DNA of 43,821 nucleotides from Candidatus Micrarchaeaceae archaeon (GTDB taxonomy: Archaea > Micrarchaeota > Micrarchaeia > Micrarchaeales > CABMGC01): assembly GCA_038873795.1 (NCBI GenBank), contig JAVZDR010000002.1, forward strand, positions 1 to 43,821, in the 5' to 3' direction. The position numbers and the translations under genes were made by a program. The notes beneath the pieces are model-generated. The model worked only from the letters and a program-made list of their open reading frames with translations, was not told the origin of the DNA and searched no databases. Below are positions 1-43,821 of this stretch, one piece after another; positions within the stretch are counted from its first letter, which is position 1, and every line of letters begins with the position of its first letter.

Positions 1-177
1 CCCTTCCTTCTCTCTAGCTCCAACGAAAGTTATTATTGCTGTGCTATAGACATGGCTCTCCAACTCATCAAGAAGCCTGTCAAGCGATGGCTTTGTTTCA
101 TGTATGAACCTCCGTTGGTCAATCGCCGCCGCTCTATAGTCACGCTCGGTAAAACCTTTCCCTTCTTGTCCTCGCAT
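1..177 (-). CDS. Hypothetical protein, partial (runs off window start)
   Basis: ATG at 177, 4 nt after the rpoL stop; open to position 1 (MRGQEGKGFTERDYRAAAIDQRR...). Confidence 0.55.
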   Translation of the reverse strand, partial: MRGQEGKGFTERDYRAAAIDQRRFIHETKPSLDRLLDELESHVYSTAIITFVGAREKEG

Positions 178-181
178 TTTA

Positions 182-454
182 TCATTTTAACTTTCCTTTG
201 ATCTCATTCTGGAATTCCTTAATATCCTCTTCAACTTCCTCTACGGCCTTTGCGACAAGGCCTTTCGGATTTCTTGCCGCCTTGACTACGAGCCTCGTCG
301 CAGCGCTTTCTGGATGCTCCTTGACAACAGATGCAAAGTCAACGCTCTTGTTGCTAAGCAGCTTGTCTTTCACCAGCTCGAGGATGCCGCGGTCCATGCC
401 AGTCACTTCAGCCACAAAGCTTCCAGATTCGTCCTCTATTACAGTCATCTCCAT
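182..454 (-). CDS. rpoL: DNA-directed RNA polymerase subunit L (Rpo11)
   Basis: 90 aa, Rpo11-like pattern (DFASVVKEHP...RLVVK); SD GGTGG-4nt-ATG at 454. Confidence 0.85.
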   Translation of the reverse strand: MEMTVIEDESGSFVAEVTGMDRGILELVKDKLLSNKSVDFASVVKEHPESAATRLVVKAARNPKGLVAKAVEEVEEDIKEFQNEIKGKLK

Positions 455-527
455 AAAGCCACCATAAGCATTTAAGTACTTTGTGCACATACTACTAACA
501 AGCATTCTACTGATTCAGTTGGTGCTA

Positions 528-540
528 TTTATTATAAATT
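528..540. promoter_or_regulatory. AT-rich TATA-like element between divergent rpoL and rps19e
   Basis: TTTATTATAAATT about 30-45 nt upstream of the rps19e start. Confidence 0.4.
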
Positions 541-571
541 TTTTGCGCCAATAAATATAAGAGGTTATTGA

Positions 572-988
572 GTGTCTACAATCAACGATGTGGATCCGGG
601 AACGCTTATAAAGCTTGCCAGTAGCAAGCTCAAGGAAATGGGGATAGCAAAGCCATATTATGTGAATATTGTCAAGAGTGGTGCAGGCAAAGAACGCGTG
701 CCAGCAGGAGAAGACTTCTGGTATGTGAGGTGTGCTTCTATACTGCGCCAGGTATACCTGAATGGGCCGATAGGGGTTTCGAGGCTTGCCACGAGGTATG
801 GCGGCAGGAAAAGGCACACGACTAGTAGGCACCACCACCGCAAGGCTGGGAGGAGCATGATAAAAGATGCCTTTGATGCTTTGGAGAAGCTCAACTACGT
901 TAAGAAGACTCCAAAGGGCAGGGTGATAACTCCATCAGGCATGTCATTCCTAGACAAGCTGAGTAGTGAGATTGCCAAAGGTGCTTGA
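572..988 (+). CDS. rps19e: 30S ribosomal protein S19e
   Basis: VKSG..KER.P..DFWYVRCASILRQVY..GPIGV..L...YGG motifs; GTG start. Confidence 0.97.
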   Translation: MSTINDVDPGTLIKLASSKLKEMGIAKPYYVNIVKSGAGKERVPAGEDFWYVRCASILRQVYLNGPIGVSRLATRYGGRKRHTTSRHHHRKAGRSMIKDAFDALEKLNYVKKTPKGRVITPSGMSFLDKLSSEIAKGA

Positions 989-1291
989 TTGACGGAAGGG
1001 CAAGACGAAGAGGAGAGGTATAGGAAAGCACTGGCGAAGAGGATTAAGGAAGCTCAGATAGAGCAGCAGCGCGCCGCACTGCTCAGGAAGTATCTTACTC
1101 CAAGCGCATATGAAAGGATAATGAATGTAAGAGTTTCAAATTATGATTTGTACCTGCAGGCCACCGAAGTAATATTTGCGATGATACAGAGTGGCAGGTT
1201 GGCTTCGAAGATGACTGAAGAGCAGCTCCTTTCAGTGCTTTCAAGATTCACCTCGAGGAGTGAGCCTACGATTGAATTCAGGCGCAAATAG
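989..1291 (+). CDS. PDCD5-family dsDNA-binding protein
   Basis: LRKYLTPSAYERIMNVR motif; usual position after rps19e; TTG start with GGTGC-4nt SD. Confidence 0.9.
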   Translation: MTEGQDEEERYRKALAKRIKEAQIEQQRAALLRKYLTPSAYERIMNVRVSNYDLYLQATEVIFAMIQSGRLASKMTEEQLLSVLSRFTSRSEPTIEFRRK

Positions 1292-1299
1292 GCGTGTGT

Positions 1300-1458
1300 A
1301 TGAGCAAGAAGAGTATGCAAAAAAAGATGATCTTAGGCAAAAGGCTAAAGAGGTCGCGCAGGATCCCGGTCCTAGCGATTGTGCGCACGCACAGGCGCAT
1401 AGAATACAATAAATTCAGGCGCGAATGGCGAAGGAACAAGATGAGGATAAAAGCATAA
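1300..1458 (+). CDS. rpl39e: 50S ribosomal protein L39e (not in ORF track)
   Basis: Manual translation MSKKSMQKKMILGKRLKRSRRIPVLAIVRTHRRIEYNKFRREWRRNKMRIKA; RR.WRR signature; synteny. Confidence 0.93.
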   Translation: MSKKSMQKKMILGKRLKRSRRIPVLAIVRTHRRIEYNKFRREWRRNKMRIKA

Positions 1459-1467
1459 GGTGTCTTA

Positions 1468-1803
1468 TTGGACAATTTTGTTGCAAATATTAATCTTGGA
1501 AAGAAGCTGAATGCCGCAAGCAGGAGGAGGCTGGTCAAGAAGGTCTCTAAATACATGCGGCAAGAAGTCGCAAGGTTCGCCAAGGCAAAGGAATCGGAAA
1601 TAAAGATAGACCAGAGGCTCAATGAATTTTTGATAAAGAATGCAGGCAGCATAAGGCGTATCAAAGTAAGTGTTAAAAGAAATGGTGCATTTTTCATGGT
1701 GAGTGCCGAGGCCAAGCAGGGCGCAAAAGCAGGTTCCATGCAGCCAACGGCGCAGACTGGCAAGAACGAAAAACATGAGGCACCACCTCAGAAGTCAAAG
1801 TAG
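1468..1803 (+). CDS. rpl31e: 50S ribosomal protein L31e (divergent)
   Basis: IKIDQRLNEFL...RRIKV motif; lies between rpl39e and eIF6; TTG start with GGTGT-4nt SD. Confidence 0.8.
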   Translation: MDNFVANINLGKKLNAASRRRLVKKVSKYMRQEVARFAKAKESEIKIDQRLNEFLIKNAGSIRRIKVSVKRNGAFFMVSAEAKQGAKAGSMQPTAQTGKNEKHEAPPQKSK

Positions 1804-1810
1804 ACTGATT

Positions 1811-2491
1811 ATGGGAATTATAAGGGCAGAGATACTGGGCAACGACTATATAGGTGCATTCGGGGTAGCCACTGACGAATTCACATTGATTGGAAATGTG
1901 CTGAGCGAGAAGCGCAAAGAGATACTTGGCAGGGCGCTTGAAACACCGCTAATAACCGCAAGCATAGACGGCTCATATCTTATCGGCGTATATGCTGTGG
2001 CGAATTCAAGCGGCGTTTTGCTCCCAAAGGCAACCAGTGATCTTGAGCTAAAATCCATAAAAAAGGAGTTAGAGGAAATAAATGGCGCGAGAGTAGCAAG
2101 ACTCGATACAGACCTCAATGCTCTGGGCAACAACATCTCTACCAACAACAAAATAGCATTTATAAATCCAAGCTATAGCCATAAAGAGACGAAATTAATA
2201 GCCGATATACTTGACGTAGAGGTAATAAAAATGCGAATAGCAGGCTACTCTACAATCGGCGCGGTTAGCATAATGACAAATAAAGGCATAGCTATAACCA
2301 ATAGGAGCAGTGAAGCAGACAAAATCAGGATCGAAAAAGCCGCAGGACTTTCTGCAGAGTATGCTACTGCGAATTTCGGCTCTGCATACCTTGGCCTTGC
2401 CATCATTGCCAATTCAAAAGGTATGATGGTGGGAAGCTCGACGAGTGGCTTCGAGCTTGCCCAGATATCGAATGCGCTGGGGTTGGAGTGA
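1811..2491 (+). CDS. eif6: Translation initiation factor 6 (aIF6)
   Basis: Repeated beta-beta-alpha units (GNDYIGAF, ANSSG, NALGNNI, TANFG, ANSKG...TSGFEL); start refined to ATG 1811. Confidence 0.95.
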   Translation: MGIIRAEILGNDYIGAFGVATDEFTLIGNVLSEKRKEILGRALETPLITASIDGSYLIGVYAVANSSGVLLPKATSDLELKSIKKELEEINGARVARLDTDLNALGNNISTNNKIAFINPSYSHKETKLIADILDVEVIKMRIAGYSTIGAVSIMTNKGIAITNRSSEADKIRIEKAAGLSAEYATANFGSAYLGLAIIANSKGMMVGSSTSGFELAQISNALGLE

Positions 2492-2495
2492 TAAA

Positions 2496-2915
2496 ATGGC
2501 TGAGGGAGAAGAAAACGAAGCAGAGGAGCTTAGATTCCTGCAGCAGCTGTATGAGGAAAATTACAAGGAGCTTTCTGAAATAATCTCAAATTCGATCTCG
2601 ACATCAAACATGATGAGCGCAAACATAGAGGTGCTCTCAAAGATCGACGAAATAAAATCTAATACCTTACTGCTAAATCTAGGTGCTGGGACGTATGTAG
2701 AGGTTAAGATGGCTGGCAATGGGAAAATAATGACGTATGTTGGTGCGGGATACATTGTCGAAAAAAGCGCCGAAGATGCAAAAAATTTCCTTGAGGAAAA
2801 CCGCAGCAAGACTTTAGATTTCATAAAGAAGATCGACGATGAAAGAAAGCAGGTGGAAGATGCGCTGCTTGAGATATCATATAGGCTTGGGGCCATGGAT
2901 GCCAAGGGCAATTAG
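2496..2915 (+). CDS. pfdA: Prefoldin alpha subunit
   Basis: LLNLGAGTYV...VGAGYIVEK hairpins between coiled coils; AGTGA-4nt-ATG at 2496. Confidence 0.92.
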   Translation: MAEGEENEAEELRFLQQLYEENYKELSEIISNSISTSNMMSANIEVLSKIDEIKSNTLLLNLGAGTYVEVKMAGNGKIMTYVGAGYIVEKSAEDAKNFLEENRSKTLDFIKKIDDERKQVEDALLEISYRLGAMDAKGN

Positions 2916-4010
2916 ATGTTTGAAAATCTTAAGAAAAAAATATCAGGGTTTATAGGGTCATTCTCTGCAAACGAAAAAGAGAAGATAGAAGCCGAGGCAG
3001 CGGCATCCGAGGTGGCTGCGCGAGAAGCGCCAAAAGGGGTGCGCAACGAAGAGGGAGCACCAGAAAGCAAGGGGAAGCCAACACAGCCTAATGAAGGAAA
3101 GCAGACCTTGCAACCCAAAATTTCAATGGCAACAAAACTAAAAGGAGCGTTCTTCAAAACAGTCGAGCTTAAAGACGCAGATGTTGATTCATTTATCGAC
3201 CAATTCAAACTTATCCTGTTAAAGTCAGATGTTGCATATGAAACAACTGATCATTTTGCTGAAACATTGAGAAAACGCCTCGTTGGAATGCGTGTGGATT
3301 CAAGAAGCATCGATGCAGAGATAAGGAATTCCGCAAAGGCTGCAATGCTTGATATACTCAACAAAGGCGCTGATTACGACCTTATCGAGTCTGCAAAGGC
3401 AAAAATAAGGGCTGACGGCAGGCCCTTCAAGATGCTTTTCGTTGGCCCAAACGGCGCTGGCAAGACCACAACAATAGCCAAAATCGCAAAGCTCTTCATA
3501 AACGAAGGGCTTTCATGCATAATCGCTGCATCAGATACATTTAGGGCCGCGGCGATAGAGCAGACAGCAATGCACGCAGAGAAGCTAGGGATAGAAGTTG
3601 TGAAGAGTAGCTACGGCGCAGACCCGGCAAGTGTTGCATTTGACGCAATAGCCCATGCACGGGCAAAGGGCATTGACATAGTGCTGATAGACAGTGCAGG
3701 CAGGCAGGAGACGAATAAAAGCTTGATCGAAGAAATGAAGAAGATGGCAAGAGTCGCAAAGCCTGATATGAAAGTATTTGTCGGCGAAGGTATAGCAGGA
3801 AATGCCTTGCTTGAGCAGGTCAGGCAGTTTAACGAAGCGATTAAATTGGATGGGATAATATTGACGAAGCTTGATGTCGATGCAAAAGGCGGAAATACAT
3901 TATCTATACTGAGCGAAACGAGCATACCAATCTTGTTCTTTGGCACAGGCGAAAAATACGAAGACCTGGTAAAATACAAGCCTGAAATAATAGCAGATAG
4001 CATCTTTTAG
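2916..4010 (+). CDS. ftsY: SRP receptor FtsY
   Basis: GPNGAGKTTT, DTFRAAA, DSAGR, TKLD.DAKGG. Confidence 0.97.
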   Translation: MFENLKKKISGFIGSFSANEKEKIEAEAAASEVAAREAPKGVRNEEGAPESKGKPTQPNEGKQTLQPKISMATKLKGAFFKTVELKDADVDSFIDQFKLILLKSDVAYETTDHFAETLRKRLVGMRVDSRSIDAEIRNSAKAAMLDILNKGADYDLIESAKAKIRADGRPFKMLFVGPNGAGKTTTIAKIAKLFINEGLSCIIAASDTFRAAAIEQTAMHAEKLGIEVVKSSYGADPASVAFDAIAHARAKGIDIVLIDSAGRQETNKSLIEEMKKMARVAKPDMKVFVGEGIAGNALLEQVRQFNEAIKLDGIILTKLDVDAKGGNTLSILSETSIPILFFGTGEKYEDLVKYKPEIIADSIF

Positions 4011-4060
4011 CAGCTTGTAGGTGAACTACTCGCTTACGGATAGGCTTCCTGCCTGATGAG

Positions 4061-4792
4061 CTAAACGGCTGTCACACTCCCACTGCCAGAAGCTACAGCA
4101 ATCACAGTGGGCGATGTCGTTGAGTTGAGCAGTATATTGCCTGTGGTTGACCAGCCTCCAAATGCAGTTCCTTGTGGGACTGCTGCATACAAATAATAAT
4201 TCTTGCCCGTTACGAAATAAAATAGGGAGCTCTGCGGGACGCTTTCTCCATTCACCATGATAGTTATGCCATTTGTAGGTATCAAATTCACTGAGGCCAC
4301 TACTTGCCTGTATGCTGATACGCTCACACTGCCGAACCCTGTGGAGTTGTATGGTCCAGTGCACTTTCCGCCATAGCATGTATTGTAAGTCATTGTGTAG
4401 CTAGGCGTCGCCTGCGAACCTATGGGAAGCAGATAGCCATTGGCTACAACTCTGCACACCACTGTTGCGCCATTGGGTGCATTTGTCGGAAGGCAGTTTC
4501 CAGAGAATGTCGCACTTGCCATTGCTGGTGTTAGTGTTATCGAGTTTGCCTGAAACTGCATAGTAGCGCCTATGTTGTTTGAGAAAATAATGATGAATGT
4601 TGAGGCAGAGGAATTGCTCATTAGCGCAATCGCATAACATGCAAGGTTTGGCGCTATATAGCACGATGAAGGGACAAAGCCTATTGGATTCTTTATGCTT
4701 AGGAAAGCTGAAACCACAACTATGAAGATCGCTATGATTATGAATACCCAAGCATACGTCGTCAAGAATTCAACAGCAGACTGCAGCCGCAT
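4061..4792 (-). CDS. Type IV pilin-like protein with class III signal peptide and extra C-terminal beta domain
   Basis: MRL-QSAVEFLTTYAW followed by a hydrophobic helix; paired Cys; many N-x-S/T sequons. Confidence 0.8.
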   Translation of the reverse strand: MRLQSAVEFLTTYAWVFIIIAIFIVVVSAFLSIKNPIGFVPSSCYIAPNLACYAIALMSNSSASTFIIIFSNNIGATMQFQANSITLTPAMASATFSGNCLPTNAPNGATVVCRVVANGYLLPIGSQATPSYTMTYNTCYGGKCTGPYNSTGFGSVSVSAYRQVVASVNLIPTNGITIMVNGESVPQSSLFYFVTGKNYYLYAAVPQGTAFGGWSTTGNILLNSTTSPTVIAVASGSGSVTAV

Positions 4793-4833
4793 CCACACCA
4801 CTTGCAATATAGATAGAGAAAGTGAACTCTAAA

Positions 4834-5862
4834 TTACTTTTGTATTTCGAAATCTATTACAATCTCAATCTCTGTTGACGAATACGGCCTAACTACCCTG
4901 CTGCCCAATATGGTCACACCGCAGTTCAATTTTGAAAAGAAATCAGTTATCTTTTTTATATTCTGAATGACAGCTTCATTGGCTTTGCCAAACGCATAGT
5001 AATGCACAGTTGCCTTCTCCTTTGCAACTTCGAATGCGCTGTACAGAAATTCGTGCGAGGTTTTGGGCAGAGGCATAATTATCCTATCTGCAAATCCCCT
5101 ATAGTCTTTAGAAACCTTCCCGACGTCGCCATGGACTGCGGTGACGTTTGTCAGTCTGTTGATTGCTATGTTTTCGCATAGGTATTCATAAGCTGCCCTG
5201 TTTAGCTCTATAGCAACCACAGTTGAATGCCTATGCGCCTTTGCTATCTCGATGGCGAATGGCCCCACCCCGGCAAACATCACAACAACATTCTCATAAT
5301 CTCTTGCGCTTCTTGTTATCCTGGCGCGCTCGTATGCGAGCCTTGTCGAGAAGAAGGTTTCCCTAACGTCAAATTTGAATGTTGCGCCATTTTCCTTATA
5401 AACAGCCACATAATTCTTCTTACCAAGCACATATGCGTAAGACCTCTTCCTGTACCTGCCTCTCACCGCGCTATTTTTCATAAGCACAGTCTCAACATTC
5501 TTGTTTGTCAACATTATGGCTTTGGCGATGGCTAGCGCATCGCTCTTGCGGTTTTTATCTATTGTTGCGATGTTCCCTACAATGTCATAGCTCTTTGCCA
5601 TGCGCTTGTATCTTCTTGCGCCGACTAGGCTAAGTAGCACGCTCCTATAATTCTTGCTGCTGCTTTTTTCCAGTTTCACGTCTGCAACTACAGCGCCATT
5701 GCTCCTCAGCCATCTTATCTCTGCGGCTTTGCATTCCTTCATAGGAAAATATATAAATGAGTTGCTTTTAAATACTCTATAAGATCTATCGAAGATTCTG
5801 TGCCTCAGCAAATACCTTTTAATCTTCTCTGCGTTCTTTCTATGTGTTTTTATTGCTTTCAT
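4834..5862 (-). CDS. trm5: Trm5/Met-10+ family tRNA methyltransferase
   Basis: SYDIVGNIA, KENG..F, FFS.RLAYER, MFAGVGPF, ELN..A, IMPLP. Confidence 0.85.
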   Translation of the reverse strand: MKAIKTHRKNAEKIKRYLLRHRIFDRSYRVFKSNSFIYFPMKECKAAEIRWLRSNGAVVADVKLEKSSSKNYRSVLLSLVGARRYKRMAKSYDIVGNIATIDKNRKSDALAIAKAIMLTNKNVETVLMKNSAVRGRYRKRSYAYVLGKKNYVAVYKENGATFKFDVRETFFSTRLAYERARITRSARDYENVVVMFAGVGPFAIEIAKAHRHSTVVAIELNRAAYEYLCENIAINRLTNVTAVHGDVGKVSKDYRGFADRIIMPLPKTSHEFLYSAFEVAKEKATVHYYAFGKANEAVIQNIKKITDFFSKLNCGVTILGSRVVRPYSSTEIEIVIDFEIQK

Positions 5863-5901
5863 GGTAATATATTATATTAAAAATATATAAACGGTGATTT
5901 T

Positions 5902-6342
5902 GCGTTCTTCGTTGTCAGGGTAACATCAAGCCAGGAAAAGATAACTGCAGACATACTACAAAACAAGGTATCAAAGACCAATATTCCAGTTTATGCCATA
6001 GTGATAGCAGAAGGGATGCGTGGCTACCTTATACTCGAAGCGGAAAGTGACGGCGCTGTCAGGGAATTAATAACAGGCGAGCCCCACATAAAGGGCATGC
6101 TGCCAACCCCACTAAGCCCTGAAGAACTAGACAAGATGATAGAAATAAAGAAATATACGCAAGAGATAAAGGTAAATGATATAGTTGAATTTTCGTCTGG
6201 GCCATTCAAGGGTTACAAGGCAAAAGTAATGCGCGTTGACCCTGCCAAAGACGAAATAACCGTGGAATTAATGGATGTTGTAGTGCCAATCCCTGTAACG
6301 ACAAAGTCGAATCTTGCCAGGGTTGTGCAGAAGGCTGAATAA
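5902..6342 (+). CDS. spt5: Transcription elongation factor Spt5 (NusG); probable non-canonical GCG start
   Basis: NGN N-terminus FFVVRVTSSQEK is in frame upstream of track start 6001; GYLILEA; KOW motif SGPFKG; in-frame stop at 5878-5880. Confidence 0.93.
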   Translation, partial: AFFVVRVTSSQEKITADILQNKVSKTNIPVYAIVIAEGMRGYLILEAESDGAVRELITGEPHIKGMLPTPLSPEELDKMIEIKKYTQEIKVNDIVEFSSGPFKGYKAKVMRVDPAKDEITVELMDVVVPIPVTTKSNLARVVQKAE

Positions 6343-6353
6343 ATGGTGGAAAT

Positions 6354-6821
6354 ATGTCTGAAATGGTTATAGCCGGACTTATAGAAGGAGGCAAGGCCTC
6401 AGGTGGACCGCCTTTCGGGCCAGCACTCGGGCCGCTTGGCGTGAACGTGAATGAAATAGTAAATGAGATAAACAAGAAAACGAAGGCATTTGAGGGCATA
6501 AAGGTACCCGTCAAAGTAATTGTTGACACGGCAACAAAAAAGTACGAAATCGAAGTCGGCGCACCCCAGACAAGCGCATTAATACTCAAGGAACTGGGCC
6601 TGCAGAAAGGTTCCGGGAAGAAGGAGGAGGTAGCGGGCAACATAACCTTGGAGCAGGTTAAGGGCATAGCCAAATCAAAGGAAGCCCTTCTTTATGGGAA
6701 CACCTTCGCCGACAAAGTAAAGCAGGTCCTAGGAACGTGCAAAAGTATGAATATAACAGTAGAGGGCAAGGATGCAAGGGAAATCATAAAGCAGATAGAT
6801 GAAAACGCAATCGCATTATAG
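6354..6821 (+). CDS. rpl11: 50S ribosomal protein L11
   Basis: GGKASGGPPFGPALGPLG, VPVKV, GTCKSM. Confidence 0.97.
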   Translation: MSEMVIAGLIEGGKASGGPPFGPALGPLGVNVNEIVNEINKKTKAFEGIKVPVKVIVDTATKKYEIEVGAPQTSALILKELGLQKGSGKKEEVAGNITLEQVKGIAKSKEALLYGNTFADKVKQVLGTCKSMNITVEGKDAREIIKQIDENAIAL

Positions 6822-6850
6822 CGAAAGTCTCTGATTTTACACTTCTGGGC

Positions 6851-6863
6851 TTCTCTTCTTTTT
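6851..6863 (+). terminator. Putative pyrimidine/oligo-T terminator after rpl11
   Basis: TTCTCTTCTTTTT 30 nt after the stop codon. Confidence 0.4.
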
Positions 6864-6979
6864 ATAAAACATCAAGCAAGCAGGCGCGGCAGAAGTCGGC
6901 CATCAATTGCATGAATCATATCGGTTGCCAAACCGCAAAGGATAATATACTTTTCTGCAGATAAAGTAGTGGCGATCGC

Positions 6980-8203
6980 ATGGGCGCAGAAACTAAGCAT
7001 GATGATTTTAAATCAGAGCTCATGGAGGTCATAAATGACAAACAGCAGTTAACATATAATGAGCTCAAGGAATTTGCCTCTTCAAGGGGCGTAGGCGAAG
7101 ATGAGCTGAAGCTTGAACTTGGCGAATTGGAATCTGTAAATGCAATCGCCTCGCGAAACAGCGGCGGCATACCAACGTATTATGTCCTACAGGAGACACC
7201 TGCGCTCAGAAGGATAATGATTGTTGAAGATGACAAAAACATCAACAAGCTAATGGCGCTTTCGATAGGCAAAGGGTTCGACATAACTCAGATCTACGAC
7301 GGCGCAGAGGCCCTCAGAAGAATAAAGATGGAGAAGCCTGATCTTATAGTATTGGACCTCATGCTTCCCAACGTAGACGGCCTAACTATCTGCCAAACAA
7401 TCAAGAAAGACCCAAACCTTAGCGACATAATAGTCATAATCGTGAGCGCAATGGACGCAACATCAAACAGATTCAAGGGCATAAAGTACGGCGCTGATTA
7501 CTATATAAAGAAGCCTTTCGATCCAGATGCTCTTCGGAGCCTCGTCACAATATTCTTGAAAAAGAAAGGCAAAAGGTTCGATCCGCTCATAGATCTGCCC
7601 AATGAGGATAAGATATCGAATGCAATAGAGAATGCTGTGAAAAGTGACCTAGAATACGAGATAGGCAAACTCAGGGTAGATGGCCTTGTAGAGTTTGCAA
7701 ATAAGTTTGGCACAGATTCAGGCATGACAATATTGAGGCTAACTTCGCAACTTCTTCAGGATAATGTTGCAGAGGTAAATGGCGGCGCATTCGTGGGCTT
7801 CCTGAACAGCGACGACTTCGTGATAGCCGGCGATAAGGAAGCGGTTGACAAAATTGTCAAAGGCATAAAGGAAGAGTTTGAAGCTGTGCTCCCATTCATA
7901 TACCAAAGCGAGGGATACAAGCCCATAGAGCTCGGGATAGAAGACATTTATGGCGCAGAGGAGCCCAAGCTGAGTCTGATTTACACCACCATAGAGAAGG
8001 ATTCGCTGATTAAAAAGAGGGCCGAAATAATAAAAAGCAAGCCTGTCAAAGACATAGGCTCCTACACTTATGAAGAGCTAAGGCGCATGCTTGGGAGTGA
8101 CAATCTCGATATAACCATAACCAGAGACCCATCAGGAGTGAAGCTTTCTATAGGCAAAGGGCCGCATAAGAGAGAGGGCGAAAACAATTCTGAAAGCAGC
8201 TGA
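6980..8203 (+). CDS. Response regulator: N-terminal winged-helix-like domain, REC and degenerate GGDEF-like domain
   Basis: REC: IVEDD, LDLMLP..DG, VSA, GADYYIKKPF; GGDEF-like: DPLIDLPN...RVDGL..F..KFG...G..IL...VGFLNSDDFVI. Confidence 0.85.
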   Translation: MGAETKHDDFKSELMEVINDKQQLTYNELKEFASSRGVGEDELKLELGELESVNAIASRNSGGIPTYYVLQETPALRRIMIVEDDKNINKLMALSIGKGFDITQIYDGAEALRRIKMEKPDLIVLDLMLPNVDGLTICQTIKKDPNLSDIIVIIVSAMDATSNRFKGIKYGADYYIKKPFDPDALRSLVTIFLKKKGKRFDPLIDLPNEDKISNAIENAVKSDLEYEIGKLRVDGLVEFANKFGTDSGMTILRLTSQLLQDNVAEVNGGAFVGFLNSDDFVIAGDKEAVDKIVKGIKEEFEAVLPFIYQSEGYKPIELGIEDIYGAEEPKLSLIYTTIEKDSLIKKRAEIIKSKPVKDIGSYTYEELRRMLGSDNLDITITRDPSGVKLSIGKGPHKREGENNSESS

Positions 8204-8208
8204 TTCTA

Positions 8209-8526
8209 TTACCTATTTTTGCTGTGCGCTTTCTTCTTGATCGATGCCTTGGCTTTTGGTGTTGGCCTTCTGGTAGCCACTTTTGCTTTGTGCATTGGCT
8301 TTCTTATATGTGTGGTTCTTTTTTTCCTAGGCTGATTCTTCTCTTCTACCCCATAATTTCCAAGTATCTCTGAAGCGTGCATCTCATCAGAAGGCATTGT
8401 TTCACCGCCAGCGGTTTCGAGCAGCGCCCTGCTCTGCGCATCACTCCTTGCAAGTATATAATTTATCTCCTGGGTTTTCCTGAACTTCTCCAGTTCCCTC
8501 TTGATCGCCACCTTCTTCCTAGCCAT
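8209..8526 (-). CDS. Small basic (Lys/Arg-rich) hypothetical protein
   Basis: ATG at 8526 (MARKKVAIK...); C-terminal K/R/A/P-rich tail. Confidence 0.65.
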   Translation of the reverse strand: MARKKVAIKRELEKFRKTQEINYILARSDAQSRALLETAGGETMPSDEMHASEILGNYGVEEKNQPRKKRTTHIRKPMHKAKVATRRPTPKAKASIKKKAHSKNR

Positions 8527-8735
8527 ACAATCAACAGCCAGACAATATTGTATAAATAGAATTAAAGGATTTACTGTTTTTTGGTAAGAGCCCAAGACTC
8601 TTTGATCTCAACGCACTCTAACTGTTGCGCTTTAATCATAATTCCTCCTGGCTCTTGGGGGAGATACTTGCAATATGATATAAGGTGCATCGCAAGCGGC
8701 GCTGGGGGCATATGCGCTGAGACAAGCTTCAAAGA

Positions 8736-8764
8736 AAGCCCAGCCTTTAGCCGAGGAGGGTCAC
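8736..8764 (+). mobile_element. Possible decayed IS200/IS605-family right end
   Basis: AAGCCCAGCCTTTAGCCGAGGAGGGTCAC resembles the archaeal IS605-type end pattern (AAGCCCCGCCCTTTAGGGCGGGGAGGA..TCAC, recalled from memory); no transposase nearby. Confidence 0.3.
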
Positions 8765-9243
8765 GTCGAAACCCTCACACGTATCTTGCCGAACATTATG
8801 TTTGGAAAGCCGGTGAGTGTATTTGTATAATTTAGGAGTATGCTTCCAGTGAATATGCTGCCTACCGGCAGCGATACTGGATTCCCATACTGGTCATAGC
8901 ATTCTACGTTAAACGTATGCGAAGACCCTATTGGCATAGCTATTTGGTTTGATGTGGGAGTGAAAATAGTGCCCATTTTTATGGATGTGGAATTTTCAGT
9001 GCAGCCTATTGCAGTCACGTTTATAGGCTGTGAGGTTACTTGCTCTATGCTTATCGTAAGCAGGCCATTCGATGCCATATAGTAATTCGTGCAGCTAAAT
9101 CCTGCCTCAAGCAGGCATTCTTGGCCAGCGTAGGCATTTGGGTTGAAAAGCCCAAGCGCGAACATTGCAGCAAGCACTGTAGCTACTATAAGAAACATCC
9201 AGCCATAGGTCATCAGATATTCGACTGCGCTCTGCGTTTTCAT
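8761..9243 (-). CDS. Type IV pilin-like protein with class III signal peptide
   Basis: MKT-QSAVEYLMTYGWMFLIV...GLFNP; four Cys; paralog of 4061-4792. Confidence 0.85.
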   Translation of the reverse strand: MKTQSAVEYLMTYGWMFLIVATVLAAMFALGLFNPNAYAGQECLLEAGFSCTNYYMASNGLLTISIEQVTSQPINVTAIGCTENSTSIKMGTIFTPTSNQIAMPIGSSHTFNVECYDQYGNPVSLPVGSIFTGSILLNYTNTLTGFPNIMFGKIRVRVST

Positions 9244-9408
9244 CCTTATCTCTTACCCTATTGTTGCGCAAATAATTTATGCCTTGTGGAAAGAAAAATC
9301 AATATGCTGCTCTCTACCAATCAGCGCAAATATGGCGAAACAGAAAAAGATATAAGCGCTGTAACAAATATACTGAAATAGCAGGCGGGCTAAAAACCAT
9401 TGATCTCT

Positions 9409-10083
9409 ATGGGAAAAACAAATATATTTGGCGTAGAGACCATCTTTCCAGGGGTCTTCAAGCTGGGTAACAGGCTTGCTACTAAAAACAAGGTTCCAGG
9501 GCACAGCACGTACGGTGAGAAGCTTGAAAATGTGGGTGGCGTTGAATATAGATACTGGAACCCATACAGGAGTAAACTGGCCGCTGCAATACTGAAGGGG
9601 CTAAAAGAATTCCACATATCGCATAATTCCAGCGTGCTTTACCTTGGCGCCGCAACTGGGACAACATGCAGCCATATCAGTGATATAGCGTGCGATGGAG
9701 TGATCTATTGCGTGGAAATATCTGAGCAAAGTATGCAAAAGCTTCTCAGGGAATGCGAAATACGCAACAATATGCTACCCTACCTGAGGGATGCAAGAAA
9801 TGTGGAAACATACGCCAATGAGATTGAGAATGTGGATATAATCTATCAGGATGTCTCAGCAAGAGACCAGGCGGAGATACTAATAAGGAACAGCCAGCTC
9901 TTGAATGATAATGGTTATGCGTATGTTGCGATAAAATCGCAGAGCATAGATGTGGGTAAGTCGCCGCAGCAGATCTATAAGGAATTCCTTGAAAAAGCTA
10001 GCAGCGTATTTAAGGTTATAGAAACGATAGACATAATGCCTTATGATAAGTCGCACCTGTTTGCTGTAATGAAGAAACCATGA
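9409..10083 (+). CDS. flpA: Fibrillarin-like rRNA/tRNA 2'-O-methyltransferase
   Basis: YGEKL, EYR.WNPYRSKLAAA, VLYLGAATGTT.SH.SD, YQDV. Confidence 0.96.
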   Translation: MGKTNIFGVETIFPGVFKLGNRLATKNKVPGHSTYGEKLENVGGVEYRYWNPYRSKLAAAILKGLKEFHISHNSSVLYLGAATGTTCSHISDIACDGVIYCVEISEQSMQKLLRECEIRNNMLPYLRDARNVETYANEIENVDIIYQDVSARDQAEILIRNSQLLNDNGYAYVAIKSQSIDVGKSPQQIYKEFLEKASSVFKVIETIDIMPYDKSHLFAVMKKP

Positions 10084-10084
10084 A

Positions 10085-10882
10085 GTGATTGAATTGAAAA
10101 TCGAAGTTAAGAAAGCCCTAAGACTCCTTGGCTCGCAGCAGAAGGCATCGCTTGTCTGCCCATACTGCGGAAGCGAGGTACAATCATATACTGAGGGCGT
10201 GGCCATCTGCAACCTTTGCGAGATGCCGGTCGGCACCGGCAGTACAGCACCTCTAGACAACCCCCAGCTTAAAGAGATATTGGTGGCTAGGGCCAGCGCA
10301 ATTTTTAGTGGCCAGTGGGAAACCGCCCTGGAGATTTCAAGTCAGCTCGAAGGGCACAGCGAACTTCCTATATTATATGGAAATGCAATATTCTACGCAT
10401 GCTACTCAGAATACCTGTACAACAAGACCAATTATACGCTTGGCGGATTCATGGAGGAAAATGCCGCAAACAAGGAGCTCTCAAATGCTATGTATATGAA
10501 GTCTAAGGATTTCCTCTTCAAGGCATTGAACAGGCTGAATGCCAAGGCTGGCCAGCTGGCAGGCGATGAACTGTATATGAACGCCCTGATAAGCATAAAA
10601 CTCGGAAAGAGAGCTATTGCAGCAAGGGAGATAGACGAGCTCTCCAAGCTTAATTATGCGCAGATAGCAATAGACTACCTGAAGCTGCTACTTTCGATGA
10701 GCAGCAACAACATAAGAGAATCAGAAATCCTGATCAACAAGCTTATAAATGCAGGGGAAACAAACTCCATTTATCTCGCGTCAAAGCTGCTTTCAGGCAA
10801 TGATCCAAAATCTGCAAAGCTCCTCTATGGCACGCTAACAAAGAAGATACTGCCATTTTCGCTCCGGCCAAAACCGTTTTAA
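10085..10882 (+). CDS. Hypothetical protein: N-terminal Zn ribbon plus helical (TPR-like) region
   Basis: CPYC...CNLC, then an all-helical Ala/Leu-rich region; true start may be TTG 10094. Confidence 0.7.
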   Translation: MIELKIEVKKALRLLGSQQKASLVCPYCGSEVQSYTEGVAICNLCEMPVGTGSTAPLDNPQLKEILVARASAIFSGQWETALEISSQLEGHSELPILYGNAIFYACYSEYLYNKTNYTLGGFMEENAANKELSNAMYMKSKDFLFKALNRLNAKAGQLAGDELYMNALISIKLGKRAIAAREIDELSKLNYAQIAIDYLKLLLSMSSNNIRESEILINKLINAGETNSIYLASKLLSGNDPKSAKLLYGTLTKKILPFSLRPKPF

Positions 10883-10883
10883 A

Positions 10884-11312
10884 CTATACATCAATTACGA
10901 CCCTTGCGCGCCATTTGCCATTCTCCCTCCATACCTTGAGCATATGCATTGTCACAGCCTTGACATCAACAGCGAGCTTCTGCCTTTCAGCATCTAGTTT
11001 TTCCCCATATGCCGTGCAACGTAGCTTGTAGCCCCTGCCTTCACTTATCTTCACATCAAACCTGCCGAATAAAATCTTTTTTGAATCCTTATATAAGATG
11101 ATCCTGTTCAGAAAAAGGAAAAGGAGCATTTCGAGGCTTTTGGAGGCTACTCCAAACCGCAGGGTCTCTGTATGCCCTATGCGATTTGGATCATCTATCA
11201 TTGCGCTAGTGAGCGCCTCTGCAGCGCTGCTGAATAGATCATCAATGGTGGCGCCGTCAGCCTCGAATGCTAGGTCAGCGATTGCAATGTCATCAATGAA
11301 CCTATAACTCAT
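10884..11312 (-). CDS. Archease
   Basis: IADLAFEA.G...LF, YGE, DVKAVTMH, VVIDV; directly after rtcB. Confidence 0.95.
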   Translation of the reverse strand: MSYRFIDDIAIADLAFEADGATIDDLFSSAAEALTSAMIDDPNRIGHTETLRFGVASKSLEMLLFLFLNRIILYKDSKKILFGRFDVKISEGRGYKLRCTAYGEKLDAERQKLAVDVKAVTMHMLKVWRENGKWRARVVIDV

Positions 11313-11313
11313 C

Positions 11314-12804
11314 TCAACCCTTTACATTAGCAATAGGCCTGAGCCTGAGTACCTTTTTGCTTATTCCGGCCAAGTCCATTGCTTCTACAACATCGTTTAT
11401 GTCCTTGTATGAAAAGCCTGCCTCCTCCGCAAGCCCAGCCATGGTTGTAGCCCTTACATATATGCCTTCCTTGAGCATCTTTTCTCTCAGATCCTCGCCC
11501 CTTATCATTTTCTTCGCCTTCGATCTGCTCATTGTCCTGCCGCTTCCATGAAGAGTTGTGCCGAAGGTTTTCTCTTCCGCGGTTTTTGTGCCAACGCAGA
11601 GGAAGGATCCAGTCTCCATGCTTCCTCCGACTATTACAGGTTGCCCTGTAGATTTGAAAATGCCAATAAGTTCACTGTTGCCTGGGCCAAAGCTTCTTGT
11701 TGCACCCTTCCTATGTACAATTATATCTTTCAGCCTTCCATCTATAGTATGTTTTTCTAAATTGGCTGTATTGTGCGCTACATCGTAGACTATCTCCATA
11801 CCAAGTGCATCCGCGCTCTTTCCAAACACCTTCTCGAATGTGTTCCTTATCTGGTATGTTATGAGCTGCCTGTTGAGGTATGCAAAATTTATTGCCGCAG
11901 ACATAGCACCTATGTAGTCGCGACCTTCATTCGAATTAATTGGTGCATATGCCAGCTGCCTGTCTATGAGCTTTATTCCGTTTTTATCTGCGCTGCTCGC
12001 GAATTTCACAAGGTAATCTGTGCAGATCTGATGCCCGAAACCCCTAGAACCGGTATGCACCATTATGCATACCTGCCCATCGAGAGTGCCAAGCCCCCAT
12101 TTCTTAGCCACATCCTCATCGAAGACCTTGTCTATCGTCTGTATTTCCAGATAGTGGTTTCCTGAGCCTAGAGTTCCAAGCTGTTTTTTGCCCCTGTTGA
12201 ACGCAGCCCTGCTTATCTTCGAAGTGTCGGCATTCTCTACATGCCCATACCTTTCTATCTTGCCTTTGTCAGAGTCAAACCCATAGCCATTGCTTATGGC
12301 CCAGTCCACTCCTTCGTCAACAGCCTCCTTGAATCTGCTCTCAGAGAGCCTAGAGAGCTCTTTAGGCTCTTGGTATGACGTTGCCCCAACACCAGCCGGG
12401 ACAGTCTTGAAAAGCATGTCTGTCAGCTCTCTTATCTTGGGCTTAATCTCGTCAACTGTAATGTTAGTTTTGATAAGGCGCATTCCGCATCCTATATCAA
12501 ACCCTATGGCGCCGGGGGATATTATCCCGCTATCTGCATCGAATGCTCCGCTCCATCCAACCGGCACCCCGTAGCCAGAATGCCCGTCGCTGAATACATA
12601 AGAATAATTGATCAGCCCAGGAAGCATCGCGGCATTGCTTGCCTGATCGAAAACCTCAAGATCCATCTGGCTCAACAGCTTTTCAGTGGCGAAGATCTTC
12701 ACAGGCACATTCATACCTTCCTTAAACTCTGTTGGTATTTCCCACTCCACGTCTGATATCTTCCTGAAAGCTGGCTTCTTGAATTCAATATTTTTGAAAG
12801 ACAT
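11314..12804 (-). CDS. rtcB: RNA-splicing ligase RtcB
   Basis: DGHSGYG, GFDIGCG, GSGNHYLE, HTGSRG, HN, HRKGAT, HGSGR, YKD. Confidence 0.97.
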   Translation of the reverse strand: MSFKNIEFKKPAFRKISDVEWEIPTEFKEGMNVPVKIFATEKLLSQMDLEVFDQASNAAMLPGLINYSYVFSDGHSGYGVPVGWSGAFDADSGIISPGAIGFDIGCGMRLIKTNITVDEIKPKIRELTDMLFKTVPAGVGATSYQEPKELSRLSESRFKEAVDEGVDWAISNGYGFDSDKGKIERYGHVENADTSKISRAAFNRGKKQLGTLGSGNHYLEIQTIDKVFDEDVAKKWGLGTLDGQVCIMVHTGSRGFGHQICTDYLVKFASSADKNGIKLIDRQLAYAPINSNEGRDYIGAMSAAINFAYLNRQLITYQIRNTFEKVFGKSADALGMEIVYDVAHNTANLEKHTIDGRLKDIIVHRKGATRSFGPGNSELIGIFKSTGQPVIVGGSMETGSFLCVGTKTAEEKTFGTTLHGSGRTMSRSKAKKMIRGEDLREKMLKEGIYVRATTMAGLAEEAGFSYKDINDVVEAMDLAGISKKVLRLRPIANVKG

Positions 12805-12829
12805 ATAATCACAATATTATGCCACGCAA

Positions 12830-13264
12830 CTAATATAACTTCTTTTCTAGAAGCAGCCTCTCGCGCTCCTTCATCATGCACCTGTTCTCAATGAAAATGA
12901 TACCGTTTTCACTTGCATAGCGCTCGGCGTCGTCGCTGAATATGCCTTCCTGAAGCCACAGGGCCTTTGCACCAATCTTAACCGTGTCTTTGGCTATGGC
13001 CAATGCCTCGCTGCCTGGCCTAAATACGTCCACCACTTCAATCCTTATGCTGCTGGGTATCTCGAGCAGCGACTTGTATGACTTTTCGCCAAGTATTTCA
13101 TCCGCAAACGGGTTCACAGGCACTATGGTATAGCCTGCATTCTTGAGGTATGCCGGTACATCATGGCTGGGCTTGCCTTCCTGCCTTGAGCATCCAACAA
13201 CCGCAATCCTCTTGAAGTTGCGCAGAACATAAATTGCCGCTTCCTCCTTCGAATCATAAACCAG
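12830..13264 (-). CDS. CoA-binding (YccU-like) protein; probable CTG start
   Basis: In-frame N-terminus RIAVVGCSRQEGKPSHDVPAYLKNAGYTIVPVNP lies upstream of track start 13123; VDVFRP, WLQEG, NRC. Confidence 0.9.
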   Translation of the reverse strand: MVYDSKEEAAIYVLRNFKRIAVVGCSRQEGKPSHDVPAYLKNAGYTIVPVNPFADEILGEKSYKSLLEIPSSIRIEVVDVFRPGSEALAIAKDTVKIGAKALWLQEGIFSDDAERYASENGIIFIENRCMMKERERLLLEKKLY

Positions 13265-13323
13265 CTTACCACCTATCTTATTAATACAATAATATTATAT
13301 CTGTTTTCTTAAAAATATAAACT

Positions 13324-13701
13324 ATGCACAAGGGAAGTGTAATCATATTAGACACAAGTGCGATGGTATTCAGCATGCGCAACAGAATAGATATATTTGA
13401 TGTTGCAAGAGAGAGATTTCCTGGGCATGCTATCCTAATATCTGAGGGCATAATAAAGGAACTTGAGAGATTTTCCAGAAGCAAGCAGCGCATAGGCAAA
13501 TATGCAAAGCTGCTTCTTATGAACATTCGGAGAAGCAATATAAAAATTGACAAAGACAACGGCTACGTCGATTCTTGGATACTTAAGGCAGCATCAGAAT
13601 CGCAGGGCATAGTATGCACAAACGACATCGCACTTAAAAGAAAGCTTGAAGCAAATGGCATAAAGGTGTTCAGCATAAGCAGGAAAGGACTGCTGCGATG
13701 A
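13324..13701 (+). CDS. PIN-domain ribonuclease (Fcf1/Utp24-like)
   Basis: ILDTS, EL, VD..IL, VCTND..LKRK; usual position before rpoE1. Confidence 0.85.
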   Translation: MHKGSVIILDTSAMVFSMRNRIDIFDVARERFPGHAILISEGIIKELERFSRSKQRIGKYAKLLLMNIRRSNIKIDKDNGYVDSWILKAASESQGIVCTNDIALKRKLEANGIKVFSISRKGLLR

Positions 13702-13824
13702 AAAACTTCTACACATGCCAAACTCCACCTTTCAACGTACCCCAACACTTCAATATACTTTATATATTTTTTGATATGTTTATATATAGCGCCTTGCTAT
13801 TTATAGACAGATATTGGTGACACT

Positions 13825-14397
13825 TTGTATTATATATATACAGTAAAAGACACTATAAGGATAACCCCAGAATACTTCAATGAAGACCCTATAAAGGCTG
13901 CAACAGAGATCCTGCAGAAAAAGTACGAACGCGTACTTGACAAGGATCTGGGCGTATTGCTTGCGGTCTATAATGTGAGGGACATAAGCGAGGGGGAGAT
14001 ACTGCCTGAAGACCCCGCAATATACCATACGGTTACTTTCGATGTGCTTACCTTTAACCTTGAAATAGAAGAGGTTGTTGTAGGCGAGGTTTCAGAGCTT
14101 GCGGAATTCGGTTGCTTTGTCAGAATAGGTCCTATGGATGGGCTTGTGCACATCTCCCAAATAGCAGACGAGTTCATGACTTTTGACAGAAAGGCAAACA
14201 TGTTCATATCAAAAAGCACAAAGCGGATGCTAAAGAAAGGAGACATTGTCTACGCCAAGGTTTCAACGATAAGCATGAAAAACAACATAAAGGAATCGAA
14301 GATAGCCCTCACAATGAGGCCTGAGGGATTGGGCAAACCAGAATGGCAGTTCGAGAAGAAAGAAACGCAAAAGAAGCAGGGGCAAAAGAGGCGATAA
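13825..14397 (+). CDS. rpoE1: RNA polymerase subunit E' (Rpo7)
   Basis: EFGCFVRIGPMDGLVHISQI (S1 domain), LTMRPEGLGK.EW; TTG start with GGTGA-4nt SD. Confidence 0.96.
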   Translation: MYYIYTVKDTIRITPEYFNEDPIKAATEILQKKYERVLDKDLGVLLAVYNVRDISEGEILPEDPAIYHTVTFDVLTFNLEIEEVVVGEVSELAEFGCFVRIGPMDGLVHISQIADEFMTFDRKANMFISKSTKRMLKKGDIVYAKVSTISMKNNIKESKIALTMRPEGLGKPEWQFEKKETQKKQGQKRR

Positions 14398-14398
14398 T

Positions 14399-14587
14399 AT
14401 GGAAAAGGCCTGTAAAAAATGTCGGCTCATAATAGCTCAGGGCACAGCCTGCCCTATATGCGGCTCAACCGACCTCACCACGAAGTGGCACGGCTACATA
14501 ATGATACTTAATGCTGAGAAATCAGTGCTTGCCAAGAAGTTTGGCATAAATATCAACGGCACTTATGCACTGAGCATTTCAGAATAG
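14399..14587 (+). CDS. spt4: Transcription elongation factor Spt4 (RpoE'')
   Basis: KACKKC...CPICGS...W.G...S.LAK...GTYAL. Confidence 0.95.
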   Translation: MEKACKKCRLIIAQGTACPICGSTDLTTKWHGYIMILNAEKSVLAKKFGININGTYALSISE

Positions 14588-14589
14588 CA

Positions 14590-15282
14590 CTATCTCTTTT
14601 CAATCTCGTTTCTGAGATGCTCTTCCTCAACGACTACCCTGTTTATCTTCCCGAAGTATTTCAGCAGGTCACTTACAAGGCTCTCTTTGCCCATAAAGTA
14701 GTTTGCGTCGAACTTATTTAACCCTGATCTTACTGAGATTCTTGCGGAATCCCCGCTTATAGATACTGCAGGCTGTTTTATACCATGGTATTCAGCCAGC
14801 GCCCTCACCTTATCCTCGTCAGTCTCCTCCCTTTCTACTATTTTTACTTCATAAATCATTTTTTCGCCAGCGAACCTGTGGTTTGCGTCTATCACTACCC
14901 TCCCTGAGTTTATCGATTTTACAGTAGCCATCACACCGTCAACGTCAAGGACCATCCCAACATATGGGTTTATGCCCCTGCGCTTCAGATCTGACATGGG
15001 CAGGACTCTCACCAAGTCTGGGTTTCTTTCACCGAATGCATCTTTTGGTTCAAGCTCTATCTTTTTGGTCTGGCCTACGTCCATATCGCGCATAGCCGCG
15101 TCAACTCCCCTTACCACCATGCCCTTCCCAACAACCACAAGATGCGGCCCATATGTCATATTTTCGTCAAATATGCCCGCCCTTTTGGCTTCATCAGCAT
15201 CTGTTGTGTAGACCATCGCATTGTCTGCAGCCCTCCAGACTTTGTATTCGACTTTTACAAAATCTCCTTCATTTAAAGTCAC
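14590..15282 (-). CDS. Long-type FKBP peptidyl-prolyl isomerase (SlyD-like)
   Basis: GDFVKVEY, P..AFGER, GRVVIDANHRFAG; archaeal C-terminal extension. Confidence 0.92.
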   Translation of the reverse strand: MTLNEGDFVKVEYKVWRAADNAMVYTTDADEAKRAGIFDENMTYGPHLVVVGKGMVVRGVDAAMRDMDVGQTKKIELEPKDAFGERNPDLVRVLPMSDLKRRGINPYVGMVLDVDGVMATVKSINSGRVVIDANHRFAGEKMIYEVKIVEREETDEDKVRALAEYHGIKQPAVSISGDSARISVRSGLNKFDANYFMGKESLVSDLLKYFGKINRVVVEEEHLRNEIEKR

Positions 15283-15503
15283 TCAACCACCTAACATCAT
15301 TTCAAATGCACCAATTGCAACTTATCTAACCCAGCGAGAATCCACGAAGTTATCTATTGGATTAGCGAGCAGATGGGCAGAAGATTTTTGTAAACACATA
15401 TATAAATTCCTTTTCGTTTAAAATAAATTATTAACTCAGCGGCTAAACAGGAATTAATTTGAAGGGCGCCGTGTGCTTTCTATCAATGCTGGCAATCTAA
15501 AAG

Positions 15504-16124
15504 GTGCATGATGCGAACAGATCTGAACTCTTTAAGTTCCTCGGATCGCTATTCGTGGTAGTGATTTTTATAGTGTCATATGCTTCATTTTCTTTCCAAG
15601 GCAGCAACACAACTTCCACGCTTACTACTACAGTCGAGGTATTTTACCCGTTAGGCTATGCAACTGTGAATGTTACCCCAGTTGTGTACCAATCATCATT
15701 TTCCCTAAAGGAATTATGCAATTCAGGTTATGTAACAAACACTCTGAATGAAACGCTTATCTCGATGGAAAAGAATGGGAGCGTAAGTGCGTTTTACCAG
15801 GCGATCAATGGCACAATAAACGTGCAGAGTGGCACTCTTCAGCCTGGTGATATATATGCTATCATCGAATCCAAGCTCAATTCGACAGAAGGCAGTTGCG
15901 TACAGTTTTCAGGCGGTGCGTCCGTTAAGCTTCCGCAAAGCGCTTATTTCTCAGTGCAAGGCCAAAATATCCGCATACCATTAGGTAGCCTAAGCCTGCA
16001 AAGCATGCAAATCACATACTCTGGTAGGCAGCCCACAATAGTCACTGCGATGATAAGGGCTCTTATTGCGCCCAACTACACCATATACGGAAATATGACA
16101 TTAACGCAGTTGTCGGTGCATTGA
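15504..16124 (+). CDS. Membrane-anchored hypothetical protein
   Basis: N-terminal TM helix; S/T/N-rich ectodomain with sequons. Confidence 0.7.
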   Translation: MHDANRSELFKFLGSLFVVVIFIVSYASFSFQGSNTTSTLTTTVEVFYPLGYATVNVTPVVYQSSFSLKELCNSGYVTNTLNETLISMEKNGSVSAFYQAINGTINVQSGTLQPGDIYAIIESKLNSTEGSCVQFSGGASVKLPQSAYFSVQGQNIRIPLGSLSLQSMQITYSGRQPTIVTAMIRALIAPNYTIYGNMTLTQLSVH

Positions 16125-17836
16125 TGGATAAGAAGACAAAGGAGATAATAAGAAAATATGCAATCAAGAATGCTATAGAATATGGCAAAGCGAGCACAAG
16201 CGCTGTTCTGAACAAAGTAATCTCTGTGATGCCTGAGCTTAAATCTGATATAAAGACGCTGGCAAAGGATGTGGAAAGCGTAGTGCGTGAAGTCAATCTG
16301 CTAAGCAGCGAAGAAATAAAAGATGAATTCAATGCAAATCTGGAGGAGTTCAATGCGGCGAGGAGGGAAAAGGTAGAAAAAACAGCCAGACCACGCATGG
16401 TGCTTGATGGCGCAACCGAGGGAAACTTTGCCACACGGTTTCCTCCAGAGCCCAACGGATATATGCACATAGGTCATGCCAAAGCCGTATTCCTTGAGGA
16501 GGCATTCAAAGAGATCTACAAAGGCAAGTTATTCTTGTATTTCGATGATACAAATCCAGAAACCGAAAGGCAGGAGTATGTAGATGCAATAAAGTATGAC
16601 CTTTCCTGGCTTGGGATCAAATTCGACAAGGAGTATTACGCGAGTGACAGCATAGAAATAATGTATAAATATGCGGAAGAGATGATAAGAAAAGGTGGGG
16701 CATACGTTTGCACATGCAGTGGCGAACAGATAAAGGCAGACAGGAAGGCGGGTAGACCTTGTGTGCATAAGTCGAATACAAAGGCTGAGAATTTGCAGAT
16801 GTGGTCAGAGATGCTTTCTGGAAGGCTGGACGAAGATGCAGCGGTGCTAAGATTCAATGGCGATATGAAATCGCAGAATACGGCCATGCGCGATTTGGTT
16901 TTGTTCAGGATAAAGAAAAGCAGGCATTATAAGCAGGCAGACAAGTATTTCGTATGGCCCACATATAGCTTCAATACGCCAATAATGGACTCTATAAACG
17001 GGGTCACTGATGTAATAAGGAGCAAGGAGTACGAGCTAAGGGACGAATTGTATTATAGCATATTGGACATTCTTGGACTGGAAAAGCCAAGGGTACACAG
17101 CATGGCAAGGCTCGAAATCTTTGGCAACATAACATCTAAGAGGAAGCTAAACCAGCTAATAAAAAGCGGCGTCATAGCTGGCTATGACGATCCCCGGCTC
17201 ATCACAATAGCTGGGCTAAGGCGGAGAGGCATAACCCCAAGCGCAATAAAAAAATTTGTCCTTAGATTCGGAATGAGCAAGACTGACAGCAAGGTTGGCA
17301 TAGACATGCTCCTTGCCGAGAACAGAAAGGTAATAGATAGCACTTCGAAAAGGCTCTTCGCTGTGGAGGATTGGAGGGTTTTGAGGATCGAAGAGACTCA
17401 TCCTGAAGATGTAAAACTCAAAATGCACCCCACTCTTGATCTGGGCTACAGGGAGTATAAAGTCGGTAACACCTTGTATATAGATGGGCGCGACGCGGAG
17501 AAACTCAGCCCAGGAGATCTGATAAGGCTGAAAGATCTTTATGATGTCTCCATCCTCTCTACAGGAAGCGAGATAAGGGCGAGGCGTGTAGAATCTCACA
17601 AAAATCTGCCTAAAATACAGTGGGTGGATGCACAAAAAAATGTAGAGTGCAAGCTCATTAGAATATCTCCGCCAATGCTGCAGAATGGCGAATTCAATGA
17701 AAAAAGCCTCGTGGAAACGAAAGCATATGCAGAAGAATATGTAAAGAATGTAAAAGAAAACGAAATAGTGCAGTTTGAACGCATAGGTTTTTTCAAGCTT
17801 GATAACAAATCAGAGATGTCATTTTTAAGTTTGTAG
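16124..17836 (+). CDS. gltX: Glutamate--tRNA ligase (archaeal type)
   Basis: RFPPEPNGYMHIGH, DDTNP, SKRK, DDPRL.TI, QFERIGF. Confidence 0.97.
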   Translation: MDKKTKEIIRKYAIKNAIEYGKASTSAVLNKVISVMPELKSDIKTLAKDVESVVREVNLLSSEEIKDEFNANLEEFNAARREKVEKTARPRMVLDGATEGNFATRFPPEPNGYMHIGHAKAVFLEEAFKEIYKGKLFLYFDDTNPETERQEYVDAIKYDLSWLGIKFDKEYYASDSIEIMYKYAEEMIRKGGAYVCTCSGEQIKADRKAGRPCVHKSNTKAENLQMWSEMLSGRLDEDAAVLRFNGDMKSQNTAMRDLVLFRIKKSRHYKQADKYFVWPTYSFNTPIMDSINGVTDVIRSKEYELRDELYYSILDILGLEKPRVHSMARLEIFGNITSKRKLNQLIKSGVIAGYDDPRLITIAGLRRRGITPSAIKKFVLRFGMSKTDSKVGIDMLLAENRKVIDSTSKRLFAVEDWRVLRIEETHPEDVKLKMHPTLDLGYREYKVGNTLYIDGRDAEKLSPGDLIRLKDLYDVSILSTGSEIRARRVESHKNLPKIQWVDAQKNVECKLIRISPPMLQNGEFNEKSLVETKAYAEEYVKNVKENEIVQFERIGFFKLDNKSEMSFLSL

Positions 17837-17837
17837 C

Positions 17838-18617
17838 GTGCATGCAATGGAGATAAGGGTAATAGCAAAGCGAAAATACCCAGAGCTGAAGAAGCTCTAT
17901 GAATCGTTTGATGTATCAAGCAAAGCAGAGATATGCCTTGCAGTCGGTGGAGATGGCACATTTATAAAGGCTGCAAAGGTGCACGATGGCCCCATACTCC
18001 CAATAAGTGGGATGGATCCAATGAGCGTCAGCTATTATTCGGATTTAAGTGTTAACGATATAGATTTTATTATAGAAAGCCTAAAAGGCAGGCGCTACAG
18101 GGTAGAAAGCATATCAAGAAAACTTGAAATAGTCTATAACAAGAGGAAATACTACGCTGTAAATGAGGCGCTGCTGCACAATATAAGGGAATCGATCAGG
18201 TTTACCATATACCTGGTCGAGAGAGGCCAAAGATACAAGATATATCCATATGTGATAGTAGGAGATGGAATAATAATATCTAATCTAGTAGGCTCTACAG
18301 CCTACAACAGGGTAGCAGGCGGTCCGATACTGCTCAATAAGGATGACATAAGCATAACATTCGTGAATACTGACGGACCATATAGGAACCCGATTGTGAT
18401 GGATGGCGATGCAAAGATAGAAATCGACCTATTGCGTTATACTGGAATGCTAAGATACGATGGCATAGATATAGGCATGCTTCGGCCCGGCGGAAAATTT
18501 ACTGTCAGCCTTTCGAATAAGAGCATAGATATAATAAAGTTTCCAAACAGATATGAAAAATTCGATGACAAACTCGAGAAGATAGTAAAGAGCAGACTCG
18601 TGAAAGAATTAGGGTGA
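17838..18617 (+). CDS. nadK: NAD(+) kinase family protein
   Basis: GGDGT, NE, GDG...GSTAY...GGP; start may be ATG 17847. Confidence 0.88.
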   Translation: MHAMEIRVIAKRKYPELKKLYESFDVSSKAEICLAVGGDGTFIKAAKVHDGPILPISGMDPMSVSYYSDLSVNDIDFIIESLKGRRYRVESISRKLEIVYNKRKYYAVNEALLHNIRESIRFTIYLVERGQRYKIYPYVIVGDGIIISNLVGSTAYNRVAGGPILLNKDDISITFVNTDGPYRNPIVMDGDAKIEIDLLRYTGMLRYDGIDIGMLRPGGKFTVSLSNKSIDIIKFPNRYEKFDDKLEKIVKSRLVKELG

Positions 18618-18626
18618 GCATACCAT

Positions 18627-19508
18627 ATGCTGCGCAAATACTCTATAGATTCGCTAATAGATGAGAACAACCTGCCAAAATGGCTTAAGGGTTATGCGCT
18701 GACCTATCTGCGCAAAGATCCAATAAATATGCTATCAAAAGCTGTGGGTTTCGTATTTTTTGGCAGGAAGCACGGCCATTTTGATGAAAAGTATGTATAT
18801 CTTCCAAACAAGGCAAAATTCAGAATAAAAGATGTAGCGTATGTAACAATGCTTTTCAGGTATGGTGAAAAGAGGCTTGCGGAGATCACGGGCAGATGGT
18901 CGAAAAATGTAAACACCGCCGACCCATACATAAGTCACTTTATGAAAATGTCTTCAATTTATGCAAAGCATGTGATGGCCCTCAACAGCATGCTTGCTGG
19001 TCTAGGCGCAGACACGGAATTCGAGCCAAACAAGGCTGTGTCAGACGTATTCGACTATATAGAAAAGATAAACCTGAATTACGGCAGGATACTTGCTATC
19101 GATCTGATCCTCCGCTACTCCTATGCCAAAACCTTTGGTTTTGCATTCTACAGAACTTTCTATCCTGTTTCCCCTGAGTTCATGCGCGGCATAGGCAAGG
19201 TATTCGCTTCTGATACTGCGGAAAGTCTACACGGCGAGCAGGAAGCCATAAGGATGCTTGACGCAAGGCTGATAGAGAGCGAATACTTGCTTGGGATTAC
19301 GCGGGAACTTCTGAAGAGAGTATGCATCTCCATAAATTCTACTATGCCTGTAGCAAAACGGATGCATATCGAGAATGAAATACTCTTCCTGAGGGACGTA
19401 TCAATAGCGTACCCACTGCACATAATGAGTGAACATGGCATAATTGAGCAGCCAGACGAAGAAGCAAAAGCCATAATCTCAGAATCTGCAAAAAATGAAG
19501 GGGGATAA
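18627..19508 (+). CDS. Hypothetical protein, possible ferritin-like fold
   Basis: Helical; YGE, YAKH and ESLH at ferritin-like spacing with an incomplete ligand set. Confidence 0.55.
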   Translation: MLRKYSIDSLIDENNLPKWLKGYALTYLRKDPINMLSKAVGFVFFGRKHGHFDEKYVYLPNKAKFRIKDVAYVTMLFRYGEKRLAEITGRWSKNVNTADPYISHFMKMSSIYAKHVMALNSMLAGLGADTEFEPNKAVSDVFDYIEKINLNYGRILAIDLILRYSYAKTFGFAFYRTFYPVSPEFMRGIGKVFASDTAESLHGEQEAIRMLDARLIESEYLLGITRELLKRVCISINSTMPVAKRMHIENEILFLRDVSIAYPLHIMSEHGIIEQPDEEAKAIISESAKNEGG

Positions 19509-19566
19509 ACCTCAAAAGCGAAAGAATTTAAATATGTTATTACGTCCCTTTTCTACAGTGGTAAAA

Positions 19567-21345
19567 ATGAGAGCAGAAAGCCAGGGCCTTAACCCAAATG
19601 ACGTTATAAAAGAGGAAACCTTACACAAAGGTGAGCATGAACTGCAGCTTGGGGTCAAGGATGCTCGACCTCAGAGGCAGGAGGACTCAAAGGTGCTCGC
19701 TCCGTATCACAGGACCCTGGAAGAGATAACCAAGATGCCTGTGCTGGGCAGGACAAAGACTGTCTGCCCAGAGTGCAAACTGATAATTGATGGCATCATA
19801 TACAGAGACGGAGACAACGTGATGATAAGGAAGCAATGTCCTGAACACGGGCTTTTTGTTGAAAAGTATTGGGAAGACTATGAGATGTACACAAAAATGG
19901 AAAGTTCTAACTACTATGGCCATGGAATATCTAACCCCAATTATCCTACGCAGGGTGAAAACTGCCCATTCGATTGTGGACTTTGCAGCAGGCACCACTC
20001 ACATACCGCTTTGGCCAATGTTGTCGTTACTAACAGGTGCCATCTGAGCTGCTGGTACTGCTTCTTCTATGCGAAGGAGGGCGAGCCCATATACGAGCCA
20101 TCTATCGAACAGCTTGATGCTATGTTCAAGAATCTGAGGAACCAGAAACCTGTTGCAGCAAATGCGCTTCAGATAACAGGTGGCGAGCCAACAATGAGGG
20201 AAGACATAGTAGAGATAGTGAGGCACGCCAAGCAGGCAGGCTTCGATCAGATTCAGCTAAACACGACAGGCATAAATCTCGGAGCTAATCCAGATCTTGC
20301 TGTGAAACTGCGTGAGGCAGGTGTGAGCACACTATACATGAGCTGCGACGGTGTTTCAAAAAAAGCAAATCCCAAGAATCACTGGGAGATACCTTCAATA
20401 CTCAACGCGGCGCGGAAGGCAGGAATAGGCGTCGTTTTTGTGCCGACTGTGATAAGAACCGTCAATGACCAAGAGCTCGGCAAGTTGATAAACTTTGCAC
20501 TCAACAACATTGACATAGTAAGGGCTGTAAACTTCCAGCCAGTCTCGCTTGTGGGGAGAATGCCAAAAGGGCAGAGGGAAAAGCAGAGAATCACCATACC
20601 GGGTGCCATAAAGCTCATAGAAGAGCAGACAGGCGGCGCTATAAAGAAGGAGGACTGGTTTTCTGTGCCTTATATAGGAGGCATAAGCAAGTTCGTAGAG
20701 TCCCTCACAGGCAATTTCCAGTATGACCTCTCCATACACTTCGCATGCGGCGCAGGAACTTATCTCTTCCTCGACGAGAATAACAAGGTCATACCACTAC
20801 CAAGATTCGTGGATGTAGAGGGACTTTTGAGGCATCTGACCGATGCTGCCAACAGAATGCAGGGAAAAAGCAAGACTATGAGAAAGCTCATAGCGCTCAA
20901 GGCCATCGCATCGATAAGTAAGTTTGTTGACAAAGAGAAGATGCCAAAGAACCTCAATTTTATCAAGCTGCTTAGCGCCATACTGATAAACCACGACTTC
21001 GGTTCTCTAGGCAAGTTCCATGTTAAGTCGCTGTTTCTTGGGATGATGCACTTCCAGGACGAGTATACATATGACATAGAAAGGGTAGAGAAATGCGACA
21101 TACACTATGCTATGCCTGATGGTGAAGTGCTTCCATTCTGCACATTCAATGTTTTTCCTGAGATATACAGGGACAAAATACAGAGGCAATACAGCATATC
21201 AAGCGAGGAATGGCAGAAGAAGCATCCTGAGTGGAGCTACAGGAGCGACAAGTATGTAAGAGATATTAAGAAACTTGAAGCTTCGCCAGAGTATATTAAA
21301 ACTTATGGCCAGATAAAAGACTTTTTTGCAAAAAGCGGTGAGTAA
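19567..21345 (+). CDS. tes: Tetraether lipid synthase (Tes / GDGT-MAS, MJ0619 family) radical SAM enzyme
   Basis: CPEC...CPEHG rubredoxin site, CPFDCGLC..H, TNRCHLSCWYCF, GGEPT, NFQPVS..GR, RITIP, HFACG, MHFQD, CDIHY, PFCTFN. Confidence 0.9.
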   Translation: MRAESQGLNPNDVIKEETLHKGEHELQLGVKDARPQRQEDSKVLAPYHRTLEEITKMPVLGRTKTVCPECKLIIDGIIYRDGDNVMIRKQCPEHGLFVEKYWEDYEMYTKMESSNYYGHGISNPNYPTQGENCPFDCGLCSRHHSHTALANVVVTNRCHLSCWYCFFYAKEGEPIYEPSIEQLDAMFKNLRNQKPVAANALQITGGEPTMREDIVEIVRHAKQAGFDQIQLNTTGINLGANPDLAVKLREAGVSTLYMSCDGVSKKANPKNHWEIPSILNAARKAGIGVVFVPTVIRTVNDQELGKLINFALNNIDIVRAVNFQPVSLVGRMPKGQREKQRITIPGAIKLIEEQTGGAIKKEDWFSVPYIGGISKFVESLTGNFQYDLSIHFACGAGTYLFLDENNKVIPLPRFVDVEGLLRHLTDAANRMQGKSKTMRKLIALKAIASISKFVDKEKMPKNLNFIKLLSAILINHDFGSLGKFHVKSLFLGMMHFQDEYTYDIERVEKCDIHYAMPDGEVLPFCTFNVFPEIYRDKIQRQYSISSEEWQKKHPEWSYRSDKYVRDIKKLEASPEYIKTYGQIKDFFAKSGE

Positions 21346-21708
21346 ATGTCATCCCCATATTCAAAGATTAGGTATGCTGTGCTCGACGTTGAGAAGTCCA
21401 CGCTCATAGACCTGCCACATTCTGCCAGGCTCCAGTACAGGTTGCTTCTCAATGATGCGGTGATAAAGGCCAAAGTGTCGTATGCCAAATCCAGGATAGA
21501 AATATACTATAATCCAGATGGCGCAGCAAATAAAATGCCCAAAATCAGCCTTGATAAGATAGTGGAGATTCTAGGCAAAGAAGGCGTTAAAATAACAAAG
21601 AGGCACGATGAGGAAGTGGACTATGCCGAGAAGCTTTACAACTACGCATTCAACCCTCCTGAGATAAAGCATCCAACACCGTATGGCTGGGAGGGTAAGC
21701 GCCGATAG
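21346..21708 (+). CDS. Small HMA/ferredoxin-like fold protein lacking CxxC
   Basis: AVIKAKVSY...IEIYYNP...ISLDKIVEILGKEG resembles the CopZ/HMA C-terminal half; ATG abuts the tes stop. Confidence 0.6.
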   Translation: MSSPYSKIRYAVLDVEKSTLIDLPHSARLQYRLLLNDAVIKAKVSYAKSRIEIYYNPDGAANKMPKISLDKIVEILGKEGVKITKRHDEEVDYAEKLYNYAFNPPEIKHPTPYGWEGKRR

Positions 21709-23083
21709 TATCTACAATAAGCTTTATCGTCCTGCTTTTTTCGCTTTCATCCTTTAGTTTTATGCTTACAGCTTCTTTGTGGCCGCCACTGCTCTCTATG
21801 TTGCTTGAATTCTTCTTGACCTTCTCTACCAGCTTAAGAAGGTCGATCCCTTTCGCATTAGTGCTTGACCTGAGCGATATGTACGGGCCGAAGTGTAGTG
21901 CAAGTATGCACGGCCTGCTACTAAGCTCCGAGATCCTGGCAAGAAGCTTTGAAGCGAATCTGCCAGGAAGTGGATATCTTGAAGCGGCATCGCCGCGCAC
22001 CTTTTCAAAGTCAAGCACATACACATCAGCATTTTTTGTGCTGTAGTTCCTTGCGCGCTTAAGCGAAATATCGAAAAGTTCGCTCATTCTGCTTTTTGCG
22101 AAATTCAGCAGCTCTTCAAACTTGGTTTTATCATTCACTATATTATCTATTTCATTAGGCGTAAGGTTTGTGCCTCCGCTTGACGTCGCCAACCTCTTAT
22201 CGCTTGTAATCATGTCCAGCACCTCGGAGAGCCTGCTGCCACAGTTCTCCTTTCTGTAAAATGTGCTGTAATCCCCATAAAGCGATGCATGCTCTATGCA
22301 CCTCATATCTAGGTTTGAGAAGCTTTTTGCAAATTCGCATGCAAGGAAACCGGCTGTATAGTTGGAGTCGCCACCAAACAGCCATGGGCTGATGTAATGT
22401 TCGATCTTTTTGAAGCCATCAACAATAGGATGATGGTCAAGCCATATTATGTCAAAGTATTTCTCGGCTAGCGCAATCCCCTCATTGCTTTCTCTGGTAG
22501 TACCAAAGTCCATCAATAAAAGCAGGGGCTTGCTCAGCGTCTTGTACGACCTTATAAGCATTATGTCCTCTAATGCATCGCCCCTACTGTAGCTGACGCC
22601 AGGGTGCATCCTCCAAGAAATCTGCAGCATATCTCCAGCATGCTCACCCTTTTGCAATTCTTTCAGTGCGAGGTAAATGCCATACGCTCCGCTCGCACCA
22701 TCGGAATCGTTGTGAAAACGCACAACTGCTGGCGTTGCCAGGAATATCTTCGTGAGCATAAGGCTAGCTGCAGATTTAATGCTTTTTTGCATCTTCTCTG
22801 TCAAGGAATCCAATTCCTTTATTCCAGATTTTTTGGGAGAGTGGATGTATGATTTTGCGACCTTCAAAGCAGATTTCTCGTATTTGCTTGCATTGCCCAG
22901 ATTGCCAATGATCCTAGCCACGCTTTGCCCAGCCTGATCCAATTCAACTTCATCGCCAACTTCTATTGATAAACCGCTTGAGACTCTAACTATGCGGTGG
23001 TCGCTGCCAGCAGTGATCACAGAGTAGACATTTCTCCTGGGATCCGCTGAAAGTCTTATGCACGAAACCAATCCGCGCTGCAA
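21650..23083 (-). CDS. DHH-family phosphoesterase (RecJ-like)
   Basis: HNDSDG, LMDFGT, WLDHH, SLR, SGGH..A; TTG start. Confidence 0.88.
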   Translation of the reverse strand: MQRGLVSCIRLSADPRRNVYSVITAGSDHRIVRVSSGLSIEVGDEVELDQAGQSVARIIGNLGNASKYEKSALKVAKSYIHSPKKSGIKELDSLTEKMQKSIKSAASLMLTKIFLATPAVVRFHNDSDGASGAYGIYLALKELQKGEHAGDMLQISWRMHPGVSYSRGDALEDIMLIRSYKTLSKPLLLLMDFGTTRESNEGIALAEKYFDIIWLDHHPIVDGFKKIEHYISPWLFGGDSNYTAGFLACEFAKSFSNLDMRCIEHASLYGDYSTFYRKENCGSRLSEVLDMITSDKRLATSSGGTNLTPNEIDNIVNDKTKFEELLNFAKSRMSELFDISLKRARNYSTKNADVYVLDFEKVRGDAASRYPLPGRFASKLLARISELSSRPCILALHFGPYISLRSSTNAKGIDLLKLVEKVKKNSSNIESSGGHKEAVSIKLKDESEKSRTIKLIVDTIGAYPPSHTVLDALSQEG

Positions 23084-23087
23084 AAAA

Positions 23088-24155
23088 TCAACCAGTCACA
23101 TTGAGTGATACTTTTTCGATACATGCACTATTAGCAGTTGCATTTTTTATGAATCCGCAATACGATGTATTTTTGTACTGGACCGCGAATGCCGTATAGC
23201 ACTCATAGGATGTAACTGGTGGGAGATTCCCGCATGCAGTCACATTTTTCGAGGCCACAGCGCTTATCAGCCCTGAGAGTAAGTTGCACTGCTCGCTGTT
23301 CAGTCCGAGCTTTGTACAGATTGTGGAATTAAACGCATTGCTTAGGCTTACGTTGCTGGGCTTAGGTATTGTGACAAGGCTATTGCAAAGTTGCCTCGCC
23401 TCATCTGGCGATATGGTGTTGCATACTGACGTGTTTTTCAACATCACTGCAACATAGGTAACGCACATATCTCTGGCTGATATGCCAAAAGTGCTAATTG
23501 AGGCATAGTTTTTCAGTGCTGCAAGTGACGCATTGCTTACAAAAGAGGAGGCATATTTGTCCTTAAGGAATATCGAGTCTATCACTGACGGGTCTGTAGT
23601 GTTTGCGACATTTGTGCAGAACGATGCATTTAAGGTTTCCTGAGCCCTGCCTAGGTAAATAGCTGACTCACAGATTTCGCCATTTGTAGAGTTATATAAC
23701 ATGCTGCAAAGCGTGGCGTTCCCGTTTTTTATCGCAACGTTGGATATGCAGCTATCCCTCTCTGCGCCGGTGAGTGCTCCGCAAATAGCATAGTCTCCAG
23801 TGCTGTTGGCCACTTTCTCAAAGCAGCTACTCCCCAATGTACTGCTAATGTTGTAAGCCTTGTAGCAGAGCAGAGAGCTACTGCTGTTTATGGCCAGACC
23901 ATAATAGCATTCCGCCTCATAACTTCTAGGCAGGTATGTGCAGAGCGAGGCATTGCCGCTGCTCAACGAGAGTGCCATTATGCAGGAATACCTATTCTGC
24001 AGGCTTATTATGCCAAGGCAACGCTGCAACGGCGTCCCCCTCGGCACAGCCAAAAAGGAAAGAAGTGCAATAAGTATGGCGATTATAACTAGGGAAATAT
24101 ATAGCTTCATCTTGCTTCTGGCCTTTTCCTCTTCCACCAGCGGTTTTTCCCGCAT
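23088..24155 (-). CDS. Membrane-anchored Cys-rich repeat surface protein
   Basis: N-terminal TM helix; repeated C-x8-11-C...A....N...C units. Confidence 0.8.
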   Translation of the reverse strand: MREKPLVEEEKARSKMKLYISLVIIAILIALLSFLAVPRGTPLQRCLGIISLQNRYSCIMALSLSSGNASLCTYLPRSYEAECYYGLAINSSSSLLCYKAYNISSTLGSSCFEKVANSTGDYAICGALTGAERDSCISNVAIKNGNATLCSMLYNSTNGEICESAIYLGRAQETLNASFCTNVANTTDPSVIDSIFLKDKYASSFVSNASLAALKNYASISTFGISARDMCVTYVAVMLKNTSVCNTISPDEARQLCNSLVTIPKPSNVSLSNAFNSTICTKLGLNSEQCNLLSGLISAVASKNVTACGNLPPVTSYECYTAFAVQYKNTSYCGFIKNATANSACIEKVSLNVTG

Positions 24156-24163
24156 TAAACCAT

Positions 24164-24901
24164 TTACGATTCATCTGCCACTCCGGCGGCGAAGATCCTG
24201 AATCCGGAAGGCGTTATCTCATATGGCGTAGTCGCAGAACTGTGGTTTGATCCGCGCATCTTTATGACTTCTATAGCGGCTATCCTTTTATCCTCGACAC
24301 CGCTCTGATACATTGCTATTATGCCATCATAGACGAAGAATTCTGGTCTGAACTCTAATTTGCTCCTCTCAAGAGTGTTCATTTCCATTGTAAGCAAGGA
24401 GGTGACGCGGAGCCGCTTTAGGTTTGAAACAAGCGCCAATGATGAGCGCCTGAACATGAGCGGATCCATTACAAGCATGTCAAAAAGCGAAAGCGAGTCT
24501 ATCACGATCGCATTTGCCCCTGCAGCGGCTATTGTCGCTTCTATTTCAGAGATTATTTTTCCGAATTCATAATTTTGGGAATTTGAGTCGGCGATGCTTA
24601 GCTTGCTGACAAGTTCTTCACCGTTAATTATAAGCCTTTTATTCTCTATCAGCGTGTCTATGTCAGTAAAATCCGTGAATGCCGCCTTAGCGTTTTCTAT
24701 TATATTAGAAGGAGTTTCCTCAAGAGCAAAGAATATTGAAGTATTCCCTGCTTTTGCATTTCTATAAAGAAATTCAAAGGAGAGAAGGGTTTTTCCTGTA
24801 CCAGGCCCCCCAGAGAGGATCACCTGCGCACCTTCGGGTATGCCGCCATAGAGCATTGCATCTAGGCCTTCTATTCCTGTCTTCATCTTGTTTATCATCA
24901 A
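24164..24901 (-). CDS. Single-domain KaiC/RAD55-family RecA-like ATPase
   Basis: TGIEGLD.ML.GG.P, GGPGTGKT, LEE, IVIDS, DGII, KMRG. Confidence 0.92.
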   Translation of the reverse strand: MMINKMKTGIEGLDAMLYGGIPEGAQVILSGGPGTGKTLLSFEFLYRNAKAGNTSIFFALEETPSNIIENAKAAFTDFTDIDTLIENKRLIINGEELVSKLSIADSNSQNYEFGKIISEIEATIAAAGANAIVIDSLSLFDMLVMDPLMFRRSSLALVSNLKRLRVTSLLTMEMNTLERSKLEFRPEFFVYDGIIAMYQSGVEDKRIAAIEVIKMRGSNHSSATTPYEITPSGFRIFAAGVADES

Positions 24902-25295
24902 ACCACATCAACAGGATTTATTCAAGATACAATTATTATTCACGCTGGTTATATTTATTTATCTTTTGGTTTCTTTCTGACCCTAAACATCTGTAAACAG
25001 CACGCATATTCAGCAGAGCTTTATCCGTCTTAATGCCTTAGGCAAAGTTATCTTCTTCTCAGCCACATCCTCAGAAAGGCTTTGTATCCCATCAGAATCA
25101 ATCCATAAAGAGGGTAGCAACATGTATTTTCGTGCCTCATTGCGAACTTGTTGGAATACGTGATGTGACGGCCTTGTATTTGCAAGGTGATTATATATAA
25201 TGTCAACTCCCTAAAAGCCTGTTGCACAGAAAGGGATATAAACCTAAACTGAAGATATTCATCGGCATTGGCAGCTTGAATTAATCTGTGTTTTC

Positions 25296-25973
25296 ATGAA
25301 CAAGAAACTTCTTTATATAGGCATCATTCTTGTTGTCGTAGGAATCGTGATCTCGCTAATGCTTCCAACCACTCTATCGCCGAACATTGGAAAGATCTCA
25401 ATAGCGCCATTAGGCTATGTATATGTGCCCATCACAATAAATGAGACGGGTGCAACCCTTGTGGTAGAGTATCTTGCGAGCAACCTTACCAATTTCTACC
25501 TCGCAAACTCCTCCGGTTTCGCAGCTCTTAGCAACTTGATGACCACGAATTACAGCATACTGCCCGAGGCAAAGCGGCTTCTTGGCAATGGCGTAATTGC
25601 AATAATCGCAAATTCGACATCAGGCATATTCCCAAGCTCAAGCAACCTCAATTCTACAAACCAGGCTTCGATAGCGTCAATGGCTCCAGGAAGATACTAC
25701 CTCATTTACGAAAATCTCAAGAATAAGACTATACAACTTGCATATACATACAAGGCCTTAAACAGCGTCTCAGAGATCTCGATTTTTGCATCAGGCCTCG
25801 CATCAACGATACTTTTCATAGCAGGGATAATAATACTCATCCTGGCATTTATAATAAAACCAAAGGCGAAGGCTGTTCCTGACCGGAAGAGTGCTCAGAC
25901 TCAAATGGAAGCAGAGATAGATGCACTTTACAAGAGGATCGAGAAAGGCAAGAAGGGCAGCAACGGCAAATGA
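25296..25973 (+). CDS. Membrane protein (N- and C-terminal TM helices)
   Basis: Two hydrophobic segments flanking a sequon-rich ectodomain; basic tail. Confidence 0.75.
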   Translation: MNKKLLYIGIILVVVGIVISLMLPTTLSPNIGKISIAPLGYVYVPITINETGATLVVEYLASNLTNFYLANSSGFAALSNLMTTNYSILPEAKRLLGNGVIAIIANSTSGIFPSSSNLNSTNQASIASMAPGRYYLIYENLKNKTIQLAYTYKALNSVSEISIFASGLASTILFIAGIIILILAFIIKPKAKAVPDRKSAQTQMEAEIDALYKRIEKGKKGSNGK

Positions 25974-26046
25974 CTTACGCAATTGCAGATTATCAAAGGC
26001 CTGTTCGTCAATAAGTTAATAAATCTTTATGCAAATAATTGATATC

Positions 26047-26745
26047 ATGAACAGCTTGAATGAGATAATAGCAGGGGAAATAACGCTCTCGGAGAATCCT
26101 GGAGGCACTATGAAGAAGTGGCGGGAGCTCTTCAACATCAGCCAGATAGAGCTTGCAAAATACCTCAAGCTCTCTGCTTCTACGATAAGCGACTATGAGA
26201 GCAACAGAAGGCAGAGCCCCGGAGTGAATGTGGTGAAGAGGCTTGTCACCGCGCTTGTTGAGATAGACGCCCAGAAGGGCGGCTCAGTCACTAAGAACCT
26301 AGAGAAGCTGGTTGCACCACAGAACCAGGAATCTGAGCAAGCACCATATAAGATACACGACTTTTCTGCCCCGCTTACAGGAATAGACTTTGCAAGGATA
26401 ATAGATGCAAAGATCATTGCAAACCCCAATTACCTTGATCCAATCAAAATATTCGGCTACACCATATTGGATAGCCTAAGGGTGATTGTGGAATTGCCAA
26501 TTAGCGATTATCCAAAGCTCTTCGGCTCTACCACCGAGAGGGTCTTCATATTTGACCAAGTGAGCACGGGAAGATCGCCGATGGTTGTGATAAGGGTCGC
26601 GCCGATCAAGCCGAGAATAGTGACAATGTGCAACCTCGACTCTGTTGACAAGCTTGCAATAAAGATCGCACAGGTGGAGAAGATCCCCCTGCTTACAACA
26701 AAGCTCAGCGTAGCAGAAATAGAGGAAAGGCTGAGCAAGGTCTAG
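26047..26745 (+). CDS. XRE-type HTH regulator (archaeal COG1709-like)
   Basis: IAGEITLS.NPG.TMKKWRE.F.ISQ.ELA...ISDYE..RR.SPG; STGRSPMV. Confidence 0.85.
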   Translation: MNSLNEIIAGEITLSENPGGTMKKWRELFNISQIELAKYLKLSASTISDYESNRRQSPGVNVVKRLVTALVEIDAQKGGSVTKNLEKLVAPQNQESEQAPYKIHDFSAPLTGIDFARIIDAKIIANPNYLDPIKIFGYTILDSLRVIVELPISDYPKLFGSTTERVFIFDQVSTGRSPMVVIRVAPIKPRIVTMCNLDSVDKLAIKIAQVEKIPLLTTKLSVAEIEERLSKV

Positions 26746-26750
26746 CTAGC

Positions 26751-27170
26751 CTAGGCAGAGATTATCCTCGATATCCTAGAAAGCCTATGGCCTTCGGCCT
26801 TCAGCTCTATCTCATAGAAAATCCCGAAGGCAAGCTTGTATACCTCGAAATTCCTCTCCTTAAGCTTTGCATATAGGCTGTTCAGCATTTTGCTCGCATC
26901 CTGCGTGTTGGCGAGGTCGCCGAAGAGGTGCGCAAAAGGGTTGAGGACAATTGTGCGAAGGCCCAGGGTTGCGCATATCCTGAGTAGCTCATTTGCGGTC
27001 CTGTCGACAATCTCAACAGGGTTTGAGGTATCTGATTTCTCAAAGCTTATGAAAACCAAAAGGGCGTTCTCCACGCTGAGCTCGCTGGCTTCTTCAATGA
27101 GATCCGAGCGGCCTTTTTCCTTTGGGTAAGCCCTGAAATATTTCACATGCCATGCCATGAACCTTGCCGT
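26751..27170 (-). CDS. Stand-alone archaeal threonyl-tRNA synthetase editing domain; start uncertain (ACG 27170, ATG 27158 or TTG 27227)
   Basis: RFMAWHVKYF, NALLVFISFEKSD, PFAHL, FG.FY...L...GH. Confidence 0.85.
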   Translation of the reverse strand, partial: TARFMAWHVKYFRAYPKEKGRSDLIEEASELSVENALLVFISFEKSDTSNPVEIVDRTANELLRICATLGLRTIVLNPFAHLFGDLANTQDASKMLNSLYAKLKERNFEVYKLAFGIFYEIELKAEGHRLSRISRIISA

Positions 27171-27297
27171 GATACCACTTGCAATTGCCTTGCGCTGTAG
27201 TCTGCGCAGCTGCTTGGAAATCCCCAAACCTTTCCAAACCGCCGGCAGCTAGATTCTTGCCATTGGTTTTTGGCCCAATCGCACAGTCTGCCCATGA

Positions 27298-27368
27298 TGG
27301 AGGCAAGGAGAATCGAACTCCTGCTTGCAGAATGTCAATCTGCCGTCCTACCACTAGACGATGCCTCC
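27298..27368 (-). tRNA. tRNA-Val(GAC), CCA not encoded
   Basis: GGAGGCA/TGCCTCC acceptor stem; GCAGA-TTGACAT-TCTGC anticodon arm; AGGAG-TTCGATT-CTCCT T arm; A73. Confidence 0.9.
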
Positions 27369-27384
27369 TCGTTTATACTTGGTC

Positions 27385-28278
27385 TCAAACAAATATATTA
27401 CTTCCGTCGTGCGCAACTCTCACGTTCCTGAAAACCTTTTTTGCCTCTCTTAGCAGCAGACCCGGCTCAGCATGCCTCGTGCTTATGTGCATCAGCAGAA
27501 GCCTCTTCACTTTCGCCTCCTTTGCCACTTTTGCTGCCTCCTCAGCCGTCGAATGCTTCCTCTCGATTGCAAGCCTTTTTTCATCTTCTGTATAAGTGGC
27601 CTCGTGTATGAGCAGGTCAGCTCCCATTGCGGCCTTGACGGTGGCCTTTGCAGGCCTTGTATCAGACGCATATACTATCTTCTTGCCTTTTTTGATCCAT
27701 GTCACATCCTCAATCCTGATCCTCCTTCCATTGACCATTATGCTCCCCTTTGACTGGAGTTCCGAAAACATCTTGCCCTCTATCCCTAGAGCTCTGCATC
27801 TTTCCTTTATGAATCTTCTCTTATCCAATTCGCTGAATACATACCCATAGGTCTTCACCGTATGGTTCAGCTTGAATGCCTCTATACTGATCTGCTCTTT
27901 CTTCATAACAGTCCCGGCGTTTATGCCATTTATGGCTATTGGAAATGTCACGAGCGCTTTATCGAACGAAGTCAGGCTCCGCACTATGCCTTCAGAGCCC
28001 TTCGGTACGAATATTGCAAGGGGCTTCGACCTGTGATTGAGTGACAATGACCTTATAATACCAGGAAGCCCTATTATGTGGTCGCCATGCACATGGGTTA
28101 TGAAGATTGCCTCGATCTTTGCCATATTCAAGCCATATCTCAGCATCTGCATCTGCGTTCCTTCACCGCAGTCAAATAGGTATATGCTCCCTTCATACGT
28201 AATTGCAACGCTCGGCATGCACCTTGTCTTAGATGGCGTCGATCCTGACGTGCCGAGTACTGTAACTTTTATCAGCAT
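27385..28278 (-). CDS. rnz: Ribonuclease Z
   Basis: LGTSGS.P, DCGEGTQ, THVHGDH, SDT.P, HEATY, HST, HIS.R. Confidence 0.96.
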   Translation of the reverse strand: MLIKVTVLGTSGSTPSKTRCMPSVAITYEGSIYLFDCGEGTQMQMLRYGLNMAKIEAIFITHVHGDHIIGLPGIIRSLSLNHRSKPLAIFVPKGSEGIVRSLTSFDKALVTFPIAINGINAGTVMKKEQISIEAFKLNHTVKTYGYVFSELDKRRFIKERCRALGIEGKMFSELQSKGSIMVNGRRIRIEDVTWIKKGKKIVYASDTRPAKATVKAAMGADLLIHEATYTEDEKRLAIERKHSTAEEAAKVAKEAKVKRLLLMHISTRHAEPGLLLREAKKVFRNVRVAHDGSNIFV

Positions 28279-29397
28279 TCAATCAATCTCTATTGTAATC
28301 TTCTTTTCTTTAAGGTTTATTGATTTTACCTTTATGCCGCCAATACTCATACCTTCATGCGCCTCCCCTTTTTTAATAAGCCTTTTTATCTCATTTATCA
28401 GGGAGTTTATCTCATCCATCCTCTCAAATATCCTATTCGCAGCTTCAATGTCTCTTTTTTCACTGGCTTCAAGCTCCTTGATTATCTCTTCCTGCTTCTG
28501 GATGCTAGCCTTGATCTCCTTGATTCTATTCTCGGCCTCTGAGCTTGGCTCTCTCTGCGCCCTCTCACCTAGATAAAATTCATCAAGCGCCTCGCTAAGG
28601 GTGTTATAGGTCTTGTACCTCATGCCAGCATACTTTTTAATATCGCATAGTGCATAGTCAACAAAGCCCCCCTCGCCAATATATATGCGCGGCGATATAT
28701 TGGCCAGCCTTTCCTTGAACGTGACGACCGCCCTGGCGAGCTCATCCTCATGGCCCTTTACCGCGGCCGCATCTCCGTTTGGATCAAGCCCCGCCTCCCT
28801 TATCACGTCCTCGTTGTATAGTGGCCCGAAGTCAAAATACCTTCCAAATGCGGCTATAAGCTTCTTCTTCTCGCCTGAGATAGCTGATGCAGCGTCCTTC
28901 GCGCTGCCATAGTCTATCTCATCTATTGTAAGCGCGCCGCCGCCTCCTGGGAAGAGATAGCGCATCCTAGGCCTTATCTCCCTTTCCCTCTGCTTGACCA
29001 CCCTATAGCAGAGCTCCACAATGCCCTCTCTTGAGAGTATGAGGTTGCCCTTTCCAAACATCTCCAATATAAGTTCATATACATTGCCTGCATTCTCAAG
29101 CTTGAAGATCAGAATTCGGTCATTCCTGTACTGCCTAACCTCGGCAAGCCTTGAGCCAATGATCCTCTTCCGCATCGCCATTGCGAAATTTGTCGCTTCC
29201 CCAACCTCCTCTGAAAATGCTGTCAGGTTTATTGTGTAGAGCAGCTTGCAATAGACTGTGCCGCTCGCGTGCTTTGATGAAAATGAGAATCTGAAAGCGC
29301 CATTGCCAAGATCATAGAATTTAGAAAGAGTGCTCCCGCGGAGGCCGTTGAGTTCGGCGCAGATAGCTCTCAGCTCTACCGACGCTATCTCGCGCAT
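28279..29397 (-). CDS. NFACT/Rqc2 (RqcH/NEMF) family protein lacking the C-terminal half
   Basis: FAMAMRKRI, Q...DRI, ELILEMFGKGNLIL, R.IRP..RY.FP, HhH, SEALDEFY, coiled coil; ends at 372 aa. Confidence 0.85.
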   Translation of the reverse strand: MREIASVELRAICAELNGLRGSTLSKFYDLGNGAFRFSFSSKHASGTVYCKLLYTINLTAFSEEVGEATNFAMAMRKRIIGSRLAEVRQYRNDRILIFKLENAGNVYELILEMFGKGNLILSREGIVELCYRVVKQREREIRPRMRYLFPGGGGALTIDEIDYGSAKDAASAISGEKKKLIAAFGRYFDFGPLYNEDVIREAGLDPNGDAAAVKGHEDELARAVVTFKERLANISPRIYIGEGGFVDYALCDIKKYAGMRYKTYNTLSEALDEFYLGERAQREPSSEAENRIKEIKASIQKQEEIIKELEASEKRDIEAANRIFERMDEINSLINEIKRLIKKGEAHEGMSIGGIKVKSINLKEKKITIEID

Positions 29398-30197
29398 CAA
29401 GCTCGACCGCTTTTGAGTTTTCTCGCGCCCTCCTCCTTCTTTATTCTAGCGAAAGCCGCCGCTATCTTTCGCGCGTCGGAAGCCTGCTCTATGGCCGTAC
29501 CTATCTGCACCATGTCTGCCCCAGCTCTATATACTTCTCTTAGCTTATCGACGGTCCTTATGCCGCCAGCCACTATGTATGGTACGGTTATAGACTCTCT
29601 CACAGCCCTTATTATTGTGCTTGGCACTGGCCCTGAATGCTGGAGTTTTGGATTTGAGCCAACATCTGTAATTATAAACCTATTGCCAAGATATTCGCCA
29701 GCCATTGCCAGCGCCGCGGCTATCTTCGGCTTCTCACGGGGCACAAGGTTGGCATCGCCGACCCAGCCAACAGTCCCACCAGGAGCTACCACTATGTACC
29801 CAACAGGTATGGGCTCTATCTGCAGCCTTTTTATTATCGGAGCCGCAAGCATCTGGACCTGCGTTATCCAGTATGGATTTCTGGCATTCAGCAATGACAT
29901 GAAGTATACGGCATCAGCGTATTTAGTTAGAGTTGCTATATTTCCTGGGAAAAGTATTACAGGCACGCCGCCAGCTTTATCCTTTATGCCCTTTGTGACA
30001 TAGTCGAGAAGCTCCCCTTGGGCTCCTATGCTGCCCCCAACAAGTATCAGGTCAGCGCCGCCTTCTATGCTTTCAAGCGCTGTCTTGATGGCCATCTCTG
30101 GAGTTCTGTAATCAACAGGGTCCACGAGCATGAAGATCATAGCGCCGTTGCTCTCAATGGTGTCTAATATATACCTCTCAGTTTTACCTATTTTCAT
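29397..30197 (-). CDS. Geranylgeranylglyceryl phosphate synthase family protein
   Basis: LVDP, VGGS, PVILFPG, ADAV.FMSLLN, GYIVV.PG, GGIR. Confidence 0.9.
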   Translation of the reverse strand: MKIGKTERYILDTIESNGAMIFMLVDPVDYRTPEMAIKTALESIEGGADLILVGGSIGAQGELLDYVTKGIKDKAGGVPVILFPGNIATLTKYADAVYFMSLLNARNPYWITQVQMLAAPIIKRLQIEPIPVGYIVVAPGGTVGWVGDANLVPREKPKIAAALAMAGEYLGNRFIITDVGSNPKLQHSGPVPSTIIRAVRESITVPYIVAGGIRTVDKLREVYRAGADMVQIGTAIEQASDARKIAAAFARIKKEEGARKLKSGRA

Positions 30198-30215
30198 AAA
30201 ATCGCCGCATAAGCA

Positions 30216-31202
30216 TTATCTCTTAGAGAACTCTTTAATAAGCTCTTTCGCTCCATCAACAATGTTGACCAATGGGTTGAAGCCCAATTCACGCTTTATT
30301 TTGCTCACGTCGAGCTTCCTATCGCTGAGGAGGAACCTTAGCTCATCGCTGTCAAGCCCCTTGTATTTGCCGAGCAGCTTGGCCAGGAAGGTAAGGCTTA
30401 TCTTCTTCGTCGGCCTAGGCACATTCATAAGGTCAGCAGCTAGGTTAAAGAGGTATTCCTGGGTATAAGCATTGCCATCTGAAAGATTGTAGACGTTGTA
30501 TCTGCTTGCATCTTTGCTGTCGGCAAGCATGAAGGCTTGCATCACATCATATATATGCACCAGAGCCATGTGGTTTTTACCGTTTCCTATCAGCCTTGCA
30601 CTCCCATCTCTTATCGCACTGAAGACTTTGAAGAATGAGCCCTCGAAGTTAGGCCCATAAATGGTTGCAATTCTGAAAATTGTATAAGGCACTGTCTTGA
30701 AGCCAATTATCGCATCCTCGGCGAGCATCTTGCTATAGCCATAAGGGTCTGTAGGCTTCAGCTTCGAACTCTCATCCAGGACCTCCTTTCTCTTGCTCCC
30801 ATAGACATCTATGCTGCTTGGAAATATGAAGTGCTTTACCCCATGCTTCTCCGCGGCTTCCAGCAGATTCTTTACGCCATTGACATTGACAGCTATAAGC
30901 TCTTTGATCGGGCTTTTGTACGCACTGACACTAGCTGCGAGGTGGAATATAGTGTCAACCCCACTGCACGCCTCGCTCAAAACCGCGGCATTGTCAAGCG
31001 TTCCGACATATGGCGTGGATCCCTTGGGCAGATTCAGTATTCCATCCTTGCTCGTGACAAGTGCATTGACCCTTCTGCTATGTTTGAGGAGGAACGGGAT
31101 GAGCGCCCTGCCAACTCTACCATTAGCACCTGTAACAAGATATACTTTTCCATTTCCGCCAATCTCTCCAGCATCATCATTTTTTGCATTGCTTCTACTC
31201 AC
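30216..31202 (-). CDS. NAD-dependent epimerase/dehydratase (extended SDR)
   Basis: VTGANGRVG, HLAA, NV.G, SS..VYG, YGYSK, YGP; GTG at 31202 overlaps the upstream stop. Confidence 0.92.
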   Translation of the reverse strand: MSRSNAKNDDAGEIGGNGKVYLVTGANGRVGRALIPFLLKHSRRVNALVTSKDGILNLPKGSTPYVGTLDNAAVLSEACSGVDTIFHLAASVSAYKSPIKELIAVNVNGVKNLLEAAEKHGVKHFIFPSSIDVYGSKRKEVLDESSKLKPTDPYGYSKMLAEDAIIGFKTVPYTIFRIATIYGPNFEGSFFKVFSAIRDGSARLIGNGKNHMALVHIYDVMQAFMLADSKDASRYNVYNLSDGNAYTQEYLFNLAADLMNVPRPTKKISLTFLAKLLGKYKGLDSDELRFLLSDRKLDVSKIKRELGFNPLVNIVDGAKELIKEFSKR

Positions 31203-32034
31203 TGCCAACACCTTTTCCCCCAAGCAATCTGCTAGCGAGTGCTCTTATGTAGCCCTCAGGCACGCTATCTATAGCATATCCTATCCAATCCTTGCCAAAT
31301 GGTATATAAACGCTCAGCCGTGCGTTTCCATCCTTGGCAATTTTAAATACTTTTTTTTCATTATACCCAAGGGGAAATTCGAGTGAGAGCACGTCCCTAT
31401 ATCTGCTACCATTCTTAAGTATCTTGTGGAGCACATTTTCTGTGGGCAGCTTCAGTACAACCTTCTTTGAATGCGAGCAGAGCTTCTCGACCGCGTTGAA
31501 AAAGTCTGCAATATCCTTTTTCTTGAGCTCACCATCATTCGCCTTTTTGCAGGGTATCATTATCCTCTCAGCCTTTCCGCCCTTCTTGAAATACTGGAGC
31601 GCCGCAGTGTAGCTATCAAAGACCTTGCCGACAGATGCATAACTCTTTTGCATTGAAGGATCTTCGGCTATGCTTGGATCTGTGTCAATCCAAATGGGCA
31701 CCGAGTATTTCTTGCTGGCTTCTGCCACTCGCTTTATATCGGCGATGCTGGATCCTCCAATTGGATTATGGCCTAACCTCAGCTGCCTTACATGCACGCT
31801 TGCATTTATGCCCCTCCTGGCTATCTCCCTAAGCAGCTGCACATACGTATTAATCACATAATTAGCTTTCGCCCTGTCTTCTGGAATGCTGCTCAGAAAT
31901 GCTATCGTTGCGCCTATCTTTTTTCCATTGAGATCCATGGCTTTCTTCAGGGAAGAGTCCATAGTGTAGCCAGCTATATGCCTCTTCACTATCTTGTAAA
32001 TTACCTTCTCTACAAACGACTCTTGTTGCTCCAA
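31195..32034 (-). CDS. Proline dehydrogenase-like protein, apparently degenerate
   Basis: RHIAG.T, IWID, LEF.LG, VYIPFG.DW..Y; catalytic motifs missing. Confidence 0.75.
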   Translation of the reverse strand: MEQQESFVEKVIYKIVKRHIAGYTMDSSLKKAMDLNGKKIGATIAFLSSIPEDRAKANYVINTYVQLLREIARRGINASVHVRQLRLGHNPIGGSSIADIKRVAEASKKYSVPIWIDTDPSIAEDPSMQKSYASVGKVFDSYTAALQYFKKGGKAERIMIPCKKANDGELKKKDIADFFNAVEKLCSHSKKVVLKLPTENVLHKILKNGSRYRDVLSLEFPLGYNEKKVFKIAKDGNARLSVYIPFGKDWIGYAIDSVPEGYIRALASRLLGGKGVGSE

Positions 32035-32313
32035 TTCATCACGAGCTTATACTATATAAATAACAAGATTTTTATCAATTATGCATGAAAAATCACATTT
32101 TTTAAATGGATTGCAGTCTGCTCCGCAAATTCGGCGCAAGATTTTTGGCATAAAGTAAAAACATTATACTTAATATATACAATGGTATATTGCTTGCCAA
32201 GTAGCAAACTACTAAATAAATGTGCATAACGAACTATATAGCTGCAATGCTGTTGAAGCAGGCAATACAAAACCATCTATGATAATTTTCGTTGCAGGCC
32301 TGCCTGGCTATGG

Positions 32314-33585
32314 GTGATGCGAATGCTGCCTTTATCCAAAACGCCCGGAAATGCTGGCCAGATGGAAAAAAATGCGGGAGCCTTCCTGGTCAGGGAGATA
32401 ATACCAAATGGCACAGTGCTTGAGCTTGGCAGGCATTACACAAGCAGCGATCTTGGGGAGCAGGATTCAAAGGAAGGCAAATTCGTGCGGTTCCTGCTGC
32501 AGAAAGAGAACTGGGATACAATACAGGCGCTTGCAACCATTGCCAAAAGGTTCGGTAGGGGGATAAAGTCGATAGGATACGCAGGAATGAAGGACAGGCT
32601 CTCTAAGTCGGTGCAGATGGCGAGCATATTCGGAATTACGCCAGATGCTATTGAGGGATTGCACATAAAGGACATCGAGATAAACGGCGCATGGCAGTCA
32701 ACTAAGGCTGTAGAGCTAGGGGACCTGCTTGGCAATTCATTTTCTGCAACGATAGACAGGCCGCTAAATGAGCGGCATGTTGAGCGCATCCTATCAGAGC
32801 TCAATGGCGTGATGCCAAATTACTTTGGCATGCAAAGGTTCGGATCTAGGCAGAACAACTTCAGGATAGGCATCAGCATACTCAATGGCGATTTTGAGGG
32901 CGCGGCAATGACGTTCCTGACTTCTACAGAAAACGAGACGAATAGCGAAGCGATAGAAGCAAGGCGGAGGCTTGCGGATGAGCAAGACTTTGCAGCTGCT
33001 GTAGAATATTTTCCAAAATACCTCAAATACGAGCGCAGGGTGCTGGCATATATAGCCCAATATGGCAATTTTGCGAATGCCCTCCGAATCCTTCCAAGGG
33101 GCATCTTATTAATGTTTGTGCATTCTATCGAGGATGTGATATTCAATGCAGCGTTGGAGGCTCGCATAAGGAATGGTGATTTTGATAACGAAGCAGAACA
33201 TTGCGGGCTGAATGCCTATGGCTTTCCAGATATAGCCAAACCATGCGAGCAATCAGGCGCAGTATGCCTACCAGTAGGTAACTTGATAGGCTATGAAACC
33301 CCTAGGGCAAAGATAAGCAGCTACGAAAAAGCGGCCATGGAAGCGTTGGGAATAAATCCTGAAATGTTCAGGATAAAGGCCATGCCTGAACTGAGCATGA
33401 AAGGCGGACTGCGTCCCCTTCTTGCCACTTTCAAGAATTTTTCGTTTAAAAACAGTGAAGAGAAGGCAATCCTCAATTTTTCGCTGCCTGCAGGCTCATA
33501 TGCAACAGTCTTTGTCAACGAATTCACAAAGTGCGACCAATCAAGCCTAAAAATGGCGCCGGAGCTGGGAGATTCATGGCGTTGA
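32314..33585 (+). CDS. truD: tRNA pseudouridine(13) synthase TruD
   Basis: F.VRE, K.NWDT, YAGMKD, GN.F, NYFG.QRFG, F.LP.GSYAT. Confidence 0.95.
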   Translation: MMRMLPLSKTPGNAGQMEKNAGAFLVREIIPNGTVLELGRHYTSSDLGEQDSKEGKFVRFLLQKENWDTIQALATIAKRFGRGIKSIGYAGMKDRLSKSVQMASIFGITPDAIEGLHIKDIEINGAWQSTKAVELGDLLGNSFSATIDRPLNERHVERILSELNGVMPNYFGMQRFGSRQNNFRIGISILNGDFEGAAMTFLTSTENETNSEAIEARRRLADEQDFAAAVEYFPKYLKYERRVLAYIAQYGNFANALRILPRGILLMFVHSIEDVIFNAALEARIRNGDFDNEAEHCGLNAYGFPDIAKPCEQSGAVCLPVGNLIGYETPRAKISSYEKAAMEALGINPEMFRIKAMPELSMKGGLRPLLATFKNFSFKNSEEKAILNFSLPAGSYATVFVNEFTKCDQSSLKMAPELGDSWR

Positions 33586-33671
33586 GCCAATTTGAACCCA
33601 GATTGCCAAAGGCAACCAGATCTCGAGTTTCGCCACTTTCTGGCGCATTAACCTGGTTCTGCCACTCCGGC
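33554..33671 (-). tRNA. tRNA-Ser(CGA) with two non-canonical introns (30/31: 33629-33639; 59/60: 33571-33590) and encoded CCA
   Basis: GCCGGAG/CTCCGGC acceptor stem, G73, long variable arm TTGCC-TTT-GGCAA; removing the 11-nt and 20-nt introns restores CCAGA-CTCGAGA-TCTGG and CTGGG-TTCAAAT-CCCAG (87 nt). Confidence 0.92.
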
Positions 33672-33799
33672 ACGTGCATTTGGGCATACTAAAGCCTTAG
33701 CCCAAACACATACAGATATGGCAGCAGAAGCTTTTATACCTTGCACATCCATGCGCCTAAACCTGGTGCATTTTGGCATCGCCCAAGTGTTGCAAAATC

Positions 33800-35215
33800 T
33801 CAGCATCTCATGTTTTCTGGGACCAAAATCTCAAAATACTTGCTCTCGAAAACAGGCCTGGATTCATTGATATAGCCGCTTATCTTCGGTTTTACATTGA
33901 CGTTTTTGAACGAGACCACTATATATCGCGATTCATCAATGCCGTAATACTGCGGCATATAGGCATTGATGCCGATATACTTCATAGGCACCCAGGCATT
34001 TGATACAATGCTGCAGTTACCGTAGCCAAGCGCGTAGAGTTCGCCCTTAGCATTGTTTAATACAGAAGCCGCATCATTTGGGTTATACAATGGGTAATTA
34101 TAATATTTCATAGAAGAGTGGAATGCAAACGCATAGTATGCCAGCACGGCGAGGCAGATTGCTGCTACCACAAACTGGAGAGCGCCAAGATCCAGCCCAT
34201 AAACGCGCCTGTGTACCTTACCAATCCTGCTGAGCATGTACGCAGCCGCCAGCGACACCCCAAAATAACTGAGGTAGCCGAAACGCGATTGCGAGAAAAC
34301 ATCATAATGCCAGCCGACGAGCATGAATTCGACTATTGAAATCACTAAAAAGCCAATGACAATCTCTCCGGCCATGCTCTTCGGAATGAATATTTTTTCC
34401 CGCATTCTTGGCTTTAGCCTGAATCTCAGCATGTAAAATAGCAAAATTGCAATGGTGCAGAGCAGTGCAGGATACCAGAAGAGACTAAGCATTGTCCCAG
34501 GATACAAGGGCTCAAAAGGGGTAACGAGTGCAACGTTGAAGGCATCTATATAGCTTGCCAGCGGATTCCCAAAAACCGCATAGTTGAAAAGCAGCCAAGG
34601 GAGTACGACCAATGCCTCGAGCAAGAATGCATAAGTTATCTTCTTCGGCTTCCGAAGGAGGAAGAGCAAAGGAAAGAATATCATAGTTGGGTATTTGGCG
34701 AGCGCCGCAAGACCGAAAAGGATTCCAGAGAAGCTGCTCCTCTTGGAAATGAGACCGAGCCCGAAAAGGAGAAACGCAGCCGAGAGCGCCTCTGTGCCAT
34801 TGACTATGAAGCCGAAATAGAGCAGGTATGGGCTGAGGAAAGCAGCGTAAGTCACAAGCCTGTTCATTCCCAGCGCATCGGCCAGGTACGTGGAAGCCCA
34901 GGCGAGCAGCAGGTAAACGAGCACCACATAGCAGAGGAGCGCATATTCTGGGCTCAGCGGCGTGAATGGAAGCATTAGGACTGAGCTCAGCGGCGCCCTG
35001 AAATCCTCAAAATATAGACCCGCAGCTTCTATAGTACCAAAGTTGTTAATTGCTAGAGCGGCATTGCCGTATACGCCGGGGTTGGTCATGCTTTTTGCAT
35101 TGAGATAATGCACTATAAGGTCCCATTCCGGACCGTTGAGATAATAGATATAAACAAGTATCAGAAGCCCTAGGAGCAGAATGGCTGAAGCAACACAAGC
35201 ATTTCTTGCAACCAG
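33800..35215 (-). CDS. GT-C superfamily (PMT/GT87-like) polytopic glycosyltransferase; probable CTG start
   Basis: First TM helix and W-D loop (GPEWDLIVHY) in frame upstream of track start 35113; FRAPL, TE, LA.LAKY, PWL..NY..FGNP. Confidence 0.8.
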   Translation of the reverse strand: MVARNACVASAILLLGLLILVYIYYLNGPEWDLIVHYLNAKSMTNPGVYGNAALAINNFGTIEAAGLYFEDFRAPLSSVLMLPFTPLSPEYALLCYVVLVYLLLAWASTYLADALGMNRLVTYAAFLSPYLLYFGFIVNGTEALSAAFLLFGLGLISKRSSFSGILFGLAALAKYPTMIFFPLLFLLRKPKKITYAFLLEALVVLPWLLFNYAVFGNPLASYIDAFNVALVTPFEPLYPGTMLSLFWYPALLCTIAILLFYMLRFRLKPRMREKIFIPKSMAGEIVIGFLVISIVEFMLVGWHYDVFSQSRFGYLSYFGVSLAAAYMLSRIGKVHRRVYGLDLGALQFVVAAICLAVLAYYAFAFHSSMKYYNYPLYNPNDAASVLNNAKGELYALGYGNCSIVSNAWVPMKYIGINAYMPQYYGIDESRYIVVSFKNVNVKPKISGYINESRPVFESKYFEILVPENMRC

Positions 35216-35306
35216 TCAATCACGGTGATATGAATATAGCAGATGCCTATAAAAACTTATTATTATTTAATTTTAGCGGTTTTATATTACTACATTCGGT
35301 GAGATC

Positions 35307-36827
35307 CTGGGATTTGAGAAGGCTAGAAGGATGTCTGTTGTTGCGTTTATAATGTTTGCAGCGCTAATCAGCATTACATTCTCTGTTTATCTGCTAAGCA
35401 CGGCAAAGAGCGCAAGCACGCTGATAATAGCCTCAATATTCCTTGTAACAACACTCATAGCCGCAGCATACAACGGAATAACCGCATTTTGGTATTATAA
35501 CTCACGCGCCTTCAAATATTACAAGGATAAGCATAAGGCATGGCGGCTTGGCTATTTCCCAAGGGTGGCTCTCGTAGTGCCGACTTACAAAGAGGACGTG
35601 AAACTTGTTGAAAATACGCTGAATAGGCTCAGCCACATGGACTACCCCAAGGAAAAAATGCAGATATACCTCCTTGACGATTCTACAGACAGCGCAACAG
35701 TCAGGGAGCTTAGAAAATTCTCATTGGGAAACGGCATAAAGTATATGCATAGGCGCGTCAGAAATGGCTTCAAGGCGGGTGCGCTGAACAACTTCTTGAA
35801 GCACTCAAATGAAGAATTCATAGCCATATTTGATGCTGACGAATACCTTGTCAATCCACGCTTCCTCAAAGACTTGCTCCCATATTTCCGCGACCCCAAT
35901 GTGGGCTTTGTCCAGACAAAAAAACGCTACGCCACAGGCAGTTTCTTCGCAAACTCGATAAACCTCCTCAACGGCTTTTTTTTCAATTTCATACAGCCAG
36001 CGAGGTCCGTGAGCGGTACTCTGACATACGCAGGCTCGTGCGCACTGATAAGGCGCAGCGCTATAACAAGCGTGGGTGGCTTTCCTGAGGTCGTGCTTGA
36101 GGACACATTCTTTTCATTCGAGACAAAGCTCAAGGGCATAGAGGGCGTATACGTGCCTAAGATTTATGCGCTTGGCAGGCCCATGAACAAATTTACATCG
36201 TTCGCAAAGCAGCAATGGCGCTACAACTATGGTGGCACCGAATTCATGGCTTACTGTGCAAGGAAGACCAACTTCAGAAACATAAGGGCTCGGGATCTCA
36301 TAGACTACATCGCCCACGGCTTCGGGCTCAATTATCTCTCAGTGATAATGCTTGCATTTACAATATTGACCATAGCCGTTGTCTTCTCTGGATTGCCGAT
36401 AGGCTCGTTGAGCATAAGCAGCCTCATGCATCCCATCCAGTCGCAGATAGCTCTCAGCGCATTCTTTGCTATACTCACGTTCACGTCATTAATCGGGCCC
36501 CTGCTTATACTTAGGGAGTATTTCAATTCATTCAGATATGGAGTGATGGTAATGCTCCTGAATTTTGCCGTAGCTTTCACCAGAGCCAAGGCTGCCTTCT
36601 CCGCAATCCTCCATTTTGCCCCATCATGGTCAAAATCCAATACAAACATAAAGGGCAATTTCAGGAGTGCGCTTAAGAATTCGTACGCTGAATTCTCATT
36701 CGCATTGTTCCTTGCAGTGCTCTCTCTCGTTGCCGTCGCTGGCAACAACATTGCTGGAGGCTTCTGGCTGATGTGGTATGCAATACTCTATGGCAGCACA
36801 ACGGTAATGCTGTACAAGTACGGCTAG
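35307..36827 (+). CDS. Processive GT2 glycosyltransferase (cellulose-synthase-like); start CTG 35307 or ATG 35331
   Basis: PTYKE, LLDDS, KAGALN, FDAD, VQT, GS..LIRR, LED, QQWRY; multiple TM helices; no PilZ domain. Confidence 0.9.
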   Translation: MGFEKARRMSVVAFIMFAALISITFSVYLLSTAKSASTLIIASIFLVTTLIAAAYNGITAFWYYNSRAFKYYKDKHKAWRLGYFPRVALVVPTYKEDVKLVENTLNRLSHMDYPKEKMQIYLLDDSTDSATVRELRKFSLGNGIKYMHRRVRNGFKAGALNNFLKHSNEEFIAIFDADEYLVNPRFLKDLLPYFRDPNVGFVQTKKRYATGSFFANSINLLNGFFFNFIQPARSVSGTLTYAGSCALIRRSAITSVGGFPEVVLEDTFFSFETKLKGIEGVYVPKIYALGRPMNKFTSFAKQQWRYNYGGTEFMAYCARKTNFRNIRARDLIDYIAHGFGLNYLSVIMLAFTILTIAVVFSGLPIGSLSISSLMHPIQSQIALSAFFAILTFTSLIGPLLILREYFNSFRYGVMVMLLNFAVAFTRAKAAFSAILHFAPSWSKSNTNIKGNFRSALKNSYAEFSFALFLAVLSLVAVAGNNIAGGFWLMWYAILYGSTTVMLYKYG

Positions 36828-36830
36828 TCT

Positions 36831-37142
36831 ATGCTATACATAAAGAAATATGAGACTGAAAATGGGAGCATCATAGCTCTCTGTGACGAAGAGCTTCTCG
36901 GCAAGATATTCTCAAACGGCCTTTCAAAACTCGATCTCGACAAATATGCCGAATTCTATAAGGGTGAACTTGTAAATGAGGAGAAGGCAAAGGATATGAT
37001 AAACTTGGATGAGATTTATTCAGCAAACATAGTTGGAAAGCGTGCGGTCGATATCTTTCTGGAAAAGAAGATAGTGAAGAAGTCGGAAGTAAAAACGATC
37101 AGCGGCGTGCCATTCGCCCAGGTTTACTCTATAAGGTATTAG
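36831..37142 (+). CDS. DUF424 family protein
   Basis: IIALCDEELLGK.F, FY.G, ANIVG..AV, I.GVP.AQ. Confidence 0.85.
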   Translation: MLYIKKYETENGSIIALCDEELLGKIFSNGLSKLDLDKYAEFYKGELVNEEKAKDMINLDEIYSANIVGKRAVDIFLEKKIVKKSEVKTISGVPFAQVYSIRY

Positions 37143-37491
37143 CATCCGCATTGCCTTTCTTGAGGCGCATCACCGCTTCAGCTATGTTGCCTCCCGCATC
37201 CACAAGTGCTCGCCTTGCAGCTTCATCGTCACTGATTCCAGCCTGCTCCTCCACAAACTTTATGTCAGCATCGCTTATCTCAGCTTCAATGGGCTTTATC
37301 TTTTCCTCAATCTCGCCGCTGATGTTGAATACCTTGACGCCCTGCGTATCCGTCAAGACAACCTCTGGGTTAGTTATAATTATATCTTTATCGGCGCCTT
37401 CAATGACAACCCTGGTTGCAGCAATCTCCTCGCTCTTTATGCCAAGCTCCTTCATCATGTTTTTGATTTCCCTCAGGTCGAATCCCTTCAT
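37129..37491 (-). CDS. nac: Nascent polypeptide-associated complex protein
   Basis: MM..LGI..EEI.A.RV.I, NP.V, UBA-like DI.FV..QAG...ARRAL..GGNIAEA; GAGGTGA-4nt-ATG. Confidence 0.93.
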   Translation of the reverse strand: MKGFDLREIKNMMKELGIKSEEIAATRVVIEGADKDIIITNPEVVLTDTQGVKVFNISGEIEEKIKPIEAEISDADIKFVEEQAGISDDEAARRALVDAGGNIAEAVMRLKKGNADANTL

Positions 37492-37755
37492 CAAATCACC
37501 TCGCAATGAAGCCCATGCGTGAGCATGAAATTGCAACTATAAATATGCTGTTGCAAATAGTGCTGAGCACCCTCTTCGGATGCAGATATAGGGTATGAGG
37601 TTGCAGCGCAAAATCGTTGCTGGGGCTGAAGACCCATCTTCCAGATTTCCAATAGGGAAGGCCTTGTAAAGCCCCTCTGTGCCAGGTGAAGCTGTTTGCG
37701 AAACGTTGCTATGCAACATGCCAACCAATTGATGGAAAGCCACCTCTAATGCCAT

Positions 37756-39342
37756 TTAGTGCCTCTGAAATATCAGGTATAATACAACCACAATTATTAA
37801 AATGCAGAAATATAGGCTTATCATCACAGCAGCTTCCAGCAGCTCTCCATGCGCTATGCCACTTTGTTGTACGGCTTTTCCAGGACTGACTGGCGCTACG
37901 GTTGTTGTGGTTGTATTCACACTTGCAATCGAGCCGTTAATGGCTACATAGTCGTTGGCGTATCCCACAAATCTTACCCTATTCAGTAAAATGTTTGAAA
38001 AATTTGCAACTATTGCAGTTTGGTTTGCAGCGTTTGCCATGAATGTGTCATTGTAAAGGTATACAGAGGAGCCATACGCATAAAGTGCTCTACCGTAGCC
38101 TATGCAATTTTCTATAGTGACGTTCCTTGCATTATTGCCCACTTCAAAGTCGTAGCCTGTGGCATTGATGCTCCCACCCATGCAGTTTACAGTCACATTA
38201 GAGGCATAAACCTTGGCTCCGATATAGCAGGGGGTGTCATTAAACCAGAAGACATTAACGTTCCTGAGCGAATTGTATGCGAATGGGTAGTAACCTCTTT
38301 CAACTATGCCTGGGTTGTTGTCAGCGCAGTAGCTGAGGCCCACAGAATACTCTATTGTCGTGGAATTCTCATGCTCATATGGCGTGTCAAGTAGCAGTAT
38401 GTTCTGGTAAAAACCAGGTTTGACCCTGCCAGCATTGTAGCTTAGAGTGCCGTTGGTGAGGTTGTAGAAGGTTGCAGCAAGCGTATTGTTTGGGTCGCAT
38501 TGCCAGCCATTGAGCAGCCTGAATTTGGAGTACCGTGTATAGTTGTGGAAGATTATGGTAAAGTTTATCGTCATGTTTTTGTTTGCCGGGAAGACCTCAT
38601 AAGGGTAGATCTGTGGCTTGATATATGTTGGGAGGAACGTCGAAGGTGATGTCGCGTTGAAGTATGTGTAGGATACCATGTCGTATCCTAAATAAGGCGA
38701 GTAGAGCAGATACGGGTCGAAGTTTATGATCCTGTTTTTGTAGATCTGCTTAGCCTCAGCCGCAAAGTAGCTCGAGCCGTTGCTGCCTGTGTCAGGATAG
38801 TATATTCCAAACCTTGGCAAGGTATAGTTGGCCAATGCTGCACAGCTCTCCAGGTAGGGCTTTGTCGTTGCCATAGATATTAGGTTGCACGGCATGTCAG
38901 CAAGGGCCTTTGGCATTATCTGTATGAACCTTGCAACAGAAAAGCTCTTATTCGCATATACCAGCAGGTGCATGAAGTTGCCCAGCCCTATATTAGATTC
39001 ATTGTCTGAAAATGCAAGAGTATATGCGCCACTGACGTTTATCAGGTTGTTCTGCGCGTCGCGCATGCTCGATATCACGCCGTTTATGCTGCAGTTGACT
39101 ATGGTATTGTTGTACGTGTCATTGCCGAATATTACCGCAATACCTGAGCTTATGCTGTGGCCGTTGCAGTCAACTAGATTGTTAGTGGCATTGCTTGCAA
39201 ATACAAGCACCGGGCCAATTGACGAGACATTGGAGTTTATTGAAAATGTGGCATTAGAACCGCTAATCGTATACTGCTCCGCGCCTGCTATCCCTAAAAG
39301 TAGCAAAATAAAAAACACCGTGGAATGCATATGCTTGGCCAA
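37756..39342 (-). CDS. Secreted surface protein with beta-helix-like segments and C-terminal TM anchor
   Basis: Signal peptide; VDCNGHSI and VNCMGGSI-type beta-helix starts, NVTIENC; poly-Thr linker followed by a TM helix. Confidence 0.75.
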   Translation of the reverse strand: MAKHMHSTVFFILLLLGIAGAEQYTISGSNATFSINSNVSSIGPVLVFASNATNNLVDCNGHSISSGIAVIFGNDTYNNTIVNCSINGVISSMRDAQNNLINVSGAYTLAFSDNESNIGLGNFMHLLVYANKSFSVARFIQIMPKALADMPCNLISMATTKPYLESCAALANYTLPRFGIYYPDTGSNGSSYFAAEAKQIYKNRIINFDPYLLYSPYLGYDMVSYTYFNATSPSTFLPTYIKPQIYPYEVFPANKNMTINFTIIFHNYTRYSKFRLLNGWQCDPNNTLAATFYNLTNGTLSYNAGRVKPGFYQNILLLDTPYEHENSTTIEYSVGLSYCADNNPGIVERGYYPFAYNSLRNVNVFWFNDTPCYIGAKVYASNVTVNCMGGSINATGYDFEVGNNARNVTIENCIGYGRALYAYGSSVYLYNDTFMANAANQTAIVANFSNILLNRVRFVGYANDYVAINGSIASVNTTTTTVAPVSPGKAVQQSGIAHGELLEAAVMISLYFCILIIVVVLYLIFQRH

Positions 39343-39353
39343 CTAAACACCTT

Positions 39354-39425
39354 TGGACTTGGCGAGATTCGAACTCGCGACCTCCCGCTTGCAAAGCGGA
39401 CGCTCTGCCACTGAGCTACAAGCCC
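39354..39425 (-). tRNA. tRNA-Ala(TGC), CCA not encoded
   Basis: GGGCTTG/CAAGTCC acceptor stem with G3:U70; TCCGC-TTTGCAA-GCGGG anticodon arm; TTCGAAT T loop. Confidence 0.96.
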
Positions 39426-39503
39426 TCTATAACCCTTGTGTGCATATCTTTAAATAATTTTCTGATTAAATAAAATGAGATTTTGAGCCGTATAGGTGTT
39501 AAG

Positions 39504-39626
39504 ATGGTGAGTGTAGCAGAGGACGAAGACGAGGATGAATATGGTGAAGGCCTCGATGAAGAAGACGAAACAGATGAGTTCGGCGACGAAGAGGAGGATG
39601 AAAACGAGGAGGACGATGAAGAATAA
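39504..39626 (+). CDS. 40-aa hyper-acidic micro-protein (not in ORF track)
   Basis: GGTGT-4nt-ATG; MVSVAEDEDEDEYGEGLDEEDETDEFGDEEEDENEEDDEE; mixed synonymous codons; T-rich tract downstream. Confidence 0.75.
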   Translation: MVSVAEDEDEDEYGEGLDEEDETDEFGDEEEDENEEDDEE

Positions 39627-39644
39627 GATCCGCGGCTAAATTAT

Positions 39645-39660
39645 TTCTTTCTTTTATTTT
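39645..39660 (+). terminator. Putative oligo-T terminator
   Basis: TTTCTTTCTTTTATTTT shortly after the micro-protein stop. Confidence 0.45.
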
Positions 39661-39747
39661 ATACTGGATGCTTTAGTTTTCTGTAACGCTTATGCAGCCT
39701 ATCAATGTCGGTGCCGGAGCATCAGATAATAGTTCTCAACAGCGGCT

Positions 39748-39890
39748 TTTTTGGCCTCTTTCAGCGCCTTTTCCCACTCCTTGGCCTTGCTCAGGTATAA
39801 GCTAGAGTTTGCGTCTCTCAATTGCGGTTAACTTTTTGGCTTTTTTCAGCATCTTTTCCCACTCCTTGCTCTTGAGCAGGTATGTGCTAG
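39748..39890. repeat. Imperfect 58-bp direct repeat (39748-39805 and 39833-39890), 48/58 identical, 85-bp offset
   Basis: Manual alignment; both copies encode Y-L-x-K-x-K-E-W-E-K-x-L-K-x-A-K-K on the minus strand in different frames. Confidence 0.9.
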
Positions 39891-41034
39891 GGTTTATATT
39901 ATTTGCTGCATTTTCGTATTCTTTAACTAGGTCCTTCAGGAGAAGGTTGCTTTGTGCCACAAAATCAACGTTACTAATCTGCCCAGCTTTGTATGAATTA
40001 TTCAAATTGCTCAGTTTAGTAAGTATATTTGCGCCTACGTTTCCACCAGCCGCCTTATTTATATCGCTGAGCTTTGCCCTTATATCTTGTATAGCTGCAG
40101 ATTGTGCGTCTTCTAAACTTAGACCGCGCTTTCTTGCTTTTGAAGAAAGTAGCCATGCCACCTTAGCCTTTTCCATAGCAAGCCGTGCCTGAGGACTTGC
40201 CTGAGGGTAGGCATCCGCACCCTTCTGAAGTATCCTCATTGTTGCCTTTGCTGTTCCAAATCCTGCGCCTGCACCTGTAATGGATCTTACTGCATTATTC
40301 AATAGTCGCATATTCTCAATATTTGTCTTTGCCTGCTCATATGCAGGTGCCATATTCTTAAGATTCTTTTCTAGAGCATTCTTCCTTTCTATTACTCTCA
40401 TTAATTCCTTTTTCTCTGCTTTTAATTCTTTTTTCTCTTTAGTACTCTGCCACATAGTGTTTTTTTTCATTGCTATCTCTTGTTTGATCATGTTAATGTT
40501 TGCCTCATCGCGCACCACAGCCTGCCTTTGCTCTTTATAACGCCTTACCAACTCTGCATTTGAAGCCCACCTCCTCCTCCCGACCACCATGTTAATCATG
40601 CCCTGTGTAAGTTCCTTCGGTGGAGGTCCTGGCCGCGGACTTGAAGATCCTGGGGGTGCCGGCGGTGGTAGTTTAACCTGAAGTGGACTCATCGACTTTG
40701 CGTCAGCTATTTCAGCATTTGTTTCCTCTTTATTTTGCTTCCAGGTTTGCAAAGCGGAACGTGCTTTCTCTTTTGCCTTCTTTCCGGCTTTCTTCCCTAC
40801 ATCTTTCGCTTTAGCCATAGTCGTCTTACGGCCTATCTTGTAGACGTTCTTGCCTGCGAGCGTGCCCTTGCCATGAGTGCCTATCCCAAAGAGCACAGAA
40901 ATGCCGAAAAAGTCGAAGATGCTCATTCCGCGCATTGAGGCGCCTGCAGCGCCTATGAGAATTATTATTATGATTATGGGTATGAGCATGTTTATTGCTC
41001 CAACAGACAGCAACGCCAAGCCTAATCCCAGCAT
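39802..41034 (-). CDS. Membrane-anchored basic coiled-coil protein with Pro-rich linker
   Basis: Hydrophobic N-terminal ~50 aa, K-rich segment, PPPAPPGSSSPRPGPPP, coiled coil. Confidence 0.8.
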   Translation of the reverse strand: MLGLGLALLSVGAINMLIPIIIIIILIGAAGASMRGMSIFDFFGISVLFGIGTHGKGTLAGKNVYKIGRKTTMAKAKDVGKKAGKKAKEKARSALQTWKQNKEETNAEIADAKSMSPLQVKLPPPAPPGSSSPRPGPPPKELTQGMINMVVGRRRWASNAELVRRYKEQRQAVVRDEANINMIKQEIAMKKNTMWQSTKEKKELKAEKKELMRVIERKNALEKNLKNMAPAYEQAKTNIENMRLLNNAVRSITGAGAGFGTAKATMRILQKGADAYPQASPQARLAMEKAKVAWLLSSKARKRGLSLEDAQSAAIQDIRAKLSDINKAAGGNVGANILTKLSNLNNSYKAGQISNVDFVAQSNLLLKDLVKEYENAANNINPSTYLLKSKEWEKMLKKAKKLTAIERRKL

Positions 41035-41083
41035 AGCTATCAGTTATAATTAAGCATTTCCTAATATAAAAAGCTATCTAAAA

Positions 41084-43821
41084 TCAGCGTTTTTGCCTCA
41101 TCTTCCTGGCAATTGCAGCCACTGCAAGCAGCCCCGCAACAAGCGCAATGCCGAGAAGCGCATCAAGGTTGCCGAAGCTCAGCTCCGCAAGGCCAATGTC
41201 TACGCTCGTTGACGTCTCATTCGGCGACCATGTGTAGTTTATTGCTGTAAACGTGAACTCGCTAGGTAATGACTGCGATGCAGCGGTGAGCGTGTTTGCG
41301 GATAGTGCAAGCCCTGGCTGCGTCACTGTTATGGGCTCTATGGGCTCGCCGTAGAATTTTGCTATTATTGGCACACCTTGCTCTATGCCACATGCAACAA
41401 TTGTGTTTAATGTGAAGTAACCGAGGCTGTTTGTTGTGGCAATACCCATTAGCCCAAGTTGCGGCGTGCAAATGCCTGTGCCATTCGAATACAGCGGTAT
41501 GCAGTATTGGGTGTTGCCCAGTGCGCTGTTCGGGCAAGACTGCCGTATATTATCTGCGCCGTATATGTTGCACATTGTGTAAATAGAATTAATAGGTGCA
41601 AGCAGGCTTTTCGGCGGCATAGGGCATTCCCCACTAGAATTGTATGCTGGCGCGTACGTAATTGTGTTCGCGTTGTTTGTGAGCCCTTTCCACATGGGAT
41701 TTGCAAGCGTGCATTCTCCAGTCGCTATCGAATTAGGTGAGTACGTGCACAACGAGACATTTATCGCGTTGGAACTGACGCTTGTTCTGTTGTAGTTTAT
41801 GTCCTTTCCGTAATACAGGTAGATCGGAGCATTCTGCAGAGGCACAGTCTTCAGGCCATAAAGCAGATTGTAATAGGCGCGCCCAGTAATGGTTATCGTT
41901 GTCGAATTCGCATTAGTTATGCTCACATTCGGTGTAGCGCTCATATCCAAAGTGGTTATGTTTGCTATGTCTGCATCAATAGGCATGTAGAAAGTGTTAT
42001 TGAACCTGTCGTTGAAGACATATATGAGTCTGTTGTAGCCAAGCATGCTAGCAACACTCCAGTGATTGAAATAACTGTAAACTGTAGAAGCATTGATGTT
42101 GAGGATAAGGGGATTTGTGTATGTTATCGCCTTATACCAGTCGAAGAGGCTTACAAAAGTCGGTATTATATTCTGCTGCAGCGTGTATGAAAGTATGAAA
42201 GGCATAATTTGGTAGCCGCCATTGGGCGCGCTTGTGTACAAGGCGCTTGCATATGTGCTCACCATATCACTATGAGTAGCTGCTATGTATGCCTTAGCGC
42301 CGTATATCTGGTTTGTCGGCATGGTAGATATATACTCGTAGCCGAACTTTGCACCGTTAGGCATAGTGAATGTATTGCTGGTCACCGAATAGTTGAAGAC
42401 ATGAGTAGCGTTGGCTACATACTGTATGCTGTTGAATGCCGGCGAGCTCACGTTCACATACAAGTTGCCAAATATTCTATTGTTCTCTATATTGAAGGCT
42501 ACCTGAGGAGGTATAATTAAGCCAATGTCAGACAGGTTAGGCACATAGTATCTAGTACCGCCATTGTATTGGGCATAGGTGTAGCCGCCTTCCAGCAGCG
42601 CAGCCAGTAGGTTTGAGTGCGAAGGCTGACTTATTGTTGAATTGTAATAAGTTATTATATTGGATGAGTACTGGTTTGCTATTGCTGGGCAACCCGAGTC
42701 GCTAGTCTGGAAATTTGTCCAGCTCTGGGTCTCTATGACATTGTATGTATATGGCACAACAAGGTAGCCAACAATATTGCTCGTAAGGCTTGATTGCAAG
42801 CCTGTAAACGGGATTGCGCCGCCGAAGCTGCTCCCTAGATTGTTCACCGACGTCATTGTGTTAGCCCCCAAACTGCAGGCTATGCATATTGCACAGTTCT
42901 TTGTGTTGCTGTTGCACTGGCTGCAGCTCGTTATGGTGTTTGCTGAGCATGCTCCGGAACCGCTTATACCGCCGGTAGAAGCGGGCGACGAATAAAGCAA
43001 GCCGCTGAATGTCAGGACCCAGCTGGGCGTGCCTATGCTCTCAAGGTACTTGAAGGGGTCCGTGGCAGAGAATATGGGTCTGCTCATGTATTGCAGGGAG
43101 GGCAGTACCTTGCATGGGAGGTTGTAGGGGTTGCTGACCAGATAGCATGAGAAAGGTGAGAAACCTCCAAAAAGTTTTGTATAGTTTTCAACAGGCAGTT
43201 TTGTTGTAACAAGGAAAGGATAAAAGTACCTATATGCTGAAGACTGACTCTGGGACTGGGAAAATATAGAATTAGTACTAGGTATAAGTATGTATATTGT
43301 GTTATTGTAGTTTGCCGAGAACCCAACGCCACTCAACAAGTAGCTGTAGTCGAACCTCAGGTGGCCGCTTGGCTGCGTAGAAAGGCTTATAGAAGAAACA
43401 TTTGCCAGGTTGTACAGGGCTTTGCCTGACGAGGTTTCGCCTGTCTGGTTCGCAAAATTGAGTAGCGGACCAATTGGAGGGAAGCCCCCATGATAATTGC
43501 TAGGCTGACCCATGATCGAAAATGATTCAAAAACCGGGTTTGAATTTAATAGTCTTGTGTCGGAGCTGCACGGTGGCACGTCACCACTGCCTATGGGAGA
43601 GGGAGAGCATGAGAAATTTGCAGCAGCAACACTTGCTGAAAGAACCCAGCCATAAGGTGGATATTCGCCGCTGAGATTTAATGTGGAAGTCGCGTAGAAG
43701 GCATTAGTTGTTTCGGTAGGGCCGACGCATTCATAAGTGCTGCCTGGAGTGTAGCATATGTTTCGTGTCTGCGCATAGCATGATGCTGCTATCTTCTGGC
43801 ACTGCGCGTTTGCTTGCGTGA
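41084..43821 (-). CDS. Large Cys-rich surface glycoprotein with C-terminal TM and basic tail, 5'-partial
   Basis: Frame stays open from 43579 to the window end; S/T/N/Y-rich, many Cys and sequons; ends ...LLGIALVAGLLAVAAIARKMRQKR. Confidence 0.85.
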   Translation of the reverse strand, partial: TQANAQCQKIAASCYAQTRNICYTPGSTYECVGPTETTNAFYATSTLNLSGEYPPYGWVLSASVAAANFSCSPSPIGSGDVPPCSSDTRLLNSNPVFESFSIMGQPSNYHGGFPPIGPLLNFANQTGETSSGKALYNLANVSSISLSTQPSGHLRFDYSYLLSGVGFSANYNNTIYILIPSTNSIFSQSQSQSSAYRYFYPFLVTTKLPVENYTKLFGGFSPFSCYLVSNPYNLPCKVLPSLQYMSRPIFSATDPFKYLESIGTPSWVLTFSGLLYSSPASTGGISGSGACSANTITSCSQCNSNTKNCAICIACSLGANTMTSVNNLGSSFGGAIPFTGLQSSLTSNIVGYLVVPYTYNVIETQSWTNFQTSDSGCPAIANQYSSNIITYYNSTISQPSHSNLLAALLEGGYTYAQYNGGTRYYVPNLSDIGLIIPPQVAFNIENNRIFGNLYVNVSSPAFNSIQYVANATHVFNYSVTSNTFTMPNGAKFGYEYISTMPTNQIYGAKAYIAATHSDMVSTYASALYTSAPNGGYQIMPFILSYTLQQNIIPTFVSLFDWYKAITYTNPLILNINASTVYSYFNHWSVASMLGYNRLIYVFNDRFNNTFYMPIDADIANITTLDMSATPNVSITNANSTTITITGRAYYNLLYGLKTVPLQNAPIYLYYGKDINYNRTSVSSNAINVSLCTYSPNSIATGECTLANPMWKGLTNNANTITYAPAYNSSGECPMPPKSLLAPINSIYTMCNIYGADNIRQSCPNSALGNTQYCIPLYSNGTGICTPQLGLMGIATTNSLGYFTLNTIVACGIEQGVPIIAKFYGEPIEPITVTQPGLALSANTLTAASQSLPSEFTFTAINYTWSPNETSTSVDIGLAELSFGNLDALLGIALVAGLLAVAAIARKMRQKR

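Follow-up and report, generated by a model that had tools for sequence, protein, structure and literature searches.

In Escherichia coli, the genes infC and pcnB start with AUU. Conserved non-canonical starts that are preceded by a strong Shine-Dalgarno (SD) sequence have been described in Staphylococcus aureus for cvfC1 (AUU), ccpN, infC, and citZ (AUA), and the same report gives an activity of about 10% of AUG expression for such starts in reporter assays and states that they were missed by standard annotation (PMC13009471). Reporter constructs of Hecht et al. (bioRxiv 10.1101/063800) revealed low-level initiation in E. coli from many of the 64 codons, which indicates that near-cognate codons, and even some distant ones, allow a ribosome placed by an SD to initiate with Met; for annotated genomes these authors give 81.8% ATG, 13.8% GTG, and 4.35% TTG, with CTG, ATT, ATC, and ATA being rare. 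In the archaeon Pyrococcus abyssi, the SD-antiSD duplex is described as pre-positioning the initiation complex, with P-site triplets being sampled by the initiator tRNA, while aIF1 acts to destabilise non-AUG complexes (PMC6237735). Comparing the start codons of closely related genomes, Belinky et al. 2017 (PMC5622118) report that of 61,358 ancestral AUG starts 363 changed to GUG, 113 to UUG, two to CUG, and one to AUU.

The window analysed here is the whole 43,821-nucleotide stretch of contig JAVZDR010000002.1 (positions 1 to 43,821) of a Candidatus Micrarchaeaceae archaeon (G000), whose genome of roughly 0.6 Mb is available as a metagenome-type assembly of 55 contigs with a completeness of 94%. 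It was compared with a sister genome (G001) and with two other relatives (G018 and G002). The situation in this genome resembles that in S. aureus in that weak start codons are found where the SD places the start and are shared by related genomes. However, while the S. aureus report deals with four sites, all of them AUU or AUA, in a bacterium with IF3 checking (PMC13009471), our genome is that of an archaeon with aIF1, aIF1A, and aIF2, the codons concerned are mainly CTG, with ACG and GCG in addition, and the SDs are the ordinary 5-6 nt motif of the genome rather than the extended ones described for S. aureus. Moreover, at least nine of 617 genes, including ribosomal protein and transcription-factor genes, have no canonical option. 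The cases discussed below are natural genes, in contrast to the reporter constructs of Hecht et al., in whose main text GCG has no occurrences (the supplements may give a value).

The original prediction held that many starts in this window lie at a fixed distance of 4 nt from a GGTGA-like motif. We scored the SD as GGTGAT with at least 5/6 letters matching, counted the spacer from GGTGA to the start codon, and took the first canonical start (ATG, GTG, or TTG) of each of 617 ORFs of G000. Such a motif precedes 88 of the 617 starts at spacer 4, as against 15 at spacer 1 and 0-8 at each of the other spacers. The 4-nt SD spacing thus exceeds chance, and the same spacer pattern is seen in G001 and G018. 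The 16S rRNA of the sister genome ends with ...GGATAGATCACCTCA, and the pairing partner of GGTGAT in the 16S 3' tail is the segment GAUCACC. TTG and GTG, also predicted to be frequent, account for 21 and 11 of the 88 SD-led starts beside 56 ATG. All nine canonical examples of the SD+4 geometry that had been listed were found in the sequence, among them rpl11 (GGTGG-AAAT-ATG, 6345..6356, plus strand; Pfam L11), FKBP (GGTGG-TTGA-GTG, 15282..15291, minus strand, with GTG at 15280-15282 preceded by an in-frame TGA; Pfam FKBP), and rpoL, the motif of which is located at 452-463. As for the gene names, a Pfam profile search (E<=0.001) confirmed those that were submitted to it, except that the gene named rpl31e (1468-1800) had no match at this threshold; rpoL was outside the Pfam set.

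Five codons of the window (one GCG, three CTG, and one ACG) were found in frame at the start position set by this geometry. The first of them belongs to spt5, the coding region of which (5902..6342, plus strand) encodes NGN and KOW domains; the Pfam Spt5-NGN profile positions 2-84 correspond to residues 2-80, and KOW to residues 92-122. A perfect SD (GGTGAT, 5893..5898, plus strand, 6/6 match) lies at spacer 4 before GCG at 5902..5904 (GGTGA-TTTT-GCG, 5893-5904), and an SD occupies the corresponding position in G001 and also in G018, where it reads AGTGAT. The first ATG/GTG/TTG of this gene, at 6001, is 33 codons downstream of GCG, within the NGN domain. Among 30 orthologous loci, the relevant column is canonical in 27 (ATG 12, GTG 11, TTG 4) and GCG in three, namely G000, G001, and G018; in G018, GTG occurs four codons after GCG.

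On the minus strand, the gene of a CoA_binding_2 protein (12830..13264; Pfam PF13380, with profile position 1 at residue 18) has CTG at 13262..13264 in the start position (GGTGG-TAAG-CTG), behind the SD GGTGGT (13268..13273, 5/6 match, spacer 4), and its first canonical codon, GTG 13123, lies 47 codons downstream; the same column in G001 reads AGTGA-TGGC-ATG. A free-standing archaeal ThrRS editing-domain gene (ThrRS-ED; 26751..27170, minus strand; Pfam PF08915) has ACG at 27168..27170 (AGTGG-TATC-ACG) preceded at spacer 4 by the SD-like AGTGGT (27174..27179, 4/6 match). The PF08915 profile positions 2-137 correspond to residues 3-137 of the ACG-started product. In this case, G001 has ATG (AGTGG-TGCG-ATG), Thr is kept at the ACG position in proteins of at least 90% identity from other contigs, and canonical alternatives exist in the form of ATG 27158, four codons downstream, and TTG 27227, upstream.

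The two remaining CTG codons belong to glycosyltransferase genes. In the gene of a GT87-family (GT-C) membrane glycosyltransferase (33800..35215, minus strand; Pfam PF09594), CTG at 35213..35215 is the first sense codon, adjoining an in-frame TGA at 35216-35218 (CGTGA-TTGA-CTG), and the SD CGTGAT is at 35219..35224 (5/6 match, spacer 4). The first canonical codon, GTG 35113, is 34 codons downstream; the 34 codons before it encode a hydrophobic N-terminal stretch, 21 residues of which are identical in G001. The latter also has CTG in this column (GGCGA-TTTG-CTG), and distant orthologues have TTG (L066) or ATG (L067). The GT2 gene, on the plus strand, has the SD GGTGAG at 35298..35303 and CTG at 35307..35309 (GGTGA-GATC-CTG, 35298-35309), both kept in G001. 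ATG 35331, eight codons downstream, offers an alternative start in G000; the codons between CTG and the position of this ATG diverge in G001, which has CTA at that position. As had been proposed, the in-frame stretch that follows the upstream stop in spt5, CoA-binding, and GT-C genes contains no ATG/GTG/TTG before the codons at 6001, 13123, and 35113. Each of the five sites either is canonical in relatives or recurs, with its SD, in G001.

SD-like hexamers before in-frame non-canonical codons of the genome number 23 as a raw count, which is not above the wrong-offset controls (6-39). Taken by itself, the SD motif is therefore no proof, and the case rests on codon identity and comparative data. 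In a screen that ignored SD motifs, we searched G000 and G001 for sequence that precedes the first ATG/GTG/TTG and yet is conserved in the manner of coding DNA, which yielded 11 rows (10 genes). Ten of the 11 rows have an SD (at least 5/6) at spacer 4 or 5 before CTG (four), ATA (three), GCG (two), or ACG (one); the probability of an SD-like match by chance in such a zone is 0.26 (binomial p=1.3e-5). These cases include rps17, with CTG in G000, G001, and G002 and otherwise TTG 13, ATG 2, and GTG 1 in this column (30 rows); rps3, with ATA in G000 and G001 and a canonical codon in 27 (30 rows); and RFC, with GCG in G001 vs. GTG in G000.

At the true SD offset, single-mismatch codons are more frequent than at wrong offsets, both in G000 (6/14 vs. 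3/44 at six wrong offsets, p=0.004) and in G001 (8/20 vs. 5/51 at wrong offsets, p=0.006). Such enrichment was not seen in G018 (6/37 vs. 14/110, p=0.39), where individual cases are present. The SD-conserved columns of G000 and G001 comprise 68 unchanged canonical pairs, five canonical-to-canonical switches, and three canonical-to-near-cognate switches, as compared with the rarity of the latter in Belinky et al. 2017, whose approach was the same but relied on annotated starts and much closer genomes and was thus biased against seeing such switches. Pairs that are non-canonical in both genomes are CTG/CTG (three), GCG/GCG (two), and ATA/ATA (one). Another six non-canonical pairs with a conserved SD (CAA, ACT, CCA, and others) look like chance, which means that a background of such pairs is real.

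Taken on these comparisons, the unusual codons probably are real translation starts, a reading to which we assign a probability of about 0.72. The proposal that SD position sets the start and that non-canonical codons repeatedly occur there is supported by the relatives, by the offset enrichment, and by the SD-blind screen. Its main competitor, which we consider unlikely, is decay of the start, in which the canonical codon was lost and translation proceeds from the next downstream ATG/GTG/TTG, giving a shortened protein or a dying gene. Small symbiont-like genomes gather slightly harmful changes, and in ThrRS-ED and GT2 the downstream ATG 27158 and ATG 35331 are available and are used as starts in public gene calls. 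However, the next canonical codon is 18-80 codons downstream in spt5, CoA-binding, GT87, rps17, RFC (G001), and the ABC ATPase at C6:3006, and falls inside or beyond conserved domain cores (NGN 2-80, the N-terminal core of the CoA-binding protein, the Cys motif of rps17, and the P-loop regions in RFC and the ABC protein). The skipped codons, moreover, evolve as coding sequence: before the first canonical codon is reached, differences concentrate at the third codon position (positions 1/2/3: 2/1/13 in spt5, 9/5/25 vs. G001 in the CoA-binding gene between CTG and GTG 13123, 7/4/44 in RFC, and 0/0/5 in rps17). Additionally, this 94% complete genome has a single copy each of spt5, rps17, rps3, and RFC, all of them essential.

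Less likely still is initiation at a nearby non-canonical codon other than that at SD+4. After the upstream stop, G000 does have in-frame ATA or ATT codons ahead of the SD+4 codon in spt5 (ATA 5887, present also in G001) and in the CoA-binding gene (ATT 13282 or ATA 13276), but no separate SD accompanies them, and they are sited upstream of or within the SD. In G018 spt5, the interval from the in-frame TAG to GCG contains no near-cognate codon, the unusual codon comes first after the stop in GT87 and rps17, and the rigid spacing of canonical starts favours the SD+4 codon. RNA editing, in which C-to-U changes would turn GCG, ACG, and CTG into GUG, AUG, and UUG, and A-to-I would make AUA equivalent to AUG, appears very improbable. 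For each C-containing unusual start, a single C-to-U change would indeed give a canonical codon, which is partly trivial given a T>C or A>C origin, but site-specific recognition would be needed at many unrelated genes and, to our knowledge, no mRNA editing of such kind is known in archaea.

The letters themselves were checked in region 5800-13400 against Logan contigs of two runs, X1 and X2, from two separate studies. In X1 (depth about 570), record 1 spans 5800-6170, including the GCG at 5902-5904, with 0 other letters, and 13262-13264 is covered by both X1 and X2, again with no other letter. It is scarcely credible that the unusual codons are artefacts of sequencing or assembly, or that the consensus of this 55-contig metagenome-type assembly has fixed a minor strain variant. 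The two of the five sites that this check covered were identical in the contigs. G001, which was assembled independently, has the same codon in spt5, GT87, and GT2, Thr is kept in ThrRS-ED proteins of other contigs, so that four of the five sites are matched, and like codons recur at SD+4 in G001, G002, and G018.

For translation starting at these codons we assume machinery like that of P. abyssi, with SD-led local scanning and aIF1 proofreading (PMC6237735), although P. abyssi initiation is said to select against codons other than AUG, whereas G000 appears to use codons other than AUG, GUG, and UUG routinely at a subset of genes. The 30S subunit presumably docks via the SD duplex, the motif and rigid spacing of which are seen in the genome, and this pairing would put the P site on the codon starting 4 nt (rarely 5) after GGTGA, mostly ATG, TTG, or GTG and, in a minority of genes, probably CTG, ATA, ACG, or GCG. 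Initiator Met-tRNA bound to aIF2, with the anticodon CAU and an otherwise ordinary sequence, may be accepted on the mismatched codon with reduced efficiency, and the full N-terminus would then be made, as suggested by the coding-type conservation between the unusual and the first canonical codon. GCG has two mismatches to the CAU anticodon, and its direct decoding is hard to credit without experiment. The unusual codons may have arisen by single substitutions (TTG>CTG, GTG>GCG, ATG>ACG, ATG>CTG, ATG>ATA), and some seem to have been kept since through speciation. In the initiation apparatus, aIF1, present with a zinc knuckle and basic loop 1, and the initiator tRNA have no feature that would account for relaxed codon checking. 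As both look ordinary, we only infer the mechanism.

The scale of non-canonical starts in G000 is modest, with about nine of 617 ORFs having no canonical start option. The prediction that gene callers miss such starts throughout the genome holds for the window, four genes of which are present in public protein sets as truncated versions. If the SD-anchored starts are real, gene-finding programs lose the N-termini of the affected proteins, some of which are essential.

We regard the finding as real: initiation directed by the position of the Shine-Dalgarno (SD) motif, repeatedly at non-canonical codons as the original prediction held, is supported as far as sequence can reach. Fixed SD spacing is a genome-wide property of G000, the genome to which the window belongs as contig C2 (600,028 bases in 55 contigs, 94% complete). 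A G-G-T-G-A-T consensus occupies positions -9 to -4 upstream of the first ATGs, and among 617 ORFs delimited with a simple codon-usage caller, a motif of at least five of the six letters lies 4 nt (counted from GGTGA, spacer 4) before the first canonical start (ATG, GTG or TTG) in 88, against 0-8 at each of the other spacers from 2 to 11 and 15 at spacer 1. In those 15 cases, the codon that follows, and which itself stands at spacer 4, is ATG or TTG in eight and CTG in two. Motifs were scored by a simple match count to GGTGAT, an iterated position-weight matrix having been dropped because it over-sharpened. The same spacing behaviour characterizes the sister genome G001 of the same genus (103/765) and G018, a genome of another genus (92/800). 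An in-frame stop directly precedes the start in 20 of the 88 SD-led canonical genes of G000 (TGA 11, TAG 6, TAA 3), so the arrangement of TGA followed by CTG is not special; at starts with such an adjoining stop, the motif often takes the form GGTGATTGA-start.

The 16S gene of G000 is truncated by a contig end, and its tail was taken from G001, where the 3' end reads ...GGATAGATCACCTCA and is complementary to GGTGAT. The usual archaeal 16S 3' tail is ...GGATCACCTCCT. At about 9120-9140 of G001 contig C6, the anti-SD has GAUCACCUC without the terminal CCUCC, which fits GGTGAT as the favoured SD. Four nucleotides after GGTGA would be the register that a GGAGG core reaches at about 7 nt, so that the spacing appears conventional once aligned to the rRNA. 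Both 16S genes exceed the Rfam archaeal SSU model in length by about 0.5 kb, the 1847 bases of G000 C50:1-1847 (locus L001) spanning model positions 4-1369 and the 1997 bases of G001 C6:7140-9136 (locus L198) spanning positions 1-1478, which suggests one or more insertions or introns.

The window is an archaeal information-processing neighbourhood, in which Pfam matches identify S19e, PDCD5-like, aIF6, prefoldin, FtsY/SRP54, Trm5, Spt5, L11 and fibrillarin, together with RtcB, archease, Rpb7/RpoE, Spt4, FKBP, GluRS, GGGPS (PcrB), NAC and others. The five unusual codons predicted in it, namely GCG at 5902 (spt5), CTG at 13264 (CoA-binding gene), ACG at 27170 (ThrRS editing domain, ThrRS-ED), CTG at 35215 (GT87, the GT-C gene) and CTG at 35307 (GT2), were found with the frames and the pentamers 4 nt upstream as described, and a GGTGAT-like hexamer (4-6 of 6 letters) stands at spacer 4 in all five. 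It also holds that spt5, the CoA-binding gene and GT87 have no ATG, GTG or TTG from the upstream in-frame stop to the conserved N-terminus, their first canonical codons (6001, 13123 and 35113) lying 33, 47 and 34 codons past the proposed starts. For ThrRS-ED, the alternatives to ACG are ATG 27158, four codons downstream, and TTG 27227, upstream; for GT2, the alternative to CTG is ATG 35331, eight codons downstream. All nine canonical examples of the same geometry are present, the rpoL motif lying at 452-463; the gene proposed as rpl31e (1468-1800) has the expected TTG start at this spacing and matched no Pfam family at E<=0.001. TTG and GTG starts are indeed frequent, since the codons at spacer 4 in the stretch from the upstream stop of a G000 ORF to its first canonical start comprise ATG 56, TTG 21, GTG 11, CTG 5, GCG 2, ATA 2 and 14 singles.

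Comparison with related genomes places the unusual codons of the window, as well as those of rps17 and rps3, either in line with canonical starts of orthologues or in positions conserved together with the SD. GGTGG-TAAG-CTG of the CoA-binding gene corresponds to AGTGA-TGGC-ATG in the same column of G001 (18 of 19 loci readable), and the ACG column of ThrRS-ED to AGTGG-TGCG-ATG; threonine occupies the latter position in three distinct proteins of at least 90% identity encoded by other contigs. At the CTG column of GT87, which is TTG or ATG in more distant orthologues, G001 has GGCGA-TTTG-CTG preceded by a TTG codon, with ATG six codons up, and G000 has TGA in place of that TTG. In GT2, GGTGAG and CTG are retained in G001, the following six codons diverge, and the ATG of G000 is CTA; the named members of the 90%-identity cluster of this protein are all 'MAG: glycosyltransferase [Candidatus Micrarchaeaceae archaeon]'.

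The spt5 column of 30 loci, G000 included, comprises ATG 12, GTG 11, TTG 4 and GCG 3, the last in G000, its genus-mate G001 and G018, whose genome is a single contig, in each case as GAT-TTT-GCG. The GCG of G018 has an in-frame TAG six codons before it, with no near-cognate codon between them, and a GTG four codons downstream. In a tree of 148 columns, G000 and G001 stand beside a GTG-bearing genome (support 88/82), and G018 stands beside another (94/89) within a well-supported GTG clade; GTG was therefore probably replaced by GCG twice, as judged from a single short gene with moderate support. The rps17 column (30 rows) comprises TTG 13, ATG 2, GTG 1, CTG 3 (G000, G001 and G002, the last from another genus) and, in the other 11 rows, ordinary sense codons, most with an in-frame ATG or TTG 1-5 codons upstream in the 24 bases shown. 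In the rps3 column (30 rows), ATA is found only in G000 and G001, next to ATG 19, TTG 6, GTG 2 and one row starting one codon later. One row of each 30-locus table is an unpublished genome, G038, and no claim is built on it. G018 has cases of its own, with GGTGT-TTTC-ATA in rps6e where G000 and G001 have TTG, and GGTGT-TCGC-CTG in a second gene against ATG in both. Column-exact mapping of G000 starts to G018 failed because starts shift by 1-5 codons at 51% median identity. The cases in G000, G001, G002 and G018 indicate that the habit is dispersed over the family, the genus of the window accounting for the most cases seen.

At the spt5 and CoA-binding sites, the unusual codons are not read errors, as Logan contigs of two sequencing runs have no alternative letter at 5902-5904 (X1) or 13262-13264 (X1 and X2). 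Contigs of X1 (depth about 570), which may be the source sample of the assembly, cover 5800-6170 with no other letters and 12933-13400 with one (13321). A 2,927-base contig of X2, which belongs to a different study, spans 10479-13400 and differs at five letters, all outside 13262-13264. The runs found to contain this DNA include no RNA run. An X2 contig also matches the window up to 5883 and continues as a 255-letter loose end of unrelated sequence, which points to another population whose DNA differs immediately ahead of the spt5 SD. A 14-mer, AAAAATATATAAAC, is present both at 5879-5892 and at 13303-13316, in the divergent intergenic regions spt5/Trm5 and CoA-binding/PIN, each with an unusual start, and looks like a shared TATA-type promoter element; the distance of the copy at 5879-5892 from the Trm5 start (ATG 5862, minus strand) would be compatible with leaderless transcription of Trm5.

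The number of non-canonical in-frame codons with an SD-like hexamer in G000 is 23 at the true offset and 6-39 at wrong offsets, which is no excess; the motif by itself is thus no evidence, and most of the single codons are due to chance. The result differs for the seven single-mismatch codons, a set fixed in advance and counted where at least 10 codons separate them from the first canonical start: they make up 6/14 at the true offset against 3/44 at six wrong offsets in G000 (p=0.004; one of the three wrong-offset matches is the real rps17 CTG at spacer 5), 8/20 against 5/51 in G001 (p=0.006), and 6/37 against 14/110 in G018, where there is no enrichment (p=0.39). A general N-Y-R start rule found no support, as enrichment is confined to CTG, ACG and ATA, a three-codon set chosen post hoc, with p=0.12-0.66 for the remaining N-Y-R codons. 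Of about 83 SD-conserved columns between G000 and G001, eight have CTG, ATA or GCG in G000.

We count nine G000 genes that have no canonical option before conserved sequence: besides GCG at C2:5902 (spt5) and CTG at C2:13264 (CoA-binding) and C2:35215 (GT87), these have CTG at C13:13259, C11:9445 and C6:3006 and ATA at C25:5444 and C39:1820 (ATG in G001), the ninth being at C11:5106. The gene at C6:3006, without a G001 orthologue, encodes an ABC ATPase in which the first P-loop lies ahead of any canonical codon; read from CTG, C6:3006-5666 encodes an 886-aa protein fusing two ABC ATPase regions (PF00005) and a phosphoribosyltransferase domain (PF00156). Among the nine is rps17. Five or six further genes have a canonical alternative nearby, namely 27170 ACG, 35307 CTG, rps3 ATA, two TTG-CTG pairs and the GCG at C1:38667 (EF1A-like GTPase), which is ambiguous because ATG 15 codons downstream would still retain the G1 motif. 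In the TTG-CTG pairs (G000 C1:41459 and C8:5632; the GT87 orthologue on G001 C9), TTG lies 1 nt past the SD hexamer and CTG at the usual spacer 4.

A screen that disregarded the SD took G000-G001 orthologue pairs in which the tblastn match continued upstream past the first canonical codon for 10 codons or more. The unfiltered list (110/539) consisted largely of noise, caused by overlapping genes and by conserved non-coding DNA, and was replaced by one filtered for no stops or gaps, overlap with other ORFs of at most 12 nt and differences concentrated at third codon positions. It yielded 6/539 pairs for G000 and 5/565 for G001, that is, 11 rows representing 10 genes (one orthologous pair twice), GT87 falling narrowly below the filter (differences 8/4/12 at codon positions 1/2/3). 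In 10 of the 11 rows, GGTGAT with at least five of six letters lies at spacer 4 or 5 before CTG (4), ATA (3), GCG (2) or ACG (1); such a match occurs in 26% of comparable zones inside genes (binomial p=1.3e-5). With identities taken from Pfam, the rows are spt5, the CoA-binding gene, rps17 (TAG then CTG), C11:9445 (CTG, 75 codons), a thioredoxin-like gene with ATA in both genomes, and, in G001, replication factor C (RFC; TGA then GCG vs. GTG in G000, 80 codons, differences 7/4/44), aldehyde dehydrogenase (TAA then ACG vs. ATG), a small membrane protein (TGA then CTG vs. ATG) and rps3 (GTTGAT-TGC-ATA); the sole row without an SD is C11:5106 (CTA-ATA vs. ATG in G001).

Several candidates were set aside. 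CGC at C1:3774 is inside a tRNA gene, and at C22:3719 (ATT/ATC) and G001 C3:33478 the pattern of differences at positions 1 and 2 fits an opposite-strand gene. At C22:3719 and G001 C3:21380, a single stop (TAG in G000, TAA in G001) divides two conserved in-frame stretches that resemble coding sequence, and the 0/4/11 pattern suggests that the real gene lies on the opposite strand. A 772-codon ORF at about 2169 of G000 C28 (minus strand) has its first ATG, GTG or TTG at residue 119; the 69 residues before that codon are identical to G001 at 63 positions, with mainly third-position differences (2/4/11). No start codon was found for this ORF, the contig of which contains a run of 100 N.

A frameshift or slip of the ribosome from an overlapping canonical codon was rejected as an explanation. 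An out-of-frame TTG does overlap the spt5 GCG in all three GCG genomes (T-TTG-CG), and RFC has TTG at -4..-2 relative to its GCG; the CTG, ATA and ACG sites lack one at any shared location, so that no canonical-codon position is constant across the unusual sites, and reading from the TTG at 5900 reaches a stop after seven codons. Leaderless initiation at the five window sites is improbable, as each of them has a conserved SD and a codon other than AUG.

DNA comparison establishes the motif with its rigid spacing, the unusual codons and the fact that they are orthologous to canonical starts, as well as the coding-type conservation downstream. In the mechanism that we favour, SD-directed initiation, the P site would be set by the SD duplex, and unusual codons would accept the ordinary initiator tRNA at lower efficiency. 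Of the machinery to which the original prediction pointed, the 16S tail, as read in G001, fits GGTGAT, and the initiator tRNA and aIF1 of G000 proved ordinary. The initiator tRNA (C5:14517-14592) has A1:U72, three G:C pairs in the anticodon stem and anticodon CAU, and is the one CAU-anticodon tRNA detected by ARAGORN in G000; one is also detected in G001. A tRNA-Ile with anticodon UAU lies at G000 C3:38854-38929. The aIF1 protein, present in 40 of the 41 genomes searched, retains in G000 the zinc knuckle, basic loop 1 (KRKFMK) and GG motif, and comparison with six relatives revealed conservative differences and no diagnostic change, so no lesion in it accounts for the tolerance.

CTG, ATA and ACG are one position off AUG, and GCG (spt5 in three genomes, RFC in G001) is two positions off AUG and one off GUG. 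NCBI table 11 lists TTG, CTG, ATT, ATC, ATA, ATG and GTG as start codons, and thus includes CTG and ATA and lacks GCG and ACG. The mismatches seen at positions 2 and 3 are C opposite A (ACG and GCG) and A opposite C (ATA), respectively. C-A mismatches can take wobble-like geometry, and we offer this mismatch type as a rationale for the tolerance. A bolder proposal, to which we would give roughly two chances in five, is that in this archaeal family a ribosome anchored by the GGTGAT duplex accepts initiator tRNA even on doubly mismatched codons, and that GCG is a working natural start of essential genes (spt5 in two genera, RFC in G001).

Bacterial examples of a weak start codon positioned by a strong SD include infC and pcnB of E. 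coli. In S. aureus, cvfC1, ccpN, infC and citZ are described as having such starts, with about 10% of AUG expression (PMC13009471), and low-level initiation on many codons has been reported in E. coli (10.1101/063800). Rejection of non-AUG complexes has been described for archaeal aIF1 (PMC6237735), and Belinky et al. give AUG>CUG in 2 of 61,358 starts, a count based on annotated starts (PMC5622118). Our full-text search found no paper reporting that DPANN or Micrarchaeota repeatedly start genes at CTG, ATA, ACG or GCG; the single matching preprint, on Nanobdellota, mentions start codons solely with regard to genome rotation. New here, compared with the known bacterial SD-placed weak starts, are the number of genes, the essential genes among them, the archaeal setting and the recurrent GCG.

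That gene callers miss such N-termini is borne out by public protein sets, which contain truncated versions of at least four window genes, including a 97-aa CoA-binding protein without the N-terminal core and a GT87 shortened by its first hydrophobic stretch; the public protein collection searched has no exact match to the 113-aa Spt5 product that would begin at GTG 6001. Such truncations bias domain, topology and completeness calls for these genomes. If the GCG reading is true, the start sets used to annotate these small-genome archaea would need CTG, ATA, ACG and GCG, and P-site proofreading by aIF1/aIF2 would be set unlike that of every studied system. If the starts are real, essential genes (Spt5, S17, S3, replication factor C), in an essential gene set of free-living size, would be expressed from codons that textbook archaeal initiation rejects, and these archaea would provide a natural system for weighing the SD anchor against aIF1/aIF2 in start-codon fidelity.
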